Source: a virus (lineage: Duplodnaviria > Caudoviricetes). Taken from it: a DNA stretch of 61,756 bases. A program made the position numbers and the translations under genes. The DNA lies in the IMG/VR virus record IMGVR_UViG_3300042888_000791, positions 1 to 61,756 of that record, one strand, 5' to 3'. Below are positions 1 through 61,756 of the stretch, one piece after another; within the stretch, counting starts at the first letter, position 1; every line of letters starts with the position of its first letter. The notes under the pieces are model-generated. The model made no database searches. It saw only the letters and a program-made list of their open reading frames with translations, and was not told where the DNA came from.

Positions 1-141
1 CACTTAGGTTTTGCTAAATCTCAAGGTATGTCAAGTGCTAACAAATTCCCAGGATACGAAATCTGGATGAAAGACAGATGTGATGTATTTATTGAAGATT
101 TATCTAGAACTGTGTTGATTGAGGAAATTCCACAATTCTAA
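1..141 (+). CDS. Major capsid protein, C-terminal end (partial; gene starts before the window)
   Basis: Frame 1 is open from base 1 to TAA at 139-141 (HLGFAKSQGMSSANKFPGYEIWMKDRCDVFIEDLSRTVLIEEIPQF). It resembles crAss-like MCP C-termini and sits directly upstream of the conserved post-MCP gene block. Confidence 0.7.
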   Translation, partial: HLGFAKSQGMSSANKFPGYEIWMKDRCDVFIEDLSRTVLIEEIPQF

Positions 142-153
142 TTATAAAAGATC

Positions 154-200
154 AAAAGAACCTAAGAAGCATCCCATAACGAACTGCTCTTAGGTCTTTT
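154..200 (+). terminator. Long hairpin followed by a U-rich run after the capsid gene; possible terminator or RNA-stabilising stem
   Basis: AAAAGAACCTAAGAAGCA pairs with TGCTCTTAGGTCTTTT (two bulged A), followed by T-rich sequence. Confidence 0.55.
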
Positions 201-257
201 CTTCAGAAATTTTTCTTTTTAATTCCTCTCCCTTCTTTAAGAAGAAATTTTTCAAAC

Positions 258-316
258 AGAGTGATGAATATTTGGGTTCTCCCAGTATAGCATTATCCAT
301 TCGATTGGTACACTCT
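258..316 (+). ncRNA. Candidate structured RNA element (multibranch)
   Basis: Closing stem AGAGTG/CACTCT encloses a TGGG-TTCT-CCCA hairpin and a CCA-TTCGAT-TGG hairpin; GC-richer than its surroundings. Confidence 0.4.
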
Positions 317-366
317 ACAAAATATAAACCAAAAACGAGAGTAACTTCTCAAAAACTAAACTAAAT

Positions 367-1335
367 ATGGGCAAATTAGGCAAAATCTCTACTATCAAAA
401 GAGAATTTAATAGTTCACAATTGCAAACAATGCAAAGTGAACTTTCAAGAAACAATATGACTAGAATTCCTGGTACAGGAGTTTTCAAATATCCTTATAA
501 AGAGATTGATGGTCAATATAGAACTGGATTAGATGTAAACGCTGGATACATTAAAAGAATTCAGGATCCTGTTGAAAAAGAACTAGAAATTGAAAGAGTT
601 AAAGCTCTTCGTGAAAAACTAGAATATGATCTTGGTGATATTGATTTAAGTCCTCGATCTAAGTTTTGGAACTATGGATTATCATTATCTACTGATGATG
701 TTACTCACGTACAACCTTACAAACTATTAGATGGAGATAATTATTTTGATCTTTCTATTCCTTTTCAAGAATTATCTTTTGCATGGTTAAGAGTTCATCC
801 AACTATTGCTTCTAGTTTTCAAGCATGGGAAAGAGGTGAATATCCTGCAGATACACAATATTATATTGTTGATGATGATATTGAAAATGAAATTGTATTT
901 AAGAAAAAACAATTGATTAATAAAGCAATTGTTAAATTCGACGATATGACTCCAGATAAGAAAAAGAAAATTGCCAGATTATTAGGCCTTCCTGTTACAG
1001 AAGATACTAAAGAAGAAGTTGTATATAACCAAGTGGATAACTTGTTAAAACAAACAGAATTCAAAAGTGGTAAACACTCAGGATTAAATCCTATTGAAGT
1101 ATTTAATAGGTTTGCTAATATGAAAGAAAATTTGCTACATATACAAGATTTAGTTAAACAAGCTATTGCACACTCAGTTTATAGAGCTAAACCTAATGGT
1201 AAGATTTATGAAGGAGATTTTGAAATTGCTGATAATGAATCAGAATTAATTAAATACTTGGCTGATGAAGATCACCAAGATGATTTAATTATTCTTGAAC
1301 AAAAACTAAAAGGTAAAAAACTAGCTTCTTTATAA
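367..1335 (+). CDS. Conserved crAss-like protein downstream of MCP (crAssphage gene-75-like)
   Basis: 322-aa ORF; synteny directly after the capsid gene. Confidence 0.6.
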   Translation: MGKLGKISTIKREFNSSQLQTMQSELSRNNMTRIPGTGVFKYPYKEIDGQYRTGLDVNAGYIKRIQDPVEKELEIERVKALREKLEYDLGDIDLSPRSKFWNYGLSLSTDDVTHVQPYKLLDGDNYFDLSIPFQELSFAWLRVHPTIASSFQAWERGEYPADTQYYIVDDDIENEIVFKKKQLINKAIVKFDDMTPDKKKKIARLLGLPVTEDTKEEVVYNQVDNLLKQTEFKSGKHSGLNPIEVFNRFANMKENLLHIQDLVKQAIAHSVYRAKPNGKIYEGDFEIADNESELIKYLADEDHQDDLIILEQKLKGKKLASL

Positions 1336-1346
1336 GAGGCTAGTTT
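1318..1346 (+). terminator. Hairpin overlapping the stop codon; possible intrinsic terminator or attenuator
   Basis: AAACTAGCTTCTT-TAT-AAGAGGCTAGTTT inverted repeat; the U-tract is short. Confidence 0.45.
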
Positions 1347-1360
1347 ATAAAAAATAAAAT

Positions 1361-2092
1361 ATGATACAAGTAGATAGTTTATTATACAAGATTGACCAAA
1401 GATTGAATAAGCTATCAACTAATGAGCATCAACAAATCCAGCTTGAAGATAAAATTTTAGCTCTTAATGAGGCTCAGATTAAGTTGATAAAGCAAAAAGT
1501 TGATGGAATGAGTATTGCTAATGGTATGGGTATGGATGCTTTTAAAAAGCGTTATGAAGACCTTCAAAGTCTTGTAATGCCTTATAATAACCAACCATTA
1601 TCTTTATCAATAGATAATCCAGAATTAAATCAATGGAAAGCTAATATTCATTTACTTGAACCTAAGTATATGTTTTATATTGATAGTTATGTATTAGCTG
1701 ACAAAGGACGTTGTAAAGATAGAAAAATTTGGATTAATCGAGATCTTGCTAAACATGGTGATTTACAATTTATTTTAAATAATAAACATTATAAACCAAG
1801 TTTTGAATATCAAGAAACATTTAATTTCTTAGCATCAGATGAAATCAGTATATTTACTGATGGCACATTCACTCCTAAGACTATATGTATATCATATATG
1901 AGGTATCCGGATTACATTGATAAAGAAGGATATATTAAATTTGATGGAACACCATCAACAGATGTAAACTGTGAATTAGAGACTTATTTAGAAGATGAAT
2001 TGTTAGACTTAACAGTACAAAATCTAGCAATGTATACAGAAAATCAATCTGCTACACAAAGTGCTCAATACAGAATACAAACAAATGAATAA
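1361..2092 (+). CDS. Putative tail ring (head-tail connector) protein
   Basis: 243 aa; LNEAQ...IK and Y-x-R-x-P...CEL pattern typical of crAss-like ring proteins; synteny. Confidence 0.6.
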   Translation: MIQVDSLLYKIDQRLNKLSTNEHQQIQLEDKILALNEAQIKLIKQKVDGMSIANGMGMDAFKKRYEDLQSLVMPYNNQPLSLSIDNPELNQWKANIHLLEPKYMFYIDSYVLADKGRCKDRKIWINRDLAKHGDLQFILNNKHYKPSFEYQETFNFLASDEISIFTDGTFTPKTICISYMRYPDYIDKEGYIKFDGTPSTDVNCELETYLEDELLDLTVQNLAMYTENQSATQSAQYRIQTNE

Positions 2093-2118
2093 TTAATTAA
2101 TAATTAAATCTAAATAAA

Positions 2119-3258
2119 ATGGCAGATTTTTCTTTAACCACGCTCTTTGTAGTGCCAGCAAGCCAAACAGCTTTATCTGGTAGTGCTACTCAAGACCTTG
2201 CTCCTGGAATCGTAGGAGTTTATGACAATAATTATAGAGCTGTACCAGCGGGTACAACTATTTATGACGCAAGTGTAGGACCTTATTTCTATGTTGCACA
2301 AGGTAGATCAAGTAACTATTTACAAGGATCTAAACGTTCAGACAAAATTGCAGGATGTTCTCAAGCAGTAGCTTGTCAACCAAATGTAATTGAATGGTAT
2401 AAAGTAGTTGGTTGTCCAACTCCTGTTAACCAAATTACAGTAGTAAATAATTTTAATGTTCGTTGTGGTGACACATTAACTTTAACTTTACGTGCTCACT
2501 CTTCTTACATTGATACATTGTATTTTAATGGATTCACACGTTCAGTAACTGTACAAGCACCTTGTTGTGATTGTGGTGGTGATCCTTGTGATACTGTTGA
2601 TGATAATGCATTAATTAATCAATTGATTGCTAAGTTAACAGCTACAGCACCTGGAATTAATCCAGATAACATTTCATTTAACAACTTCTTTACATTTAAA
2701 AATGTAGGTGGTACTGCTTTATGGATTGAAGGAAAACCTTTAACTAAATATGGTCAACCATGTGATGTTGCTGCTTTCCCTTTTGAATTTGATAGATTGT
2801 GGTTTAATACATTTGTATACTCAGGACCTGCAACTACAGCTGACTTTATTGTTGCTGATAATTGTAACATTGTAGCAACAGCTGCAACTACTCAAACATC
2901 AAATTATGCTAGAGGTTTAGCAACTGAAATTACTCAATTAGAGAAAAATTTCTATAGCTACCAAACAGGATTTATGAAACATCTTTATAGAATGGCTGGA
3001 TACAATCAAGTATTCGATACATTTGTAGATGGAAGTAAAACTTATACTACTTATTACATTAAATTTAATGAATATGGTAGAGGTATTTATAACTTCGGGG
3101 ATTATATCTCTATGGATTCTACTGTTATTATTGCTGTACCTACTACAAGTACTGCTTTTATAACTGATCTTGAAAATACATTAGTTCCTGCTTTAGGTGC
3201 TGTTGTAAGTGATGGTGGTGTTTGTATTACTACAACAACTACTACAACTACAGCATAA
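2119..3258 (+). CDS. Putative auxiliary capsid protein with C-terminal poly-Thr tail
   Basis: 379 aa, beta-rich, CCDCGGDPC motif, ends CITTTTTTTTA; followed by a strong terminator; synteny with crAss-like auxiliary capsid genes. Confidence 0.6.
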   Translation: MADFSLTTLFVVPASQTALSGSATQDLAPGIVGVYDNNYRAVPAGTTIYDASVGPYFYVAQGRSSNYLQGSKRSDKIAGCSQAVACQPNVIEWYKVVGCPTPVNQITVVNNFNVRCGDTLTLTLRAHSSYIDTLYFNGFTRSVTVQAPCCDCGGDPCDTVDDNALINQLIAKLTATAPGINPDNISFNNFFTFKNVGGTALWIEGKPLTKYGQPCDVAAFPFEFDRLWFNTFVYSGPATTADFIVADNCNIVATAATTQTSNYARGLATEITQLEKNFYSYQTGFMKHLYRMAGYNQVFDTFVDGSKTYTTYYIKFNEYGRGIYNFGDYISMDSTVIIAVPTTSTAFITDLENTLVPALGAVVSDGGVCITTTTTTTTA

Positions 3259-3282
3259 TCTGAACAAAACTTAATAACTAAT

Positions 3283-3320
3283 AAAAAGGGAAAGGAGTAA
3301 GAATTCCTTTCCCTTTTTTT
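3283..3320 (+). terminator. Rho-independent terminator
   Basis: AAAAAGGGAAAGGA-loop-TCCTTTCCCTTTTTTT perfect stem plus T-tract. Confidence 0.9.
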
Positions 3321-3335
3321 ATTAAAACTAATAAC

Positions 3336-3899
3336 ATGCCAACATTAAAATTAGATTTTTTAGTAGTTCCTACATATAATACATTAACTCTTGGTATTAT
3401 TGATGCATCTACATATACAACAAATCCACCATCTGTAAATACTCCATGGATAGAAATTACTCCTCCAGGTTTTGATACAATAGGACTTGTATTCAGTGTT
3501 GATGAATATAATATTTTTACATCATCAAATTTAGGGCTTTCACCAGTAGGTGTTAATCAACCTCTTCCTGATGGTATATATCATATAAAATATTCAGTTA
3601 CACCTGCATATGAAAATTTTGTAGAAAAATCTATTATACGTACAGATAGACTTCAAGAAAGATTTGATGAAGCTTTTATGCGTTTAGATATGATGGAATG
3701 TGATAGTGCAATTAAAACACAAAGTAAAGTTGAATTAGATACAATTTATTATTTTATACAAGGAGCTATCGCAGCTGCTAATAATTGTGCAATAATTCAA
3801 TCAAGTAAATTATATGATCAAGCAAGTAGAATGTTAAATCATTTTATGAAGCATGACTGTGGATGTACAGGTAATAACTATATAAATAATTTCAAATAA
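3336..3899 (+). CDS. Putative virion structural protein (Ig-like N-terminal part, helical C-terminal part)
   Basis: 187 aa; LPDGIY-x-I-x-Y motif and C-terminal CGC seen in crAss-like structural proteins. Confidence 0.5.
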   Translation: MPTLKLDFLVVPTYNTLTLGIIDASTYTTNPPSVNTPWIEITPPGFDTIGLVFSVDEYNIFTSSNLGLSPVGVNQPLPDGIYHIKYSVTPAYENFVEKSIIRTDRLQERFDEAFMRLDMMECDSAIKTQSKVELDTIYYFIQGAIAAANNCAIIQSSKLYDQASRMLNHFMKHDCGCTGNNYINNFK

Positions 3900-3900
3900 A

Positions 3901-4032
3901 ATGGCTAATTGTAGTAATTGTAATTCTAATGTTGGATGTTCATGCCAACTAGTAAATGGATTATGTGCAGCTTGTAGAGTTGCAGTTAACAAAGTACAAA
4001 ACTTTATAGAAACATGCTTACACCAAGATTAA
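3901..4032 (+). CDS. Small Cys-rich protein, 43 aa (absent from the ORF track)
   Basis: ATG one base after the upstream stop; MANCSNCNSNVGCSCQLVNGLCAACRVAVNKVQNFIETCLHQD; CxxC...CxC...CxxC; overlaps the next start. Confidence 0.7.
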   Translation: MANCSNCNSNVGCSCQLVNGLCAACRVAVNKVQNFIETCLHQD

Positions 4033-4280
4033 CAAATTGTCCTGAATGTGCAGATATTCCTACTATTATAGCAGAGATAGATTGCAAACTTTCTGAAATG
4101 AGTAATTCATTATATAACAATATAGTGTTTATGCTTAATAAATCATTTAATTCTGAAGTAATGTCTGACCTTTTAAAATATAAAAGGATATTAATGTTTA
4201 AAGTTTGTAACCCAAACTATGCAGGACATTTTACAGTGAATATGATTGCAAATAAAATCAAACTTTTAAAATTTAAATAA
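4014..4280 (+). CDS. Hypothetical protein (CxxC)
   Basis: 88-aa ORF coupled to its neighbours. Confidence 0.65.
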   Translation: MLTPRLTNCPECADIPTIIAEIDCKLSEMSNSLYNNIVFMLNKSFNSEVMSDLLKYKRILMFKVCNPNYAGHFTVNMIANKIKLLKFK

Positions 4281-5384
4281 ATGAGCTGTACTAATTGCTT
4301 TAATGGATGCACTGAAACTGTTTCAGATCAATGCATAAGATATACAGGAAACGATGTTCCTACACTTGGTATACAACATGGAGATACACTTCTTTCTGTT
4401 GAAAATTCTCTTACTACTTTTTTAGCTTCAACATTAACTGGAGCAGGTATAAAACCAGATATTCCAATTGAAAACTTCTGTACATTAGTTAAAAATTATC
4501 TTCCTACATGTACATCTTGTACAGGATTTACATTGAATGATGTATTAATTGCTGTTATACATGCAGCTTGTAATTTACAAGAACAAGTAGATGCAATTGA
4601 TGCTACACTTCTTGTATTAAATTCTGATTATACTTTACCAGTTGATTGTTTAACAGGTGTTACAAATTCTTCAGATACTCATGCTATTGTACAAGCTATT
4701 TTAACTAAACTATGTTCAGTTGATTCAGATTTAACATCATTAACTGCAGAACTTCATACATTATATTCAAGTAATGGTACTGAGTTAAATGCTCAGATTG
4801 CTGCTTATCTAGCTAGTATAGCACCTTCTTCATTGGTTAGTAATAAAATGATTCCTTATACTGCTATACCATTTTATCCTACACCTGCATTTTTAGCTGG
4901 TAAGTTTGATGGAACAGGTGCTGGTATTGGTGATTGGTTAAAAGTATACTTATGTAATGGACAAAATTTTACACCTGATTTAAGAGGTAATGTTCTTATT
5001 GGAGCAAACTCTATGGGCACAGGAGCATATAGTACTAGCAATACTGATACAAACCCTCCATATAGTAACCCTTATTATAATCAGGGTACATCTGCAGGAA
5101 CTAACACAGTTACATTAGGTTTAGGTCAAATACCTAGTCACAATCACGCTGGTTCTACTTCTACTGATACAGGGCATATTCATAATATATTTGCTAATGT
5201 AAATTATGGTACTGGAACCTCTGGTGTTAAATCAGGTACAGATTTCTTTATTCAAGGAGGAACGCATAGTTCTGATTCAAGCACTGCTAATATTAATTTA
5301 ACTATAGCTCAAGCAGGTGGTGGACAGGCACACTCTAATATACAACCTGTTTTAGGAGTTTTATATATAATGTATATACCTTAA
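4281..5384 (+). CDS. Tail/head fibre protein with C-terminal tail-collar-like domain
   Basis: LCNGQ..TPDLRG..LIG, VTL...QIPSHNH and GGGQAHSNIQP are tail-collar/short-fibre motifs; the Cys-rich N-terminal domain is shared with the next two ORFs. Confidence 0.7.
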   Translation: MSCTNCFNGCTETVSDQCIRYTGNDVPTLGIQHGDTLLSVENSLTTFLASTLTGAGIKPDIPIENFCTLVKNYLPTCTSCTGFTLNDVLIAVIHAACNLQEQVDAIDATLLVLNSDYTLPVDCLTGVTNSSDTHAIVQAILTKLCSVDSDLTSLTAELHTLYSSNGTELNAQIAAYLASIAPSSLVSNKMIPYTAIPFYPTPAFLAGKFDGTGAGIGDWLKVYLCNGQNFTPDLRGNVLIGANSMGTGAYSTSNTDTNPPYSNPYYNQGTSAGTNTVTLGLGQIPSHNHAGSTSTDTGHIHNIFANVNYGTGTSGVKSGTDFFIQGGTHSSDSSTANINLTIAQAGGGQAHSNIQPVLGVLYIMYIP

Positions 5385-5388
5385 TAAT

Positions 5389-7044
5389 ATGTGGCCATTT
5401 TTACCAAAGAAATGTGATTGTAGTGAAACACCTACAAATTTAAGTATACCTTGTGATCCAACATTACAATCATCTGATGAATTTGTATATGATGGGCCAG
5501 ATTTGCCTTGTATAAATGTGCACCATAATGATACATTAACAACAGCATTACAAGAACTAGATTATTATTTATGTGGTAGATTATTTACTCAACAAGTTAT
5601 GTTTAATATTGAAACAAATATTACAGCATTTCCTGATTTTGTTACACTGATAAATAATGTTGTTTCTTGTGATACTATTCTTTCTTGTTTAACATCAAGC
5701 ACAACTACTTCAACAACATCATCATCAACTAGTACAACTACTACTACAACTACTTGTCATCATCCTAATCTAGTAATAAATGGAGAATTTGATACATCTT
5801 TAGTGTCATGGAATCAAACTATCTCTAATAGTTGGATATGGAGTGCTAATCATGGTGGAAGTGCTTTTTATAATGGACTAGATGAAAATTCTTTATTATA
5901 TCAATCTATACTTACACCAGGAATAACTTATGATGTATCATTTCATTTATGGTGTGATAGTCCTTGTGCAGTTCCTGTAAAAGTATTTGTTGGTACAACA
6001 GAATATGATATTACAGGCATAACAGGTGATGTAGATATTAATCTTATAATTACTTGTACTGGTAATACTTTATTTGGTATACAAGCTTATGACGCTTGTG
6101 GAGAACCTAATAATAGTATTTATATTAATAATGTAGTTGTAAGTGAGCATTGTCCACAATTTACTACTACTACAACTACCATCTTACAACAAAAAAATTT
6201 TGATATAACAGGAAATTGGAATCTTACCACTCCTCCAGTAGTAGATGCATTATCATTTAAAACATTTTTAGAAAGTGGATATGATGGAGATGATACTCAA
6301 AATGGATTCTCTGATGTAGTTATTACAGATTTTTCATTAATAGAAGGTAGATTAACATGTAATTTATTTGCTTTAGAAAATAGTAGTAATTTTAATTTAG
6401 CTTATCTTGAAATTACAGATGTATCTTTATTTGGTGATATTATAGGATTATCTAACATATCTCTTTATACAAATAATATAAATAATGTTAATGATACTAC
6501 ATGGCCAAATAGTATGACACAATTAGATTTATCTAATAATCAAATAGTAAATTTTAATCCAACTTTTCAATTACCCAACTCATTAAGTTCTTTATACTTA
6601 AATGGCAATCAAATAGTAACATTTAACCCATCAGTACCATTACCTAGTTCATTAAGTAATTTATTATTAAGTAATAATTTAATAGTAAATTTTAATCCAT
6701 CCATCCCTTTACCATCATTAACACAAATAGTATTATCCTATAATAATATAAGTACATTTAATCCTAGTATTTCTTTGCCTCTTAGTTTACAGGGTCTTGC
6801 TTTAACTGGTAATGCTATAAGTATATTTAATCCAACTATTGCATTACCTAATTCATTAAATTATTTAGGTTTAGAACAAAATCTTATGACTACTGCAGGG
6901 TATACAGCATCAGAACCATGGGCAAATGCTATGACTAATATACCAGGAAGAGGTAATATAGTATTTACTAGTAATACAAATTCTGTAACAGGTACAAATT
7001 TAGCAACTATATTACATTCTAAAGGTTGGTCTACAACCGGATAA
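5389..7044 (+). CDS. Fibre/decoration protein: attachment domain, Ser/Thr linker, CBM-like jelly roll, leucine-rich repeats
   Basis: NLVINGEFD...W (CBM4/9-like start); about 6-7 LRRs of 23-24 aa (LxxLxLxxNxIxxFNPxxxLP); two Thr tracts. Confidence 0.7.
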   Translation: MWPFLPKKCDCSETPTNLSIPCDPTLQSSDEFVYDGPDLPCINVHHNDTLTTALQELDYYLCGRLFTQQVMFNIETNITAFPDFVTLINNVVSCDTILSCLTSSTTTSTTSSSTSTTTTTTTCHHPNLVINGEFDTSLVSWNQTISNSWIWSANHGGSAFYNGLDENSLLYQSILTPGITYDVSFHLWCDSPCAVPVKVFVGTTEYDITGITGDVDINLIITCTGNTLFGIQAYDACGEPNNSIYINNVVVSEHCPQFTTTTTTILQQKNFDITGNWNLTTPPVVDALSFKTFLESGYDGDDTQNGFSDVVITDFSLIEGRLTCNLFALENSSNFNLAYLEITDVSLFGDIIGLSNISLYTNNINNVNDTTWPNSMTQLDLSNNQIVNFNPTFQLPNSLSSLYLNGNQIVTFNPSVPLPSSLSNLLLSNNLIVNFNPSIPLPSLTQIVLSYNNISTFNPSISLPLSLQGLALTGNAISIFNPTIALPNSLNYLGLEQNLMTTAGYTASEPWANAMTNIPGRGNIVFTSNTNSVTGTNLATILHSKGWSTTG

Positions 7045-7085
7045 TACTAATGACAAAATATTAATAAATTTTTTAAAATAAAAAT

Positions 7086-7862
7086 ATGTGCACAAATAAT
7101 TCAAATTGTACTAACTCAGATAATACTTGTGGATGTGGTATTTCAACAGATCAAGTATCCTATCAAGGGCCTACACTACCATGTGTAGAAATAAATAATT
7201 GTGATACTATGACTACTGTATTACAACAACTTAATAGTTATATATGTAGCGATGAATTAGTTCATACAATTATAAATAATATTATTACTAATATTAGTTT
7301 ATACCAACAATTTACTACTTTAGTAAACCAAACAGTAGATTGCGAAACTGTTTTAGCATGTAATAGTACAACTACTACTACAACACTTGCTCCTTGTGAA
7401 AGTTTTTCATTAAATAATACAGGAGAAACTCCAGTGGCTATAATTATTACTGATTGTATTACACACTTACAAGAAGCTATTATATTAAATCCAGGAAATA
7501 CAAATATTTGTGTTGTAACAAATAGTCCTTTAGTTGTACCAGGTACAGTTATTGCAATACCAAATGGCCCTTGTGGTACCACTACAACTACTAGTACAAG
7601 TTCAACAACTACTACTACCACTACAGCTATTCCATGTGAATGTTTAACTGCTATTAATGAAGATAGTATATCTCATACAATATCTTATACAGATTGTTTT
7701 GGTGTTTTTCTTGAAAATGATATAGATATTCCTCCTTATGAAACTATAAAATTCTGTGGATGTTGCGCATATTCAGATAGTAGTTTTGTAACAATCTCTA
7801 TAGGAGAAAATTGTATAGATCAAATATGCCCAACTACAACAACAACTACTACATTAATATAA
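7086..7862 (+). CDS. Cys-rich decoration protein with three poly-Thr tracts
   Basis: 258 aa; shared N-terminal domain, two similar Cys-flanked small domains separated by Thr runs, ends CPTTTTTTTLI. Confidence 0.7.
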   Translation: MCTNNSNCTNSDNTCGCGISTDQVSYQGPTLPCVEINNCDTMTTVLQQLNSYICSDELVHTIINNIITNISLYQQFTTLVNQTVDCETVLACNSTTTTTTLAPCESFSLNNTGETPVAIIITDCITHLQEAIILNPGNTNICVVTNSPLVVPGTVIAIPNGPCGTTTTTSTSSTTTTTTTAIPCECLTAINEDSISHTISYTDCFGVFLENDIDIPPYETIKFCGCCAYSDSSFVTISIGENCIDQICPTTTTTTTLI

Positions 7863-7872
7863 AACTAAACCA

Positions 7873-8121
7873 ATGACAGTATTAATAACTCTTTCAACAG
7901 CAGGTTCAGACTCTGGGCCATTTAATCTTTATTCAGATCTTGATGGATACACATCAGCATTTGAAACAAATGTAGCTAAAGTGGATCTATTAGCAGGGTA
8001 TCCTTCTGCATTAGTACCAGACTATACAGGCATAATTAGAATTATGTCTGATAATTCTTTATGTACTAATTATGTGGATATAATAATATCTGGTACCACA
8101 ACTACAACAACAACAATATAA
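7873..8121 (+). CDS. Small beta-domain protein with poly-Thr tail
   Basis: 82 aa; ends SGTTTTTTTI; similar to the N-terminus of ORF 17485. Confidence 0.7.
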   Translation: MTVLITLSTAGSDSGPFNLYSDLDGYTSAFETNVAKVDLLAGYPSALVPDYTGIIRIMSDNSLCTNYVDIIISGTTTTTTTI

Positions 8122-8154
8122 ATAAATCTTGTTTTGTTGGTTTTACAAGATTTT

Positions 8155-8183
8155 CTCCCTAGGATTTTTCTAGGGAGTTTTTA
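8155..8183 (+). terminator. Rho-independent terminator
   Basis: CTCCCTAGGA-TTT-TTCTAGGGAG stem followed by TTTTT; a second hairpin AAATCTTG/CAAGATTT lies just upstream. Confidence 0.8.
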
Positions 8184-8188
8184 TTTAT

Positions 8189-8232
8189 AATTATTTTAGT
8201 TATAAGTAATTACGGCAATAACTAAAATAATT
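8189..8232. repeat. Perfect 15-bp inverted repeat abutting a promoter
   Basis: AATTATTTTAGTTAT (8189-8203) and ATAACTAAAATAATT (8218-8232) with a 14-nt spacer. Confidence 0.7.
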
Positions 8233-8263
8233 TGTTTTATATAAAAACTATTAGCTATCTTTA
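8231..8263 (+). promoter_or_regulatory. Bacteroidota-type sigma promoter (-33 TTTG / -7 TAnnTTTG-like)
   Basis: TTTG-N21-TATCTTTA upstream of ORF 8290. Confidence 0.55.
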
Positions 8264-8289
8264 CCTAGTTTTAACTAATATGAGTACAT

Positions 8290-9516
8290 ATGTCTGAAAG
8301 TAAAAATTTATTATTTCAATTAGAAAGTTTACTTTCTAGAAAAAAAAGTAAAAAGTATTATGCTAGTATACTAGAAATCACTGAATTAGAAGTAAATAAT
8401 TTACTTTTAGAATTAAAAAAAGAAAAAACTTTTACTACAGCTGAACCTGAAAAATTGTGTTCTACAAAAACTACAAAAGTAAATAATGAAAAAGGTACAA
8501 TTGAAAGTACAATAGTTATAAACTTTGAACCAAAAAATGATATTGAATTAGCTGAATTACATAAAATTGATTTAGATAAATACATTATAACTAACTATTG
8601 GTCTAAAATGTTACCAGGTGGAAAATTTACTTCATCTGTTTTTAGTAAAAGAAAACAAGCAGAAGATTATTCTCAAAAAGATTTTTCTAAATTTTTAGAA
8701 ACTTATATTCCTAATATTGTAGAAAAATATATTAAAACTTTAGATGCAACAAAGAAAAATGTAGATGTAGAAATATCTCTGTCAGATTTTCATTTAGCTA
8801 AAAGACATATTGATGGTGATAATAGTACAACAGAAAGAGCACTAAGATATTTTAATGTAGCACAAGAACTAATACATAAGGTAAGAGCTATATATAATAT
8901 AAACACTGTAGTACTTCCTATATCAAATGATTTCTTTCATACTGATAACTATCAAAACCAAACTACAAATGGTACACCACAAGATACTATAATGGACTAC
9001 TCACAAGAGTATGAATTAGGTTTTAGTATTCTTGTAGATACAATTAATATGCTTAGAGCTAATGCTCTTCATGTTAAAGTGGTATTAGTACAAGGTAATC
9101 ATGATAGAACTAAATCTTTTTATTTAGCACATGCATTGGATGTATTTTTTAAATCTGCAGTAGATGTAGATTTTATAAGAGAACATTCAGTTATTAAAGG
9201 ATTAACACTAGGTAATACATTTATTGGTTGGCACCATGGTAACTGTAAATTAGATGATCTTCCTTTATTATTTGCTACATCTACAGAATATAGTCAAGCA
9301 TTTGGTAATGCTAAATATAGAGAAATACATACAGGCGATAAACATCACTATATGGCTAAAGAATTAAAAGGAGTAAGAATACAACAAATGCCCAGTTTGT
9401 CTGGTGCAGATAGATGGCATTCAGATAATAATTTTGTTCACTCAGTAAGAGCTGCACTAGCATTAGTATATGATACTTATCTAGGTAAGGTAGCTGAGTT
9501 TGAATCTAGAATATAA
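8290..9516 (+). CDS. Calcineurin-like metallophosphoesterase with N-terminal extension
   Basis: Motifs SDFH, NDFFHTD, GNHD, HHG and GDKHH in canonical order. Confidence 0.85.
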   Translation: MSESKNLLFQLESLLSRKKSKKYYASILEITELEVNNLLLELKKEKTFTTAEPEKLCSTKTTKVNNEKGTIESTIVINFEPKNDIELAELHKIDLDKYIITNYWSKMLPGGKFTSSVFSKRKQAEDYSQKDFSKFLETYIPNIVEKYIKTLDATKKNVDVEISLSDFHLAKRHIDGDNSTTERALRYFNVAQELIHKVRAIYNINTVVLPISNDFFHTDNYQNQTTNGTPQDTIMDYSQEYELGFSILVDTINMLRANALHVKVVLVQGNHDRTKSFYLAHALDVFFKSAVDVDFIREHSVIKGLTLGNTFIGWHHGNCKLDDLPLLFATSTEYSQAFGNAKYREIHTGDKHHYMAKELKGVRIQQMPSLSGADRWHSDNNFVHSVRAALALVYDTYLGKVAEFESRI

Positions 9517-9521
9517 ATAAT

Positions 9522-10247
9522 ATGGCAACAGGTAGAAAATTAGTAAGTGATGTTAGAAGTATGCATAAAATACTATCTACAGATTCTTTAATAACAGATA
9601 GAGCTATTCTTTCTGAAATTAGAATTAATTCTAATCTTTTAATTAAAAGAGAAACTAATCTTAGAAAACTTTGGGCTACTGATACATTGTTTACTACTAT
9701 CTCTTGTTTAGAAATGTGTGAAGTACCTATTTCAGAATGTTGTGATTATGTAGATGAATGTACAATAGCTAGAAGTAAAGAAAAAATTCCTCGTATAGCT
9801 GAAGGAAATTATCAATATGTAATACAAGGTGTATACCCAATTAATGCTTTAGGAGGTAAAGTAAATAAACTTAAAGAAATAACTGTTAATAGATATGCAA
9901 ATCTTTTAAAACTTCCTGTAATTAAAAAAGAAGCATATTACTGGATTTCAAATGGTTATCTTTATATAACTAATCCTTTATTACAATCTATTAGATTTGT
10001 AGCTTTTTTTGAAGAAGATGTACCTAATGAAATATTATATCCTGAATGTGGATGTGGTAAAGAATACACACTTGATGAAATTTGTATAAATCCTTTAGAT
10101 AAAGAATTTCCTGTTCCAGGATACTTAGAACAACAAGTATTACAACTTACTTCACAAAAATTATTATCTACTTATTTCAGATTAAAAACTGATTTGGCTG
10201 ATCAAGGAATTGATGGACAAGCACCTAATACAACACCAACAACATAA
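9522..10247 (+). CDS. Putative tail ring protein
   Basis: 241 aa; crAss-like ring-protein pattern (C..ARS...IP; YLY; FEE; D..FP); synteny. Confidence 0.6.
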   Translation: MATGRKLVSDVRSMHKILSTDSLITDRAILSEIRINSNLLIKRETNLRKLWATDTLFTTISCLEMCEVPISECCDYVDECTIARSKEKIPRIAEGNYQYVIQGVYPINALGGKVNKLKEITVNRYANLLKLPVIKKEAYYWISNGYLYITNPLLQSIRFVAFFEEDVPNEILYPECGCGKEYTLDEICINPLDKEFPVPGYLEQQVLQLTSQKLLSTYFRLKTDLADQGIDGQAPNTTPTT

Positions 10248-10250
10248 ACT

Positions 10251-10736
10251 ATGGCAAGAGTTTTTGTAGAATGGAGAAGTGCTAGTAAAGAAAATTATAA
10301 TTTATTTTGTAAAAAATATCCTACAATAGAATTATCTTTTGATGAATGGCGTACTATTATTTATGAATTTAGTGAGTTATTTAAAGAATATATTTTAGAA
10401 ACAGGTGAAAAAGCAAAACTACCTTTTGGATTTGGAGAATTTTCTATAATAAAAAAGAAAAGAAGAAAAGTAAAAGTTAATCCAGAAGGAAAAGAATATA
10501 TCAATCTACCGGTGGATTGGCAAAAAACTAAAGAAAAAGGAAAAATTATATATAATTTTAATTACCATACAGAAGGATTTTTCTTTGGTTGGTATTGGTT
10601 TAAGCAAACAACTAGATTTAGACACTCTACTTTATGGTTTTTTAAACCATCTAGAACTACTTCAAGATTAATTAATCATTATATTAAAGCTGATAATAAA
10701 TACCAACACATTTATTGTGAGTGGAATATAAAATAA
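10251..10736 (+). CDS. HU/IHF-like DNA-binding protein (crAss-like)
   Basis: ILETGEKAKLPFGFGEFSIIKKKRR matches the HU/IHF fold; position between ring and tail tubular genes is typical of crAss-like phages. Confidence 0.7.
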   Translation: MARVFVEWRSASKENYNLFCKKYPTIELSFDEWRTIIYEFSELFKEYILETGEKAKLPFGFGEFSIIKKKRRKVKVNPEGKEYINLPVDWQKTKEKGKIIYNFNYHTEGFFFGWYWFKQTTRFRHSTLWFFKPSRTTSRLINHYIKADNKYQHIYCEWNIK

Positions 10737-10743
10737 AAACAAA

Positions 10744-11682
10744 ATGAGCTACTACTTTAAATACAATTTTATTAGTCCTGAACCTGTTTTCTCAACTGTT
10801 AAAGAAGAACTTAAAAGTTACTTTGATACAGGAGCAGTAGATGATTTAATGTTTCCTACTTATTTAGATAAATGTTTAAAAAAATTAGGAAGAACTACTT
10901 ATATAATAACTCCAGAAATATTATATATAGAAAACTTTGAAGCAAGATTACCTGATAACTTTTATGCTGTTAGAGAAGCTTGGATGTGTTCTGAAATTCC
11001 TTTAACATCTTATCAAGATGCTAATTCATTTTATTCACAAGCATCCTCTACTACAATACAAGTTTCTCCTTTAACTATAGGAGGAACACCTTGTAATAAT
11101 CCTAGTTGTCAAAATTCACAATGTGATGGAACATGTATGCCAGAATTAATACAAGCTGTATATAAAACTAATCATACTACACCAAGATCTTATAAAAGAG
11201 ATTACTTATTAAAACCAGGTAATATTTCTGCTAAGAAACATTGTGACATGGAATATAATAGAAATTTTATACCTAATGCATCTTCATTAGATTCATTTGA
11301 CATTAGAGATAATAAATTTGTAACTAATTTTAGAAATGGTGTTGTTCATATGTTAATGTATGCTACAGATTATGATGAGATTGGAAATCAAATGATTCCT
11401 GATAATTATCGTATTAGAGAGTATGTAGAAGCGTTCATTAAATACAAAGTATTTGAAATGTTATTTAATCAAATTAATGATGAAACATTTAATCAAATAG
11501 AAAAAAAATTAATGATGTATAAGCAAATGTCTGAAGAAGCATACATTATGGCAGATATAGAAATTAAAAAACAAGATGTATACCAAAAACAAAATAGAAT
11601 TAGAAAAGATTTAAATAGGTTTAATATGTACGAACTTAGAGATTCTAATTATAATCGTTATGGAAGACGTAGAAATAATTAA
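10744..11682 (+). CDS. Tail tubular / ring protein
   Basis: 312 aa; D..G..MIPD...Y motif; immediately before the muzzle gene; Cys-rich insertion CNNPSCQNSQCDGTC. Confidence 0.6.
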   Translation: MSYYFKYNFISPEPVFSTVKEELKSYFDTGAVDDLMFPTYLDKCLKKLGRTTYIITPEILYIENFEARLPDNFYAVREAWMCSEIPLTSYQDANSFYSQASSTTIQVSPLTIGGTPCNNPSCQNSQCDGTCMPELIQAVYKTNHTTPRSYKRDYLLKPGNISAKKHCDMEYNRNFIPNASSLDSFDIRDNKFVTNFRNGVVHMLMYATDYDEIGNQMIPDNYRIREYVEAFIKYKVFEMLFNQINDETFNQIEKKLMMYKQMSEEAYIMADIEIKKQDVYQKQNRIRKDLNRFNMYELRDSNYNRYGRRRNN

Positions 11683-11687
11683 TAATT

Positions 11688-14600
11688 ATGGCAGACGATA
11701 AGATAAATAAAATCAAAACCATTATAGATGGTGACAAAAGCAATATCAATTTAAATGATAATGTTGCTTCTACAGGTATGAATTTGGATAATTCTATTAA
11801 TCAAATTGCTAAAGGACAACTTACTTATGCTTTAAATGCTTCTGTTGAAAATTTTGATTCAAATTCCGTTAGTTACCAAAATGAACAAGGTAATGAGTTT
11901 TGTTTACAATTTCCACAAAATTATGTTTTGGTTGGAAACCATCTTATATCTGAAAAAAATAAACATATTTTCTTTATAACTAATCCTGTAACAGGTGATT
12001 CAGAAATAGGATATATGGATAATAACGATTGTATATATAGAACATTAACAAATGCTTTATGTTTAAATTTTAATATACAATATCCAATTCATAAAATAGT
12101 TCATAAAATAACTAATTGTAAAACTGAAATATATTGGACAGATGGGTACAACCCAAGAAGATATATGGATATTGAAAATGTCCCATATAAACTTTCTGAT
12201 TCTTCTACATTATGTGATCCTTTATTTACTAATATATTAGATTGTAATCAAATAAAATTACAACCTAATTTTACTATACCTGAACTTAATATAGTTGATA
12301 CTATAACAGGGGGTAATATAACTGCTGGTACTATTCAGTTTGCTATACAATATAGTGATGCACAAAGTAATCCATACACATCTTACTATTCAATAACTAA
12401 CCCTACTCCTATTGCAGATACATTTTTAACTACAGTTAATTTTAATTATTCTGTTGGTAAATCTATAGTTGTTGAAATTAATAATTTAGATATTACAGGA
12501 CAATTTCAATATTTTAATTTAGCTGTAATAAAAACAGTTAATGATATTACATCAACGGAATTAGTTGGTACATATTTTATTGATAATAGCACACAACAAA
12601 TAACTTATACAGGACAAAATGTAGATAACATTCGTTTATCTATAGGTGATATATTTGAAAAATATCCTTATTACGAAATAGCTAATGATTTAACAGCTGT
12701 ACAGGACGTTCTTGTATGGGATGGACTTACTTCTATAGATAGAATTAATTATCAATCTATAGCCTCTCAAATCACTTTACAATGGGAAACATATAAACTT
12801 CCTTCTACAGAAAACTACTCTAATGAATTAAATGCTACAAATCTTAGAAGTTACCTTCGTGATGAAGTGTATGCTTTTGAGGTAGTATTTTTATTAGCTA
12901 ATGGAAAACAAACTGATGGTTTTCATATACCAGGAAGAGTTGCTACATTATCCGATTTAGTATTAGTTGATTCTGCTACCAATGATGATTTTATTGGAGA
13001 ACCTTCTATTGGTACAACTAGTCCTTATTGGAAAATATATAATACTGCCACTGTAATTGGTAATGCAGTTGGGTTACCTATTGGTAATGCTACACCACAT
13101 GAATATGGTGAATTTGCTTATTGGGAATCTACAGAAAAATATCCATGTAATGTAAATATATGGGGAGATCTTGCTGATAAACCTATAAGACATCATAAAT
13201 TTCCTGATGTTGCTGTTAGCCCTATTTATGAGTCAGCATTATTTATAGGAACTGGTTTAAATAATATGGTAATGCAAAATGATGCAGTTTACCCTATTGG
13301 TGTAAAAATTGATTCAAGTCAAATTGAAAGTTTAATAAGATTTTCTAATTTAACACCAACTCAACAAGATGATATAGTTGGTTATAAAATAGTAAGAGGA
13401 GATAGATCAACTAATAGATCTATTGTAGCTAAAGGTATATTACGTAATGTAGGTAAATATACAAGAGAAGAAGAAGATTTTATTTATCCTAACTATCCTT
13501 ATAATGATCTTGAACCAGATCCTTTTATTAATGTAAGTAATAATGCTTGGAATCAATTAGCTGAACCATATAATATTTATGTTGTACAATTTAATGCGCC
13601 ACTTACAGCAGTAGTTAAAACATATTTAGAAATTGAATTTACAGACCCTAATACAAATAAAAAAGCTAAACATAAATTTACTACATTAGGTAAACAACTG
13701 TGGTGTTCTATAACTAGACCTATTGTTTTAGGCCCTGGAATAGTTAATAATATTTTTCAAACTAATCATGGTCCTGAATTTTATCCTAATAATATTGCTG
13801 TAATAGAACATGCAAATTATGATGTATATACAATGCGTCATAAAAATGGTCATGCTGGATTTAGAGCAGAATGGAATGATGCAATTGTTGGTACAACTAC
13901 TATTTGGGTTCCGGGAGCTTATGGAGAGGGTTATACTGATTATACTATACATGTTGAACCAGGTACAGTTCCTCAAAATATTAGTACCAAATGGGATGAT
14001 ATTACACATGTTTCTGATATTAGAGTAGAATCTTGTGCAACTGAAACGCCTTTACCTAGTATTGCTACAGATACTAATTTACCATATAGACAAATATTTA
14101 ATTCGCCAGAAACTTCTTTTGGGCAACCTTTTTTAGGAAATGTACTTAAATTAGAACAAGTAATGTATGGAGCTGGTAAAGCCCATTTTACTGAAGTGAG
14201 AAATAATGCTAAATATAGATTATTAACTGCTGAAGCACAAAAAGATGCTTTTAATAGTTCATATCAAATTGCTGCTGTTACACCACCTTTTAATCCTGTA
14301 GCTTTATTTTCAGCTTATCAAGCATATCTTACTATTTATATTAATGGTATTACTAGAAAAAATTATGCATATTCATTTAACTCTAGAGCTAACTATGATT
14401 ATAGTGCTTCTATTCCTAATGGATTAGGTATTAAGCAAAGACCTATTGATACTACAAGGTATTTAATACCCGGAATACAAAATGTTGGTGATACTATTAA
14501 TAATAGAAATATTAATATTAATAATTATCAAAGAGAAACTTCTGTATATATAAAAACTAAAGGAACAGATGGTACAATAAGTGCTTTACCTTTTCCTAGT

Positions 14601-17480
14601 AATAGTGTTAATATGCCAGCAAATATAACAGATAAATCTAGATTTACTATAAGTAACAAGGATGCCTGTTCAGTTCCTGCTAAAGAGCAAGATATAAGTG
14701 TTGTTTCTTATTATGCATCTATGAAAAATATATTTATAAACCAATGGGGTCAAATATATTCTTATAAAACTATTGATACAGGATTTCAACAAATATTTAA
14801 TTCTTTAAGTACAAAAAACAATGTAGTATTTGGAGGAGATACATTTATTTCTAGATTTGCATTTAAAACTAAATTACCTTTTTTTATTGATAATAGAGTT
14901 AATGGATTAGATGATTCAGATATATTTTATGATGAGTTGGGTAATATAGCTTATCCAAAATATTGGCACTCAGCTAGATCTATTTTAGAAAATTATGATA
15001 TAATGACTAACATTATTTCATATAAAGCTCATAACTTTGATTGTAAAAATAGTCAAGAACCTAAAGAAAATAATCCTGATAGAACATTCTATGATGGATA
15101 TTTCTATTTGTTTGCATATGGTATTCCTAACTTTTACTGTGAAAGTTCTTACAATACAGATCTTAGACAAGCATTTAATAATAGAGAAGGTGATTTTTGG
15201 CCTCATGTTAGTAATGGTATTCCAGACGATTGGTTACAAGAAAGTTTTGTAAGTATTCAAAATGATAATACATATAATTATAATGTAACTTATTCTAAAC
15301 AAAATAAAGAAAACTATTTTAGCCATCTTCCTTTTGATTGGGATAGTACATGTTATACAGTATATCCTTTTAGAGCTATTTATTCAAATGCACAGCAAAC
15401 AGATGTTGATAACAAAATAAATAATTGGTTAACTTATGGCCCATTATCCTATTTTGATTTTCCACAAAACTATGGTAAATTAATATCATTAGATGGTATA
15501 CAAAACAAAGCTGTATTAGCTAGGTTTGAAAATAAATCACTAATGTATGATAATCTATTAACTATAGATACAAGTAACCCACAAGCTGCTTATATGGGTA
15601 ATCCATTAATGTTTAGAAAATCTCCACCAATAGATTTTGCTGAAACAGATCTTGGATATGTAGGTAGCCAAAATAAATTATTATTAAAAATACCTAATGG
15701 ACAATTAACTATAGATGCTAAAAGAGGACAAATATTTTTAATAGAAGGAACACAAGCTACAGATCTTTCTGCATTTGGCAGTGGTATGAATAGATTTTTT
15801 ACAGACCATTTAGCTTTTGAGATTTTAAGATATTTTCCTACAGTGGATACTGATAACCATTTTAATGGTATTGGCTTACACGCTGTGTATGATAGTAAAT
15901 TTGATAGAATTATAATTACTAAATTAGATTATATACCTTTAGATAAAAATATAAAGTATTATACTACTACTAAAGAATTTTATTTAGAAGAAGAACAATC
16001 TAATGGTGTTATAATTAAAACACAAGTTTATCTATCAGATAAAGAATTTTTCTGTAATAAATCTTGGACAGTATCATTTAATATTAATACAAAAAGTTGG
16101 GTATCATTTCATAGTTACCTTCCTAATTTTTATATAGCAGAAAATAATTTCTTTTATTCCGGGCTTAATGGTTGTTGTACAGATATTGAAGGAAGTTTTG
16201 AAGCTATAGTTGGTGATACTAATAAACCTATTATGACAACTACAACTACAACCTTACTACCTGTAACTACTACTACTTCTACAACAATATTTATTGATTG
16301 TGAATTAAGTGGTAGAATATCAGCAACATATTGTAATATTGAAGGTAATGCTATTATAACAATTCCTCCACCACCTACTACAACTTTGTGTCAAAGGTCT
16401 GATAGTTTACCATCATTTTATTTAGTAACAGGGTATAATGTATATCCTGATCCAGCTATAGTATCTACAGGAAGTTATGAGGATGCTTGTAATGCAATGG
16501 CATTTTTATTACTTAATACATCTGATAATATAATTGTTGAATCTGATGGTGTAATGGCTACTTCTTTAAATGCAGGTAGTGTTATATATAAAATTAATGG
16601 TTCATTAGATTGTACATTACAAGATGATGGTTGGTATTTTACAGATGAAAGTTCTTCTACTAATACAGTATATCATATTGAAAGTGGTGTAATAACTGAA
16701 CTATTTAGTTGTAATTGTGATACTACAACAACTACAACTACTGCTATTCCTAATGTTTCTGAATGTTGTGGAACATTATTTGCATCAGGTGATAATATAT
16801 ATTATTATAATTCTATTGATATAACTATGAATTTATTAAATGTTCCTGGATATGTAGAATCTATAGGTATAGCAATGACAGCTAATTATTTATGGAGTTT
16901 AGATACTACTGGTATAAAACAATGGGATATAACATTAGCACCGTTTAGTGCTACTTATAATAGATTAATTACAATTCCTTTAAGTTTGTCTGTTAATAGT
17001 GGTATAGTTGCTAAAGATGAAAATACACTAATTACAGTAGACAATACAAATTCTCCTATAGAAGATATAGTTGAATTAAATATTACAGGTGTAACAGCAG
17101 TGGTAACAACTATGTTTAGTTTATTATATAATAGAACTACATTTAGAAATATGTTATATACAACAGATGGTAAATTAATTACAATTAATCAAGACATTAT
17201 CACTTTAGTTCATTATATAACACAATATGATTATAGTACTGGTGTAATGGAATATGATTCAAATATTGGAACATTCTCTCCAACATCAATATTTGAATGT
17301 GAATGTAGTTTATTTTTAACAGATGCAGCAGGAAAAATATATATATTTGATAGAACGGAACTAAGTACTATACTTGAAATAAATACACTTGGTGTTCCTG
17401 TATCTTATGCAACTCAAGTGGGAAGTTGCATTGTTAGCTCTTTAATTAATTCAACAACAACCACAACAACAACTCTTTAA
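11688..17480 (+). CDS. Tail stabilisation (muzzle) protein with C-terminal Thr-rich accessory domains
   Basis: 1930 aa; GMNLD, IYWTDG.NP.R, VFGGDTFISRF, WTVSF...WVSFHSYLP are crAss-like muzzle motifs; the last ~420 aa contain several poly-Thr tracts and a beta-repeat domain. Confidence 0.75.
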   Translation: MADDKINKIKTIIDGDKSNINLNDNVASTGMNLDNSINQIAKGQLTYALNASVENFDSNSVSYQNEQGNEFCLQFPQNYVLVGNHLISEKNKHIFFITNPVTGDSEIGYMDNNDCIYRTLTNALCLNFNIQYPIHKIVHKITNCKTEIYWTDGYNPRRYMDIENVPYKLSDSSTLCDPLFTNILDCNQIKLQPNFTIPELNIVDTITGGNITAGTIQFAIQYSDAQSNPYTSYYSITNPTPIADTFLTTVNFNYSVGKSIVVEINNLDITGQFQYFNLAVIKTVNDITSTELVGTYFIDNSTQQITYTGQNVDNIRLSIGDIFEKYPYYEIANDLTAVQDVLVWDGLTSIDRINYQSIASQITLQWETYKLPSTENYSNELNATNLRSYLRDEVYAFEVVFLLANGKQTDGFHIPGRVATLSDLVLVDSATNDDFIGEPSIGTTSPYWKIYNTATVIGNAVGLPIGNATPHEYGEFAYWESTEKYPCNVNIWGDLADKPIRHHKFPDVAVSPIYESALFIGTGLNNMVMQNDAVYPIGVKIDSSQIESLIRFSNLTPTQQDDIVGYKIVRGDRSTNRSIVAKGILRNVGKYTREEEDFIYPNYPYNDLEPDPFINVSNNAWNQLAEPYNIYVVQFNAPLTAVVKTYLEIEFTDPNTNKKAKHKFTTLGKQLWCSITRPIVLGPGIVNNIFQTNHGPEFYPNNIAVIEHANYDVYTMRHKNGHAGFRAEWNDAIVGTTTIWVPGAYGEGYTDYTIHVEPGTVPQNISTKWDDITHVSDIRVESCATETPLPSIATDTNLPYRQIFNSPETSFGQPFLGNVLKLEQVMYGAGKAHFTEVRNNAKYRLLTAEAQKDAFNSSYQIAAVTPPFNPVALFSAYQAYLTIYINGITRKNYAYSFNSRANYDYSASIPNGLGIKQRPIDTTRYLIPGIQNVGDTINNRNININNYQRETSVYIKTKGTDGTISALPFPSNSVNMPANITDKSRFTISNKDACSVPAKEQDISVVSYYASMKNIFINQWGQIYSYKTIDTGFQQIFNSLSTKNNVVFGGDTFISRFAFKTKLPFFIDNRVNGLDDSDIFYDELGNIAYPKYWHSARSILENYDIMTNIISYKAHNFDCKNSQEPKENNPDRTFYDGYFYLFAYGIPNFYCESSYNTDLRQAFNNREGDFWPHVSNGIPDDWLQESFVSIQNDNTYNYNVTYSKQNKENYFSHLPFDWDSTCYTVYPFRAIYSNAQQTDVDNKINNWLTYGPLSYFDFPQNYGKLISLDGIQNKAVLARFENKSLMYDNLLTIDTSNPQAAYMGNPLMFRKSPPIDFAETDLGYVGSQNKLLLKIPNGQLTIDAKRGQIFLIEGTQATDLSAFGSGMNRFFTDHLAFEILRYFPTVDTDNHFNGIGLHAVYDSKFDRIIITKLDYIPLDKNIKYYTTTKEFYLEEEQSNGVIIKTQVYLSDKEFFCNKSWTVSFNINTKSWVSFHSYLPNFYIAENNFFYSGLNGCCTDIEGSFEAIVGDTNKPIMTTTTTTLLPVTTTTSTTIFIDCELSGRISATYCNIEGNAIITIPPPPTTTLCQRSDSLPSFYLVTGYNVYPDPAIVSTGSYEDACNAMAFLLLNTSDNIIVESDGVMATSLNAGSVIYKINGSLDCTLQDDGWYFTDESSSTNTVYHIESGVITELFSCNCDTTTTTTTAIPNVSECCGTLFASGDNIYYYNSIDITMNLLNVPGYVESIGIAMTANYLWSLDTTGIKQWDITLAPFSATYNRLITIPLSLSVNSGIVAKDENTLITVDNTNSPIEDIVELNITGVTAVVTTMFSLLYNRTTFRNMLYTTDGKLITINQDIITLVHYITQYDYSTGVMEYDSNIGTFSPTSIFECECSLFLTDAAGKIYIFDRTELSTILEINTLGVPVSYATQVGSCIVSSLINSTTTTTTTL

Positions 17481-17484
17481 TATT

Positions 17485-18354
17485 ATGGCAACTATTAATA
17501 TAGTAATTAGAATAACAAAAGCAGGACCTAATGCTGGCCCTTTTAATATAACCACAAATACAGGAGTGATATTAGATAGTAATGCTTCTGTAAGAAAACT
17601 TATAAGTGGCACTGTTTATACAATTGATGATAGTGTAAAAAGAATAATATTAGAATCCATAGGTAAATGTAAAATTACACAAAGTTTTTCTGTAGATTCT
17701 TATACAATAGTTGATTATTCTGAAGCTACTTTTACTCAAACTAAAACTGGATGTTTGTGGAGACACTTAACTGACATACAACAGTATAACTTTTTTTATG
17801 GAAATGTAGAACCTTATATTATTGAATATCCTTTTTCATATCAATATCAAGATGAAATTCTTCAAAATGTAAAAGATTATACTAAAGCGTATGAATATTT
17901 ATCTATACCAGATGGTGTATTTAATTATAATACTAAAGTGGAAACAAATAATAAATGGTTTAATAAAGCTATTTTATATAATGGACAACAATCATCTGGT
18001 TTATTAGAGTTGGTTGCAAAACCATTAAATAACTTACAAGCTTATAATAAATATCCTATATTTGCATCTGATAGTAAAACAATTACATTTACTAAAAGTG
18101 ATAATTTTTACCAATATAATACATTTTGGGCTTTACAAAAAAATTCACAAATTCCTTTATTTAATACAGGTTGTACAAGTTTATCATTTGATAAAGTAAT
18201 TAATGAAAGTAATATGGACTATTCTTCAAGAAGTTTTAAAAAAGCCCCACTAAGAGCTAAAGATCTTCGTATAAGACATATATTAGATAATTCATCATCA
18301 GTACATTTAGTAAGTCAATTTATCACTGCACCTACAATGAACTCTTACAAATAA
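17485..18354 (+). CDS. Probable C-terminal part of a split muzzle protein with an N-terminal small beta domain
   Basis: LWRH...YNFFYG..EPYIIE, FNKAILYN.QQSSG and LR resemble muzzle C-termini; the first ~70 aa resemble ORF 7873. Confidence 0.55.
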   Translation: MATINIVIRITKAGPNAGPFNITTNTGVILDSNASVRKLISGTVYTIDDSVKRIILESIGKCKITQSFSVDSYTIVDYSEATFTQTKTGCLWRHLTDIQQYNFFYGNVEPYIIEYPFSYQYQDEILQNVKDYTKAYEYLSIPDGVFNYNTKVETNNKWFNKAILYNGQQSSGLLELVAKPLNNLQAYNKYPIFASDSKTITFTKSDNFYQYNTFWALQKNSQIPLFNTGCTSLSFDKVINESNMDYSSRSFKKAPLRAKDLRIRHILDNSSSVHLVSQFITAPTMNSYK

Positions 18355-18358
18355 TAGT

Positions 18359-20620
18359 ATGAAAAATAAATGGTTAGATAATTACGGTGAAGAAGAGAAT
18401 TATAATGATTCTCAAACAACTGCTCCACAAGGATTTGATGGAGATGGATATAGCAATGTAGGACGTAATTATTCTCCTGCATGGGGAGGGCAGTTTCAAG
18501 AAGGAGGAGAAATTCCTCAAACTCAGAATGGAACAAAGAAACCTATATATGTATCATCAACAAATGATCCTAGATATAAAGCTTACCAAGATAGTTTAAA
18601 TTTGTATAATTATGGAAATAGAAATAAAAAATATGTAGGTGATTATTTAAATAGAAAGTTAGGAGAAAACCCATCACAACTTTTACATAAATTGGATGAT
18701 AATACAAGAAATAGTTTTAAAGATATTGCTTATCATGAACAAGTTGAAAATAAATTTAATAAAATAAAACCTATACATAAAACAAATATATATGCTTCTG
18801 CTCAAGGAATAAAGAATAATTTAATTTTTACTTTACCTTCTTGGAAAAAACCACAACAACAAGTAATAGTAAAACCTACTACAACTAAACCAATAACTAT
18901 TTCAAGTAAAACTACTCCAATAGTTGAAAGAGAACAATTAACTTCTTTACAACCAATGAGTGTAGGGTTACAAGATGTTAATCAACAAATAGGTAATCCT
19001 AATATTAACATTCCTATTCAAGCAAGAGTACCACAGTATTATAATATACAAGATACTAATAAACAAAACTTTGGAGGGGGTGATACATCTTACAGAACAG
19101 AAGATTTATCTAGTCTTAGAGAGCTTCCTAAAGAACAATGGGAAAGAAAGATAACACCTCAATATCAAATGGGTGGATCTGTTTACCCAGTTAATTATGT
19201 TCCTCAAGCACAAGATGGAGAAATAGTTGGAGATGCTGGTCAAGAAATAATAGATTATCTTCAAAGATATTCAAGATATACTAAAGGAATGCCAGGAATA
19301 GGTTCAGCAATTGGTATTACACAATCTTTAGCAAATGAAGAGGATATGAAAGCTTCAGATAAATTAGGTTTATTTCCTCATCCTTATATGCAAGCTGCTT
19401 CTTTAACTGCATTATATGCAGAAAAAGAAAAACAAAATTTAGAAGATTATGCAAAAAGACAATTAGAACATAACTCTTTTTCTAAATTATTAAAAGAAAA
19501 AACTAATAAACAATTAGTTAATGATAAAAAAGTAGATAACACTTATATACCAAAACCTAAAATAGAAAAAATAAAAACTAATATAAAACAAACTCCTTAT
19601 ATTGAACATAAAGATATTAATACAAAAGTTATTGATAATACATCTGTAAGTAGGTCTAGAAAAGGATTTCAAACAGGTGGTTCTATTCCAGGAGCTGTAG
19701 GATTTACATATGCACGTACAAAAGGTATTCCATCAGAAGGTCCATATGCAAAGAAGACCCTTCCTAGTGCACAGAATGGTGTAGATATGTATGGAACACC
19801 TATCACTGCAATTGAAAACCATAGATATGATATTGATAGAACTTACTATGATCCAAGAACAAATAAAATGAATCTTGGTGCTGATTATGCTATATCAGAT
19901 AATAAAAATAAAATAATAGCTCATGAAAACTATCATGCTAAACAACACAATGAAGGTAAAGATAATTTTGATATAGGACATAATACAGATAATAAGCAAT
20001 GGGCAGAAATGCAAAAACGTCCAGAGATGATGTCTACCCCTGAAGTTTGGAATAACTTTTATAATAGAAAAGGTATAGAGTCAGACATGATGATTAACAG
20101 AATAGCAGAGAATATTCCAGAATCACAGTTTTTCAGAAATGCTGCAGGAGATATAATATATAATAAAATAGTTGATTCAGCACAATATAAGGTTCCTTAT
20201 TCTTTTGAAGGAGAAGCAGAATATTATGAGAATACAGGAGAAGAGTTTCAGAATGGTGGAGAGATGAGATATTACCAAAATGGATTAGATTGGAAACCTA
20301 AGAGTATTAGTCAACAAGGTTCAGTTATAAAAGATGATAGAGGACAATGGGATCATCCAGGAGAGATAACAGAAATTAATTCTCCATATATAACCATGCA
20401 AGGAGTACCTTATCCTGTTCTTGGTATATCAGATACAGGAGATACACAAATGATGTATCCAGAAGAAGAATATGAATTTGATGGAAAGAAGGTTACAGAA
20501 TACCCTATGGCTCAAAATGGATTAAGACAAGAACAAAAAAGTTTACAAAATTTAGATAATTTAGTTAACTTTACAAATTACAATATAAAACAATCAGGAG
20601 GCTGGTTAGATACTTTATAA
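18359..20620 (+). CDS. Modular cargo/ejection protein with zincin-like metalloprotease module
   Basis: HENYH motif at 19922-19936 plus a downstream E-x-E-A; repeated QxGG/AQxG motifs; C-terminal ITMQGV.YPVLG...YEF segment. Confidence 0.6.
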   Translation: MKNKWLDNYGEEENYNDSQTTAPQGFDGDGYSNVGRNYSPAWGGQFQEGGEIPQTQNGTKKPIYVSSTNDPRYKAYQDSLNLYNYGNRNKKYVGDYLNRKLGENPSQLLHKLDDNTRNSFKDIAYHEQVENKFNKIKPIHKTNIYASAQGIKNNLIFTLPSWKKPQQQVIVKPTTTKPITISSKTTPIVEREQLTSLQPMSVGLQDVNQQIGNPNINIPIQARVPQYYNIQDTNKQNFGGGDTSYRTEDLSSLRELPKEQWERKITPQYQMGGSVYPVNYVPQAQDGEIVGDAGQEIIDYLQRYSRYTKGMPGIGSAIGITQSLANEEDMKASDKLGLFPHPYMQAASLTALYAEKEKQNLEDYAKRQLEHNSFSKLLKEKTNKQLVNDKKVDNTYIPKPKIEKIKTNIKQTPYIEHKDINTKVIDNTSVSRSRKGFQTGGSIPGAVGFTYARTKGIPSEGPYAKKTLPSAQNGVDMYGTPITAIENHRYDIDRTYYDPRTNKMNLGADYAISDNKNKIIAHENYHAKQHNEGKDNFDIGHNTDNKQWAEMQKRPEMMSTPEVWNNFYNRKGIESDMMINRIAENIPESQFFRNAAGDIIYNKIVDSAQYKVPYSFEGEAEYYENTGEEFQNGGEMRYYQNGLDWKPKSISQQGSVIKDDRGQWDHPGEITEINSPYITMQGVPYPVLGISDTGDTQMMYPEEEYEFDGKKVTEYPMAQNGLRQEQKSLQNLDNLVNFTNYNIKQSGGWLDTL

Positions 20621-20622
20621 TT

Positions 20623-23600
20623 ATGAAAGCAAAAATGTTAAAAATAGCAGGAGTTAAAAGTGAGGCTGCCTTCTATAAAAAATTTCCAAGTCAAGAAGCA
20701 TTTATGAAAGTGCATGGTAAAGAGTTTAAAAAAGCTCAAACAGCCAATGCTATTGATAAAGCTCAACAAGGTTTTACACAAGGATTTGGCATGAATCCAC
20801 AATCTCAATATCAAAATACTTTTGCTTCTAGTAATAATTTTGTTCCGGGAAATTATAATCCAATTGACCCTACTATAAATACTAATAGTGGTTTTCAGAA
20901 TACAGATCCATTTGCTATGCAAAATATGGGTAATCAATGGGCAAAACAAAATCCATTACCACAACAAGGAACTGGTCAAATTTCTAATACTGTATTTGGT
21001 GAAAACAAAGCAGTAACAGGTGGATTGGGGGGAAAAGATTTTAAAGGTATGGGAGATGCTAGTGGAGCTATGTCTTATATGGGTTCAGCAATGGATATTG
21101 GAAAAGGAATTAGTATGATTAAAGGACAAAGAGAAGCTAAAAGACAAGCTAAACAAAATTCTTTAGTTACAGGTGTACAAGCTGATGCTGCTGAAAGTAG
21201 AGATGTAGATATTTCTAGACAACAGCATGATTATGCAACTAGACAAAGAAATGCTATGATGAGGCCTATTACAGGAGAAGAGTTATTTCCTGTTACAGGT
21301 GTAGGTACAAATGTACTTGCTCAAAATGGTTCTCAAGTGAGTGGTAATAATACAGAAATTCAAAATACATTTGATCCTTATGATATATATGATGATGGTG
21401 GTTATGAACCATTAAATGATTCAGAACAAAATAAAACTTATCAATCTGGTGGAGATATTGGGCAGTTTGAGCCTATGCTTACTTCCGCTAGTAATAAATA
21501 TATTAATCAGGGAGGAGAACCTGATGCAGGTTCTATGATTGGTGGAGGTATAGGTGGTGCAGCAGGTATGGCTATTGGTGGCCCTATGGGTGAAAAAATT
21601 GGTAAACTTGCAGGAAGTGCTATAGGTGGTCTTATTGATACAACTGATAGAGATATAAAAAAATTTAGTAATCAATCCACAACTAATATTAATAGAGTCA
21701 GTAATCAAGCTTTTGGTAAAGGTATTCATAGTCAAAATGCATCTTATATGGAAGATGGTGGTTATATACCCTTAGCTGAAGAGGGAAATGAAATTCAATA
21801 TGATACTAAACATAGTATTGTGGATTTACTAGCATCTAAAGATGAAGCTAATGATTATACTTCTAGAAAAAAACTTGCTACATCTTTAGGTATTAAAAAT
21901 TATAGAGGATCTGCAGAACAAAATATTCAATTAATGAATATGGTTAATCATCCTAATAAAAAACTCACAGCAACTGCTAAAAGTCCTGCAAAAGAAAAAA
22001 CAGTTACACCTATCTCAAAAGATAAAAGTGTAATTCGTGTTATACCACCAGCAAAAGGTAAACAAGAATACCCTAATAAATTTTTTAATGATGACATTAA
22101 TAGATCACAGTTTAAAGATAAACCTTATAAAAGTCTTAAACAAAATCCAGTTAATCTTATAGATAATAAATTCTTTAATGCTGATATTAATAGAAAAGAA
22201 TTTAAAACTAATCCATATGAAGACCCTAGACATTTACAATCTGGAATGATAACTGACAAAGGAACTAATATGTCCCATGTTATTGAAAATGGAAAAATAG
22301 TTAAATCATTTCCTGTACTTACTGGACAAAGTAGAGATTGGAATCAAAACAATTATCCAATGAAATATCTTGATAAGCACCCTGAAAAAAGATCTACACC
22401 AACAGGTACATATATGATGGGACCAAATCCTAATATATATAGTGAACCAGGATTTAATTTAAATCCCATAAATGCATTTGGGCATCCAGCTGCAAAAGCT
22501 GAGAATACAGCTGTACACATTACGTATCCTCCGGAGTATGCTAAAAGAAATCCTTTATATTCTCAAACAGCAGATAAAAGAAATGCATCTTTTGGTTGTA
22601 CAAATTGTAGAAAACCAGATTTAAAAGATATTGTTGAAAGATATCCTAAAGGGGATACAGCTATATACATAGATAGTAGAAAAAAATATGATGATAGTTT
22701 TATTAAAAAATTTCAAAAACAAGATGGGGGGTATGTAAGCAATGATTGGACTCCACAAGTAATAGCTAAGTTTGGTGACCATACTGCAGAAGATTATTAT
22801 GACTATGCTCATGAGTATGATACATTAAGAGCTGGAGGAAGTGTTAAAGGAGATTATGAACCAATAAGTGAAAGAGGTATGGAAACTGCTGCTTTAGGTG
22901 GTAGTGTAAAAACATTGTGGGGTGGAGAAGTAAAATCTATTTCTCATAATCCTTATATGCCTAATTCAGGAGAAACAGTTAACTTTTATGGTCAATCTCA
23001 TGATGATGGTGGTATAGGTGTTAAATATGGTGAAGGTGGAGAATCACAACAAGGTGAACAAGCTAGTGTTGAAGTGGAAAGAGGGGAACCTTCTTTTGAA
23101 ATGACAGATCCTAATACAGGTAAACCTACATTAAATGTTTTAGGTGATAGAAAAGTACATGCTAGCTTTGCTAAGCAATTAGGAGATCCTGATTTAATTA
23201 AAATTGCTGAGCAATACGATGGTAAGAAATTTAAAAATATTGGCTTAGAATTATCTAAAAAAGAAAATAAGTATACTTCAATGATAGATAAAGCTACACA
23301 AGAATTAAATGATTTTAAACCAAAAACACAAGTTGATAAATTTAAATTAAATGCTTTAGAAAAAACCATTGAAGCTGCTCATCAAAATCTTAAACAAATT
23401 GCGGGTACTAAAATGACTCTTACACATTTTCAAAATGCTATTAATGATACAGCTGATGAGTTGTCAGAAAATTTAGGTAAAGATATTAGCTCTGGTAATC
23501 TTAATAAAGGAAAAGTTATGTTTGGAAAAGACAAAGGACAAATTGCTAAATATGGTGCTTCAATTGGTAAAGCACAAGGAGGGGATAAATTAAAAGGTAA

Positions 23601-24792
23601 TATAGATCCTAATATAGTTTATGGTCATCAGCCAGTATTAGAAGGAAACTTACCTTATACAGATATAGGGATTTCTAATACTAATCCTATGTTTAAAGAT
23701 AAAGAATCTTATTCAAAATATAAAGAATCTGTAGATAAAGCTTATGCTGATCCAGAAACTTCTAAAAAATTAATAAATTATTTTCAAAATTATACAGGGC
23801 CAGGTTGGCAAAATGTTAGAGCACAATTAAATAAAGGAAAATCTTTTGAAGACCAAGTAAATATTGCACATACATTAGCAACAGATAGTTTACCAGGAGC
23901 GTATCATGTTGATGTTGATCAGTTTAAATCAACCCCAACAGTTACTACTGCACCAACAACAACCGCAGCTCCGGGTAAAGTGTATGATGTTAAAGCAAAT
24001 CAAAGAAATCCATATATTGATTTTGGAAATCAAGCTCTTAAATATTTTAGACCAAGTGATGCTGAAGGATTAGATCCACAAGAACTAACAGGTGAAATGT
24101 ATGCTTTATCTAATAATCAAGTAGAACCTGTAAGAGCACAATTTTATCACCCAGAATTAGATGTTCCTTATGATATTTCATTACAAGATCAAATGAATGA
24201 AATAACAGCACAAACAAGAGGTGCACAAAGAATGGCAGGTTATAATCCAGCTGCACAAGCTGCTATTGCTCAGCAAGCATATGAACCAATTAACAGAGTA
24301 AAAGGAGAACAGTTTAGACTTAATCAAGCTAAAAAAGATCAAGTATATTCTGGTAATAGAGCTACATTAAATGATGCTCAATTTAAAAATTTAGGAATAG
24401 GTGATACACAATACACTAGACAAGAAGCAGCTAAGAGTAATACTAAAGCAATTAACCAAGCAGCACTTAGTTCTATATCAAGTAAATATCTTCAAAATAA
24501 ATTAGAGAATAGAACTTTAAAAACAAATGAAAATATGTATAATTACAGATTTGGTAAAGATTTTATTGCTGATAATTATAATGGAGTAGCTCAATTTAAT
24601 ATGCCTACTATATATAATAAAGAAGATAAGTCCGCTAATATGCTTCCTGTGTATGGTGCTAATGGTAAAATAACAGGGTTTAAACAAATCGATGAAGATA
24701 TTAAACCTATTGAAGAAACTAAACCTGCTAAAAATGGAAAAACTATTAAATCAAAAAATGGTTCTATAGTTAGTGCATACAGAAAACTATAA
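20623..24792 (+). CDS. Cargo/ejection protein with glycine zipper, DUF3597-like cell-wall-binding domain and L,D-transpeptidase (YkuD)-family domain
   Basis: GGGIGGAAGMAIGG zipper; SIVDLL...RKKLA..LGI.NY.GSAEQN; FPVLTG...TPTG.Y...VH...SFGC; SHDDGG...VEVERGE cargo motif. Confidence 0.7.
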   Translation: MKAKMLKIAGVKSEAAFYKKFPSQEAFMKVHGKEFKKAQTANAIDKAQQGFTQGFGMNPQSQYQNTFASSNNFVPGNYNPIDPTINTNSGFQNTDPFAMQNMGNQWAKQNPLPQQGTGQISNTVFGENKAVTGGLGGKDFKGMGDASGAMSYMGSAMDIGKGISMIKGQREAKRQAKQNSLVTGVQADAAESRDVDISRQQHDYATRQRNAMMRPITGEELFPVTGVGTNVLAQNGSQVSGNNTEIQNTFDPYDIYDDGGYEPLNDSEQNKTYQSGGDIGQFEPMLTSASNKYINQGGEPDAGSMIGGGIGGAAGMAIGGPMGEKIGKLAGSAIGGLIDTTDRDIKKFSNQSTTNINRVSNQAFGKGIHSQNASYMEDGGYIPLAEEGNEIQYDTKHSIVDLLASKDEANDYTSRKKLATSLGIKNYRGSAEQNIQLMNMVNHPNKKLTATAKSPAKEKTVTPISKDKSVIRVIPPAKGKQEYPNKFFNDDINRSQFKDKPYKSLKQNPVNLIDNKFFNADINRKEFKTNPYEDPRHLQSGMITDKGTNMSHVIENGKIVKSFPVLTGQSRDWNQNNYPMKYLDKHPEKRSTPTGTYMMGPNPNIYSEPGFNLNPINAFGHPAAKAENTAVHITYPPEYAKRNPLYSQTADKRNASFGCTNCRKPDLKDIVERYPKGDTAIYIDSRKKYDDSFIKKFQKQDGGYVSNDWTPQVIAKFGDHTAEDYYDYAHEYDTLRAGGSVKGDYEPISERGMETAALGGSVKTLWGGEVKSISHNPYMPNSGETVNFYGQSHDDGGIGVKYGEGGESQQGEQASVEVERGEPSFEMTDPNTGKPTLNVLGDRKVHASFAKQLGDPDLIKIAEQYDGKKFKNIGLELSKKENKYTSMIDKATQELNDFKPKTQVDKFKLNALEKTIEAAHQNLKQIAGTKMTLTHFQNAINDTADELSENLGKDISSGNLNKGKVMFGKDKGQIAKYGASIGKAQGGDKLKGNIDPNIVYGHQPVLEGNLPYTDIGISNTNPMFKDKESYSKYKESVDKAYADPETSKKLINYFQNYTGPGWQNVRAQLNKGKSFEDQVNIAHTLATDSLPGAYHVDVDQFKSTPTVTTAPTTTAAPGKVYDVKANQRNPYIDFGNQALKYFRPSDAEGLDPQELTGEMYALSNNQVEPVRAQFYHPELDVPYDISLQDQMNEITAQTRGAQRMAGYNPAAQAAIAQQAYEPINRVKGEQFRLNQAKKDQVYSGNRATLNDAQFKNLGIGDTQYTRQEAAKSNTKAINQAALSSISSKYLQNKLENRTLKTNENMYNYRFGKDFIADNYNGVAQFNMPTIYNKEDKSANMLPVYGANGKITGFKQIDEDIKPIEETKPAKNGKTIKSKNGSIVSAYRKL

Positions 24793-24832
24793 CAATTTTA
24801 ATTATAACGAATTAACTAATTGCATTATGTAT

Positions 24833-24864
24833 TTAGGAAGATATAATAATTTCCATTACATTTG
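24833..24864 (+). promoter_or_regulatory. Bacteroidota-type promoter
   Basis: TTAG-N20-TACATTTG (perfect -7 TAnnTTTG) just before ORF 24881. Confidence 0.6.
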
Positions 24865-24880
24865 CTAATAAATATATGCT

Positions 24881-27508
24881 ATGGCAAGTTTTACAGATAA
24901 CACACAAGCATTATCAACTTTTAATCCTTATATTCAGCAACTTCCTGTTGAAGCTATAGTTAAAGTTGGTATGGCTAAACAACAACAATATGATGAAGGT
25001 ATTCAAAAAATACAAACTAATATTGATAACATTGCAGGTCTTGATGTAATAAGAGATGTAGATAAAGCATATTTGCAATCTAAAATAAATGAATTAGGTA
25101 GTAATTTAAAAGTAGTTGGAGCTGGAGATTTTTCAGACTTCCAACTTGTCAATTCTGTAAATGGTATGACAAACCAAATTGCTAAAGATTCTAATGTTCA
25201 AGAAGCTGTTGGATCTACAGCTAGAGTTAGAAAAGAACAAGCTAATTTAGAAACAGCTAGAAAAGCTGGAAAATCTTCTGTACAAAATGAAGCATATTTT
25301 AATAAAGATTTAAATAAATGGGTTAATAGTTCTAATTTAAAAGAAGGGTATAATGGTAGATATATTGAATATACTGATATAGATAAAAAACTTAGAGAGG
25401 TTGCTGATAAAGTTCATGAACTAGATAATTCTATAGACATACCTTTTAAAAGAGATAGTGCTGGTAATATATTAAAAGGATCAGATGGTAAACCAATGAT
25501 CGATGATGCTATGCTTAGTATCTCTACTAAAGGTAAACCAGCATCAAAACTATTAGCTAACTTTTATAGTTCATTAAATGAAAATGATCAACAACAATTA
25601 CATATAGATTCTTGGTATCATTATAGAGGAGCAACAGCAGATACATTTAAAACTGATGCTACTAAAAATTATCAAGATAATAAAAAAATATTATCAGATA
25701 GTCTTGTTACAATGAGTACAGAAATACTAACAAATTCTAAATTATCTTCTGTTGATAAAAGTAAAATAGAAGCACAAATAAATGATGTTAATACAAGATT
25801 ATATGATGGTAGTCTTGAAAAAGAACTTAATACACAATTAGAACAAATAGGAACTGATCAAGATGCTGATTCTTATAAGTATAAATTATACACGCAAAAA
25901 TATTTAACTAAACTTGCTAATGATACTTCGTATGAAAGTATTAAACAAGAATATAAAAACAATCCTTATTTTCAAGCAGACATGCAAAAAAAAGATTTAC
26001 AGTTTAAATATGATAATGCTCGTAGAGAACAAATGAATTCAGATAGAGCCTTTGGATGGGACCAAACAAAATTCTATACATTACAGGCTGAAAAAATGGA
26101 AAAAGCTGCTTTAGATGCACAAACAAAAAATGGTAGTCAAGCTATTGGGCAAGCAGGTAGAATTTCTTCTAATGTTAATCCACCATCTATGCTTGATATA
26201 GATAAAGAAACTACCGGTATTAAAAATGATATAAATAAATTAACAAGTACATATGCTCCTACTATTGTAGATGGTAGATTAAAAGATAATAAACAAAGAG
26301 CTACATATTTAAATTATCTTTCTACACAATATGCAACTAATCCAGGATTTTTATCAAAGATAAAAGATGCTAATTTAAAAGAGTACTTAGAAAAAAGAAG
26401 AAGTCTTGAAATACAACTTGGACAAAAACAAAATCTTGGAATAGCAGCTAGTGGAGCTTCTAAAAAATATGATGTACAATTAGATGATTTGTTCAAATCT
26501 ACAGTTGGAATTAATAATACTCAAGGTAAACAATTACATACTGCAAAAGATTTATTTACATTAAGTAAAGATATTGAAAAGTTTTATAAAACAACTGAAG
26601 GAGGTGTAAGTCCAACAACAGGTGCATCAGCAAGTACTACTACTTTTGATACGCATGCATTATATGCAAAATATAAAGGAACTAATAAAGAGGCTATAGT
26701 TAGGGCATACATTAAACATTATAATGGGGATGCTATGAATAGTTCTGAAAAAATATTATTTGATAGAACACAACAAATAAAATTTAAATTTGATAATTCT
26801 GCTCGGGATATTTTAAAACAAAAATTAAAATTTCAATCTGATTATTTAGCACAAAGAATGCCTGAAAGACAAACAATTGTAGGATCTTTAAATAAAGATA
26901 ATAAAGTTGATATGAGGCATATCAATGCTTTAATTGTAGACAAACGTAATGAGTTTGCTAATGGAGGTATTGATGTTGATAGTAAAAAAGATTATAATCC
27001 TGATACTATAGATGAATTAATGAAATCTAAAAATGCTGGATATACAATTGAAAAACATTATGATGGATCTGCTAATGTAATAGTTAGTTCTGGTTCTCAA
27101 AGACAAATTATAAAATTAAATAGTAATGAGCTTGGTGCATACTTTCCAAACTATGCAAAAAATAGTCCAGTTAATGAAATTAAATATGCTGTGTTAGCTT
27201 CTCCAAAGCATACAACTAATTTACAAGGAGGCCATGATGCATCTAATGCTGTTAATGCTAGATATAGTGGATATGATTTACCTAATCTTGGTAAAACATT
27301 AGCACCATTAGTAAGATATGATATAGAGGGTAGTCCATTTAATGATGGATCTGGTAATGATAAATACCAAGTTAGAATGTATGTTAATGATAATGGACAC
27401 TGGAAAACAGATGTTATAACAGATTATGTTACAGATGCTGGTTTACCTATGGTATTTGAAAAAATAGGACCAGCAACAGTACAAGATTTTTTAAGTAGAA
27501 CAAAATAA
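24881..27508 (+). CDS. Cargo/ejection protein
   Basis: 875 aa, largely helical; FNPYIQQLP N-terminus; directly upstream of the virion RNAP gene. Confidence 0.55.
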   Translation: MASFTDNTQALSTFNPYIQQLPVEAIVKVGMAKQQQYDEGIQKIQTNIDNIAGLDVIRDVDKAYLQSKINELGSNLKVVGAGDFSDFQLVNSVNGMTNQIAKDSNVQEAVGSTARVRKEQANLETARKAGKSSVQNEAYFNKDLNKWVNSSNLKEGYNGRYIEYTDIDKKLREVADKVHELDNSIDIPFKRDSAGNILKGSDGKPMIDDAMLSISTKGKPASKLLANFYSSLNENDQQQLHIDSWYHYRGATADTFKTDATKNYQDNKKILSDSLVTMSTEILTNSKLSSVDKSKIEAQINDVNTRLYDGSLEKELNTQLEQIGTDQDADSYKYKLYTQKYLTKLANDTSYESIKQEYKNNPYFQADMQKKDLQFKYDNARREQMNSDRAFGWDQTKFYTLQAEKMEKAALDAQTKNGSQAIGQAGRISSNVNPPSMLDIDKETTGIKNDINKLTSTYAPTIVDGRLKDNKQRATYLNYLSTQYATNPGFLSKIKDANLKEYLEKRRSLEIQLGQKQNLGIAASGASKKYDVQLDDLFKSTVGINNTQGKQLHTAKDLFTLSKDIEKFYKTTEGGVSPTTGASASTTTFDTHALYAKYKGTNKEAIVRAYIKHYNGDAMNSSEKILFDRTQQIKFKFDNSARDILKQKLKFQSDYLAQRMPERQTIVGSLNKDNKVDMRHINALIVDKRNEFANGGIDVDSKKDYNPDTIDELMKSKNAGYTIEKHYDGSANVIVSSGSQRQIIKLNSNELGAYFPNYAKNSPVNEIKYAVLASPKHTTNLQGGHDASNAVNARYSGYDLPNLGKTLAPLVRYDIEGSPFNDGSGNDKYQVRMYVNDNGHWKTDVITDYVTDAGLPMVFEKIGPATVQDFLSRTK

Positions 27509-27519
27509 AACCACAAAAT

Positions 27520-30500
27520 ATGCCAATATTTGATAATGAACTTGTAGGTAATCCAACTGAAGGATTAACACCTTATTTTCAACCTAAAGGAGAGCTTGCT
27601 TCCCCACATACAACTGATGTAAATACATCTATGTACTTTGGGCATACACCAGAACAAAATGTTACTTATAAAGGAGGGTTTACATTAGATCAATTATCTG
27701 AAATATCATCTGTACCCAATAAAGCTACTTTTGATTCTCCGTTTCAAATGATTCCTAAAAGTGAATTACTTGCAAACAAAAGATATGGTATGTATGAAAG
27801 AGATAAAGATCTTGAAAACATATACAGTGTTAATCAATCTTGGGGTGCACAGCTAGGTAATGGTATACTTAAAATGGGAGCAACTGCTGCAGGTACATTT
27901 GCACAAGGATTTGCTACTCTTCCTAATACTATTTCTGCAATTAAAAATGGACAATTAAAAGACTTATCAAATCCAGATGGATATGAATCAGATATTGATA
28001 CTTGGTTAAAAAATATTGAAGACACTCTTCCTAACTATTATAGTAGACATGAAAAAGAACATCCTTTTTTAGCTGCTATTCCTGGATTTGCAGGAAGTGC
28101 TAATTTTTGGGGTGATAAAGTAATTAAAAATATAGGGTTTACTGTAGGTGCTATTGGTAGTGCAGTTGCACAAGATGCTCTTGTTGGTTTAGCTACAGAA
28201 GGAATTGGAGAGATACCTTTAATAGGTGCTCAAATTAGTAAAGCTGCTTTATATTTAAACAAAATATTTTCAGCTGAAACCAAAGTGGGTAGAGTATTAG
28301 GAGCTACAGAAAAAGGATTACTTACTAGAACACTTGAAGCAGCTAGTATAGAAGGTTTATCAGGTGAAGCTTTATTAACAACTAGACAATTAGCTGCATC
28401 AGCATCATTAGCTAAAATTACAGATGCAGGAAGATATTACCTTAATCTTTATGGTTCTGCTAGAACAGAAGCTGCTATTGAAGCAAGAGATGGTTATAGA
28501 CAAATTAAAGAAGAATTAACAAATCAATACAAGTTAGATAATTATGGTACTGACCCAAGTATTGAAGATACACAAGTAATAGAACAATACGCTACAGATG
28601 CTATGAATACTAGGTTTGGTATTAACATGGCTATACTTACTGTATCTAATGCTATTCAATTTGATAATATGCTAAAACCTTTTTCTACAGCTAGTACAAA
28701 AGGTTTAACTAGTAGTCTTGTACAGGATGTACAAAAAGCTGGAAAAATTGGACTTAAAGAAGGTTCGTTAGATACTTTTGAAAAACAAATACCAAAAACT
28801 TTTAGAGGTAAAGTATGGTCTTCAGTTAAACCAACTATTCCTCTTGTTTTATCAGAAGGTATATATGAAGAAGGTGGACAGTATGCTGCTGAAAGAGGAA
28901 CATATGATTACTATACAAGAAAATATAAAAATCCTACTACAGGAAAAAATAAACAAACTTGGGACAGTGTAGATGAAATTATAAATTCTACAGTGAAAGG
29001 TTTAAAAGATCAGTTTAGTACTACAGAGGGGCTTGAAAATATGTTTATTGGTGCTTTGTCTTCTATTATTACAGGAGGATTAATGAGTAAAGTAGATACT
29101 ATAAAAGGGCAAGGAAAAGACAAACGTCTTCAATCTTCAATTAATTTATTAAATAACAATGGTTTAACTGGTATTTTGCAAAATAAATATGGGGACACTA
29201 TTGATGCTGTTGGTATTGCTAAAGATATGAAAGAAGCTGCTTCTAGTGGTAATATATTTCAATATAAAAATTTACAACATAAAGCATTTTTTAATTTTGT
29301 AAACTCACGTATTCCTTCAGGATTACATGAAACAACAATTATGCAATTAGAAATGCTAAAAGAATTAGATAAAGATCAATTTGAAAAAATGTTTGGAATT
29401 GATTTTAGCACATCTAATAAATCTACCGTGAATGAATATGTAGATGCTTTAGTTTCTAAAGCTAATAGTATTAAATCTTCTGTAGATGCTTTAGATGCTA
29501 CATTTAAAAATCCTTATAAACAAGTTACAGATCCTAAAACAGATGAAGATCATTTAGAAAATTATAAGTTTAATACATTTAATATGTGGAAAACTGATTT
29601 ACTATTTGATTCTAGTATAGCCGTAGACTCAAATAATAGACTAGATTCTATTGAGAAAAATTCAATGAAAATTAATTCTTTTCTTAATAATGATGTATTA
29701 GCTAAACTTACAAAAAAAGAATCTTTACAAACACTAGCTACTACATATGAAGAAAATGCTAATAGATTACAAAATACTATTACAGATTTAACTTCAGCTG
29801 AAGATAGAAAAAATATTAAACAACAAATGAAAACTTTCAGAACTTATTCTGAAAGAATAAATTTAGATTTAAAAGATGAAGAACGTAGTCCAGAATTATT
29901 TAATTCATTACTTAATTTTGAATTAAATAATCAAGATAGTTCTAAAGATGCAATTGTAGGATTTGAACACGCTTCAACATTAATGACTAATGGTGTAGAT
30001 GTTAATAATATTAAAGAAGCTAAAAGAAAAGCTGCTCTTAATTTTGAATATTTAGCTACTGAAAAAGGTTTTGATAAATATTTTGAACAACAAAAACAAA
30101 TAGCTAAAGATCATGCTGAAACTATTGATATAGATCATGAAGTTGTTCCAGATACTCCTATATTTATTAATAAAGATAAAGAACAAGAACCAGTAGAACT
30201 TAATAGAGAATATGAAATAAAAGCTACTAAAAGAGCTACAGTTAAAAAATTAGCTGAAGATAGATTCCAAGTTACACACCCAGATGGAACTTTTACATAT
30301 CATACTACTAGAGATCTTGCTAATGAGTCTGCTAAAGAAATAACAGATGAAAACACTAACTTATCTAAAGTTAAAGTATTGGCTATTAATTCTGATGGTA
30401 CACTTAAAGTGGAAGATAAAAATGGTGATATAATTAATATTGACCCAAATAGATTAAAAGGATATAGAAGAATACTTACAGATCAAGAAAAACTTCAAAA

Positions 30501-33500
30501 AGATAAAGAGCAAATTAAAAAACAACAAATTGCTATTAGTAAAAAATCTGGTAATATACCTACTCCTGATACATCTTTAATAGATACTAAAGAACCACCA
30601 TTAAAAGATAAAACTAAGTTATTTACTTCTACTACAACAGAATCAGAAACATGGGATAAAGCTAAAGATTCAGCACCTCATGTAACTAGATCAAGAGCTT
30701 TTTTAAATAAAGTAAAAAAGTTTAATAAAAAAATAGGTAAAGTGAAAGCTATTTTAGTTACATCTAAAATGGAAAAAGCTTTAGGTCTTGAAGGATTAGC
30801 AGCTATGTCATATGGTACAAATGATATGTCTGATGTTAATCATATACAGAAAGGGTTTGTAGCAGCAGTATTTACTGTACAAGATAAAACAGGTATTTAC
30901 TTTGTAGATGAAGATGGAAATAAATTAAGTAAAGTTCGTGAACAAGTAGATTTGAATAAAGTAATTTTTCAAACTATGCCTACAACATCTTTAACAAATT
31001 CTAAAGGGTTTCCTAAAAATAGATCTGATCAAAAAGTAGAAGCAGCAGCTTATGCAAAAGGATGGGGAATATTTAGAGAAAAACTATTTACACTTGATGG
31101 TACACAGAAACCAAAACCAATGGAATTTTCAGTATCAAGAGGACTTGCTAAAGTTAATTCTGGTACTAGAGAAAGAAACCAAGTTGGAGGAATACTTATA
31201 GATGAAAATAAAATAGCTACACAAGAGGGACTTATAGTAATACCTACTACAGGAACTATAGCACACAACAATGAAGCTGTTGGTTTTCCTAATGGTGTGC
31301 CTGTATTACAATATGCAGACACATTAGAAGCTTTAAATAATAGAAAATTTACAAACACAGAAGCTAAAACAATATTTGAAGTAATTAAAGCATTAGCTGA
31401 TGAAGTGGTAAAACAATCTTCAAGTAACCAAGCTATAGAATTTAACAAAGAATATACATCATTTTTACAAAATATATTATATTGGAAATTAGGCGCTACA
31501 GAATCTGATAATCAAATTAGAATTAATGAAGAAACTCTTTCTCTTGAATTAGGTAAAAAAACTTATTCATTTGCTGAAATAGCTAATTTTGAAAAAGATA
31601 TTATAGATCAATTATCAAAAGCTTATATAAGTGTTAATAACAATACACTTACTAATAACTTTGCTGATGAATTTACAGAATTTATGTTTATTGGTAATAA
31701 ATTAATTCCTATTACATGGGAAAATTATCAAGTATATTTATTAGGCAGTAAATACCCAAATGGTTCTACAAGAAAAGCTGAAGAAACTCCATTAGTAACA
31801 GCTGTTGCTAAACCATCAGATTCAGTACCATATACACATATTGCAAAATATGCTACATTAGAAGGTATTGAGTTTCCTATTGACGCTGTTACACCAGCAC
31901 CTAAACAAACTCCAGTTACACCACCAAGCGCAGCAGGTAAATTTGTATTAGATGGTGTTACACAAAATAAATTAGATATAATAGGATTTGGGGAAATTAC
32001 TTTTACAGCTAAAGAAGGTGAAGAGCCTCAATTTGATACAACTAGTGAGGAATATATGAATGTTGGTATGAAACTTTTTGATTCAAGTAATTCTTATAGA
32101 TTAAAACAAGGTCAACCAGAAGTTAAATTGGAAGAATTAGTAGGAACTATAAAAGAATTTGTTACTAATTCTATTAAAAAAGCAATTGAAGTACAAAAAA
32201 TACCAACACCTACTACATATAATTTAGAAGGTACTGCTCCTAATACATATACTATACCTAATTTTGGTACAGTTACATTTACAGTGGTGGAAGGAGAAAA
32301 CCCTAAATTTGATGAAGATGCTGAATTTAAAAAAGTTCAGCAAAAATTTATTGATGCTGTTAATAAAACTAAACCAGGCACACCTAAAGCTAAAGCTATA
32401 GATATGGCCAATGCTGCTATATTAGCATTAGTAAATAAAGAAATAGGTAATACAGTTATACCACAACCAGCAGTTAATAAACCTAAACCAGGTTCTACAA
32501 TTGCACCTAGTGATGATTTTAGACTTGTTGGTCTTGAGGATAAAGATGTAATGACTGAAGAAGAAATTCAATTATTCAAAGAATGGATGAATGAAAATCT
32601 TCCTTTTATTCCTTATGAAATATTAGAACAAATTATTACTACTAACACTGGTGATAAAGCTTGGGGTGTATTTGAAAATAATGTAGCTAAGTTTGTTAAA
32701 GGTGGTCTTAAAGGTACTGAGTATCATGAAGTTATGGAAGCTATTTGGAATGGTATGCTTTCACCTGAAGAACGTAATAATATAATAGAAGATGAACGAT
32801 CTACCGGTGGTACATTTGTAGATAGAGTTACGGGTAAAACATATGAATATGCAGATGCTCCAGAACAAATATTGAAAGAAAGAATCATGGATGATTTTTC
32901 TGATTATAGACTTGGTAAATTACCAGCTAGATCATTAGGAGAAAGAATACAAAGATTCTTTAGAGCTATATTAGATTTCTTTAGTTCATTTGTTTCTAAC
33001 CCATCTTTAAAAGAACAATTGTTTAAAGAAGTTAATTCTGGTAAATTTAAAGAAAGAACTTTAAATGATTCTACTATAAGTAATTTAGCAGAATATAGAG
33101 CTGCAGGTGAACTGTCAGAACAACAAACTAATAATATTGTTCAAGATATGACAGCAAGAGCAGCTGGTATATTATTTAGTGAAGGTAATTTGGATTTATT
33201 ATACTCTCCTGATAGAATTACTAGCCAGGAAATGTTTAATAGAATTGAAGAAAGATATGCTTCTGAAGGAAGACTTTCTTTAATATCTGATAATGCTTGG
33301 AAAGAGTTAAAAGAAAAAACAAAAAATAAATTACGTACACTTGGTGTTGGTTTTGATACTAATGATCAAGTGAGTATTAATGATGAAGAAGCTAATAAGA
33401 ATGATTATGCTCCAGAACCTTTTTCAGTAGATTGGAAAAAGAATTCTACAGGCCCAGTTAAATTTACTTTAGCAACATTATTTGAAGCAGTTGCTTCAAA

Positions 33501-36500
33501 TCAAGAAGATAGTGTAGCACTGGAATTACCTAAAGCATCATTATCTGAATCAATAATAGATGGTGTTAAAATACAAGGATATAAATTATTAAACTTTAGT
33601 AGAACATTTGCTACTGTATTAGATAAACTTTCTAATACAACCAATGTTTCTAATGCTGTTGATAAATTAGCTAAGTTAGCTGAGTATGATGCTAACTATG
33701 TTAGACTTTTTGCTAGAGTATCTAAACAAACAAATCCTAAAATAGGTATTAGTAGAACTATTCCTTTTAGTGATTTTGATCATAATGACTGGAGATTTTT
33801 TATTCAGTTTATGCAAACATTTACTAAACAAAAACCTGAAGCATTAATACAATATGTTTCAGCTGAAGGAACATATACAGGTCCTGCTAATTTATATACA
33901 GCAATTAAAACAACTCAAAATAATTGGATTGAAAATATAAAAACACTTGCTGCTACACCAGGTAATTTAGTAACTAGATCTGGTAATGTATATCAAATTA
34001 AAAGTTTTCAAGGTAGAATAGATCAAGACCAATCAGGAAAATGGAGAGCTATATCTCCTTATGGTGATATTACATATCATAAATCAGAAAAAGAAGCTAC
34101 TGAAGAAGCTAAAGATTTAAGTATTAAAATTAGATCAGGAAAAGACCAAGTTAAATTCTTATCTGAATTAGGTATTGAGTTTCCATATGATGTATATACT
34201 AAATTAAAAGCTAGTCAAAAAAATATATTTGTACAACAAGTTACATCTATATATACATACTTTGGTGAAAATAATGACCTTATGAGTCTTTCTGGTAAAA
34301 CATTAAAAATTAATGGTCCTCTTTCTAAATTAGCTGAATTACTTAATAAAGTAACAAATCCTAATCAAGATTCTACATATTTTGGTGTAGAAGGTCAAAG
34401 AATAGGTGCATTTGCAGAAAACAATGCTCCATCATTATTTGAGAATATGTTTAATGAAGTGGATACATTAGAAGAACTTTTAAAAGCAAGACCAGAATTA
34501 AATGACCTTTATTCTAATGGTAGTCAAGTTCTTAAAAAAGGAGGATTGTTTTTTGATAAAGAGGGTAATAGAATTAAAACTATGAAAGTATCTTATATTC
34601 AAGGTACTAAATTAGCAGATGATAATAAAGGAATTGCTACATCTAATTTAACATTAGGTGCTAGATTTACACAAGAAATAAATCAAAACTTAGATGGTAA
34701 CTATTATATAATTATTCCTGCAGATGGATCTACAGAGTGGATGATGAACCTTGGTAATAACATTGAATTAAAAACTATTAACTCAGCAAAATCTTGGTCA
34801 CAAATTCACACAGTATTTAAAGGATATTTGAATGATGATGTTGCTTTAGCTCTTGATTATAAAAATAGAGAAAAATTAAATAATATTGGATCAGGTCAAA
34901 GAATAGCAAAACTTCAAAAAGAATTTGATATTCTATATGACAAAAAAGATAAAACAGTTTCAGAAAAGAAAAGACAAAATGAAATATCTGAAGAGATATT
35001 TAAATTAGTGGATAAATCTAAACAACTTAGATTCTTTAAAGAAATTTTATTTGATAAACAATTAAATAAAATTAATGAAATGATTGATGAAAATCAATCT
35101 CAAGAAGAAATTGAAAAGTATATTACTAGTGAAACAAAAAATATTAATAAAGCTATTACAGAATATATTAATAATACAGTTGAAAGAACAAAAGAAATTC
35201 TTCTTGAAAATAATGAAATTACAATGCAAGTAAAAAAAGATGTTATAACTTATAGTTATGATAATCTTGATATGACTGCACTTAATAAATCATTAGGTAA
35301 AAATGCTTTAAACAATAAAAAATTAACTGAAAGTAATGTTAATGATATTTTGATATATGTTAATGTTAACTATATTATTAATAATATTGAATACCATAAA
35401 GTGTTATTTGGTGATCCATTTCAATTTGCTATTAAAAAAGATGGTTCTTTAGATGAACCAAAACGTATTAAATCATTTTTATCTCCAAGAAGAACTACTT
35501 TTGATACTCCAGAGTATAATACTTTTTTAAATGATGAAATGAATAATGTTAATGGTATCCAATTAAAACCCGGAGATCCAGGATACCATCAATATAAGTC
35601 TTATACTAATACATTAACAGTTAAAGATATTAATATAGTGGGTAGTCTTGCTAATTTGGTAGAAGCTTATGCTGGAACTAATGAAGCAGATGCTATGTCT
35701 TGGTTAATGGATAATACATACAAAGAAGTTAAATTAAAAAATGGTCAATGGAGTGAAGAAGCAGAGGATTTCCACCAATGGCAAATGGCTTTTACAAGAC
35801 AAAATTTACCTGGCTATAAATATTCTTCAACAGAATTAGAAAAATTAGATAGAGAATTAGTTTCTAAAAAATCACCAAAACATACACTAGAAATTTTAAA
35901 ACCAATTGTTACAGGTAATAAATATAATAAAGACCAATTTGATCTTGTTTTAGATAAGTTTTCTCAAATGCCTATTTACTATAGTATGGTAAAAGGTACT
36001 AATATGGAAAAACTTTATATTCAAATGATGAAACAAGGTATGGGTTATGCTATTGTAGAATCTGGAAGAAAAATTGGGGCTGAAGAAATGCACTCTTTAT
36101 ATAATGAAGATGGTACATTTAATGAAGAAGCTTTTAATAATAAAGTACAAATTCCATGGAAAGCATATGGTATTCAAGTGGAAACAACCACAGAAGGTGA
36201 AAAAGTACAAACAAGAGGTTCCCAGCTTACTAAAATGGCTAGTATGGATTTATTTGATAATGGTATAGCTACTAGTGTTAAAGCTCAACAAGAGTATGAA
36301 AGAAATACTAATTTATTAAATTTAATGCATGAAAATGCATATAATGAATTACTTATTAAATTAGGTATTACTGAAGAAGATGGTGATTATACAATGGAAA
36401 ATGGCAAGTCTGTATCTGAGACTTTGATGCATGAAATGATGCGTAGAGAACTTTCTGATAATGCTATTGATACAATTGCACTTAATGAAGAAAATCAATT

Positions 36501-39500
36501 CTTAATTCCATTTGAAGCATCTCCTTCCTATATACAAATAAGAAGTATTATATACTCAATGATTGCTAAATCACTTACTTCTCCCAAAGTAGCAGGTGGT
36601 GCGCATGTACAGGTTCCTATTACTATGTTTGAAAAAGCATCCGAAGGAAGAAGTCTTATGAATAAAAATAAAAAAGGTGTTTGGGAAAAAATTAGTAAAG
36701 ATAAATATAAAACTCTTACAGCTGAAGAAAAATCTAAAGTGTTATTAGGCGATGATACACTTAAATTTTATGTAGATGAAGACGGTAAACGTTATTGTGA
36801 AATAATGGTTCCTCATTGGTTTAAAACTAAGTTTGGTAATATGACTGATGAAGAAATATTAAATTACTTAAATACTGAAGAAGGTTCTAAAATATTATCT
36901 GGTATTGGATTTAGAATACCTACACAATCACTTTCTTCTGTTGAAGTATTTAAAGTGAAAGGATTTCTTCCACAATACATGGGAGCAACTGTTGTAGTGC
37001 CTTCTGAGATAACAACTAAAGCGGGATCTGACTTTGATATTGATAAGTTAAATATGTACCTTAAATCAGTTTATACTGATGTTAATGGTAATGTTAGATT
37101 AGTTACATATAAAGGTTCTGAACAACAAACTAAAGATTTTTATGCACAAGTATTTGAAAATACAATTCAAAAAGAAATTAATACAATTACAAAGTATGAT
37201 GAATTTAGAACAATTTTATTTTCAATATTTGATACATTAGAAAGTCTTAATACTAATCTTTCAGAAAACCAACAAGATTTTTATTATGCTCATGGTAATA
37301 TGATTGATAATATTATTTTACAAGCTGATAATGAAGATATGTTACCTTCTGAATACATGCTAAATCAAATAAGTACTTTAGCAGGTAAGGAAGGGATATT
37401 AAATGCTAAATTATTATCCACAACATTAAAAGATAAATTTGTAAAAGAGATGTATAAAAAATCTCTTGAAAATGAATATTATGATTCATTAGAAAAATTA
37501 CTTACACTTCCTGAAAACTTTTCTAAATTAATAGCACCAGTAGGTGATGCTGGTTTAAAAGCTTTAGCTAAGCGTTTAGATGATTTACAAGGGTATAATG
37601 AAACAAGTGTTAAAAATAGATTGTTAGATAGAAATTATATGACAAATTTAAGACACTCATTTGTTGTAGCTAAAAAATGGGTAGGGGTAGCAGCTGTTAA
37701 TATTACTAATTTATCATTAAAACAAAAAAGTAAAATATATATTGATCCTACTAGATTTGAAAGTTTATCTAAAGAAGATAAAAGATTTATTGGAGATGGT
37801 ACAATATTATTAGACCATAATACAGTAGAAATAAATGGTGTAGATTATATTTCTTTATCCGGTACTACAGTAAAAGATAGTGACGAATTAATTTCTAGTA
37901 GATATTCTGGATATGCAACAGCATTTGTGGATGTAGCTAAAGATCCATTTATTATGAAAATTATTAAATCTGATTTAGTTATTGGTACATTTATGTTTTT
38001 AGAAAACATTGGTGCTGGTGAACAAGCAGCTTTCTTTTTAAACCAACCTATTATACAAGAGTATTTAAAACTATTAGATGCTAAAAGTTCAAGATGGTTA
38101 TTTACTAGAAAAAATATTACAGCTGTAAGAGAAAAGTTTCCAACTACAATTGAATTAATAAATTCTGTTGGTATTGATAAAACTAATTTTGAAAAAAATA
38201 TTACAGATTATTATACACCAGATAATAAATTAAGTGAAGCAAGAAATGCTGAACAACAACTAATATTAGAAGAGTTTTTAAAATATGCTAAAATGGCTGA
38301 GTTTAATTTTAAATTTACTCAAGCTACTAATTATGATACTACTAGATTTGGTAGTGGAGATGAATTTACAAGAAAACAATTAAGAACAGCAGAAGCATTT
38401 TCAAGTAATATTATATCCTCTACAAATAAAATTATGGATAATACTTTTATAGGTGTACAAGAAAACCTTTTAGGAAAATCTATGCAAGCTATGGGTGCTA
38501 TCTTTAAACTAGAAGAAGATCAATTTAGAGTGATAACAAATGCTGTATTAAAATCTTATGGGTTAAATAGCTTTATTGGTGCAGATGCATTTAATAAAAT
38601 AGCTTTACAAGTTAAATCTTCTTTCTTAGACTATATTATACAAACTAAAGTGGGTCTTAATAAAGATATTGAAGCACTTCTTGTTGATGAGTCAACTTCA
38701 GTAGCAAGTAGATTAGAACAAGCTAAAAAAGACTATCCTAATTTAGAAATTATTAGAGATTTACAAGTAGTATCTAGTGATAGAGTGGGTGGGGCAAAAA
38801 GTATTAAACTTAATGTTAATACTAAAGATGCTTATGATGAAAATCTTTATACTGGTTATATGAGAGAAATGAGAGATTATGATGAAAACTTAAAATCTCT
38901 TTATAATGATATTGTACATCTTTCTATATTACAAGGTACATACCAATCTCCTATATCTATTAAAAATATTATTCCAATAGAAGATTACAGTAGAATTGTA
39001 GAACCTATTATTACACCACTTGTAGCTGATGGAGATCTTGAAGCATTTACACAAGGTATGTTCCAAAGAAATAATTTTAAAAATACAGATATATTTCCAC
39101 AATTTCAACCTGCATTTTATGAAACTAATAATGAACCTATAATTGATCAATATTTTAATGAAACATATACATATTCCTCTCCAGCATTTATGAAAATTGA
39201 ATCTTTAGCAATAACACCTAATCAAAGAAAAGTTATGTTATTAGATGTTGAAAAAGATGCATTTAGTATAAACAATGAATTTCTTTCTGTACCTAGAGTA
39301 ATTAGAAATAAATGGAATGGAGATATTGATTTTATAACAGGTCAAACTATTCATCCAGCAGATTATTCTATGAGAAAAGCTAAAGGAGATCTTTCATTAA
39401 AAGATGTATTTGGTTACCAAAAAGTTAGACTTGATTCTGGAGAACCTCTTATTTATTATAAAAAAATAATAAAAGATGGAATAGTTACATATAAAGAACA

Positions 39501-41448
39501 ACATGTTTATAAATTAATTAATTTATATGGTGAAGGGCAACTAGCAACTGAACATTATCCAGATTTTAAAAAATCTGTATTAAATAATGGTACAAGAAAA
39601 ATAGATAATGAAATTCCTAATGCTGAACTTATTAATCATTTTGGTGGTGCAAATCCTTTAGCTGAAAATATAGTTACAGAAGAGCAATTACTTACTGAAC
39701 CAGTAAAAGAAAAACCTTCTATATTTGATTTAAGAAATGTTCCTTTAGATTATACAGAAGGACAAAGAGTAGCATTAAATGATGTAGCTAATATGATTGA
39801 TAGTAATAAACAAAACTATTACTTATTAGCTGGATATGCAGGTACAGGTAAAACAACTCTTACAGAAAATATTGCTAAATATGCACAGGAAAGTGGTAGA
39901 ACTGTTTCTATTCTAGCACCTACTAATAAAGCTGCTAAAGTGTTAAATGATAAATTAAAATCAACAGGTGTTAGTGCCAATGCACAAACAATACATAAAG
40001 CAATTTATGGTGAACCTAATGAATTTGGTGAATGGGTACCAACTGCTCCTCTTAAAAATTCTGTTATAATTGTTGATGAATCTTCTATGATTGATAAAAA
40101 TGTCATGAATGATTTATTAAATAATACTAAAGGAAATAATATTGTTATTTTTATGGGTGATGGTTTTCAATTAGAACAAATTGGTGAAGATTCAAAATTA
40201 TTTACATCACTTGAAAACAAATCTCCATTTGAAAATGAATATGGTGTAAAACTTTATGGCTCTACACAATTAACTGAAGTAAAAAGACAATCATTAGATT
40301 CAGATATATTAAAAGTGGCTACATTACAAAGAACAGATAATAAATCTTATATACCATCTGAAACTGTAGGAGATTTTAAAGTGGCTAAATCTAGAGATGA
40401 ATTTTTAGAAGACTATAGAGAGTCTATTAGAAATAATGATAATTCTGTAATGGTTGTAGCTACAAATGAAGAAAGAATAGCAATGAATAAAATTGCTAGA
40501 ATAGTAAAATTTGGTCCTGATAGAAATGTATTAGAAAATGGTGAAGTATTAATAGCTATTGCTAACTCAACAGATTATTCTAATTCTGAAATATTTAAAG
40601 CTGATACAGTAAGAGATGATTCTACTAAACACACATTAACCTTTACAACTCCTCAAGGAAAAGTAGAAACTTACGATATGTATTTTTCTTATATAGTAGG
40701 AGAAGATGGTATTGAAAGAAAAGTGTTTCATTTTCCAAATGTAGCAAGAGCTAGTATGTATCATGCCCAAGTATTAGATGCTATTAAAAATAGTGATGAA
40801 GCTTTATATGATGAATTAAATAATGACCAAGATATAATTTTTAGTAAAAAAGGAATAGCAAAACTTTCTCCTGCTATTGTTATAGCTACTTATGGGTATG
40901 CTATAACAGGGCATAAATCACAAGGTTCACAATGGGATAAAGTTTTTGTAAATCAAAACTATGTAGCCCCAAGTTGGAATGGTGCTAGATGGTTTTATAC
41001 AGCTATAACAAGAGCAGCACAACAAGTTGAAGTTATGCCTACAGCAAACAATACAAGAATTTCTCCAGAAGAAATTAATAAAAGAATTGATAGTATTGCA
41101 GAAGAGTCAACTCCTATAGAAGAAGTACAAACTGAAGAACCAAAACTTCAAGATAGACAAATACAAGTGGAACAATTTAAAATCACTATTAAACCTGATG
41201 GAAAAATGTTTTATGATAATGGTAAAGAGGTAACAGATCAAACTACTATTAATAAAGTAAATGTAAGAAAAGAATTACAAGATGGAACTTTAAGAACTTC
41301 TATATACAATAAAGCAAATTATTTTGTACTTTTGGATGGTAAAATTGTAGGAAGTGGTAAAACTAATCTTGGAAAAGAAAGCATCACTGATCCTAAAATT
41401 AAAGAAGCAATATTGGCTAAGGCTGTAACTTATAAAAAAGAATGTTAA
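27520..41448 (+). CDS. Giant virion-packaged DNA-dependent RNA polymerase polyprotein with C-terminal SF1B (RecD/Dda-like) helicase
   Basis: RIPTQ...GSDFDIDKL catalytic motif (DFDID at 37030-37044) characteristic of crAss-like RNAPs; helicase motifs GYAGTGKTT, APTNKAA, TIHK, VDESSM, GD..QL, LTEVKRQ, YAITGHKSQGSQW, YTAITRA at about 39750-41035. Confidence 0.9.
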   Translation: MPIFDNELVGNPTEGLTPYFQPKGELASPHTTDVNTSMYFGHTPEQNVTYKGGFTLDQLSEISSVPNKATFDSPFQMIPKSELLANKRYGMYERDKDLENIYSVNQSWGAQLGNGILKMGATAAGTFAQGFATLPNTISAIKNGQLKDLSNPDGYESDIDTWLKNIEDTLPNYYSRHEKEHPFLAAIPGFAGSANFWGDKVIKNIGFTVGAIGSAVAQDALVGLATEGIGEIPLIGAQISKAALYLNKIFSAETKVGRVLGATEKGLLTRTLEAASIEGLSGEALLTTRQLAASASLAKITDAGRYYLNLYGSARTEAAIEARDGYRQIKEELTNQYKLDNYGTDPSIEDTQVIEQYATDAMNTRFGINMAILTVSNAIQFDNMLKPFSTASTKGLTSSLVQDVQKAGKIGLKEGSLDTFEKQIPKTFRGKVWSSVKPTIPLVLSEGIYEEGGQYAAERGTYDYYTRKYKNPTTGKNKQTWDSVDEIINSTVKGLKDQFSTTEGLENMFIGALSSIITGGLMSKVDTIKGQGKDKRLQSSINLLNNNGLTGILQNKYGDTIDAVGIAKDMKEAASSGNIFQYKNLQHKAFFNFVNSRIPSGLHETTIMQLEMLKELDKDQFEKMFGIDFSTSNKSTVNEYVDALVSKANSIKSSVDALDATFKNPYKQVTDPKTDEDHLENYKFNTFNMWKTDLLFDSSIAVDSNNRLDSIEKNSMKINSFLNNDVLAKLTKKESLQTLATTYEENANRLQNTITDLTSAEDRKNIKQQMKTFRTYSERINLDLKDEERSPELFNSLLNFELNNQDSSKDAIVGFEHASTLMTNGVDVNNIKEAKRKAALNFEYLATEKGFDKYFEQQKQIAKDHAETIDIDHEVVPDTPIFINKDKEQEPVELNREYEIKATKRATVKKLAEDRFQVTHPDGTFTYHTTRDLANESAKEITDENTNLSKVKVLAINSDGTLKVEDKNGDIINIDPNRLKGYRRILTDQEKLQKDKEQIKKQQIAISKKSGNIPTPDTSLIDTKEPPLKDKTKLFTSTTTESETWDKAKDSAPHVTRSRAFLNKVKKFNKKIGKVKAILVTSKMEKALGLEGLAAMSYGTNDMSDVNHIQKGFVAAVFTVQDKTGIYFVDEDGNKLSKVREQVDLNKVIFQTMPTTSLTNSKGFPKNRSDQKVEAAAYAKGWGIFREKLFTLDGTQKPKPMEFSVSRGLAKVNSGTRERNQVGGILIDENKIATQEGLIVIPTTGTIAHNNEAVGFPNGVPVLQYADTLEALNNRKFTNTEAKTIFEVIKALADEVVKQSSSNQAIEFNKEYTSFLQNILYWKLGATESDNQIRINEETLSLELGKKTYSFAEIANFEKDIIDQLSKAYISVNNNTLTNNFADEFTEFMFIGNKLIPITWENYQVYLLGSKYPNGSTRKAEETPLVTAVAKPSDSVPYTHIAKYATLEGIEFPIDAVTPAPKQTPVTPPSAAGKFVLDGVTQNKLDIIGFGEITFTAKEGEEPQFDTTSEEYMNVGMKLFDSSNSYRLKQGQPEVKLEELVGTIKEFVTNSIKKAIEVQKIPTPTTYNLEGTAPNTYTIPNFGTVTFTVVEGENPKFDEDAEFKKVQQKFIDAVNKTKPGTPKAKAIDMANAAILALVNKEIGNTVIPQPAVNKPKPGSTIAPSDDFRLVGLEDKDVMTEEEIQLFKEWMNENLPFIPYEILEQIITTNTGDKAWGVFENNVAKFVKGGLKGTEYHEVMEAIWNGMLSPEERNNIIEDERSTGGTFVDRVTGKTYEYADAPEQILKERIMDDFSDYRLGKLPARSLGERIQRFFRAILDFFSSFVSNPSLKEQLFKEVNSGKFKERTLNDSTISNLAEYRAAGELSEQQTNNIVQDMTARAAGILFSEGNLDLLYSPDRITSQEMFNRIEERYASEGRLSLISDNAWKELKEKTKNKLRTLGVGFDTNDQVSINDEEANKNDYAPEPFSVDWKKNSTGPVKFTLATLFEAVASNQEDSVALELPKASLSESIIDGVKIQGYKLLNFSRTFATVLDKLSNTTNVSNAVDKLAKLAEYDANYVRLFARVSKQTNPKIGISRTIPFSDFDHNDWRFFIQFMQTFTKQKPEALIQYVSAEGTYTGPANLYTAIKTTQNNWIENIKTLAATPGNLVTRSGNVYQIKSFQGRIDQDQSGKWRAISPYGDITYHKSEKEATEEAKDLSIKIRSGKDQVKFLSELGIEFPYDVYTKLKASQKNIFVQQVTSIYTYFGENNDLMSLSGKTLKINGPLSKLAELLNKVTNPNQDSTYFGVEGQRIGAFAENNAPSLFENMFNEVDTLEELLKARPELNDLYSNGSQVLKKGGLFFDKEGNRIKTMKVSYIQGTKLADDNKGIATSNLTLGARFTQEINQNLDGNYYIIIPADGSTEWMMNLGNNIELKTINSAKSWSQIHTVFKGYLNDDVALALDYKNREKLNNIGSGQRIAKLQKEFDILYDKKDKTVSEKKRQNEISEEIFKLVDKSKQLRFFKEILFDKQLNKINEMIDENQSQEEIEKYITSETKNINKAITEYINNTVERTKEILLENNEITMQVKKDVITYSYDNLDMTALNKSLGKNALNNKKLTESNVNDILIYVNVNYIINNIEYHKVLFGDPFQFAIKKDGSLDEPKRIKSFLSPRRTTFDTPEYNTFLNDEMNNVNGIQLKPGDPGYHQYKSYTNTLTVKDINIVGSLANLVEAYAGTNEADAMSWLMDNTYKEVKLKNGQWSEEAEDFHQWQMAFTRQNLPGYKYSSTELEKLDRELVSKKSPKHTLEILKPIVTGNKYNKDQFDLVLDKFSQMPIYYSMVKGTNMEKLYIQMMKQGMGYAIVESGRKIGAEEMHSLYNEDGTFNEEAFNNKVQIPWKAYGIQVETTTEGEKVQTRGSQLTKMASMDLFDNGIATSVKAQQEYERNTNLLNLMHENAYNELLIKLGITEEDGDYTMENGKSVSETLMHEMMRRELSDNAIDTIALNEENQFLIPFEASPSYIQIRSIIYSMIAKSLTSPKVAGGAHVQVPITMFEKASEGRSLMNKNKKGVWEKISKDKYKTLTAEEKSKVLLGDDTLKFYVDEDGKRYCEIMVPHWFKTKFGNMTDEEILNYLNTEEGSKILSGIGFRIPTQSLSSVEVFKVKGFLPQYMGATVVVPSEITTKAGSDFDIDKLNMYLKSVYTDVNGNVRLVTYKGSEQQTKDFYAQVFENTIQKEINTITKYDEFRTILFSIFDTLESLNTNLSENQQDFYYAHGNMIDNIILQADNEDMLPSEYMLNQISTLAGKEGILNAKLLSTTLKDKFVKEMYKKSLENEYYDSLEKLLTLPENFSKLIAPVGDAGLKALAKRLDDLQGYNETSVKNRLLDRNYMTNLRHSFVVAKKWVGVAAVNITNLSLKQKSKIYIDPTRFESLSKEDKRFIGDGTILLDHNTVEINGVDYISLSGTTVKDSDELISSRYSGYATAFVDVAKDPFIMKIIKSDLVIGTFMFLENIGAGEQAAFFLNQPIIQEYLKLLDAKSSRWLFTRKNITAVREKFPTTIELINSVGIDKTNFEKNITDYYTPDNKLSEARNAEQQLILEEFLKYAKMAEFNFKFTQATNYDTTRFGSGDEFTRKQLRTAEAFSSNIISSTNKIMDNTFIGVQENLLGKSMQAMGAIFKLEEDQFRVITNAVLKSYGLNSFIGADAFNKIALQVKSSFLDYIIQTKVGLNKDIEALLVDESTSVASRLEQAKKDYPNLEIIRDLQVVSSDRVGGAKSIKLNVNTKDAYDENLYTGYMREMRDYDENLKSLYNDIVHLSILQGTYQSPISIKNIIPIEDYSRIVEPIITPLVADGDLEAFTQGMFQRNNFKNTDIFPQFQPAFYETNNEPIIDQYFNETYTYSSPAFMKIESLAITPNQRKVMLLDVEKDAFSINNEFLSVPRVIRNKWNGDIDFITGQTIHPADYSMRKAKGDLSLKDVFGYQKVRLDSGEPLIYYKKIIKDGIVTYKEQHVYKLINLYGEGQLATEHYPDFKKSVLNNGTRKIDNEIPNAELINHFGGANPLAENIVTEEQLLTEPVKEKPSIFDLRNVPLDYTEGQRVALNDVANMIDSNKQNYYLLAGYAGTGKTTLTENIAKYAQESGRTVSILAPTNKAAKVLNDKLKSTGVSANAQTIHKAIYGEPNEFGEWVPTAPLKNSVIIVDESSMIDKNVMNDLLNNTKGNNIVIFMGDGFQLEQIGEDSKLFTSLENKSPFENEYGVKLYGSTQLTEVKRQSLDSDILKVATLQRTDNKSYIPSETVGDFKVAKSRDEFLEDYRESIRNNDNSVMVVATNEERIAMNKIARIVKFGPDRNVLENGEVLIAIANSTDYSNSEIFKADTVRDDSTKHTLTFTTPQGKVETYDMYFSYIVGEDGIERKVFHFPNVARASMYHAQVLDAIKNSDEALYDELNNDQDIIFSKKGIAKLSPAIVIATYGYAITGHKSQGSQWDKVFVNQNYVAPSWNGARWFYTAITRAAQQVEVMPTANNTRISPEEINKRIDSIAEESTPIEEVQTEEPKLQDRQIQVEQFKITIKPDGKMFYDNGKEVTDQTTINKVNVRKELQDGTLRTSIYNKANYFVLLDGKIVGSGKTNLGKESITDPKIKEAILAKAVTYKKEC

Positions 41449-41449
41449 G

Positions 41450-44400
41450 ATGGCATGTATTTTAGAAATTAAAAAGACAATTAATGAAAGTATAGATAAA
41501 CAGCTTCCTTACAGAGAAGTTGTTATGTCTGACAAAGCAGCAAAAAGTATTAGTCAAAGTTTAAATCTTCTTTGGAATTCTGCTATAACAAGAATTGCTC
41601 AATATTCTTCTCAAGGAGGATATAGAGTAATAGTTAATTCTATAGAAGATGCTGCACAAAAAGAATTAAAAAAACAACAAGAAGCAGAAAAACTTTTTGA
41701 AAGAGATCTTGCATTTTTTAACGGAGATGAAGCTTTATTAGAACAAGAAAATCCTAAAGAAACATTTTATCAAAAAAATCAAACAATTTCTTCTGAGGGT
41801 AAAATAGCTTCTGAAAAAACTATTAGAGATTTGGCAGCAAGAATGTCTGATAGAATTGGTATGCCTTTTAAAATAGAATCTGATAGAACTAAAGAATACA
41901 AAGGTAAAATTGAAAATGGTGTAGCTTATGTTAATTTAGCTTATGCTACATTAGACACACCTATACATGAAATATTAGGACATCCTATTATTAGAGCTAT
42001 TAGAGATAGTGTTGATGAAAGAGGGGACAATGTATTATATCAAAATCTATTAAAAGAGCTTGAATACGGTGTAGGTGGAGAAGTGTTAGATAGGATTAAA
42101 AAAGATTACGTAAATAAACCAATAACTGAATCTAGTTATACAGGAGATGGTAGTGATTTTGAAAGTTGGAAAAAGAGTAATGTTGGAAAAGATAGTAGAT
42201 TTAAATATTCTTTAAAAGAACAACAAGAAGAAGCTCTTGTAGAACTTCTTGGTATGATGACAGCAGATAAACTTGATAATGTTAAAGATGGTAAATTAAT
42301 TTCTTTATTAAAAAGACTTCTTAAAGAAATAAAACAAGTTATTAAATCTCTTATTAAACAAAGAGAAGTGGAGATAGAAAATCTTCCTGATAATTTAACT
42401 ATTAATGATTTATCAAATCTATTAGCATATTCTAATAGTAAACTTATACTTCCAGGATATGAAGTAGAATATACTACTCCTGATAATATGAAGTTTAAAA
42501 CTTATCAAGAAGCTAGTAATCACATTAGTGAATTAGCTAAAAGCACTGAAGAGATTGATTTAAGTAATTTTACTCCAGTTAACAAATGGAGAGTAACAGG
42601 CATAAGCTGGGGTTATAACCAAGATGGTTCTGTAGAACAAAATGGTTATATAAATGAAGAATTTGACACTAAAGAAAAAGCAGAAGACTTTTATAGTCGG
42701 ATGAATAATACAAAATATGCAGGAGAGTTAACAATAAATAAAGCAAATTCTTTACCACAATCTTTTATAGATAAAAATAAAGAATACGAACAATCTAAAG
42801 AGATTGTAGAAGAATGGAAAAAAGTAAATAACATTCAATATAACCCTGAAGAAATATATTCAAGAGGACAAGAATTTAGTTCTGTAGTTGGAGCTTATTC
42901 TGATTTTGATGTAAATCTTATGATGCAGAATCTTCTGCAACATATTGAAGATAATGAAAAAGCTGGAGGTAAATTTGCTATATCTGCTTACACTAAACCT
43001 GTAGATAAAACTATAGGACATTTAGAAGGTGGAGGAGGTAAAATTAAGTTTAAAATTTATCCTAAATCTGAGGATATTTTGTGGGCAGCTAATACAGATG
43101 TTTATTCTGGTTCAGTATGGGATGCTTCTGAAAAAGTAAATAAAGATAAACAATCTGAATTATTAGGGGTTAGTTATACAAAATATCCTTCTATAAGAAA
43201 CATTAATGCAGTGCAGTCAAATCTTGCTTCTATTGTAGATGATTTAGCTCATCATCATAATGAATTAGGTATTGTTTTAACAGGTAATAACTTTAGACTT
43301 GAATATGATGAGGATATACCTTATCAAACTAAAAAAATTATTGATGGTATTAATTCTATTCTTGATCAGAAGTATGGTAAATTAGTTAAACCTGAGATTA
43401 AAAAAACTGATGTTTGGAATGTCTTTAGAGATAAAGAATATAAACAATCTTTTAATACAGAGAAAGATGCTGAAGAATTTATTAAAAAACAAAATGTACC
43501 TTATTTACACTCTATAAAAAAAGAAGTTTTAGGTGTTAAACCAACTCAAACTAATGAAAATACTACACACATTAATACAATTAAACAAAATGCTGGTTTA
43601 GTATCTTTATCATTTAATGAACAAGAAAAAGCAGTTTTAGAAAAAGTTGGTAATGTATTCTATCAAGATGGTATTAAAGTAGAAATTATTGAAGGTGACA
43701 ACAATAATCCAAAAAAAGTATATTTAAATGGTGTTGATACACCTTTATACAAAGAAGATTATGTTAATTTATTAACTGAAAAATATAAAGAATTATTTCC
43801 TTTTCCAAAAAAAGAATTTACAAATCAAGCTTTAATTAACACTAAAATAGCTAAACTTAAAGAAGTGGCTAAAGCACAACCAAGAAGCTTAATTAGAAGT
43901 GAAGTTATTGAACAACGTAAAGATTATACTAGAGGACAACAAACTTGGGATCCTGATTTTGAAGAATTGCCATTTCAAAAAATACCTTCTAAACTTAATG
44001 AATCTAAAACTATTAGTTCAATAGCCAGTAAAGAAACTATTGCTAAAGTTAAAGACTTTTTAAAACGTATAGGTGTTGATATAAGCTCAGCAAAAGAAAT
44101 AATAGTAAATGGTAAAAGAATAGATGCAAATGCTATAGCTAATATAACACAAGCTTTAATACAAGTTGTAGAGGGTAAAGAAGCACAATCTTTACCAGAA
44201 GAAGCTATGCACTTTGCTGTAGAAATTCTTGAACAGACTAATCCTAAATTATTTAATCAACTATTAAAAGAAATAGGTAATTATGCTTTATATAGTGAAG
44301 TGTTATCTGAGTATGCTAAAGATCCTAATTATCAAACTAAAGAAGGTAAACCTGACATTAGAAAGATTAAAAAAGAAGCTATAGGTAAAGTGTTAGCAGA

Positions 44401-47400
44401 AACAATTATTAAACAAGCAGAAGATATAAATGAAAAACCAGAATTGTTAACTAAAGTTAATTCTTGGTGGAGTCAAATATTAGATTATTTAAAAGGCTTA
44501 TTTAGTCAAAGTGGTTTTGATAAAGTTGCTATGGATATTCTTTCTGGAAAAAATATAGGGACAGCTGCAGATATAATAGCAGAAGAAGGTTCTGTATATT
44601 TACAAAAATCTAAACAAGATGATATTTATGATAGTATAAAAGAACTAGGAGAAACAATTACACCCACAAATGAAGGTTATTCTATAGATGGTAAACCTAT
44701 TAAACGTAGAGTATCTGATATAGTAAAAGATTGGTATGATAGAAAATTTACAAACAAGTCTTTAGTAGCTAGTGATTATGAAAAAGCTGTTAATGATTTA
44801 AAAGCTGAAAAAGGAACTGCTGGGCATGCTGCATTTGAATATGCTTTTGATTTATTTGTAGATGCTGATGGTTATTTAAGAGAAGATGAATTACCAGGTA
44901 CAGATTATGAAATTAAAAACCCTAATTTTCCTTTAGATTTTTATTTAATATTAAAAGAAAATCTTAGACAACGTCTTAATTCTTTTCCTAAAGATAATGG
45001 TGGTACAAGATTTATGGCTGAAGCTAGAATATATGATGCTAAAAGAGATCTTGCAGGTACAGTGGATTTTTTAGCTATTACTCCTGAAGGAAAAGTAAGT
45101 ATATTAGATTGGAAGTTTATGGATCTTAATATAGAAAAATATACAGATATTCCTTGGTATAAAGTAAATGCATGGAATACACAAATGGAACAATATAAAC
45201 TTATCATTGGAACAGTATATGGTGTTAAACCGGAAAACTTTGAACAAACAATGATGATTCCTATTAAAGCTATCTACACACAAGGTAATCCTAAGGAAGG
45301 TATTATGCCTAGACTTGATGGTATTAATATAGGTGATGTTAATATTAAAAATATTGAAGAGGATTATTTAATTCCTGTTGGATTAAAAGAACAATCTACA
45401 GGCATTAAAAAAGTAGATGATTTATTAGAAAAATTAAATGCTATTTACAAAAAACTGTCTGATCAAAAAGTTACAGAAGAAACTAAAACAGCAAAAGCTG
45501 AACAATTAAATGCTTTGTTTTCTGCTATTAGACAATTACAGATGAAACAAAATGTTATTCCATTAATTAATCAGGCTAAAATATTAAATAAACAAATTGA
45601 AAATCTTTTTGCACAACATGAAACAGAATTTAAAGATAAAGAAATAAATGATTTTAAAGATAATGAAATTGAAGATTTTACAAAAAAAATTGAAACTTTA
45701 AGAGAAGCTATAGAAGTATATTTAAATCTAGACCTTGAACTTAAATTTTTATTTGAAGGTGAACAAACTACTGAAGACAAAGAATTAAAACAAGATCTTA
45801 GAGATGTTGTAGATAATGCTAGAGATTATTATGATAGGTTAAAAACACTAGATGAAGAATTTACTGTTAAATTTATAGGTGGTACATCTACTGCAGAAAA
45901 AGTAGTTAAAGGTCTTGCAAGAATGTTCGGTACTACAGCAACTATTCAATTAGAAAGTCTTTCTGCTTTATATAAAAAAGCTAATAAAGCTTTTGGTTTA
46001 GCTGGTATGGATACCAGTACAGAGATTAAACGTCTTTCTGATTTAAAAGATGCATACCAAACATGGGCATTATCTAATGGTTTAACAATAAAAAATCAAT
46101 TTAATATTCTTAAAAAAGAAGATACAAATGAACTTATAGATGAATTTAATCCTGAGTTTTATTCTCAGTTAAAAGAAAAAATAGCTTTAAAAGATTTTTC
46201 TTGGATTAGAGCTAATATTGATATTCCTGGTTATAGAGAATTTTTAAAAAAGAAAAAAGAAGAAGAATATGATAGAATTGACTCTAAACTTAGAGTAGGT
46301 ACAGAAGAACAAATAGCTAATGAAATAAAAAGAGAAACATTTAAAGCTGAACAGTTATATAATACTAATGAACCAGAATCGGTTGGTTGGTTATTATATG
46401 ATGATATATCTAAGTATCCTAAAAGAGCAACATGGGAGTCTGATCAATGGAAAACTCTTAATAAAGATGAAAACAAACCCGCTCTTGATTTTTATAATTA
46501 TATTAGAGAGCGAAATGACTATTATAGATCTATAGGGTATATTCATGCTAAACAAGCTAGAATTTTTCTTCCTTGGGTAAGAAAAGGCCTTGCTGAAAAA
46601 ATGATTTTTGGTGGTAAAATAACTATAGGAGAACAGTTTTTAAGAAATATATCTGTAGATGAAGGTGATACAGGTTATGGCCAAATAGACCCTTTAAATG
46701 GACAACCTATTGATACTATTCCTATTTATTTAACAAGAAAATTAGAAGGAGAAGTATCTACTGACCTTTTTAAAACTATGGCAATGTATAATGAATTTGC
46801 AATTAAATTTAAATATTTATCAGAAATTGAAGGACAAGGTAGAGCATTAATACGTCTTGAAAAAAACAAAAAAGCTATTGCTACTTCTATGTTTAGTAAA
46901 ACTGAATATAAAAATAATGTATTACAATTTAATCCAGATAATAGTCAAAATACTAAACTTGTTGCATCAATGGTTAAAGCTATTATATACCAACAAAAAT
47001 ACGTACAAAATGAAACTTTTGATCAATTATTAGGAAATCTAGGAAGCTATGGTGAAAAAATAAATGCTAAACTTGGTAGAAAAATATTTCCAGAAGATTT
47101 AAAAGATAGACAAGTTAGTATTAATAAAGTGATTACTCAAATGAATAATACCTTTCAATTAAATGCTTTAGGTCTTAATGTTCTTTCTTCTCTTTCCAAT
47201 TTATTTGGTGGTAAAACACAATCATTTATTAATTCTGGCAAATGGTTTACTAAACAAGATTTTATAGCTACAGAACAATGGTTAGCTGCAGGTAAAATGG
47301 GAGGAAATGATAGACAAAAATCATTAGCAGCTATGGATTATTTTATGCCTTTTATTGCAGATTATAATAAACAAGCAATGCAAAAACTATCACTATCAAA

Positions 47401-48559
47401 ACTTAATGATCAAGCTGTTCAAGAATACTTAATGGTAATGATGAGAAAAAGTGAGGAATTTGTACAAACAACAAACTTCTTTAGTTTTTTAAGAAATTCA
47501 ATTATACAAGATGGTAATATTATAAATACAAGAGAGTATTTAAAATCTACAGATGAATACAAAGATTTTTATGCTGGTTCTCAAGAAGAAAGAACTACTA
47601 GAGCAGCTAAATTTGAAGCAGATGTAAAAGATTTAAATGCTAAACAAGGGGTAATGGCTTTAAGTACAGTAGTAAATGGTGAATTTGTAATCCCTGGAAT
47701 AGAAAGAAAATCAGATTCAGTTCTTGAATTAAGAAGAAAAGTACAAAGTTTTACAGCTGATGCATTAGGATCAATGGGTGAAGATAATAAACGCCTAATG
47801 AACATGACTGTTTATGGTAACTCTATGATGTTATTTAAAAATTGGATTCCTAGGCTTGTAGATGTACGTATGGGTAATTTAAAATATAATTCTGCTTCTG
47901 ACGCTTATGAATGGGGTAGAACTAGAATGATAGCTAGAATATTTTCAGAAGATTTACTTGGAGCTATTGGTAATTTAAAAAATTCTTTACTGGGTAATGA
48001 TAAAGGTATAGATTTTCTTAGACAACTTTATGAAAAAAAGAAAAATGATTATGAAGCTGATACTAATAAAGAATTAAAAATGACCGAAAGTGAGTTTATA
48101 GATCTTACTAAACAAAATATTAAAAATCAATTATTTGATTTATTAGCATTAGCAACAATGTGGTCATTATATTTAGGATTAAAAGCTTTAGCTCCCGATG
48201 ATGATGAAGATCCTGCAGTTAAAAATCAATATAAATTTTTACTAAAAGCAACTGATAAATTTAAAGATGAATTACAATATTTTTATGATCCAACAAGTAT
48301 ATCACAATTAGTAGGTAAAGGTATATTTCCTTCTTTAGCATTATTAGAAAATTATGCAAAAATTATAAAAAACTTTATGATTGAAAATTATGCTATTGTT
48401 TCTGGTAACGAAAAATTAGAACAAAAAAATTATGTTATTAAATATTTAATGAAAACTTTTCCATTATCTAGTCAAGCTGCTAGTTTAATGCCTTTATTTT
48501 ATCCTGCATTAGCAAAAGATCTTGGTATTAAAGCACAGTCTCATTACAATATTAGATAA
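41450..48559 (+). CDS. Giant cargo protein with zincin-like domains and a PD-(D/E)xK nuclease domain
   Basis: TPIHEILGH...EEALVE and a degenerate EEAMH...KEAIGK; GTAGH...AE..I...AGTVDFL...ILDWKF...QMEQY at about 44700-45270. Confidence 0.7.
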   Translation: MACILEIKKTINESIDKQLPYREVVMSDKAAKSISQSLNLLWNSAITRIAQYSSQGGYRVIVNSIEDAAQKELKKQQEAEKLFERDLAFFNGDEALLEQENPKETFYQKNQTISSEGKIASEKTIRDLAARMSDRIGMPFKIESDRTKEYKGKIENGVAYVNLAYATLDTPIHEILGHPIIRAIRDSVDERGDNVLYQNLLKELEYGVGGEVLDRIKKDYVNKPITESSYTGDGSDFESWKKSNVGKDSRFKYSLKEQQEEALVELLGMMTADKLDNVKDGKLISLLKRLLKEIKQVIKSLIKQREVEIENLPDNLTINDLSNLLAYSNSKLILPGYEVEYTTPDNMKFKTYQEASNHISELAKSTEEIDLSNFTPVNKWRVTGISWGYNQDGSVEQNGYINEEFDTKEKAEDFYSRMNNTKYAGELTINKANSLPQSFIDKNKEYEQSKEIVEEWKKVNNIQYNPEEIYSRGQEFSSVVGAYSDFDVNLMMQNLLQHIEDNEKAGGKFAISAYTKPVDKTIGHLEGGGGKIKFKIYPKSEDILWAANTDVYSGSVWDASEKVNKDKQSELLGVSYTKYPSIRNINAVQSNLASIVDDLAHHHNELGIVLTGNNFRLEYDEDIPYQTKKIIDGINSILDQKYGKLVKPEIKKTDVWNVFRDKEYKQSFNTEKDAEEFIKKQNVPYLHSIKKEVLGVKPTQTNENTTHINTIKQNAGLVSLSFNEQEKAVLEKVGNVFYQDGIKVEIIEGDNNNPKKVYLNGVDTPLYKEDYVNLLTEKYKELFPFPKKEFTNQALINTKIAKLKEVAKAQPRSLIRSEVIEQRKDYTRGQQTWDPDFEELPFQKIPSKLNESKTISSIASKETIAKVKDFLKRIGVDISSAKEIIVNGKRIDANAIANITQALIQVVEGKEAQSLPEEAMHFAVEILEQTNPKLFNQLLKEIGNYALYSEVLSEYAKDPNYQTKEGKPDIRKIKKEAIGKVLAETIIKQAEDINEKPELLTKVNSWWSQILDYLKGLFSQSGFDKVAMDILSGKNIGTAADIIAEEGSVYLQKSKQDDIYDSIKELGETITPTNEGYSIDGKPIKRRVSDIVKDWYDRKFTNKSLVASDYEKAVNDLKAEKGTAGHAAFEYAFDLFVDADGYLREDELPGTDYEIKNPNFPLDFYLILKENLRQRLNSFPKDNGGTRFMAEARIYDAKRDLAGTVDFLAITPEGKVSILDWKFMDLNIEKYTDIPWYKVNAWNTQMEQYKLIIGTVYGVKPENFEQTMMIPIKAIYTQGNPKEGIMPRLDGINIGDVNIKNIEEDYLIPVGLKEQSTGIKKVDDLLEKLNAIYKKLSDQKVTEETKTAKAEQLNALFSAIRQLQMKQNVIPLINQAKILNKQIENLFAQHETEFKDKEINDFKDNEIEDFTKKIETLREAIEVYLNLDLELKFLFEGEQTTEDKELKQDLRDVVDNARDYYDRLKTLDEEFTVKFIGGTSTAEKVVKGLARMFGTTATIQLESLSALYKKANKAFGLAGMDTSTEIKRLSDLKDAYQTWALSNGLTIKNQFNILKKEDTNELIDEFNPEFYSQLKEKIALKDFSWIRANIDIPGYREFLKKKKEEEYDRIDSKLRVGTEEQIANEIKRETFKAEQLYNTNEPESVGWLLYDDISKYPKRATWESDQWKTLNKDENKPALDFYNYIRERNDYYRSIGYIHAKQARIFLPWVRKGLAEKMIFGGKITIGEQFLRNISVDEGDTGYGQIDPLNGQPIDTIPIYLTRKLEGEVSTDLFKTMAMYNEFAIKFKYLSEIEGQGRALIRLEKNKKAIATSMFSKTEYKNNVLQFNPDNSQNTKLVASMVKAIIYQQKYVQNETFDQLLGNLGSYGEKINAKLGRKIFPEDLKDRQVSINKVITQMNNTFQLNALGLNVLSSLSNLFGGKTQSFINSGKWFTKQDFIATEQWLAAGKMGGNDRQKSLAAMDYFMPFIADYNKQAMQKLSLSKLNDQAVQEYLMVMMRKSEEFVQTTNFFSFLRNSIIQDGNIINTREYLKSTDEYKDFYAGSQEERTTRAAKFEADVKDLNAKQGVMALSTVVNGEFVIPGIERKSDSVLELRRKVQSFTADALGSMGEDNKRLMNMTVYGNSMMLFKNWIPRLVDVRMGNLKYNSASDAYEWGRTRMIARIFSEDLLGAIGNLKNSLLGNDKGIDFLRQLYEKKKNDYEADTNKELKMTESEFIDLTKQNIKNQLFDLLALATMWSLYLGLKALAPDDDEDPAVKNQYKFLLKATDKFKDELQYFYDPTSISQLVGKGIFPSLALLENYAKIIKNFMIENYAIVSGNEKLEQKNYVIKYLMKTFPLSSQAASLMPLFYPALAKDLGIKAQSHYNIR

Positions 48560-48625
48560 TAAGTAAAAAAGTTAATAAAATAAATAATGTTTATGCTATA
48601 TTATGTATAAAAAGTTGTATATGAT

Positions 48626-48657
48626 TTAGCATAACATTATATAATACCATATATTTG
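48626..48657 (+). promoter_or_regulatory. Bacteroidota-type promoter upstream of the lysis cassette
   Basis: TTAG-N20-TATATTTG; overlapped by an imperfect inverted repeat TAATGTTTATGCTA / TAGCATAACATTA (48585-48639). Confidence 0.6.
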
Positions 48658-48715
48658 TTGTTTCTATAGGGAGTAGAAATTTAACTTTAAACATAATTTA
48701 CAAAATATTACAAAA

Positions 48716-49009
48716 ATGAGTGATACTTCCCACAGCCAACCTAAAGTTGTTAGTGCAATTAAAGAATATTTAGCACCTTTATTATTATCTATTGTTGGTT
48801 TATTTATATGGAGAGATATATCTGAGATGCGTGCAGATGTTAAGCTTTTATTAGTTCAACAAAGTGTAGATAGAGTAAAGATAGAAAATATGGAAGGGGA
48901 TATTGCAATGCTTAAAGGCAGTGTATATCAAAATAGTAATCAAAAAATAGTAAATTATTCTTATAAAACTCAACCAGCTAAAAAAGAAGATGAGATTGAA
49001 ATTCAATAG
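48716..49009 (+). CDS. Single-TM membrane protein of the lysis cassette (holin/antiholin-like)
   Basis: Hydrophobic LAPLLLSIVGLFIW followed by a coiled coil; first gene of the cassette. Confidence 0.5.
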   Translation: MSDTSHSQPKVVSAIKEYLAPLLLSIVGLFIWRDISEMRADVKLLLVQQSVDRVKIENMEGDIAMLKGSVYQNSNQKIVNYSYKTQPAKKEDEIEIQ

Positions 49010-49013
49010 TGCA

Positions 49014-49187
49014 ATGAAAAATTGGAAAACAACTTTAACTGGAATTATATTAGCTATATTATTAGCTGTACAACCTTTAGCTGATGGTGTTATAGATTTT
49101 AAAAAAGATTGGTTTAAGTTTTTAATAGCAATCGGTATTGCTATTTTTGGTTTTTTTGCAAAAGATACTAACACTCAAGATAAATAG
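49014..49187 (+). CDS. Holin (two TM helices); likely start at 49014 rather than 48990
   Basis: MKNWKTTLTGIILAILL...IGIAIFGFFAKD is a typical small-holin pattern; the ATG follows the upstream TAG. Confidence 0.7.
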   Translation: MKNWKTTLTGIILAILLAVQPLADGVIDFKKDWFKFLIAIGIAIFGFFAKDTNTQDK

Positions 49188-49189
49188 TT

Positions 49190-49816
49190 ATGAATAAAGA
49201 AAACATTAAAAAATGGTTTACAGGAATTATAATTATAATATTAGCTTTTATTATTTTTTTACAAAGATCTTGTCAAAATAACCATATAATTAATCCTCCT
49301 ATATCTGTAGTAAAAATAGATACTATATGGAAAATTAAAACAGACACTATCATTAAAACTGTAAAAGAGATAAGCGTAATACATATGCCTGTTCCTTCTG
49401 ACCCACAATATCACCCTACTAACGATATAGATACTTGTAAAGCAAGATTTAATAGATTACTTACAGATATGCTTACTAAAAGAGTTTATGCTGATACACT
49501 AAAGCTAGATAGTCTTGGTACCATCACTATCATTGATACGGTGTTTATGAATAAACTTGGAAAAAGAATTAAGATATATGATTATAAAATACCATTTGTA
49601 ACTAAAACTGTTACCATAACAAAACAAGCTGACCCAAAAAGACAATTATATATTGGTGGTAACTTATTTGGTGATAAAACTAAATTACAATCACTTACTC
49701 CTGGGATTCTTTATAAAACTAAAAAAGACCATATATACCAAGCTAATATAGGTATTAATTTTGATGGTACTATAACGTATGGTGCTGGTATGTATTGGAA
49801 AATCAAATTAAAATAA
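49190..49816 (+). CDS. Putative spanin-like envelope protein
   Basis: N-terminal TM ending LQRSC, periplasmic stalk, C-terminal amphipathic beta strands ending YWKIKLK; lies between holin and endolysin. Confidence 0.5.
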   Translation: MNKENIKKWFTGIIIIILAFIIFLQRSCQNNHIINPPISVVKIDTIWKIKTDTIIKTVKEISVIHMPVPSDPQYHPTNDIDTCKARFNRLLTDMLTKRVYADTLKLDSLGTITIIDTVFMNKLGKRIKIYDYKIPFVTKTVTITKQADPKRQLYIGGNLFGDKTKLQSLTPGILYKTKKDHIYQANIGINFDGTITYGAGMYWKIKLK

Positions 49817-49822
49817 TAAACC

Positions 49823-50284
49823 ATGGATAAATCAACATTAGATAGAATAAACTTACTACATCCTTCTGTGAGAGAAGAAATGAAAGTTATAGTTAATGAA
49901 TGTAATAAAGCATTAACTGGGAAATCTCAAGTTAGAATAGCACAAGGATTAAGAACATTTGCTGAACAAGATGCTTTATATGCTAAAAGACCAAAAGTAA
50001 CTAATGCTAAAGGAGGTCAATCTGTACATAATTATGGATTCGCTATAGATATTGTTTTAATCATAAATGGAAAGGAAGCTTCTTGGGATACTCATAAAGA
50101 TTGGGATAATGATGGGATAGCAGATTGGGATGAATGCGTAAAAGTATTTGCTAAACACGGATGGAGCTGGGGAGGAAATTGGGCGAGTTTTAAAGATATG
50201 CCTCATTTTGATAAAATAGGTTTTAACAATTGGAGAATATTACAAACCAAACCTAGAGATAAAGCTGGGTATATAATTATATAA
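49823..50284 (+). CDS. Endolysin, M15-family L-Ala-D-Glu peptidase (CwlK/Ply500-like)
   Basis: RT.AEQD.LY, S.HNYG.AID, WGGNW and D.PHF motifs. Confidence 0.9.
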   Translation: MDKSTLDRINLLHPSVREEMKVIVNECNKALTGKSQVRIAQGLRTFAEQDALYAKRPKVTNAKGGQSVHNYGFAIDIVLIINGKEASWDTHKDWDNDGIADWDECVKVFAKHGWSWGGNWASFKDMPHFDKIGFNNWRILQTKPRDKAGYIII

Positions 50285-50286
50285 TA

Positions 50287-50424
50287 ATGGCAAAACCAAC
50301 AAACACATCAGAAAAACTTGTTAAAGTAAAAATTAAAAGAAAAGGTGTACACAGTAAATCTAAAACTTCTAAATTAAAAGGAAGTAAGTTATATAAAAAA
50401 GCTTACAATTCTCAAGGTAAATAA
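50287..50424 (+). CDS. Small highly basic protein, 45 aa (absent from the ORF track)
   Basis: MAKPTNTSEKLVKVKIKRKGVHSKSKTSKLKGSKLYKKAYNSQGK; fills the gap between two coupled genes. Confidence 0.7.
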   Translation: MAKPTNTSEKLVKVKIKRKGVHSKSKTSKLKGSKLYKKAYNSQGK

Positions 50425-50427
50425 TAT

Positions 50428-50730
50428 ATGGAAGTAATATATCAAGGTCATGTCGCAACTGATGGTAGTACAAAAATAACTTGTACCACTACATCATTGG
50501 TTATAAATGAGATTATAATTAATAATCCAGATAATAACTATAATATTACAATGAATAGGTATATGACAGGAGATGGTATACATCTTATTCCTATATATGA
50601 ATTTGCTTTAGATCTTGGTGATACAGTAAGAGATACTGAAGGCTATACATTAAAAAAAAGTAATTATTTACAACTAATAACTAATGTAATAGGTACAACT
50701 TATTATATTAGTGCAATAGAAACAGATTAA
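50428..50730 (+). CDS. Hypothetical beta-rich structural protein
   Basis: 100-aa ORF; its stop overlaps the next ATG. Confidence 0.6.
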   Translation: MEVIYQGHVATDGSTKITCTTTSLVINEIIINNPDNNYNITMNRYMTGDGIHLIPIYEFALDLGDTVRDTEGYTLKKSNYLQLITNVIGTTYYISAIETD

Positions 50731-52670
50731 TGTTACAGATATATAATAAATATGGTCAGTTAAAAGTTGTATCTTCTACATCTAGTACAGGAGTTTCTTC
50801 TGTATCTGGTGTAGCACCTATTACTTCAACAGGAGGATCTAATCCAATAGTTAGTACATCAATTCATACTAATAAACTTATTGGTAGAGGATCAGCAAGT
50901 ACAGGAGTAATGGAAGAAATTACTATTGGTGCTGGGCTAGCTTTAACAGGAACTGTTCTTAATGTTATAAGTCCTGTAATTCCTCATGCTCTTACAAAAA
51001 CAAATGATACAAATGTAACTATCACTTTAGGAGGAACACCAAGCACATCTTTATTACAAGATGTATCTTTAACTTTAGGGTGGACAGGTACATTAGCAGA
51101 TTCAAGAATATCAAGTGCTTCTATATGGAATGGTAAACAAGATGTTATTTCTTTAACTACTTTAGGAACATCTGGTGCAGCTACATTTATTTCTAATGTA
51201 TTAAACATACCTCAATATACAGACATATATACTGGTACTGTTACATCTGTGGCAGCTCTTACATTAGGTACTGTTGGTACAGATTTATCTTCTAGTGTAG
51301 CAAACAGCACAACAACTCCTGTAATAACATTAAATGTTCCTACAGCAAGTGCAACAAATAGAGGAGCTTTAAGTTCTACAGATTGGACAACATTTAACAA
51401 TAAACAAAATGCAATAGTATATACACCAGCAAATGAAGACGGTACAATTCTCTACCACTCTGTTAAATGGTTTACACCTACTTCAACTGTTAGTTCAAGT
51501 GGTACAACAGTTACGAGTATAGGCACTCAGTTTACTTCTATAATGGTAGGAGCGAAATTAACCATAAGTGGAGAAAGTAGAATTATCACTGCTTTTATAA
51601 ACAGTACAAATGTAACGGTTGCAAGTGCTTATTCACAAAATTATAGTGGTATTGCTGCCGGAAGTTGGGGTGTTTATAGTAAAGCATATTCTATAGCACC
51701 AGCAGATAATCCTAATTACTTTGGTGGTTATATTATATCAGATTATAGAAATACTATGTTACTTAGAGCAAATTATGATAGAACCGAATTTGGTTTAAGA
51801 ATTGCTGATACTTTAAATAATGTTGCATTTAATCCAACAAATAATAATGCTTTTCAGTTAGGTGGTAATAAAACTTTTCAATTTTTCCCAACAGCTGCAT
51901 CAAATGCATTAAATGGTACAGCAGATTTAGGTATAAGAAGAAATTCAGCAGGAATATTAGAAATATACGACGGAATTACAGCCACAGGTTTAGAAGCAAA
52001 TAGACGTGATTTACTAGTAAGAAATATATTTGGGAGTAAATTACTAATAGGTACAACAGTTGATAATGGCTCACTTTCAAATATACAAGGGAGTGTTACA
52101 GCAGCAAGTTTAATAGCAAGAGGTCAGTATTTAGCACCAACTTTAACTGCAAGTGCAAATAACGATGTATTAGTTGGTTTAGATATTGCTTCGTCTTTTA
52201 CGTTAGGAGGTTTTACGAATGTAGGACAATATCATTTAAGAATTGCCTCACCACCCACTAATGGGTATAGTATTTTTTTAGGTGGTAATGCTTCGATAAA
52301 TGGTTCCAATCAAATGAACCTATATCGGAATGGCGCAACTGTATTTGGGTCAAGTAGTGTAGAAACTAACGTAAGTACAAGTTCTCCAAATGTTCCATTA
52401 AAATTTACATTATCTTCTGGAGCACTTGAATTTGGGAGATTTTTTGCTACAACAGGAAACTTTATAGTACAAAACGGAGGAACTTTTACAGACATATCCA
52501 GTGCAAGGCTTCAAGTAAATAGCACGACACAAGGCTTCTTGCCTCCTAGAATGACAAACGCACAAAGAATAGCTATTGTTTCACCTGCAATAGGGTTAAT
52601 GGTGTATTGTACAGATACAGTTGAAGGAGTGTATGTTAACAAGTCAATAGGATGGACCTTTATAGGATAA
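50730..52670 (+). CDS. Tail fibre protein
   Basis: 646 aa, Gly/Ser/Thr-rich; GTVTSV, GALSSTDWTTFNNKQ and STTQGFLPPRMT.AQR.AI..PA.GLMVY motifs typical of Bacteroidota phage fibres. Confidence 0.75.
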   Translation: MLQIYNKYGQLKVVSSTSSTGVSSVSGVAPITSTGGSNPIVSTSIHTNKLIGRGSASTGVMEEITIGAGLALTGTVLNVISPVIPHALTKTNDTNVTITLGGTPSTSLLQDVSLTLGWTGTLADSRISSASIWNGKQDVISLTTLGTSGAATFISNVLNIPQYTDIYTGTVTSVAALTLGTVGTDLSSSVANSTTTPVITLNVPTASATNRGALSSTDWTTFNNKQNAIVYTPANEDGTILYHSVKWFTPTSTVSSSGTTVTSIGTQFTSIMVGAKLTISGESRIITAFINSTNVTVASAYSQNYSGIAAGSWGVYSKAYSIAPADNPNYFGGYIISDYRNTMLLRANYDRTEFGLRIADTLNNVAFNPTNNNAFQLGGNKTFQFFPTAASNALNGTADLGIRRNSAGILEIYDGITATGLEANRRDLLVRNIFGSKLLIGTTVDNGSLSNIQGSVTAASLIARGQYLAPTLTASANNDVLVGLDIASSFTLGGFTNVGQYHLRIASPPTNGYSIFLGGNASINGSNQMNLYRNGATVFGSSSVETNVSTSSPNVPLKFTLSSGALEFGRFFATTGNFIVQNGGTFTDISSARLQVNSTTQGFLPPRMTNAQRIAIVSPAIGLMVYCTDTVEGVYVNKSIGWTFIG

Positions 52671-52686
52671 TAAAAAACAAAAACAA

Positions 52687-52986
52687 ATGATAAATTATAC
52701 TTGGAAATTTAATGCTTTTGATTGTACGCCTGATAAAGTAGTAACTTCAATACATTGGAGATACAAAGGAGTAAATGAAAATAACACTTCTTATGAAACT
52801 TATGGAGTAATAGGAGTTGGATTACCTGACTATGAAAATTTTACAGATTTTGAAAATTTAACTTATGAACAAGTTTGTAGTTGGATAGAAAATTTAGTTG
52901 ATGTAGAAATAATGCAAAATAATATATCTGAACAAATAGCACTTTTAGAACAACCAAAAACTATAACTTTAAATCCACCTTTTTAA
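52687..52986 (+). CDS. Putative tail fibre chaperone/assembly protein
   Basis: 99 aa, acidic; V..IHWR...F..F..LT...V..W pattern; follows a fibre gene. Confidence 0.55.
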   Translation: MINYTWKFNAFDCTPDKVVTSIHWRYKGVNENNTSYETYGVIGVGLPDYENFTDFENLTYEQVCSWIENLVDVEIMQNNISEQIALLEQPKTITLNPPF

Positions 52987-53033
52987 TATTAAAAAATATT
53001 AAAAATATATAAGTAAAACAAAATAATTATTAA

Positions 53034-53041
53034 TACATTTG
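53034..53041 (+). promoter_or_regulatory. Possible -7 promoter element
   Basis: TACATTTG about 20 nt before ORF 53063; no clear -33 box. Confidence 0.35.
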
Positions 53042-53062
53042 TATAATTAAAATAAAAACATT

Positions 53063-53620
53063 ATGGCAATACCCTCAAAACAAATCGGATGGAGCAATGA
53101 ATCAAACCTATTATGGCAAGTTGCTAAAGAAATAGAATATTTAACTAGAGCAACTACTAATGTAACGGTAACAAATACTATTGCAAATCCTGTACCTGTT
53201 TCTGGTCCTCTAACAGATACACAATTAAGAGCCACCCCTGTACCAATATCTCCAAGACCAAATACTACTGGTTCTAATGGAACTACACCTTATAAATTAA
53301 CATCTTTAGCTAGTACTAATGCTAATGTAGTTAAAGCTAGTGGAGGTAACTTATATTCTATTGTAGCTATCGGACTTACATCTACTGTGAGATATTTAAA
53401 ATTCTATAATAAAGCATCTGCTCCTACTGTTGGAACTGATATACCTGTTATGACTATTCCAGTTCCAGCTAACTTACAAGGTGCTGGTATTGCTATTCCG
53501 TTTTCTATGGGAGTTAATTTTTCTTTAGGAATTGCTATTGCTATAACAAGTGGTGTTGCTGATACAGACACTGGTGTTATTGGTGCTGGAGATGTAGTTA
53601 TAAACTTAACCTATGCTTAA
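53063..53620 (+). CDS. Putative virion decoration/fibre protein
   Basis: MAIPSKQIGWS N-terminal module plus a jelly-roll-like C-terminal domain (YLKFYNKASAPTVGTD.P). Confidence 0.6.
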   Translation: MAIPSKQIGWSNESNLLWQVAKEIEYLTRATTNVTVTNTIANPVPVSGPLTDTQLRATPVPISPRPNTTGSNGTTPYKLTSLASTNANVVKASGGNLYSIVAIGLTSTVRYLKFYNKASAPTVGTDIPVMTIPVPANLQGAGIAIPFSMGVNFSLGIAIAITSGVADTDTGVIGAGDVVINLTYA

Positions 53621-53622
53621 TT

Positions 53623-53778
53623 ATGTTAACATTATTAAATTGTGGTCAAGGACAACAAAATACAATTAGTGTATTTGCTTTAATTGAAGCTTTTAAAATA
53701 AGAGTATTTGGACTTACTGGTACATATTCAGCAGAGGCTTGTCAAACAGCCACATTGAACGCTTTAAACAATATATAA
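53623..53778 (+). CDS. Small protein, 51 aa (absent from the ORF track)
   Basis: MLTLLNCGQGQQNTISVFALIEAFKIRVFGLTGTYSAEACQTATLNALNNI; exactly fills the gap and is coupled to the ATG at 53779. Confidence 0.65.
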   Translation: MLTLLNCGQGQQNTISVFALIEAFKIRVFGLTGTYSAEACQTATLNALNNI

Positions 53779-55605
53779 ATGAGTTTATTATCACAAGCAT
53801 CTTTAGTGATGACACCAAATGCTATTAAGGAGAGCAAAATCTATTCTATTATACCTACTAATGGTAATGGAGATGCAGATTTTACAAGAGGCACACTTGC
53901 AAGTAGTACATTAAGTGGTGCTAATGGATTAATTGAACTTGTTCCTTATAATTTATTATTAGTTAGTGAACGATTTAATGATGGAAATTGGATAAAACAA
54001 GGCATTGCTACAGTAATTCCAAATGCTATAAATTCTCCAAATTTAACTCTAACTGCTGATAAAATAGTTGAAGATACAACTAATGCTAATCATAGAGTTT
54101 ACCAAACAACTCCTGCTTTTACAACAGCAATTACAGTTACTTTTTCTATTTATGCAAAAGCTGGAGAAAGAAATTGGATGCGTTTAGGTATTTTTGATGG
54201 AACATCAAAATATTGTTTTTTTGATTTAACAAATGGAACTATAGGAACATCTTCAGGGTTGATTTCTCAATCAATTACATTAGCTAATAATGGTTGGTAT
54301 AGATGTACTATTACTGCTGATGTAATTGCCGTTAATGTTCAATCACAAATTTATTTAGCTTTAAGTAATGGTGGTTTTGGGTATTTAGGAGATGGAACAA
54401 GTGGATTATATTTATGGGGCGCACAAACAGTTCAAGGTTCTGTACCAAAAGATTACTTTTTCACAACAGATAGATTGAATGTTCCAAGATTAAACTATGA
54501 AAGTTATGGAGGTTGTCCAAGTATTTTGTTAGAACCTCAAAGAACAAATTTATTATTAAATAGTGTTTGGGCTGGTGGAGGTACTATTCCTACGAGTTGG
54601 ACTGCTAATTTTGTAACTGGAACATCAACTCCTATTGCAAGTATAAAAAATCCAAATGTAACTGCTTATAGGTTTGTTACTACTTCTGCTCAAAGACAAG
54701 AATTTTTTCAAAATTTTTCATTTAGTTCTACACCTACAAATTCAATAACTTGTTTTAGCGTTTATGTAGAATCAGTTACTACTGCAATTATTGTTTCTCA
54801 ACTTATAAGAATAAATCCAACAGGTGCTGGAGCTGGAACAACTGTGTTTTTAAAAAACAATGTAGTAATAGCTAGTGGAACAAATATAGAAGCTGGAAAT
54901 ACTTATTCAATTCAATACACTGTTACAACATCAGATACTTTTCAATTTAGAGTGGGTAGTGGTGTTAGTAGTACTGTGGCTGGTAACTTTGTAATATCAA
55001 TGCCTCAAGTTGAACAAGGATTATTCGCAAGAACAGCTTATAGCACTTCATTTATACCAACTACAACTGGTAGTGTAACAAGAAATGCTGATGTGTTTAC
55101 AAGAAATAATTTATATGCAAATGGAATAATTACAGATATAGGTGGCACTTGGTTTTTAGAAATTAATAATAATTTAAGTTTAATTAGAGATGGTACTTTA
55201 CCTTCGGGAATATCTTTAGATGTAAATCCAGCTTTTTTTGATGATGGGTTTCTTATAAGAAATAATTTTAATGGTACTTCTGTAAGATTAGGAATTGAAG
55301 TAAGACAAGGAGGTAGTATTGTTACTTCTTATTCAACACAAGAAAATACAGTAAAAATTGGAATAAAATGGACTGGTTCTAATTTTGTTGGTTATGTAAA
55401 TGGTATTGCACAAATAGCTGGTTCATTTACACCTATACAAATGAACTATCTTACTGCAAAGGCAGATGATGTTCCAAAGTATATAAAATCAATGATGTTT
55501 TTTCCACTTCCATTAAGTAATTCAGAAATGGTTGCTTTAACATCATCAACTAATTATATATCATACGAAAATATGGCAATTAACTTAAACTACGTAATAC
55601 AATAA
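53779..55605 (+). CDS. Fibre/spike protein with CBM-like and LamG/concanavalin-like domains
   Basis: NGWYRC, LWGAQ, LLEPQRTNL and TSFIPTT...TRNAD motifs; paralogue of the next ORF. Confidence 0.7.
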   Translation: MSLLSQASLVMTPNAIKESKIYSIIPTNGNGDADFTRGTLASSTLSGANGLIELVPYNLLLVSERFNDGNWIKQGIATVIPNAINSPNLTLTADKIVEDTTNANHRVYQTTPAFTTAITVTFSIYAKAGERNWMRLGIFDGTSKYCFFDLTNGTIGTSSGLISQSITLANNGWYRCTITADVIAVNVQSQIYLALSNGGFGYLGDGTSGLYLWGAQTVQGSVPKDYFFTTDRLNVPRLNYESYGGCPSILLEPQRTNLLLNSVWAGGGTIPTSWTANFVTGTSTPIASIKNPNVTAYRFVTTSAQRQEFFQNFSFSSTPTNSITCFSVYVESVTTAIIVSQLIRINPTGAGAGTTVFLKNNVVIASGTNIEAGNTYSIQYTVTTSDTFQFRVGSGVSSTVAGNFVISMPQVEQGLFARTAYSTSFIPTTTGSVTRNADVFTRNNLYANGIITDIGGTWFLEINNNLSLIRDGTLPSGISLDVNPAFFDDGFLIRNNFNGTSVRLGIEVRQGGSIVTSYSTQENTVKIGIKWTGSNFVGYVNGIAQIAGSFTPIQMNYLTAKADDVPKYIKSMMFFPLPLSNSEMVALTSSTNYISYENMAINLNYVIQ

Positions 55606-55609
55606 TAAA

Positions 55610-56860
55610 ATGGCAGACGCAAGTTTACAAATAGGAAATGGCAATTGGGCAGTAAAGACTTCTCTCTTATTAGGGTATAACATTGTTTCTAATCGTTATA
55701 ACCCAATAGAAATTGGTGTAACAAGAGAAACAACAGGTTCAAGAACAAATCAAGCTGGAATTATTGATTATAAAGATAATAACATAGCAAGGATAAATTA
55801 TGAAGGAGGAGTTGGTAGTTTATTGTTAGAACCACAAAGGACTAATTTAGTTTTACAGAGTGAAGCATTTGATACAGTTAGTTGGACTAAAATTGCAACA
55901 ACTATAACTGCTGATTCTATTGTTTCTCCAAGTGGAATTCAAAATGCTGATACAATTATAGCTAATGGAGTAAGTGGTTTTCATTATATATATAATTCTG
56001 CAACTGTTTCATCTGGAATAACATACAGTATTAGTGTATACGCAAAAAAAGGTACAAATAATTTTATACAATTAGCTGGAGGAACTATAGTTTATGGAAA
56101 TAATTTTTATGCAAATTTTGACTTAAACAATGGTTTAGTAGGTACTGTAGGTTCAACTGCAACCGCAAGTATTAAGTCAGTTGGGAATGGTTGGTATAGA
56201 TGTGTAATTACTGGGAATACAATATCAAATATTATAAATGATGCTTTTGCTGTTATAGGGATAGTATCATCAGCAACATCTGTAAGAGCTGAAGCAAATA
56301 TTTTAACAACAAATATATATCTTTGGGGCGCACAAATTGAACAAGGAGCTTATCCAACTTCATACATCCCAACTACTACTACAGCATTAACAAGAAACGC
56401 AGATACATTTACAAGAAATAACATTTACACAAATGGACTTATAACAAGTGCAGGTGGTACTTGGTTTGTTGAATTGAATAATAATCTTAATTTAATTAGG
56501 GATAACGGTTTAGGTTTTTTTTTAGACACTTCATCATCAGGAATTACAAATGGATTTATTATAAGAAGTAATACTGCTCTTTCATCAAGGCTAGTAGTTG
56601 AAGTTAGACAAGGTGGAAGTATAATTTCGACTACTGATGTATTGACTAATACGGTAAAAATAGCTATAAAATGGGATGGAACTTTAGCTAATGTATATGT
56701 GAATGGAGTAATAAGATTAACTAATATTCCTTTTACAACTACTTTGATGGAATTTTTAAATACAAATTCTTCAATTGGTATGCCTTATTACATAAAATCA
56801 ACAATGCTATTCCCTACTCCTTTAACTAATACAGAAATGATTAATTTAACAACTTTATAA
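55610..56860 (+). CDS. Fibre/spike protein, paralogue of 53779
   Basis: Shares LLEPQRTNL, NGWYRC, LWGAQ, TSYIPTT...TRNAD.FTRNN.Y.NG.IT..GGTWF and the C-terminal domain. Confidence 0.7.
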   Translation: MADASLQIGNGNWAVKTSLLLGYNIVSNRYNPIEIGVTRETTGSRTNQAGIIDYKDNNIARINYEGGVGSLLLEPQRTNLVLQSEAFDTVSWTKIATTITADSIVSPSGIQNADTIIANGVSGFHYIYNSATVSSGITYSISVYAKKGTNNFIQLAGGTIVYGNNFYANFDLNNGLVGTVGSTATASIKSVGNGWYRCVITGNTISNIINDAFAVIGIVSSATSVRAEANILTTNIYLWGAQIEQGAYPTSYIPTTTTALTRNADTFTRNNIYTNGLITSAGGTWFVELNNNLNLIRDNGLGFFLDTSSSGITNGFIIRSNTALSSRLVVEVRQGGSIISTTDVLTNTVKIAIKWDGTLANVYVNGVIRLTNIPFTTTLMEFLNTNSSIGMPYYIKSTMLFPTPLTNTEMINLTTL

Positions 56861-56861
56861 A

Positions 56862-57149
56862 ATGATTTACAAACTTAAATACGCAGACAAAAAAACTGCA
56901 ATATCTGATTTACTAGACAAAGGAGTTTATGTAATGCAAACAATTGATGAAGAAGAAGTCCTATCTTTCGGAGAGGGTATTCACGCAATTGTAGAACTTG
57001 GTAAAATTGTTATTAACCAACCTACCGAAGAAATTAAGCCTATATTTGCAGAGGGGTATCATTACGATGTTATGTCTGAACAAGAAATTGATTTTAAAGA
57101 GAATGAAATAATAGTTAACAACCCAAAGCACGGATTTTTAGGGCATTAA
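56862..57149 (+). CDS. Hypothetical protein (possible fibre chaperone)
   Basis: 95 aa, acidic, follows the fibre genes. Confidence 0.55.
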   Translation: MIYKLKYADKKTAISDLLDKGVYVMQTIDEEEVLSFGEGIHAIVELGKIVINQPTEEIKPIFAEGYHYDVMSEQEIDFKENEIIVNNPKHGFLGH

Positions 57150-57179
57150 ATAAAAACAAAATTAAAACCAAACTACATT

Positions 57180-58196
57180 ATGAAAGAATTAAAGTTTATC
57201 CAAGCTTGCCCAAGCGACATTTATTATACATGGCAAGTAAATCTTTGGATGGAAAGTCTTAAAGAAATAGGACATTCAGACAAAGCAATTAATTTAATTT
57301 TTACTCCTAAAGGTAGAGAAAATAGAGATAAATGGAAACAAGTAGAAAACTTATATCCAGAAGCTGAATTTTACTTTTATGAAGATGAAGACCAATTAAG
57401 TAAATTAATAGGAATATATATTCCTGTGCTTAGACCATATGTTCTTTGGAAACATTTTAAATTACACCCAGAATTAAGTGAAAAAGCTATTTTCTACTGT
57501 GATTCTGACATTTTGTTTATGAAAGATTTTAATGTAGATCAATTCTTAAATGATGATATTAATTATTTATCAAACACAAATAGTTATATTAATGCTAAGT
57601 ATTTTGATAGTAAAATTAATCAAGTGTTACCAGAAAAACTAGAAGAATATAAAACTAGAGACATTCTTGCAGAAATAGCAAGTGTTATAGGTATAAGTAG
57701 AGAAGTTTGTGAGACTAATAATGATCATTCAGGAGGAGCACAATATTTATTAAAAAATGTAGATGGTGCTTTTTGGAGTAAAGTGATGAATGATTGTATT
57801 CTTATAAGAACTTATTTACTAAAAATAAACAGAGAGTTTTTTAAAGATGAAAATTCAGGATTTCAAAGTTGGTGTGCTGATATGTGGGCTGTTTTATGGA
57901 ATATTTGGTTAAGAGATCAAGAAACAAAAGTGGTTCCTGAATTAAATTTTGCTTGGGCCACAGATCCAATAATAAAATTAGATACACATACCATCTTTCA
58001 TAATGCAGGAATAGTTTCTGAAACAGGAAATGGTTATCCAGCTTTTTATAAAGGCAAATATCATATGGGAACAGATCCTACAAAAGATTCTTACTTAGAT
58101 GTTATTCTTAATAATGAAATATCACAAAAGTTTTGTACGTGGTTTTATGCCACTAAATTAAATGAAATTAAAAATAAATATAAATTAAATTATTAA
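57180..58196 (+). CDS. GT-A fold glycosyltransferase resembling peptidyl-Ser/Hyp O-glycosyltransferases
   Basis: YY.WQ, Y.P..RP, YCDSDILF (DxD at 57501-57509), GGAQY, W.ADMWA and IFHNAG motifs. Confidence 0.7.
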   Translation: MKELKFIQACPSDIYYTWQVNLWMESLKEIGHSDKAINLIFTPKGRENRDKWKQVENLYPEAEFYFYEDEDQLSKLIGIYIPVLRPYVLWKHFKLHPELSEKAIFYCDSDILFMKDFNVDQFLNDDINYLSNTNSYINAKYFDSKINQVLPEKLEEYKTRDILAEIASVIGISREVCETNNDHSGGAQYLLKNVDGAFWSKVMNDCILIRTYLLKINREFFKDENSGFQSWCADMWAVLWNIWLRDQETKVVPELNFAWATDPIIKLDTHTIFHNAGIVSETGNGYPAFYKGKYHMGTDPTKDSYLDVILNNEISQKFCTWFYATKLNEIKNKYKLNY

Positions 58197-58214
58197 TAAA
58201 TAAATATAAATATT

Positions 58215-58625
58215 ATGACACCAAACAAACGTGACTTAAAAGCGTATTCTCGCTTTGATGGAACTGGAAGAATAGTTCCAGGAAGTACTGTACTTAGACG
58301 TAACAAACCTAGAGTAGGTAAATGGATTGAAATGCAAACATATGAATGTTGTAATGATGTTACATTGTTATATACTGTTTCTTCCCCAACAATTACTGAT
58401 GTATCAGTAAGACTTTTCTGTAATGGTACAGAAATAAATTACTTATATACAGCTAGTGATTCAACTACTATTGCATCATTGATTAATATATTAAATAATA
58501 CATTTAATGTATTAGGAGTATTTACAAATCCTAGTGGTAACATTATTCAATTAGTAATGTCTGGAGCACAAAAAGCAGCATTATGTCCTGTAGGTACATT
58601 AACTTTTACTGTTATAGCTGATTAA
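58215..58625 (+). CDS. Putative structural protein with N-terminal LKA..RFDG.GRIV.GS domain
   Basis: 136 aa; the N-terminal ~45 aa are paralogous to the next mini-ORF. Confidence 0.65.
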   Translation: MTPNKRDLKAYSRFDGTGRIVPGSTVLRRNKPRVGKWIEMQTYECCNDVTLLYTVSSPTITDVSVRLFCNGTEINYLYTASDSTTIASLINILNNTFNVLGVFTNPSGNIIQLVMSGAQKAALCPVGTLTFTVIAD

Positions 58626-58634
58626 AACAAATAT

Positions 58635-58811
58635 ATGTCAAATACAACAACTTTAAAAGCTTTTGTTAGATTTGATGGGTCTGGACGTATAGTTGCAGGA
58701 AGCTTAATTCTTAGAAAGAATAAGCCAAAAATAGGTAGGTGGAAAGAGATTACAACATATGAGTGTTGTAATCCTACCACTACCACCACCACTACAGAAC
58801 ATTTATTGTAA
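58635..58811 (+). CDS. 58-aa mini-protein with poly-Thr tail (absent from the ORF track)
   Basis: MSNTTTLKAFVRFDGSGRIVAGSLILRKNKPKIGRWKEITTYECCNPTTTTTTTEHLL; clear paralogue of the ORF 58215 N-terminus. Confidence 0.85.
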   Translation: MSNTTTLKAFVRFDGSGRIVAGSLILRKNKPKIGRWKEITTYECCNPTTTTTTTEHLL

Positions 58812-58835
58812 TAACTGATATAAAAAATAAACAAA

Positions 58836-59255
58836 ATGGCATTAAAATCCCTATTTCCTGAAGAAATGATGGAATCAAAAGGAAGTTCTAGCCTTACACT
58901 AGAAAGCATAGCAGGAAAGCTAACATACTTCCATGAACAATTACATTTATTACATTGGCAAACTAGTTCATATGCAGAGCACCAAGCTCTTGGTGGATTA
59001 TATGATTATGTACATGATTTTAAAGATGAAGTGGTAGAAAAAATAATGGGTTATACAGGAAAAAAACCTAGAGCTTTTAAAATAGAACCTCTATCTGATA
59101 ATGCAGATTGTAAAGGTGTAGTAGTAGCATTAATATCTTTTGCTAGCCAACTAGAAGAATTTGCAGAAGCTAATAATATGCCAGATATTGAAAATATTTC
59201 TCAATCATTATCTGGAGAAGCAGCTAAAACTAAATTTTTATTAACATTATCATAA
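58836..59255 (+). CDS. Ferritin/Dps-like four-helix protein (DUF5856-like)
   Basis: LHWQT.SYAEH.ALG.LYD...D..VE..MG di-iron-type motif. Confidence 0.75.
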   Translation: MALKSLFPEEMMESKGSSSLTLESIAGKLTYFHEQLHLLHWQTSSYAEHQALGGLYDYVHDFKDEVVEKIMGYTGKKPRAFKIEPLSDNADCKGVVVALISFASQLEEFAEANNMPDIENISQSLSGEAAKTKFLLTLS

Positions 59256-59543
59256 ATGCTAATAAATAAAAGATTTTTTCCTAAAATAATGTTAGATAAT
59301 GATATTATTTATTTAGCTCACTTAGAGGGAGTAATAGATTCTGTTGATGAGTTATCTAGTATGGAAATTACTAAAAATAATGAATCTTATAGATTTAGGC
59401 TAGCACCTAGTCTTCCTAAATATATACCAATGCTTTTAGAAGAAATACTAAAGTTGCATAATTTATTTAGAATCAAACTTGATCTCAGTAAATCAATAAA
59501 AACTTCTGGAACAATTGTATTTGAAATAAATTTAAACAAATAA
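59256..59543 (+). CDS. Hypothetical protein
   Basis: 95-aa ORF coupled to the upstream stop. Confidence 0.6.
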   Translation: MLINKRFFPKIMLDNDIIYLAHLEGVIDSVDELSSMEITKNNESYRFRLAPSLPKYIPMLLEEILKLHNLFRIKLDLSKSIKTSGTIVFEINLNK

Positions 59544-59547
59544 TATT

Positions 59548-60363
59548 ATGCCTACATTTATAAAAACAGGGTTTTGGGAAAAAACTCAAAAAGGATTTGA
59601 TCATTGGTTAAATCTTGATTTATTCGTAGCACAAGCTGTGCCTACACCAAATTTACAACAAGTAACTGATACTGGATATATTACTACTACTGCTATCACT
59701 GTAGCAGCATTAAATTTAACAGACGTTAGTGCACCAGCATTAAAAGGATCTTTAGTATATAATAATCATATTTTAAATTTCTATAATGAAAATTCTGAAA
59801 GTATTACTACTGTAGATTCTGTTAATAGAATAAATGCTTTAGGGTTTGCTTCTGCATTAAATAATACTGGACAAGATGTAAATGCTTTTGGTGCTACAGC
59901 AGCTCAAGATAATAATGCAAATAATGTAAATGCTTTTGGAAGTGTTGCATGTGCCACTAATCAAGGAAATGATGTAAATGGTTTTGGTAATGGATCAGCT
60001 TACAATAATGTAGGAAGTAGTTTAAATGCTTTAGGAAATTCAGCTGCAAATATTAATAGTGGAAATTATGTAAATGCTTTAGGTAATAATTCAGCATATA
60101 ATAATACAGGAAATGATGTAAACGCATTTGGAAATACAGCTGCTTATAATAATGCAGGAGATAATGTAAATGCTTTTGGAAATGGAGCAGGAAATGATAA
60201 CTTACTTAGTGGTCAAACTATTTTTTCTAATGCATCTATACCAACTTATGCTGATCGTACTGCTGCAGCTTTAGCTATAACTATATTTGAAGGTGCTTCT
60301 CCTGGTTGTACTTATTTATACTATGATTTATCAAGAAATTATATATCAGCAATTATAACATAA
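59548..60363 (+). CDS. Fibre protein with 14-residue Asn-rich beta-roll (YadA-head-like) repeats
   Basis: About 9 tandem VNA[FL]GxxAAxNNxGxx repeats; N-terminus shared with ORF 60374. Confidence 0.7.
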   Translation: MPTFIKTGFWEKTQKGFDHWLNLDLFVAQAVPTPNLQQVTDTGYITTTAITVAALNLTDVSAPALKGSLVYNNHILNFYNENSESITTVDSVNRINALGFASALNNTGQDVNAFGATAAQDNNANNVNAFGSVACATNQGNDVNGFGNGSAYNNVGSSLNALGNSAANINSGNYVNALGNNSAYNNTGNDVNAFGNTAAYNNAGDNVNAFGNGAGNDNLLSGQTIFSNASIPTYADRTAAALAITIFEGASPGCTYLYYDLSRNYISAIIT

Positions 60364-60373
60364 ATAATTAAAT

Positions 60374-61333
60374 ATGGCAACATTTATTAAAGCAGGTTTT
60401 TGGGAACAATTATGTAAACCTTGTACAGGATACAAGGGATGGCTTAATTTAGATAAGTTTGTAAAAGATATTGCAGGAGAAGGTATAGTGGGTCCACAAG
60501 GACCCCAAGGACCTCAGGGTGTTCAAGGAATGCAAGGAGTACAAGGAGATACTGGTCCACAAGGAACAGCTGGAAATTCTGTAACAATATTAGGATCAGT
60601 TGCTGATTATGCAGCTTTTTTAGCTGGTCCTGGTAGTTCTCCTGGAGCTAATATAGGTGATGCATGGATTTTATTATCTGATGGATCACTAATGAGTTGG
60701 AATGGTACAGTTTGGTTTGATGCAGGAGATATAAAAGGACCTCCTGGTGACCAAGGTCCACAAGGAGAACAAGGTGTGCAAGGTGTACAGGGAATACAAG
60801 GTGTGCAAGGACCAACAGGTCTTACTGGATTATTTGCTCAAACTGCTGATGGAGGTCCTGTAACTGCTACAACAGTAGAAACAACAATAATAGGCCCTGG
60901 GGTAGGTACATTAACTGTACCTGCAAATGGATTTCAAATAGGAGATAGTTTTGCATGTGCATTAGATGGTATAATCACTTGTTTAGGTTCAGCAACATTA
61001 CATGTGCGTGTTAGAACATTAGCTGGAGTGCTTTTAGCTGATACAGGTATAATTGCTATGGAAGCTACAACTAATAAGTCTTGGTTAATAAATTTATATT
61101 TTACAATAAGAACATTAGGAGGAGCAGGTGTTGCATCAATATCATCAGGAGGATTGTTTTCTTATATTAAAAATTCAGGAACTAATTTTGAAGGATATGT
61201 ATTAAGCACACTTAATAATACAACATTTAATACAACTATTGACAATACACTCGTAGTTACTATGCAATGGAATACCACAAGCGCAGGTAATTCAATTCTT
61301 TCAAGAAACTTTACGCTTACAAAATTATATTAA
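60374..61333 (+). CDS. Collagen-like fibre protein with C-terminal beta-sandwich
   Basis: Two (Gly-X-Y)n blocks ([13 protein letters not shown]...) flanking a short globular insert. Confidence 0.8.
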
Positions 61334-61335
61334 AA

Positions 61336-61367
61336 TTTGTATATATAAAAAATAATATATACTTTTA
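61336..61367 (+). promoter_or_regulatory. Bacteroidota-type promoter closely resembling the one at 8231
   Basis: TTTG-N20-TACTTTTA with TATATAAAAA in the spacer. Confidence 0.55.
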
Positions 61368-61397
61368 CTGTTAATTTTTAAAAAACCAATTTACATT

Positions 61398-61628
61398 ATG
61401 GCACAGTATGACCCAAACAAAAAATGGACGTGGACTCCTGAAGACAAATTTGAACTTTCAGGAAAAGATTTTGGATTAATTCTAAATACATTTAGAGCTA
61501 TCTTAGGTAAACCAGAAGCACAAGAAATATTATTAGCTCAACAAGCTTCTAATGTATTAGAAGGTGTATTAGCTGCATCAGTTGAAGCTGGAGTAGCAAA
61601 AGAAGTGATAGAAGAAATACCTTCATAA
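61398..61628 (+). CDS. Hypothetical protein
   Basis: 76-aa ORF downstream of the promoter motif. Confidence 0.65.
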   Translation: MAQYDPNKKWTWTPEDKFELSGKDFGLILNTFRAILGKPEAQEILLAQQASNVLEGVLAASVEAGVAKEVIEEIPS

Positions 61629-61685
61629 ATTAACATAGCTGTTGGGAGATGAATAACAGCTTACCTTAAACAAAAGCTCTTCTCT

Positions 61686-61756
61686 ATGAGAATATATGAA
61701 CCAAAGAATAAAATAGATGTTATAACGCCAAAGGGAGATGGCTCAATCATGTTTAT
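61686..61756 (+). CDS. Hypothetical protein, N-terminal part (runs off the window)
   Basis: MRIYEPKNKIDVITPKGDGSIMF... is open to the window end. Confidence 0.45.
   Translation, partial: MRIYEPKNKIDVITPKGDGSIMF

Follow-up and report, generated by a model that had tools for sequence, protein, structure and literature searches.

Dense O-glycosylation of low-complexity Ser/Thr tracts gives the serine-rich-repeat (SRR) adhesins of Gram-positive bacteria and the mucins of eukaryotes an extended glycan brush. The acceptors in these systems are secreted cellular proteins and the enzymes are soluble or lumenal, with initiators that are either GtfA/B (GT-B fold) or ppGalNAc-transferases (GT27). The chlorovirus PBCV-1 encodes A64R, a cytoplasmic GT-A glycosyltransferase (GT) that modifies the virus's own major capsid protein; we know of no poly-Thr tag in that system. 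Virion glycosylation in mycobacteriophages, Che8 and others, was reportedly described by Freeman et al. in Cell Host Microbe in 2023. According to PMC12619734, which cites that work, GTs encoded by the phages decorate capsid and tail-tube subunits at their C-termini.

The window analysed here is the whole of a viral DNA stretch of 61,756 nucleotides (IMGVR_UViG_3300042888_000791:1-61756), roughly one half of the genome of a marine, low-GC, crAss-like phage. Poly-Thr runs occur in six of its virion-module proteins, and the window also encodes a GT of the family phrog_4417. The position of the putative acceptors, at the C-termini of virion proteins, is analogous to that in mycobacteriophages, and the same logic is proposed; C-terminal tags are found on five of the six tagged proteins here and on capsid/tail-tube tails of phages phiFL1A, 1706 and R3.3. 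The two systems differ in hosts and phage lineages, and also in the acceptor, as the Che8 capsid and tail-tube proteins end in ...NKTGS and ...YSDGS, without poly-Thr. A profile of the GT family finds no match at E<=0.01 in the whole 59,472-bp Che8 genome (positive controls 5/5), and a mycobacteriophage-type system built on a homologous GT was set aside on that ground. A64R shares the GT-A fold with the enzyme encoded here but comes from a eukaryotic virus, belongs to another GT family and acts on another type of acceptor. By analogy, the proposed system would work like SRR/mucin-type O-glycosylation, although the tags here are very short (6-20 residues) and are carried by virion proteins assembled in the cytoplasm.

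Poly-threonine tags on virion proteins

The Thr tags of the window are non-random and confined to virion proteins. Translation of its 42 ORFs gives 11 runs of at least six Thr, all of them in six virion-module ORFs, where 1000 within-protein shuffles yield a mean of 0.029 runs and a maximum of 1. The other 36 ORFs have no such run, including those for proteins of 1389, 875, 4642 and 2369 aa, and Thr is the sole residue to form homopolymers of six or more in the window's proteins. In five of the six tagged proteins a Thr run finishes 1-4 residues ahead of the stop, and 8 of the 11 runs have a Cys no more than six residues away; Cys makes up 2.4% of the poly-Thr proteins against 0.5% of the remaining ones. 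The runs mix ACT (36), ACA (34) and ACC (10) codons, ACC taking a 12.5% share as against 2.4% among other Thr codons. These figures uphold the earlier note, which had reported mixed-codon runs in at least six putative structural proteins, often beside Cys and often C-terminal, and none of six or more Thr in large internal cargo proteins or enzymes; every Thr or Ser/Thr run that it placed translates as described.

All six tagged genes lie on the + strand. The product of ORF 2119 (2119..3258, 379 aa) ends in Cys-Ile-T8-Ala, with T8 at 3229-3252, one residue before the stop. An AlphaFold model built from 16 homologues is of low confidence (pLDDT 60.5), and in Foldseek it is most like the phicrAss001 icosahedral capsid (7qof_a, E 1e-6, TMq 0.44), followed by 7qoi and 7qoh, while the next, unrelated match comes at E 2e-3. 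The model thus points to a capsid-shell protein, major or auxiliary. Among IMG/VR capsid homologues (64-81% identical), 80/80 keep a Cys with an S/T-rich tail after it whose length varies, and the tags are conserved in kind, not in sequence. ORF 5389 (5389..7044) encodes a 551-aa leucine-rich-repeat protein (Pfam LRR_8, E 8.8e-10) in which Cys residues flank both an S/T tract of 21 residues (5692-5754) and a T6 run (6163-6180); the gene just upstream (4281-5384) matches tail and tail-fibre PHROGs, and the product is probably a fibre or receptor-binding protein. The two genes that follow have no match in Pfam or PHROG searches: ORF 7086 (7086..7862), for a Cys-rich protein of 258 aa and 20% Thr, has T6 at 7368-7385, T5 at 7578-7592 and T7 at 7605-7625 and 7833-7853, the last of these runs lying two residues ahead of the stop, and ORF 7873 (7873..8121), for a protein of 82 aa, ends in T7-Ile (T7 at 8095-8115).

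The largest tagged protein is muzzle-like, with 1930 aa (ORF 11688, 11688..17480). Its Thr runs at 16236-16286 and 16722-16742 fall within the last quarter, and a third is C-terminal (17454-17474). It matches phrog_37948, 'virion structural protein', at E 4.6e-113, and by tblastn its residues 879-1425 match the csAssE-Sib 'Muzzle protein' (28.9% identity, E 6e-51) as well as Cellulophaga phi4:1 gp042, which is annotated as virion structural from MS/MS proteomics. ORFs of 4642 and 2369 aa follow. The Crassvirales-like features of the window are therefore a phicrAss001-type capsid fold, seen in a low-confidence model, a muzzle homologue, and giant downstream proteins recognised by size and position; the capsid match and the match to an annotated muzzle protein bear out the crAss-like assignment made earlier. 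The sixth tagged protein is a mini-protein of 58 aa (ORF 58635, 58635..58811) with the C-terminus ...YECCNP-T7-EHLL (T7 at 58776-58796). Homologues with 2-3 T-runs lie directly downstream of the GT in five other loci; this kind of mini-protein is kept beside the GT in relatives, with the T7 unit in 1 to 3 copies. Several of the window's Thr runs are placed between Cys-rich modules.

The glycosyltransferase

ORF 57180 (57180..58196, + strand, 338 aa) belongs to an unnamed family, phrog_4417 (E 1.2e-52), and its product is predicted to be a soluble GT-A-fold GT. Sequence comparison says little about its class: the ORF has no Pfam family at E<=0.01, a PDB sequence search found nothing, and GT8 models, PF01501 included, match none of 75 family members at E<=1. 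The weak Pfam matches among these members are to HPAT (2 members, E 0.012) and Glyco_transf_34 (1 member, E 0.0075). As all Pfam GT models fail on the 75 members, membership of CAZy GT8 / PF01501 by sequence was rejected.

The AlphaFold model, in contrast with Pfam, is informative (pLDDT 96.7, pTM 0.93). Foldseek returns 231 PDB matches at E<=0.001, glycogenin first, and VIA-align returns 108 chains at Z>=8, of which the best 19 listed are all glycosyltransferases, with nucleotidyltransferases of the same fold from rank 20 onward. Matches include LgtC (1g9r, Z 14.0), glycogenin (1zcu/3u2t, Z 14.0/13.9), GlyE (5gvv, Z 12.5) and PBCV-1 A64R (2p6w, Z 10.7); the GT8-type structures superpose with an rmsd of 3.6-4.0 Å over 221-239 residues at 8-12% identity. 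GT8 enzymes are thus the best structural matches, yet family membership does not extend to the sequence level. D108, D110, H274 and K291 are invariant across 75 aligned family sequences, and the DxD motif, D108-S-D110 (FYCDSDILF), lies at the end of model strand E103-107; this DxD and the later His and Lys may resemble the GT8 metal triad. No membrane segment is expected, the highest 19-residue hydropathy being 0.91. On the model, the enzyme is a GT-A-fold glycosyltransferase structurally closest to GT8 enzymes, and the structure and the invariant DxD/His speak for the soluble GT-A glycosyltransferase that the earlier note had placed here. Several GT8-type enzymes among the structural matches glycosylate proteins (glycogenin, Skp1 alpha-GalT, UGGT and GlyE): glycogenin glycosylates protein side chains, and GlyE of Streptococcus pneumoniae lengthens glycans carried by a serine-rich repeat protein.

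Domain fusions in the family are of the pattern expected of a glycan-building enzyme. Of 10 long members scanned, four carry additional GT6 or GT2/DXD domains, joined in one case by methyltransferase domains, and two carry methyltransferase domains only. Other GT genes are also found nearby. In complete relatives a GT2 gene lies 4-6 kb beyond the point that matches the window's end, and record G148 has two GT2 genes and one GT1 gene near its phrog_4417 gene. The enzyme had been called a dedicated GT for the tags; with a GT2 gene in complete relatives it is probably not the sole enzyme.

Co-occurrence of enzyme and tags

The earlier note had proposed to test whether the enzyme and the tags occur together; judged from sequence, their co-occurrence is near-perfect across unrelated phages. 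It is strongly positive inside the lineage as well as between unrelated ones, and also in three comparisons of GT-bearing phages with GT-free relatives. By whole-record counts, (ACN)6 is present in 12/12 GT-bearing records (185 in 1.02 Mb, 181 per Mb), and among GT-free relatives in 1/8, with a single match (1 in 0.62 Mb, 1.6 per Mb). The association by record gives a Fisher p of 1e-4, the GT-bearing records being phylogenetically non-independent, with about 8 lineages and 3 clean contrasts. By locus, a run of at least six Thr occurs in 7/8 GT-bearing loci against 1/79 GT-free control loci (p = 1e-8), and the one remaining control locus that has one is in G148, the sole GT-bearing control record. 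Five phages with tail-tube proteins 50-60% identical to that of phiFL1A (Streptococcus Javan47, Javan505 and Javan311, Lactobacillus phiJL-1 and ATCC8014) have neither the GT (0/5, positive controls 5/5) nor poly-Thr tails, and three GT-free phages that share the muzzle protein, Lbo-JY46, phi4:1 and csAssE-Sib, have 0 (ACN)6 in 125-151 kb each.

Among the 80 capsid homologues, 33 loci on the longest contigs were searched for the GT, which was found in 4/33 records; these four, both complete genomes among them, are the only ones checked by hand to reach at least 50 kb past the capsid gene. In 4/4 unbiased GT loci the gene is flanked by small poly-Thr genes. Starting from the pattern gives a weak result, with the GT in 5/65 records chosen by (ACN)8 versus 1/68 chosen by (GAN)8 (p = 0.09), so most poly-Thr-bearing viral contigs show no copy of the phrog_4417 family. 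Many of the contigs that lack it are short fragments; others may use different enzymes or none.

The family also occurs in phages of Enterococcus, Lactococcus, Staphylococcus, Lacticaseibacillus, Levilactobacillus and Chryseobacterium, usually directly 3' of the gene for a poly-Thr-tailed capsid or tail-tube protein. In Enterococcus phiFL1A the GT homologue follows a tail-tube gene ending ...T5-S-T6-SS-T7-QASSK, and the capsid protein ends in T5-KP-T5-KP-T7-QG; in Lactococcus 1706 it follows a 'major structural protein' ending T10-HHD, and the capsid/protease ends in T9-HHD; in Staphylococcus PMBT8 the gene ahead of it encodes a tail protein ending T16-QSHIL. The arrangement recurs in Lacticaseibacillus R3.3, Enterococcus VPE25 and Chryseobacterium MA9V-3. 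An exception is Levilactobacillus ENFP1, where the GT lies ~80 kb from the sole poly-Thr tract and outside any recognisable structural module.

Proposed mechanism and alternative explanations

We regard it as likely that virions are glycosylated by way of poly-Thr tags and the phrog_4417 GT. The tags are carried by six virion-module proteins, namely the capsid-shell protein, the LRR fibre-like protein, the Cys-rich protein, the muzzle-like giant and both mini-proteins, for the most part at the very C-terminus or in stretches that separate Cys-rich modules. A soluble cytoplasmic GT-A enzyme with a DxD...His metal site, nearest to retaining GT8 enzymes, would use a nucleotide sugar to attach a first sugar to the tags' Thr hydroxyls while the virion proteins are still in the host cytoplasm; its resemblance to GT8 enzymes suggests that the linkage is alpha. 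In relatives this sugar may be extended by a GT2 enzyme encoded nearby, and in the present genome the GT2 gene would fall shortly beyond the end of the window. The outcome would be a mucin-like glycan brush over capsid, muzzle and fibres. The evidence for sugar is genomic, not chemical, so we infer virion glycosylation itself, along with the role of Thr as acceptor, the kind of sugar and how it is linked, and what the coat does (shielding, stability or adhesion). That the GT family is found only where Thr runs occur, in unrelated phages, makes a sugar-coated virion very likely, and a poly-Thr tag with a dedicated GT-A is probably a real, widespread virion glycosylation module. We lean, with some reserve, towards a further generalisation: a portable C-terminal or linker poly-Thr glyco-tag on capsid, tail-tube, muzzle and fibre proteins and an initiating GT-A (phrog_4417) would form a widespread two-part module of tailed phages, spread among marine crAss-like phages, phages of Bacteroidota, and sipho- and myophages of Firmicutes, with brush density tuned by tag length. 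No prior description of such a module was found in the literature open to search. If true, sequence alone would suffice to predict which virions are glycosylated, and many abundant marine phages and Gram-positive phages of interest for therapy would be glycoprotein particles.

Could the Thr runs simply be structural? They might serve as unglycosylated stiff or flexible linkers and C-terminal 'hairs', with a GT that is unrelated to them and modifies, for instance, host envelope polymers, as does prophage-encoded TarP, which acts on wall teichoic acid. Several runs do sit linker-like between Cys-rich modules, TarP is among the Foldseek matches of the enzyme (E 3.6e-5), and in ENFP1 the GT is distant from the poly-Thr gene. 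We nevertheless consider this unlikely, as it leaves unexplained why the runs are missing from homologous capsid, tail-tube or muzzle proteins of GT-free relatives, why the GT lies immediately 3' of poly-Thr-tailed tail-tube/structural genes in at least three unrelated siphophage groups, and why the family appears among the tail genes of lytic crAss-like phages.

A slightly less probable reading accepts that the tags are modified but assigns the first sugar, or some other modification, to the host or to a different phage enzyme, phrog_4417 only extending or binding. The GT2 gene 4-6 kb from phrog_4417 in complete relatives, the GT2 and GT1 genes of G148 and the family members fused to other GT domains would fit such a division of labour. 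Yet phrog_4417 is the one component that accompanies poly-Thr in all lineages examined, and the small genomes of phiFL1A, R3.3 and 1706, scanned for this one GT family, carry it among the tag-protein genes, directly after one. Virions assemble in the cytoplasm, beyond the reach of the periplasmic host O-glycosylation of Bacteroidota, which counts against a host initiator. We hold it very improbable that the enzyme's target is phage DNA (hypermodified bases) and that it accompanies poly-Thr through a mere accident of lineage, even though phage GTs commonly modify DNA according to PMC12619734. The GT gene is placed in virion modules, and its co-occurrence with the tags spans unrelated lineages. 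A ThyA-family hydroxymethylase is found in 0/5 complete GT-bearing genomes, which argues against a DNA target, where the same search is positive in 10/14 control genomes.

Threonine runs in the virion proteins

The poly-Thr and Ser/Thr coordinates that the earlier note had listed are all correct on translation, and the poly-Thr observation is confirmed: eleven runs of at least six Thr lie in 6 of the 42 window ORFs (ORFs 2119, 5389, 7086, 7873, 11688 and 58635) and none in the remaining 36. Within-protein shuffling (1000 rounds) yields a mean of 0.029 such runs, with a maximum of 1, and no residue other than Thr forms a homopolymer of six or more in the window proteins. As had also been claimed, the runs spare the giant ORFs and the enzymes, with zero in all four giants (1389, 875, 4642 and 2369 aa, encoded in succession) and in every recognisable enzyme. 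One run stops 1-4 residues ahead of the stop codon in five of the six tagged proteins, a Cys lies at most six residues from 8 of the 11 runs, and the Cys content of the tagged proteins is 2.4%, compared with 0.5% for the others. The mixture of ACT, ACA and ACC codons noted earlier is real: the 80 Thr codons within runs of at least five Thr comprise 36 ACT, 34 ACA, 10 ACC and no ACG, giving ACC a share of 12.5% (10/80) versus 2.4% (37/1568) elsewhere, a roughly five-fold excess. Such a mix is consistent with selection acting on the protein, and the mixing of codons has perhaps itself been selected against slippage.

The window is the complete IMG/VR record, with an estimated genome completeness of 53%, a GC content of about 29% and all of its plausible genes on the + strand; PHROG and Pfam scans recognise an endolysin along with a module of virion and tail genes. 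Among the tagged proteins, the muzzle-like one (11688-17480, +) matches phrog_37948 'virion structural protein' (E 4.6e-113). Its residues 879-1425 match gp042 of Cellulophaga phage phi4:1, annotated as a virion structural protein from MS/MS proteomics. The same stretch also has matches in Leptolyngbya phage Lbo-JY46 and in csAssE-Sib, where the protein is annotated 'Muzzle protein'. The capsid protein (2119-3258, +) is recognised by its predicted fold. It has no PHROG or Pfam family match, tblastn against isolated phages finds nothing, and a profile of 16 homologues retrieves nothing relevant from PDB sequences. The AlphaFold model made with these 16 homologues is of low confidence (pLDDT 60.5); its best Foldseek match is 7qof_a, one chain of the icosahedral capsid of phicrAss001 (E 1e-6, TMq 0.44), followed in rank by two more phicrAss001 entries. 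Major and auxiliary capsid proteins both build the phicrAss001 shell (Nature 2023 atlas, PMC10172136). Because of the muzzle and gp042 matches and the fold match, we accept the earlier description of a crAss-like phage with a tagged capsid, ORF 2119 being a predicted capsid protein, major or auxiliary.

Residues 392-458 of the 1389-aa protein (20623-24792) resemble an L-alanyl-D-glutamate peptidase (phrog_2307, E 5.5e-13), which suggests a virion-borne cell-wall hydrolase; the endolysin (49823-50284, +) is separate from it. A tail-fibre-like protein with collagen-triple-helix repeats is encoded at 60374-61333 (+; Pfam Collagen, E 5.3e-9).

A family of GT-A-fold enzymes

The candidate glycosyltransferase (GT), the 338-aa product P0001 of 57180-58196 (+), belongs to a large, well conserved and mostly viral family that is uncurated by sequence. 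P0001 has no Pfam match, its only PHROG match is phrog_4417 'unknown function' (E 1.2e-52), PDB sequences return nothing useful (one irrelevant match at E 0.21), and the ESM Atlas returns only viral clusters of 'hypothetical protein', one with 10% HPAT and one DUF7164. The family comprises 2666 clusters at E<=0.001 in a 90%-identity database, or 766 representatives at 50% identity, and no name or Pfam domain appears among the 120 clusters listed of the 2666. Across an alignment of 75 members, 29-87% identical to P0001, the invariant residues include D108 and D110 (the DSD of FYCDSDILF), H274 and K291; none of the 75 reaches a Pfam GT model, and the nearest faint signals are HPAT (two members, E 0.012) and Glyco_transf_34 (one). 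Ten long family members were scanned for partner domains: two are GT6 fusions, one carries GT2 and a DXD sugar-binding domain, one GT2 and methyltransferase domains, two methyltransferase domains, and four no recognised partner.

The AlphaFold model of P0001 (pLDDT 96.7, pTM 0.93) has glycogenins as its best Foldseek matches (E ~1e-6, TMq 0.43-0.46). Ranking by exhaustive VIA-align search places LgtC (Z 14.0, rmsd 3.7 Å over 239 residues) and glycogenin (Z 14.0) at the top, then the Skp1 alpha-galactosyltransferase (Z 13.8), the UGGT catalytic domain (Z 13.7), S. pneumoniae GlyE (Z 12.5) and the capsid-glycosylating enzyme A64R of PBCV-1 (Z 10.7). No hydrophobic segment is present, the maximum 19-residue hydropathy being 0.91. 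Predicted fold, invariant motif and the absent hydrophobic segment together argue for a soluble GT-A glycosyltransferase, the assignment originally made for ORF 57180. A little way 3' of the gene lies one for a DUF5856 protein (58836-59255, +; phrog_858, labelled 'starvation-inducible transcriptional regulator').

Glycosyltransferase and tags in unrelated phages

GT-bearing genomes were sampled through the isolated-phage collection and whole-record searches. A tblastn search of P0001 against 50,697 isolated-phage records matched 77, all below 60% identity: Lactobacillus (23), Enterococcus (21), Staphylococcus (11), Lactococcus (8), unnamed (6), Clostridium (3), Lacticaseibacillus (2), and Chryseobacterium, Levilactobacillus and Arcanobacterium (1 each). 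Eight lineages were fetched from these. The gene directly follows that of the major tail protein in Enterococcus phiFL1A, where this protein (gp50) ends ...NGT5-S-T6-SS-T7-QASSK and the capsid-like gp45 ends T5-KP-T5-KP-T7-QG, and in Staphylococcus PMBT8, where it ends T16-QSHIL. In Lactococcus 1706 it is orf14, directly after the 'major structural protein' orf13 (ending T10-HHD), and the capsid/protease orf10 ends T9-HHD. Lacticaseibacillus R3.3 has it directly after a protein ending T6-KAP-T5-SSHA, and its tail protein ends T6-SHA. Chryseobacterium MA9V-3, the nearest isolate (GT 35% identical), has it after two poly-Thr genes that together hold six T6 runs, and Enterococcus VPE25 has it between head and connector genes, with a tail protein ending T3-D-T10-AGK. 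The Herelleviridae myophage ENFP1 of Levilactobacillus is the exception to this adjacency: no tract lies within 20 kb of the gene, and a single T10 linker occurs at a distance of about 80 kb, where a gene for a 318-aa protein is flanked by fibre-like genes and encodes it.

Contrasts with GT-free relatives

Homologues of the phiFL1A tail-tube protein occur in many phages, five of which, with tail-tube proteins 50-60% identical to it, form a contrast set: Streptococcus Javan47, Javan505 and Javan311, and Lactobacillus phiJL-1 and ATCC8014, the last two of the same genus as R3.3. A whole-record profile search finds the GT in none of the five, the same profile recovering 5/5 known carriers. Their tail-tube C-termini are without poly-Thr, and the capsid proteins of the three Javan phages stop right after a shared ...PEGVVEATI, the point at which the phiFL1A tags start. 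The muzzle-sharing isolates Lbo-JY46, phi4:1 and csAssE-Sib likewise have no GT (0/3) and, in 125-151 kb each, no match on either strand to (ACN)6, the nucleotide pattern of six consecutive Thr codons. VPE25 gives no clean contrast, and the nearest GT-free relatives of its tail-tube protein, from Paenibacillus phages, are only 39% identical.

Twelve GT-bearing records together hold 185 (ACN)6 matches in 1.02 Mb: 33, 17, 17 and 28 in four IMG/VR relatives of the window phage (G001, G002, G003 and G009), 21 in PMBT8, 16 in G148 (a GT-bearing record from the control set described below), 15 each in MA9V-3 and VPE25, 11 in 1706, 5 each in ENFP1 and phiFL1A, and 2 in R3.3. In the window there are 20, every one of them on the coding strand. 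Eight GT-free records hold one match in 0.62 Mb, in Javan311 (8247-8263), where the frame could be poly-Asn or poly-Gln, not poly-Thr; a reversed-pattern control gives 0-2 matches per record. The earlier note had proposed co-occurrence of ORF 57180 homologues with poly-Thr as a check, and the outcome is positive, with matches in 12/12 GT-bearing versus 1/8 GT-free records (Fisher p = 1e-4). The records are not independent of one another: they stem from about eight lineages and give three clean contrasts, each of which runs in the predicted direction. As a baseline, 80 IMG/VR loci (682 kb) were picked by an unrelated pattern, (GAN)8, and runs of at least six Thr were scored in ORFs of at least 60 aa; 2 of the 80 have one, and one of these two lies in the sole GT-bearing record of the set. 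Counted by locus, such runs occur in 7/8 GT-bearing versus 1/79 GT-free control loci (p = 1e-8).

The reverse test is weak. Starting from the pattern, with 65 of 80 (ACN)8 loci and 68 of 80 (GAN)8 loci searched, the GT is found in 5/65 versus 1/68 records, a difference that is not significant (p = 0.09). Most poly-Thr viral fragments therefore show no copy, many of the fragments being short and some matches not real genes. Contigs from the (ACN)8 scan without the GT family (L094, L161, L135 and others) have poly-Thr of up to 60 residues, and several small ORFs among them have C-terminal tails of T12-T17; such contigs may rely on a different enzyme, or their GT gene may fall outside the fragment.

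Conservation in the lineage of the window phage

An IMG/VR scan with ORF 2119 gave 408 relatives, of which 80 (64-81% identity) were kept. In all 80 a Cys closes the globular part, and after it comes a Ser/Thr-rich tail of about 7 to 30 residues, whose length and sequence vary even among close relatives. A tail kept in kind though its sequence varies points to a selected compositional feature. The GT was found in 4 of the 33 records searched (loci on the longest contigs, of the 80), including both 100%-complete genomes; from the capsid gene downstream to the GT, the distance in these four is 50-54 kb. Of the GT-free fragments, the five largest checked by hand end before that distance, so that absence from them is uninformative. 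Across the 80 tails and 33 records no member of the lineage counts as GT-free or tail-free, and a correlation within the lineage therefore has no variation to work on. In the four loci the GT has small poly-Thr genes on its flanks, and one is a homologue of the 58-aa window protein with 2 or 3 T7 units versus 1.

What does the enzyme modify?

Phage-encoded virion glycosylation on poly-Thr is supported by the co-occurrence test, and would reach well beyond the window phage. Could the enzyme act on something else? Modification of phage DNA is unlikely, since a ThyA-type hydroxymethylase is found in 0/5 complete GT-bearing genomes by a search that is positive in 10/14 control genomes, and the gene sits in virion modules. 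A TarP-like enzyme acting on host envelope polymers is another rival reading, and it leaves unexplained both the adjacency of gene and tags and the contrasts with GT-free phages. A role limited to extending a sugar that another enzyme has placed is conceivable but unlikely. In complete relatives a gene of the GT2 family lies 4-6 kb past the GT, on the opposite strand (G001:C1:56516-56794, G002:C1:89407-89700); the window has none, the corresponding place falling beyond base 61756. G148 has two GT2 genes and one GT1 gene near the GT (G148:C1:86695-87736 and 100010-100348). Against pure extension, the phrog_4417 family is the one component found with tags in every lineage examined, phiFL1A, R3.3 and 1706 lying outside the scan for other glycosyltransferases.

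To our knowledge, experimental proof of virion glycosylation by phage enzymes is confined to some mycobacteriophages. There, capsid and tail-tube subunits are glycosylated at their C-termini (PMC12619734). Compared with the Che8 mycobacteriophage system, glycosylation of poly-Thr tags looks like the same job done by a different enzyme on a different acceptor, because the family profile has no match in the Che8 genome and the C-termini of the Che8 capsid and tail-tube proteins, ...NKTGS and ...YSDGS respectively, are without poly-Thr. A literature search, with supplements and about 1.7 million PMC articles outside it, found nothing linking phage poly-Thr tails to a glycosyltransferase and nothing on glycosylation in Crassvirales; the string 'glycos' has 0 occurrences in the main text of the phicrAss001 structural atlas (PMC10172136).

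In the phages analysed here, whose hosts are of marine Bacteroidota type or are Enterococcus, Staphylococcus, Lactococcus and lactobacilli, an enzyme family other than the mycobacteriophage one co-occurs with an acceptor that is very simple (T6-T16). Should these tags be glycosylated, phage sugar coats would be far commoner than assumed, and could alter antibody recognition, mucus adherence and the stability of phages relevant to therapy or food fermentation. Identifying the tagged capsid and tail proteins by mass spectrometry would be systematically hampered, and for Crassvirales-like phages this would mean a surface chemistry of which the phicrAss001 atlas makes no mention. On the same condition, the pairing of a short, genetically encodable tag and one soluble enzyme would make an attractive tool for cytoplasmic protein glycoengineering.

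Unusual carriers of threonine runs

Some runs turn up in unexpected places. At 5728-5883 of the VPE25 locus, a 52-aa open frame that is nearly all poly-Thr (T7-VKP-T5-S-T7-VKP-T8) runs, in another reading frame, over the final 28 bases of the gene for the major capsid protein (4553-5755). This suggests that either the sequence or its annotation is at fault, or a programmed frameshift adds a poly-Thr tail to a fraction of the capsid subunits. The 'putative holin' orf3 of Lactococcus 1706 (964-1368 of its locus) has a T7 five residues from the C-terminus; therefore the tag extends beyond classical structural proteins, or the annotation is wrong. Head-maturation protease/scaffold-like proteins carry runs near the C-terminus in PMBT8 (3424-4560 of its locus; T5, T8 and T8) and in VPE25 (3385-4563; T6), which would be odd if decoration were limited to surface-exposed parts of the mature virion.

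Follow-up and report, generated by a model that had tools for sequence, protein, structure and literature searches.

One known relative of the protein examined here is gp66 of the crAss-like Cellulophaga phage phi14:2 (PDB 6VR4), a 2180 aa RNA polymerase (RNAP) for which packaging in the virion, ejection and early-gene transcription are reported from experiment (bioRxiv 10.1101/2020.03.07.982082). According to the same preprint, mutation of any aspartate in its DFDID motif kills activity, and on DNA it works efficiently with single-stranded or denatured templates, yields nothing from double-stranded M13 and is weak with phi14:2 DNA in its native state; QDE-1, which gp66 resembles in structure, requires the helicase QDE-3 together with RPA, and polyprotein cleavage is suggested. 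In crAss001, the RNAP-associated proteins gp47, gp49 and gp50 are virion cargo by mass spectrometry (PMC10172136). However, gp66 lacks a helicase, nor is an N-terminal or zincin part fused to it, and the neighbouring g065 and g067 are separate genes. The SF1B helicases T4 Dda (3UPU) and Deinococcus RecD2 (3GP8) are free-standing.

The window, by which we mean the whole stretch of 61,756 nucleotides that was analysed, is a lake-water virus fragment of 61.7 kb, from a metagenomic record. One of its open frames, of 4642 aa plus a stop codon and with zero internal stops, is the virion-type RNAP polyprotein of a crAss-like phage that comes from fresh water and has not been cultured. The features are as follows.

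27520..41448, + strand: crAss-like virion RNAP polyprotein, 4642 aa (stop-free frame; collinear with Suoliviridae giant proteins)
32518..33069, + strand: zincin-like region, aa 1667-1850, motif YHEVMEAI (BLASTP alignment to cr118_1 and cr50_1)
35032..38073, + strand: RNAP core, aa 2505-3518, corresponding to phi14:2 gp66 residues 768-1674 (phmmer against PDB)
37030..37044, + strand: DFDID catalytic metal-binding motif, aa 3171-3175 (aligned to gp66)
39739..41028, + strand: SF1B (Dda/RecD2-like) helicase domain, aa 4074-4503 (Pfam, PHROG 325, AF2 model, Foldseek)
41029..41172, + strand: E/T/P-rich linker, aa 4504-4551 (AF2 pLDDT, alignments)
41173..41445, + strand: conserved C-terminal module, aa 4552-4642, ...GSGKTNLGKE...YKKEC (cross-locus conservation)
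41450..48559, + strand: next giant ORF, 2369 aa, of the transcription/cargo block (ORF list)

The polyprotein starts with an N-terminal region, followed by the zincin-like region and then by the gp66-type RNAP core that holds DFDID; in the accessory zone at its C-terminal end, the helicase precedes a flexible linker and the small conserved module. It is collinear by BLASTP with Suoliviridae cr118_1 gp14 and cr50_1 gp059, and it is 47% identical over 4169 aligned residues to a helicase-less homologue (P0105). The zincin-like motif is HExxE in the window versus HExxH (YHEAFHRV) in cr118_1 and cr50_1, and of 62 pattern matches in giant proteins 39 have E and 23 have H as the last residue; the region had no match in a Pfam search of the window protein. 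The 2369 aa ORF that follows is 47-56% identical to ORFs located 3' of the polyprotein in two other loci (L006 and L007), and a PHROG search with it gave no match.

The RNAP core is homologous to that of gp66 (6vr4_A; phmmer against PDB, E 5.2e-19), and DFDID, the only DxDxD in the 4642 aa, is in register with the gp66 sequence GSDFDIDK. A tblastn search with the core matches 117 phage records, and the matches listed are crAss-like, including phi14:2 g066, annotated as 'Catalytic RNA polymerase subunit'. These alignments support a genuine crAss-like RNAP core of virion type, with which the helicase shares one reading frame.

Eight SF1 motifs are located in the helicase region: GYAGTGKTT (aa 4105, nt 39832-39858), APTNKAA (aa 4133, nt 39916-39936), TIHK (aa 4157, nt 39988-39999), VDESSM (aa 4185, nt 40072-40089), GDGFQL (aa 4213, nt 40156-40173), LTEVKRQ (aa 4251, nt 40270-40290), HKSQGSQW (aa 4465, nt 40912-40935) and YTAITRA (aa 4493, nt 40996-41016). 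Pfam matches are to AAA_30 (2.9e-25; 89.6 bits against a cut-off of 27 bits), AAA_19 (4e-22) and UvrD_C_2 (2.7e-12), and PHROG 325, 'Dda-like helicase', covers aa 4074-4503 (E 2.2e-66); motif and profile matches of this kind are far beyond chance. The AF2 model has a mean pLDDT of 84.6, exceeding 90 across the helicase domain, and its closest structures by Foldseek and VIA-align are RecD2, Dda, DSH9 and RecD. The best Foldseek match is T4 Dda (3upu_A, E 2.4e-22), and VIA-align gives Z 30.4 for RecD2 (3gp8_A) and, with 378 of 439 residues aligned, Z 26.9 for T4 Dda. Dda and RecD2 share the whole-domain fold and motif set with the window helicase but are 22-24% identical to it and, unlike this internal module of a 4642 aa protein, stand alone; the RecD2 N-terminal domain is outside the alignment, which begins at chain residue 324-328. 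Pfam, PHROG and the AlphaFold model thus agree that aa 4074-4503 are a complete SF1B helicase.

The catalytic residues are conserved. Thirty-five columns of a 62-sequence helicase alignment are invariant, including Q, GxGKT, E, GD..Q and two R, and Q4082, G4108, K4111, D4186, E4187, Q4217, R4256, K4466, Q4468, Y4493 and R4498 are kept in all 104 of 104 fused helicases. Helicase identity is higher than RNAP-core identity in 46 of 49 proteins, which, with the invariant catalytic residues, we count as pointing to selection on the helicase, although recent horizontal spread of the cassette could also account for the higher identity. The helicase is presumably not translated separately, since the only Met in aa 4030-4104, M4091, is C-terminal to the invariant Q4082.

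The junction was checked independently with contigs (not raw reads) of low depth, ~3-6x, from four other lake or freshwater studies (X2-X5). These tile positions 36900-41500 free of indels, and the passage from RNAP to helicase, at 39739, is bridged by X5 record 29 (39486-40429), X2 record 6 (39647-40227) and X3 record 13 (39566-39817). The fusion also recurs. Among 120 listed giant homologues (from NCBI, JGI, ENA and Logan), 101 have a near-complete helicase and 90 have it together with a BLAST-detectable RNAP core, DFD[IVLGA]D being present in 81 of those 90; IMG/VR loci L010-L012 have DFDxD and a Walker A motif within one open frame, and whole-record scans place AAA_30 matches inside frames of 4391, 4681 and 4832 aa. 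The sequence-only reading had described intact SF1 motifs in the same ORF as DFDID and had proposed a check for a stop or frameshift between 37050 and 39750. All eight motifs and DFDID are where it placed them, the low-depth contigs show neither stop nor indel between DFDID and the helicase, and its span for the helicase, 39750-41035, was correct to about 10 nt.

The survey of relatives that it proposed finds the same arrangement in RefSeq, such that the RNAP-helicase fusion already sits, unremarked, in public phage genomes. Suoliviridae cr118_1 gp14 (YP_010110531.1, 4946 aa) and cr50_1 gp059 (YP_010110216.1, 4774 aa), annotated only as 'exonuclease V' and 'DNA helicase' respectively, have the same order of parts as the window: zincin-like region, DFDID RNAP core and C-terminal AAA_30 helicase, with UvrD_C_2 also found in the cr118_1 giant. 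Each record has a single AAA_30 match, within the giant frame (4949 aa in cr118_1, 4775 aa in cr50_1). They differ from the window in habitat (human gut versus lake water) and are just ~22-25% identical to its protein; in the alignment parts inspected, BLAST detects no C-terminal module of the GSGKTNLGKE type. Both form long branches in the helicase tree, where the window belongs to a clade of 87 rows that does not include them, and a common origin of their fusions and that of the window is therefore not established.

The helicase is evidently an optional, exchangeable cassette, as judged from sequence comparison. It has a patchy distribution, being found in only 12 of the 120 nearest RNAP-core homologues, and its presence on the RNAP tree requires at least eight state changes, seven of which are forced by well-supported branches. 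Since 108 of these 120 homologues are without it, the helicase is dispensable. In relatives the slot is empty or holds an AlkB-like dioxygenase (2OG-Fe(II) oxygenase), NADAR, DUF7831, cpYpsA-like or ART-PolyVal domain, alone or alongside the helicase, bearing out the earlier statement that crAss-like RNAPs carry variable accessory domains; for example, P0096 has DUF7831 and cpYpsA-like domains in the slot, P0002 and P0003 have AlkB-like or DUF7831 domains C-terminal to the helicase, and P0051 has the ART-PolyVal domain. Two near-complete genomes with helicase-less polyproteins, G003 and G001, have no SF1B helicase elsewhere (G001 has just a 28.6-bit match in a 225 aa frame), and an AAA_30 scan of the cr124_1 and cr108_1 records gave no match. 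Because the helicase is dispensable and is not substituted in helicase-less genomes, it is not the general way in which crAss RNAPs open DNA. In lake metagenomes, variants that co-occur diverge at about 39476, 40227 and 40702, positions within the cassette or close to it. Taken together, a real, intact SF1B helicase is almost certainly present in frame with a crAss-type RNAP, as an optional cassette.

As to its role, the helicase would be synthesised late within the polyprotein and packaged and ejected along with the RNAP, and would therefore be on hand before any phage gene is expressed. It would most likely act as an ATP-driven 5'-to-3' single-stranded DNA translocase on the genome as it enters. 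By exposing single-stranded template, or keeping it exposed, and by removing bound proteins, it would raise early transcription by an RNAP with a preference for such template, as an accessory Dda-like 'head start' and not an essential subunit. We infer packaging, ejection, ATPase activity and polarity, the first two by analogy with phi14:2 gp66 and crAss001 gp47/49/50. The polyprotein may undergo cleavage that removes the helicase before packaging. The AlkB-like, NADAR and ART partners show no evident connection with transcription, and the polyprotein may serve purely for delivery, so that being fused to the RNAP is little evidence of working with it. We consider this whole reading, a real optional fusion with a packaged translocase aiding early transcription, to be about evenly poised between right and wrong, and the interpretation of the sequence-only reading to be partly supported overall.

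One alternative, which we regard as rather unlikely, is that the phage's Dda-like accessory enzyme for replication or recombination, elsewhere an early stand-alone gene, was moved into the late polyprotein without any tie to the RNAP, arriving pre-made or being cleaved off in the cell to act in replication initiation, fork clearance or recombination. All five Intestiviridae genomes examined (cr8_1, cr11_1, cr3_1, cr107_1 and Carjivirus communis, KP06_gp14) have a stand-alone helicase gene (~480-490 aa) of the same family as the window's, within Crassvirales. This gene belongs to the replication block, where it precedes UDG and DNA polymerase (PolB) genes directly or at a short distance, and not to the virion/transcription block, which argues for replication or recombination rather than transcription. 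There is exactly one AAA_30 match per record whether stand-alone (a 492 aa frame in Carjivirus) or fused (cr118_1, cr50_1), T4 Dda, among the best structural matches, is a replication accessory helicase, and figure legends name an 'SF1 helicase' among conserved crAss genes (PMC7886860; PMC11502894). However, the Intestiviridae proteins are just 26-30% identical to the cr118_1 helicase domain, which does not establish common origin or relocation, and relatives of the polyprotein are late-expressed virion cargo, a poor fit for a factor needed only after early genes. Moreover, the other domains that occupy the slot are of kinds usual in injected conflict proteins, and cassette-less genomes have no substitute, so the helicase is not a core replication factor in those lineages.

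Those slot partners suggest instead an injected effector for counter-defence or DNA care, with the C-terminal zone a cargo bay whose enzymes protect the DNA on entry. The helicase would remove or outpace host nucleases and restriction or CRISPR complexes or, resembling RecD, would disturb RecBCD (the model matches RecD in RecBCD with Z 19-22), and the AlkB-like, NADAR and ART modules would handle other insults. The many changes on the RNAP tree are typical of conflict genes, and the lake variants diverge in or close to the cassette. Polyvalent proteins of phages and conjugative elements are likewise very large, multidomain, thought to enter the host with DNA and in some cases helicase-containing (Iyer, Burroughs, Anand, de Souza and Aravind 2017, PMC5512222), and their signature ART-PolyVal domain is found in P0051. 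By Pfam, however, the window protein has no polyvalent-signature domain, the typical helicase described in that paper is SF2/SNF2 paired with a methylase, and the paper has 0 occurrences of crAss or of RecD/SF1B-RNAP fusions. No target is identifiable, the partner domains have putative anti-defence roles, and we think this explanation unlikely. A motor that pulls the remaining DNA into the cell, one of three roles proposed earlier and the least likely of them, is highly improbable. An ejected helicase would be present at entry, and polymerase-driven DNA entry in T7 and N4 offers an analogy, but SF1B enzymes of the Dda/RecD2 type travel along single strands, whereas the genome enters as double-stranded DNA, and most relatives must internalise ~100-120 kb genomes with no helicase. 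A chimeric assembly, raised earlier as a possible refutation, or an inactive relic might be suspected in a metagenomic fragment with low-depth corroboration; the bridging contigs from three other studies, the 90 fused homologues and the intact, invariant catalytic residues refute this as far as sequence data reach, and its probability is negligible.

Among the smaller features of the accessory zone, the linker is weakly conserved and variable in length, with pLDDT below 50 at model residues 474-492 (aa 4533-4551). The C-terminal module (AF2 pLDDT 82.8) had no PDB match by Foldseek at E <= 0.001 and no atlas match. It is 54-77% identical in four IMG/VR loci and 70-84% identical in helicase-less giant proteins, and the GSGKTNLGKE motif is present in only five of the 120 nearest RNAP homologues. 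In L006 the end of the RNAP is joined straight to this module, with no helicase between.

A single open frame of 4642 codons at 27520-41448 (+) encodes the giant polyprotein of the window. All of the SF1 helicase motifs that had been quoted from the sequence are intact in the same ORF as the catalytic metal-binding motif of the RNA polymerase (RNAP), and each was located at the position claimed for it.

Motifs of the window protein (27520-41448, plus strand; position of each motif in amino acids)
aa 3171 (nt 37030-37044): DFDID, RNAP catalytic motif, the sole DxDxD of the protein
aa 4105: GYAGTGKTT, helicase
aa 4133: APTNKAA, helicase
aa 4157: TIHK, helicase
aa 4185: VDESSM, helicase
aa 4213: GDGFQL, helicase
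aa 4251: LTEVKRQ, helicase
aa 4465: HKSQGSQW, helicase
aa 4493: YTAITRA, helicase

Profile searches place the helicase domain at aa 4074-4503 (nt 39739-41028), with matches to Pfam AAA_30 (2.9e-25, 89.6 bits versus a cut-off of 27), AAA_19 (4e-22) and UvrD_C_2 (2.7e-12, 46.8 bits versus a cut-off of 27.4), and to PHROG 325 'Dda-like helicase' (E 2.2e-66). The full SF1 motif set is present (Q, I/Walker A, Ia, II/Walker B DE, III GD..Q, IV, V, and VI with its Arg), and the residues of the Q motif, GxGKT, motif II, GD..Q and motifs IV, V and VI are invariant or at least 90% conserved in a 62-sequence alignment that takes in stand-alone relatives; Q4082, G4108, K4111, D4186, E4187, Q4217, R4256, K4466, Q4468, Y4493 and R4498 are kept in 104 of 104 fused helicases. 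An AlphaFold model of aa 4060-4642 has a mean pLDDT of 84.6, rising above 90 across the helicase, and its best PDB match in Foldseek is T4 Dda (3upu_A, E 2.4e-22). Ranks 1-9 of the VIA-align comparison are occupied by RecD2, DSH9, Dda and RecD (Z 22-30.4), where RecD2 3gp8_A scores Z 30.4 over 340 residues with an rmsd of 3.1, and Dda scores Z 26.9 with 378 of its 439 residues in an alignment that spans residues 1-439; the SF1A enzymes UvrD and PcrA fall below these SF1B structures, at Z ~19-21. By motif, profile and predicted fold alike, the domain is an SF1B helicase of the Dda/RecD2/Pif1 group. The only Met in aa 4030-4104 falls after the invariant Q motif, which makes it unlikely that a free helicase arises by internal initiation. 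An E/T/P-rich, low-confidence linker follows the helicase (pLDDT <50 at aa 4533-4551).

Outside the helicase, the rest of the 4642 aa gives no Pfam or PHROGs match, and the RNAP is recognized through its relatives. A phmmer search of the PDB aligns aa 2505-3518 with residues 768-1674 of phi14:2 gp66, the solved relative (6vr4_A, E 5.2e-19), and sets GSDFDIDK of the window protein opposite GSDFDIDK of gp66. With aa 2400-3900 as the query, tblastn returns 117 phage records, every one below 60% identity; the matches listed are all crAss-like and include Cellulophaga phage phi14:2 g066 'Catalytic RNA polymerase subunit' (1e-21). In a protein search with the RNAP core (aa 2600-3700), which gave 867 matches, all 120 of the best 120 contain DFD[IVLGA]D. 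The polyprotein gene also lies in a block of giant ORFs (flanking ORFs of 1930, 753, 1389, 875 and 2369 aa) whose neighbours give tail, virion-structural, peptidoglycan-hydrolase and endolysin matches, the structural setting of a gp66-type RNAP. At the level of sequence, the polyprotein is a member of the gp66-type crAss RNAP family. By this register gp66 would extend over approximately aa 1740-4030, which puts the helicase start directly after the RNAP end.

The sequence-only reading asked whether a stop or frameshift might separate the two enzymes, and none does: contigs of four other studies tile 36900-41500 without inserted or deleted letters, and those of three of the four bridge the RNAP-helicase junction, these being low-depth contigs and not raw reads. 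Comparative evidence for the fusion is independent of the junction contigs and stronger. A search with aa 4060-4642 gave 147 matches among 1428 scored candidates in proteins of 2553-8124 aa, and the 120 listed giant proteins were sorted by BLAST and an HMM. An RNAP core and a helicase occur together in at least 90 giant homologues. The closest of the matches listed (P0002-P0004; 4868-4885 aa) are 86-87% identical over the query. Three loci in other IMG/VR phage records (L010-L012) carry DFDxD and a Walker A motif in a single frame, and in whole-record scans the AAA_30 match falls within frames 4391, 4681 and 4832 aa long. An assembly chimera is rejected in view of the bridging contigs and the recurrence of fused giant homologues.

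Domain content of the 120 listed giant proteins
Near-complete helicase: 101 of 120
Near-complete helicase with detectable RNAP core: 90 of 101
Helicase and RNAP core with DFD[IVLGA]D: 81 of 90
Near-complete helicase, RNAP not matched by the query used: 11 of 101
RNAP core but no helicase, matched through the C-terminal module: 19 of 120

Matches that might be taken for close stand-alone relatives (50-60% identical, in proteins of 320-1021 aa) lie mostly on 1-5 kb contigs and are probably fragments of giant genes; for P0129, a 495-aa match on a 59.8-kb contig, every IMG/VR relative is fused. In a FastTree of 212 helicase domains the fused and short labels require 22-24 changes, which is not a count of independent fusions because gene fragments are among the 'short' rows and a number of long branches are unreliable, both Suoliviridae rows included.

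Freshwater phages and gut Suoliviridae both show the fusion, which is already present in RefSeq under uninformative names. The Suoliviridae protein cr118_1 gp14 (4946 aa) is labelled 'exonuclease V' and has its helicase at 4462-4907, and cr50_1 gp059 (4774 aa) is labelled 'DNA helicase' and has AAA_30 at 4249-4448; both share the architecture of the window protein and are collinear with it at 22-25% identity. Whole-record scans find a single AAA_30 match in each of these two records, fused; a single match in Carjivirus communis (prototype crAssphage), in a 492-aa frame; and no match in the records of cr124_1 or the Steigviridae phage cr108_1. In contrast to the fused form, the helicase is a separate gene of ~480-490 aa in five of five Intestiviridae genomes examined, including Carjivirus communis, and is located in the replication block, adjoining or near the UDG and DNA polymerase genes. 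The 'DNA helicase' label of a third Suoliviridae protein, cr124_1 gp01 (locus L002, NC_055899.1, 22-7902), looks mistaken and is rejected: the gene has 41 in-frame TAG codons, and reading TAG as Q yields DFDID and no helicase by HMM. Labels such as 'DNA helicase' and 'exonuclease V' on 4800-aa crAss proteins mask an RNAP and need correction. Figure legends in PMC7886860, PMC11502894 and PMC13558084 list 'SF1 helicase' among the crAss marker genes. Within the literature text searched, no statement describes an SF1 helicase fused to the crAss RNAP, and a published figure or table may already show it; the word 'helicase' is absent from the text of the 2023 Crassvirales review (PMC10136315) and of the crAss001 structural atlas (PMC10172136). 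According to the same review no Suoliviridae phage has ever been isolated, and no phage with the fusion is in culture. The window protein is a freshwater case of this fusion, and the picture of a variable zone at the polyprotein end is the part that may be new.

Among the best 120 RNAP-core homologues, 12 have the helicase by HMM, 17 have only other accessory Pfam domains (DUF7831, 2OG-Fe(II) oxygenase, NADAR, cpYpsA) as read from the domain table, and 91 have none. Proteins of at least 3800 aa have a median length of 4885 aa with the helicase versus 4096 aa without it, and on an RNAP-core FastTree of 121 rows helicase presence requires at least eight changes, seven of them forced by well-supported branches. 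The nearest helicase-less relative (P0096, 67% RNAP identity) has DUF7831 and a cpYpsA-like (SLOG) domain in the same interval, and in locus L006 of another phage the RNAP end is joined straight to the C-terminal module that closes the window protein. The helicase is accompanied by an AlkB-like domain in P0002, by DUF7831 in P0003, by NADAR in P0020, and by AlkB-like and ART-PolyVal domains in P0051; in P0045, P0070 and P0092 it lies N-terminal of DFDxD. Locus L007 (IMGVR_UViG_3300032335_000777) encodes a divergent SF1B helicase, 31% identical, at aa 2819-3325 of an upstream ORF and in the same slot, with the RNAP on one side and the conserved C-terminal module on the other. Two near-complete related genomes with a helicase-less polyprotein, G001 (90% complete) and G003 (100% complete), have no SF1B helicase elsewhere. 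That RNAP polyproteins carry variable accessory domains, as had been assumed, is borne out by the AlkB-like, NADAR, DUF7831, cpYpsA-like and ART-PolyVal domains in this zone of relatives, and the domain comparisons indicate that the helicase is an optional member of a wider, exchangeable set of enzyme modules at the polyprotein end. Most relatives lack it, and it would therefore be an accessory booster and not an essential subunit.

Co-occurring lake variants diverge from the window at ~39476, 40227 and 40702, near or inside this cassette, which suggests that several related strains with different cassettes inhabit the same lakes. Helicase identity exceeds RNAP identity in 46 of the 49 proteins having both, a pattern that fits strong constraint and equally a recent spread of the cassette. 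We also note that the C-terminal 300-900 aa of P0002, P0003, P0018, P0020, P0051, P0096 and P0100 hold AlkB-like 2OG-Fe(II) oxygenase, NADAR, DUF7831, ART-PolyVal and cpYpsA-like domains in varied orders, and that P0094, P0095 and P0097 resemble L007 in their divergent-helicase layout. Other contigs from the four lake and freshwater studies (X2-X5, 36900-41500) match only near the DFDID codons (37018-37070), and another break occurs at ~38801. ART-PolyVal is seen only in P0051 and not in the window protein, in which no Pfam family of a signature polyvalent domain is found at E <= 0.01; the window protein is not filed as a polyvalent protein (Iyer et al. 2017), the resemblance being functional.

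The C-terminal module itself (41173-41445, aa 4552-4642, ~91 aa; ...KPDGKMFYDNGKEVTDQT...GSGKTNLGKE...YKKEC) behaves, as judged by its distribution, like a second mobile module: in P0111-P0116 and P0119 its identity is 70-84%, against only ~22% for their RNAP core. It is not a universal boundary of the slot, as GSGKTNLGKE is found in just five of the 120 nearest RNAP homologues. An AF2 model of the module is confident (pLDDT 82.8), and a Foldseek search of the PDB returned nothing at E <= 0.001 (best 0.42) and the atlas no usable match.

crAss-like phages rank among the most abundant known. According to a preprint (bioRxiv 10.1101/2020.03.07.982082), phi14:2 gp66 is carried in the virion, reaches the cell together with the DNA and is responsible for early-gene transcription; in vitro it transcribes single-stranded or denatured DNA efficiently, shows no activity on double-stranded M13 and only weak activity on the native phage genome, and its structural relative QDE-1 requires the helicase QDE-3 and RPA. 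The crAss001 structural study (PMC10172136) reports three RNAP-associated proteins (gp47/49/50) as cargo by mass spectrometry, thought to be ejected partly unfolded. In the most likely scenario for the window protein, the helicase module would be synthesized and packaged within the polyprotein and would arrive with the RNAP before any gene expression. Working as an ssDNA translocase of the Dda kind, it would open or maintain the template and clear bound proteins, and so give a head start to early transcription and possibly to early replication.

The sequence-only reading had also proposed that the translocase helps to pull in the genome. Its observation holds and its interpretation is borne out in part: the architecture is real and recurrent and the proposed mechanism is plausible, but a DNA-import motor is unlikely, since the helicase is predicted to translocate on ssDNA and most relatives manage without it. 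The gene position in the replication block of Intestiviridae favours a relocated replication or recombination helicase, and the slot companions and patchy distribution of the helicase favour an injected counter-defence effector; neither excludes the other or a helper of transcription. The pattern of modules suggests that these phages stock their capsids in advance with DNA-processing or counter-defence enzymes. A joint reading, to which we would give only a small chance, is that the C-terminal end is a hot-swappable bay injecting pre-made DNA-handling enzymes (SF1B helicase, AlkB-like dioxygenase, NADAR, ART, DUF7831 and the small C-terminal module), that the helicase is the polymerase's own template-opening motor, which would explain how an RNAP that requires ssDNA in vitro starts on a double-stranded genome, and that the helicase has switched between delivery as an early gene and as a packaged protein across crAss families.

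The window is the entire virus record (61,756 bp, 29% G+C), a 61.7-kb fragment relative to complete related records of 104-121 kb. The samples listed as containing it are lake and freshwater metagenomes, with no RNA dataset among them. Among its 29 ORFs scanned there is no PHROG match to TerL, portal or MCP, and the putative 'crAss-like' label of the phage comes from the RNAP alone. Upstream of the polyprotein, the 1389-aa ORF at 20623-24792 contains a stretch resembling an L-alanyl-D-glutamate peptidase (aa 392-458; PHROG 2307, 5.5e-13) and probably encodes a cell-wall hydrolase carried by the virion. Among the structural genes lies a 408-aa 'DNA repair exonuclease' (8290-9516; PHROG 704, 7.7e-50); a nuclease in the crAss structural block has been described, but of the PD-(D/E)XK type (Yutin et al. 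2021). Within the polyprotein, aa 1667-1850 align to an HExxH-bearing region (YHEAFHRV) of the Suoliviridae giant proteins, where the window has YHEVMEAI, an HExxE form of this zincin-like motif (aa 1732-1739, nt ~32710-32733). Of 62 pattern matches among giant proteins, 39 have E and 23 have H at the fifth position, both Suoliviridae proteins (cr118_1 and cr50_1) having HExxH, and many lineages may possess a changed or inactive form of the putative zincin-like metalloprotease.

Follow-up and report, generated by a model that had tools for sequence, protein, structure and literature searches.

The protein encoded at 57180..58196 of a freshwater crAss-like phage sequence is probably a metal-dependent protein O-glycosyltransferase that works in the cytoplasm on the poly-Thr tracts of virion proteins, a reading to which we give a probability of about 65%. 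Relatives of this enzyme are found beside poly-Thr virion proteins in very different phages, which suggests a mucin-like sugar coat on their particles. Throughout the text, the window is the whole stretch of DNA that was analyzed, 61,756 nt in length.

The enzyme and its conserved residues

The enzyme gene lies on the + strand (57180..58196), starts with ATG, and encodes 338 aa in the ORF listing of the window. Its product, a putative soluble protein O-glycosyltransferase, is recognized by a DxD (D108-S-D110), a late His (H274), and a match to phrog_4417. The initial annotation had described this reading frame and six motifs within it, and all were found: YYTWQ at residues 15–19, YIPVLRP at 80–86, CDSD with the DSD at 108–110, GGAQY at 185–189, WCADMW at 231–236, and HNAG, which holds the late His, at 274–277. 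Most of these motifs are conserved in more than 2,600 homologs. In an alignment of 68 homologs with 29–87% identity, Y80, D108, D110, Y136, F257, H274, and K291 are invariant, while 90% or more of the rows share R85, G185, G186, Q188, Q229, and D234. Given this conservation, the motifs are more than chance occurrences. Within two sub-alignments of the family, the W of WQ never varies, and the equivalents D113, D115, and H262 are constant in another set of homologs (n = 60). A DxD together with a late His is the usual mark of metal-dependent glycosyltransferases. The enzyme has the conserved DxD and the C-terminal His expected of a metal-dependent GT-A sequence; glycosyl transfer itself and a Rossmann-like GT-A fold are what we infer for it.

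The highest Kyte–Doolittle mean over 19 residues is 0.91, well under the level of a membrane helix, so the enzyme has no hydrophobic N-terminus. This bears out the earlier claim that it lacks a signal peptide or transmembrane segment. At E ≤ 1e-3, 2,666 proteins in a collection clustered at 90% match the enzyme, as do 766 representatives in a library clustered at 50%, and on the strength of these matches we count the gene as real. Cultured phages that carry a homolog include phiFL1A (Enterococcus), 1706 (Lactococcus), R3.3 (Lacticaseibacillus), and MA9V-3 (Chryseobacterium). The match to phrog_4417 (E 1.2e-52) places enzyme residues 4–320 on profile positions 1–286 of 293 and so spans nearly the whole protein; the PHROG carries neither a functional annotation nor a stated link to poly-Thr.

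Poly-Thr proteins in the window

Eleven runs of six or more Thr occur in six proteins of the window, versus a mean of 0.022 in 1,000 shuffles, and they are encoded by mixed ACT/ACA/ACC codons. The candidate acceptor closest to the enzyme gene is a protein of 58 aa (58635..58811, +), in which alignment identifies a type A N-terminal domain (LKAFVRFDGSGRIV...YECCN) followed by PTTTTTTT. Before it lies a type A paralog of 136 aa (58215..58625, +; ORF list and domain comparison) with a globular C-terminal domain and no poly-Thr, and just one of the two type A paralogs downstream of the enzyme therefore bears a tract. The cassette at 58215..58625 is missing in some natural variants, as contigs from two DNA runs (X3 and X4) join 58196 to 58641 and skip 444 nt.

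The other candidate acceptors are encoded toward the opposite end of the window, likewise on the + strand. Tract scans identified a protein with the C-terminal tail CITTTTTTTTA (2119..3258), one whose three poly-Thr tracts all have Cys residues nearby (7086..7862), and one of 82 aa ending in GTTTTTTTI (7873..8121). A leucine-rich-repeat protein (5389..7044; Pfam LRR_8, 8.8e-10) has two Thr/Ser tracts, one 21 and the other 6 residues long, and a virion structural protein of 1,930 aa (11688..17480; phrog_37948 "virion structural protein", 4.6e-113) has four poly-Thr tracts, one of them C-terminal. Tracts of this kind could alternatively be plain flexible linkers such as are typical of hypervariable fiber regions.

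Immediately upstream of the enzyme (53779–57149), the genes of the window hold no poly-Thr. Further upstream is a protein with a type C N-terminal domain (53063..53620, +; MAIPSKQIGWS..NLLWQ.., by alignment); this copy has no poly-Thr either, and in related phages the type C domain heads the poly-Thr tracts of genes that immediately precede that of the enzyme. On the downstream side, the type A genes are followed by two conserved neighbors (58836..59543, +), a DUF5856/Dps-like protein of 139 aa (Pfam DUF5856, 3.6e-12) and a 95-aa protein recognized by synteny, which come after the poly-Thr genes in 70/81 and 72/81 related loci, respectively. Two fiber-like proteins come next. Both begin with a type B N-terminal domain, which alignment identified in the first as MPTFIKTGFW...LNLD; this protein (59548..60363, +) continues into an NAFG-type repeat region, and the other (60374..61333, +) into collagen-like GxQ repeats (Pfam Collagen, 5.3e-9; PHROG tail and tail-fiber families). 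PDB searches with the N-terminal modules A, B, and C returned nothing meaningful, and designed helical-repeat matches of the type C module were set aside as compositional. In metatranscriptome X23, contigs resemble parts of both the enzyme gene and the poly-Thr gene at the 85–95% level; they derive from relatives, may reflect DNA carry-over, and were not counted as expression. Sequencing runs with small shares were left out when habitat was judged.

Linkage to poly-Thr in related phages

Among 81 aquatic loci, which are close relatives so that counts from them are not independent, one or more poly-Thr genes lie no more than three genes from the enzyme in 77. Poly-Thr is found in 161 of 466 genes near the enzyme versus 4 of 1004 far from it, the genes having been called crudely by a greedy longest-ORF procedure. 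By position relative to the enzyme, poly-Thr occurs in 43/79 genes at −1, 47/80 at +1, and 40/78 at +2. The type A N-terminal domain is found at +1 (63/80), +2 (45/78), and +3 (14/77), and never upstream. The flanking poly-Thr genes of the aquatic loci are fiber-like. Complete relatives also carry one or two GT2 genes 6–8 kb from the enzyme gene, and their poly-Thr tracts occur at sites far from the enzyme gene as well.

A different arrangement is seen in phages and prophages of Firmicutes. In 13 of 17 loci with a homolog, the gene directly upstream encodes a major capsid or tail-tube protein with a poly-Thr C-terminal tail, and in 16 of the 17 such a tail is present on the capsid, the tail tube, or both. 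The adjacent gene lacks the tail in four loci, one of which (L079) has none nearby. The siphophage homolog sits between the tail-tube and tape-measure genes, and in phiFL1A the usual tail chaperone genes are still present downstream of it.

Enzyme and tracts also occur together when homologous phage proteins are compared. Tail tubes end in poly-Thr in two phages that bear the enzyme (phiFL1A and R3.3), and no such end is found in the homologous tail tubes of six phages in which a family-profile search of the whole records found no enzyme. One further phage without the enzyme gene, phiLpTT2, was excluded because its match fell into two pieces and left the C-terminus unclear. At the nucleotide level, the pattern (ACN)7 has 8–26 matches in each of five complete enzyme-bearing relatives, three in Chryseobacterium phage MA9V-3, and none in four crAss-like phages without the enzyme; reversed-pattern controls gave 0. 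Phages that share homologous crAss ring proteins but have no enzyme gene are devoid of these tracts.

Longer relatives and peptide clusters

Some members of the family are fused to GT2, GT6, Gly_transf_sug (GT32-like), methyltransferase, or radical-SAM domains. The 48 longer forms include seven with GT2 and Gly_transf_sug, two with GT6, one with GT2, two with Methyltransf_24, and six with radical SAM and SPASM. In Bacteroidota, a longer form of the enzyme is encoded in bacteriocin-like peptide clusters with precursors rich in Thr, Ser, and Cys. C39 exporters occur in 35 of the 47 long-form loci, and GG-leader peptides, whose cores are rich in G/S/C/T, were detected in 14. The neighborhood comprises the C39-ABC exporter, HlyD, VKOR/thioredoxin proteins, and at times a GT2. 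The C-terminal extension of the long form weakly matches beta4GalT7 (E 0.004). A gene that we call c1 comes after the long-form gene in 39 of these loci, and its profile has a weak, short match (47 residues, E 0.01) to the cyclase part of class III lanthionine synthetases.

Together with the fusions to glycosyltransferase domains, the tie to poly-Thr in three independent settings supports well the functional half of the initial annotation, in which a soluble, cytoplasmic enzyme glycosylates hydroxy-amino-acid repeats of virion proteins. The other half, membership in GT95/GT96, is not shown; no family member matched Pfam HPAT at the cut-off.

Relation to plant HPAT and SGT1

The initial annotation likened the motifs of the enzyme to a plant signature that includes WQ, DxD, and W..[DE]M. 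In a search of Pfam, one of the checks proposed for the family link, no family matched the enzyme, and HPAT (PF23452) was silent even at E ≤ 10. Elsewhere in the family, 3 of 137 distinct members gave weak HMMER matches to HPAT (E 0.012–0.045), all under the Pfam gathering cut-off of 23.9 bits that we took as the threshold for membership. These were 2 of 68 (best E 0.012), 0 of 10, and 1 of 59 further members (E 0.045). The precomputed HPAT flag was carried by 0 of the 288 homolog rows listed, among them the 120 relatives listed in a search from the divergent member P0265, and the search for longer relatives of the enzyme found no plant SGT1-like protein. The PF23452 model had 0 matches in the window record, in 10 homolog-bearing genomes, and in 401 genomes of one phylum, a result that says little because the controls were silent as well. 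When the family profile was run on 401 genomes of a second phylum, it returned the seed genome, one 16-bit fragment, and nothing else.

Other searches gave no match to a known family. NCBIfam returned nothing for six family members, and PDB sequence and profile searches with the enzyme gave spurious matches alone. With hhalign, the 68-homolog alignment scored a probability of 0.1 against a GT2 alignment built from neighboring genes, which is uninformative, and of 0.06 against the Bacteroidota partner c1. Among language-model neighbors in the ESM-Atlas, 22 of 30 named clusters carry Pfam HPAT, which is found on 10% and 58% of the members of the two top clusters. We treat kinship with plant HPAT/SGT1 as a lead only.

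The enzyme resembles plant HPAT (GT95, PF23452) and SGT1 (GT96, peptidyl-serine alpha-galactosyltransferase) in its length and DxD. Passages of two papers describe HPATs as Golgi type II membrane proteins (PMC8012813) and as plant-specific (PMC4738400), with HPAT/SGT1 attaching the first sugar to repeats of hydroxy amino acids in small peptides and in proteins of structural role (PMC8012813, PMC4738400). The phage enzyme, in contrast, has no membrane anchor (maximum hydropathy 0.91). Its likely acceptor is Thr rather than Hyp or Ser-Hyp4, and its family is found in phages and bacteria rather than plants. Our literature search found no paper joining HPAT to phages, none naming PF23452, and none joining poly-threonine to phage glycosylation.

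Discussion

We propose that this soluble enzyme, with its DxD and late His, would add sugar to Thr hydroxyls in the cytoplasm of the infected cell, so that the virion proteins of the phage itself are modified ahead of assembly or in the course of it. The analysis shows the conserved motifs, the solubility, the linkage and co-occurrence with poly-Thr, and the fusions to known glycosyltransferase domains; that Thr supplies the acceptor atom, which sugar is used, and how the phage benefits are what we infer. One group of acceptors would be the flanking modular fiber-like proteins, in each of which a poly-Thr linker joins a short, conserved module at the N-terminus to a C-terminal domain that varies. 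Another would be the structural proteins encoded elsewhere in the window, with their poly-Thr linkers or tails. The GT2 enzymes encoded 6–8 kb away in complete relatives could lengthen the first sugar. The outcome would be a mucin-like glycan coat over the fibers or the virion surface, which may improve solubility, shield against proteases or host defenses, or aid adhesion.

The same enzyme could act on poly-Thr or Thr-rich peptides by other chemistry, either activating the Thr hydroxyl with a phospho-, nucleotidyl-, or glycosyl group before a lanthipeptide-like elimination or adding a group other than sugar. The resemblance of c1 to a lanthionine cyclase gives room for such chemistry, with c1 after the long-form gene in 39/47 Bacteroidota loci, but the LanKC match is weak (E 0.01) and covers 47 residues. 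Precursor cores rich in Thr/Ser and Cys would suit it, but lanthionine rings need Cys partners, and these are missing from the tails of the phage capsid and tail-tube proteins. Six of the longer relatives carry radical SAM and SPASM peptide-maturase domains; fusions to GT2, GT6, GT32-like, and sugar-type methyltransferase domains, along with the GT7-like extension, fit the building of glycans instead. While the enzyme has no direct match to any glycosyltransferase family, its DxD and late His are typical of the metal-dependent ones, and on balance we consider non-glycosyl chemistry unlikely.

It is well known that some phage glycosyltransferases act on O-antigen, teichoic acid, or DNA, and this one might likewise have a non-protein acceptor, be it phage DNA or a glycan of the host envelope (to exclude superinfection or mask a receptor). 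Its adjacency to poly-Thr would then be a by-product of a hypervariable fiber region, with which the lack of poly-Thr in the nearest upstream genes of the window and the tracts far from the enzyme gene in complete relatives would agree. We find this quite improbable, as the adjacency recurs in unrelated architectures (13/17 Firmicutes capsid or tail-tube loci and the Bacteroidota peptide clusters), the enzyme gene and poly-Thr co-vary among otherwise homologous phages, and the enzyme lacks the sort of membrane segment on which Gtr-type systems depend to modify the envelope. A non-enzymatic assembly factor or chaperone for poly-Thr-bearing fibers or tails is very improbable indeed. The siphophage homolog occupies the usual site of a tail-assembly chaperone, between the tail-tube and tape-measure genes, and enzyme-family matches are absent; however, phiFL1A keeps its usual chaperone genes downstream, and the DxD, His, and Lys positions are invariant across 29–87% identity. 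Moreover, relatives are fused to bona fide enzymes, and homologs occur in cellular peptide clusters without virion genes.

If poly-Thr O-glycosylation is correct, virion glycosylation by phage enzymes, so far shown in actinophages, would also take in the crAss-like phages of Bacteroidota as well as phages that infect enterococci, lactococci, lactobacilli, and staphylococci. Modified virion proteins could then be predicted by a sequence rule, namely a poly-Thr run plus the enzyme gene, and several thousand proteins now called "hypothetical" (phrog_4417) would receive a function. A coat of glycans would matter for the stability and adsorption of phages, for their recognition by the immune system in therapy, and for the biology of dairy phages, and the hypothesis is open to immediate test in cultured phages. 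A broader and more doubtful scenario, which we offer tentatively, makes the enzyme the founding phage member of a branch of the HPAT/SGT1 (GT95/GT96) superfamily that is large, both bacterial and viral, so far unannotated, and specialized for homopolymeric Thr. Podophages of the crAss-like group and siphophages of Firmicutes would use it with portable poly-Thr tails or linkers to lay a mucin-like coat on capsids, tail tubes, and fibers in the cytoplasm, and Bacteroidota would use it to glycosylate secreted peptides. Should the HPAT/SGT1 link hold, "plant-specific" enzymes would gain prokaryotic and viral relatives that are soluble, readily expressed, and potential structural models.

A close functional parallel may be in mycobacteriophages, where, according to papers that cite Freeman et al. 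2023 in Cell Host Microbe (PMC10568470, PMC12582341) and to an abstract (PMC11256854), phage-encoded glycosyltransferases modify virion proteins, with glycans that alter the production of anti-phage antibodies. That system belongs to actinophages, while the family described here comes from phages of the crAss-like group and of Firmicutes, matches no glycosyltransferase model in Pfam, and has a homopolymeric Thr run as the signature of its acceptors. The mycobacteriophage sites are reportedly the C-terminal extensions of capsid and tail-tube subunits, to which the poly-Thr tails of Firmicutes capsids and tail tubes would be the counterpart. A putative transferase accompanied by Ser/Thr-rich virion extensions is found here as well, in 16/17 Firmicutes loci and, in the window, with six proteins that include the virion structural protein.

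In animals, mucin-type O-glycosylation is carried out by GT27 GalNAc-transferases on tandem repeats rich in Ser and Thr. By analogy with the dense O-glycosylation of Thr-rich, Pro-containing mucin repeats, TTTTTTT-VAP-TTTTTTT would give extended, protease-resistant stalks. The animal process takes place in the Golgi, whereas that of the phage would be cytoplasmic and viral, and we draw the likeness with no claim of sequence kinship.

Glycocin clusters of the sublancin type encode a SunS-type GT2, a C39 ABC exporter, and thiol-disulfide oxidoreductases. The Bacteroidota loci share with them the GG-leader peptides, C39-ABC exporter, HlyD, VKOR/thioredoxin, and sometimes GT2, but use the unannotated enzyme family and a LanC-like partner in place of the SunS-type GT2. 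This likeness concerns the cellular long form, not the phage gene.

The enzyme family and its source phage

Tight linkage and co-variation tie the gene at 57180–58196 to Thr-rich peptides and to the poly-Thr tracts of virion proteins, and its product is a conserved, soluble DxD/His protein that is fused to glycan-building domains in its relatives. It is a single open reading frame (ORF) on the + strand with an ATG start, encoding a putative protein O-glycosyltransferase of 338 aa. The motifs listed in the initial annotation are all present: YYTWQ (residues 15–19), YIPVLRP (80–86), C-DSD (107–110), GGAQY (185–189), WCADMW (231–236), and a late His in HNAG (274–277). The enzyme had also been described as having no signal peptide or transmembrane segment, and a hydrophobic segment is indeed absent (best 19-residue Kyte–Doolittle mean, 0.91). 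At E ≤ 1e-3, the family comprises 2,666 proteins in a collection clustered at 90%, and 766 representatives match in a library clustered at 50%. In an alignment of 68 members (29–87% identity), Y80, D108, D110, Y136, F257, H274, and K291 were invariant, with R85, G185, G186, Q188, Q229, and D234 nearly so. The D-x-D, His, and Lys were again invariant in another 59 members, none of them in the first set, together with the family protein P0265. The motifs are conserved traits of a large family, and chance strings are excluded. One 460-aa homologue (P0278), with the Hint/intein Pfam flags PF07591, PF01079, and PF14890, is an intein-bearing copy of the gene.

The window covers part of the genome of a crAss-like phage from fresh water. 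The record, 53% complete by CheckV and with a GC content of ~29%, encodes the tail ring proteins CrAss_Ring_2 (9522–10247; Pfam, 2.3e-19) and CrAss_Ring_1 (10744–11682; Pfam, 4.3e-8), two giant ORFs (27520–41448, 4,642 aa; 41450–48559, 2,369 aa), and a 1,389-aa protein (20623–24792) with an internal L-alanyl-D-glutamate peptidase segment (phrog_2307, residues 392–458, 5.5e-13) that is probably a virion-associated cell-wall hydrolase. Tail and fibre proteins are encoded around the enzyme gene. Among cultured phages, those of Flavobacterium psychrophilum have the closest ring protein (24% identity). Of the region's sampled words, 66–83% were present in three DNA runs that come from three studies distinct from the possible source and are all labelled as lake or freshwater metagenomes. 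The enzyme recurs at 65–90% identity in 80 related viral contigs, and each of five complete relatives (113–121 kb) carries one copy.

Poly-Thr genes around the enzyme in aquatic phages

We called and clustered ORFs in the 80 related loci and the window (81 loci). The core order is fixed: after the enzyme come between one and three small genes, next a DUF5856/Dps-like gene, and last a gene for a 95-aa protein, with variable fibre-like genes around this core. Downstream genes begin with a conserved N-module of ~47 aa, termed type A (LKAFVRFDGSGRIV...YECCN), which is followed by poly-Thr, for example PTTTTTTTVAPTTTTTTT, and in some genes also by a variable C-terminal domain. Upstream genes have another N-module (MAIPSRQIGWS..NLLWQISKQLE), and poly-Thr comes after it too. 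For tracts of at least six T/S, the counts were 43/79 loci at gene −1, 47/80 at +1, and 40/78 at +2, and two loci at most at a distance of four or more genes; 77 of the 81 loci had at least one poly-Thr gene no more than three genes away from the enzyme. The tract frequency was 161/466 for near genes versus 4/1004 for far genes; because the 81 loci are related, these counts reflect one lineage, not 81 independent events.

In the window itself, an N-module with PTTTTTTT is encoded at 58635–58811, an N-module joined to a globular domain, with the tract absent, at 58215–58625 (136 aa), and an upstream-type N-module, again lacking the tract, at 53063–53620. The DUF5856 or "starvation-inducible" Dps-like protein lies at 58836–59255, and its counterpart comes after the poly-Thr genes in 70 of the 81 related loci. 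Five more window proteins have poly-Thr tails or linkers, including the 1,930-aa virion structural protein (11688–17480) and the LRR protein (5389–7044). There were 11 runs of T ≥ 6 in the window, in six proteins, versus a mean of 0.022 over 1,000 within-protein shuffles. Codon usage in the runs is mixed (ACT/ACA/ACC), a sign of selection at the protein level and not of a DNA repeat. A poly-Val ORF on the minus strand (58622–58909, 95 aa), with mirror ORFs in many related loci, was rejected as spurious, since it reads the poly-Thr codons on the complementary strand. Contigs from two lake/freshwater DNA runs (X3 and X4) join 58196 to 58641, placing the enzyme directly before the poly-Thr gene and skipping 58215–58625; thus, the cassette after the enzyme varies in natural populations.

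Co-occurrence in cultured phages and prophages

A tblastn search of cultured phages found a homologue in 77 records, mainly from Enterococcus, Lactobacillus, Staphylococcus, and Lactococcus phages, and a scan of prokaryote genomes found 80 loci. At 17 Firmicutes loci, the homologue lies in the virion module, directly 3' of the gene for the major capsid or major tail protein. The product of the immediately upstream gene has a poly-Thr tail at 13 of these 17 loci; examples are ...NGTTTTTSTTTTTTSSTTTTTTTQASSK in phiFL1A gp50 and ...GVTTTTTTTTTTHHD in phage 1706 orf13. Capsid and/or tail-tube proteins carry such a tail at 16 of the 17, often both within one phage, and the sole locus with no poly-Thr tail on either is L079.

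Homologues of the phiFL1A tail-tube protein occur in 76 phage records, ten of which were examined. In phiFL1A and R3.3, which both carry the enzyme (whole-record matches to the family profile at E 1e-92 to 1e-94), the tail-tube proteins end in poly-Thr. In six phages with no profile match on the whole record (Streptococcus phages phiGBSVK-C, Javan505, Javan311, and Javan616; Lactobacillus phages phiJL-1 and ATCC8014), the tail-tube protein stops just short of that point or lacks a terminal run of T ≥ 5. Phage phiLpTT2, which also lacks the enzyme, was excluded because its tail-tube C-terminus was unresolved, while phage 1706, with the enzyme and poly-Thr tails, is an extra positive outside the homologue-matched set. 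The nucleotide pattern (ACN)7 matched 12, 26, 8, 20, and 23 times in the five complete aquatic relatives, three times in the enzyme-bearing Chryseobacterium phage MA9V-3, and not once in four enzyme-less crAss-like phages (Fpv1, FpV4, cr128_1, and bajarodcaudo virus 1); reversed-pattern controls gave no match in any genome scanned. A 12.9-bit match with two stops in cr128_1 was treated as noise. The tail-tube and (ACN)7 tests point the same way, and both samples are small.

A long form in Bacteroidota peptide clusters

A long form of the enzyme (440–770 aa) occurs in bacteriocin-like clusters at 47 loci, in genera such as Chitinophaga, Sphingobacterium, Pedobacter, and Mucilaginibacter. Of the 47, 35 encode a C39-ABC exporter or a C39-VKOR-thioredoxin protein, 39 the partner c1, and 15 a GT2; GG-leader peptides (…LSREQLKDVLGG) with G/S/C/T-rich cores were detected in 14 by a strict pattern. 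Weak matches link the long-form extension to beta-1,4-galactosyltransferase 7 (E 0.004) and c1 to the cyclase region of class III lanthionine synthetases (E 0.01). The clusters at loci L016–L073 (e.g., L027:2657-12011) also have HlyD, a thioredoxin-like protein, and sometimes a radical SAM enzyme. Their peptides could represent a class of modified peptide that has yet to be described.

Is the enzyme a glycosyltransferase?

Database searches placed the enzyme in one family, phrog_4417 (function unknown), which it matches over almost its full length (E 1.2e-52). Pfam gave no match to the enzyme at E ≤ 10, NCBIfam gave none for six family members, and neither sequence nor profile searches of PDB gave a credible one. 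Support for the putative glycosyltransferase identity is indirect, coming from the invariant DxD and late His, fusions to glycosyltransferase domains, the GT7-like extension, and nearby GT2 genes. Fusion partners of the enzyme domain include GT2, GT6, Gly_transf_sug (GT32-type), and methyltransferase domains; among 48 longer forms, these were GT2 plus Gly_transf_sug (7), GT6 (2), GT2 (1), and Methyltransf_24 (2), along with radical SAM plus SPASM (6). The complete relatives (G811–G815; loci L093, L097, L107, L140, and L147) have one or two GT2 genes each, on the opposite strand, 6–8 kb from the enzyme; the equivalents in the window genome would fall past the 3' end of the record. An NAD-dependent sugar epimerase was sought in the complete relatives, and none was found. 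When the family was compared by hhalign with a GT2 alignment assembled from genes nearby, the probability was 0.1, a negative result that is uninformative at such distance.

Kinship with the plant HPAT/SERGT1 enzymes (GT95/GT96) had been proposed from a resemblance of motifs. The functional part of this proposal holds in putative form, in that the enzyme would initiate protein O-glycosylation in the manner of HPAT/SGT1. Membership of that family is at most a lead, and Pfam's own threshold speaks against it. The Pfam HPAT model does not match the enzyme, and against 137 distinct family members it gave three weak matches (E 0.012 to 0.045), all under the cut-off. A precomputed HPAT flag was on none of 288 homologue rows among the matches listed. 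HPATs typically have a membrane anchor, whereas the enzyme has none. HPAT was the sole family matched by more than one member in a Pfam search of 68 family members. In the ESM Atlas, HPAT was on 22 of the enzyme's 30 named neighbour clusters and DUF7164 on six more, which the Atlas search rated a lead; HPAT was on 10% of members in a largely viral cluster and 58% in a bacterial one. PMC8476585 gives predictions of a GT-A-like fold for GT95 and a novel one for GT96.

Proposed role

We infer that the enzyme would bind a host nucleotide-sugar with a divalent metal and move the first sugar onto Thr hydroxyls of the poly-Thr tracts in the cytoplasm, with GT2 enzymes possibly lengthening the glycan. 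The glycosylated tracts could then act as hydrophilic stalks or tails, stiff and resistant to proteases, on the fibres, the capsid, and the tail; stability, adhesion, and masking against recognition by the host or the immune system are candidate benefits. Virus-encoded glycosylation of virion proteins is known in giant viruses and mycobacteriophages (PMC9614988, PMC11256854, PMC10568470, and PMC12582341). In the open-access papers searched, we found nothing tying poly-threonine tracts to a phage glycosyltransferase, and nothing that linked HPAT to phages or named PF23452. Here, an enzyme family that lacks annotation is paired with a simple acceptor signature, in settings that range from crAss-like and Firmicutes phages to peptide clusters of Bacteroidota.

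Many of the genes that flank the enzyme consist of an N-module and poly-Thr alone. Nearly all poly-Thr tracts in this lineage are bracketed by Cys within ~10 residues (5389–7044; 7086–7862, a protein with three tracts; 11688–17480; 58635–58811), and an invariant CC closes the type A module just ahead of the tract.
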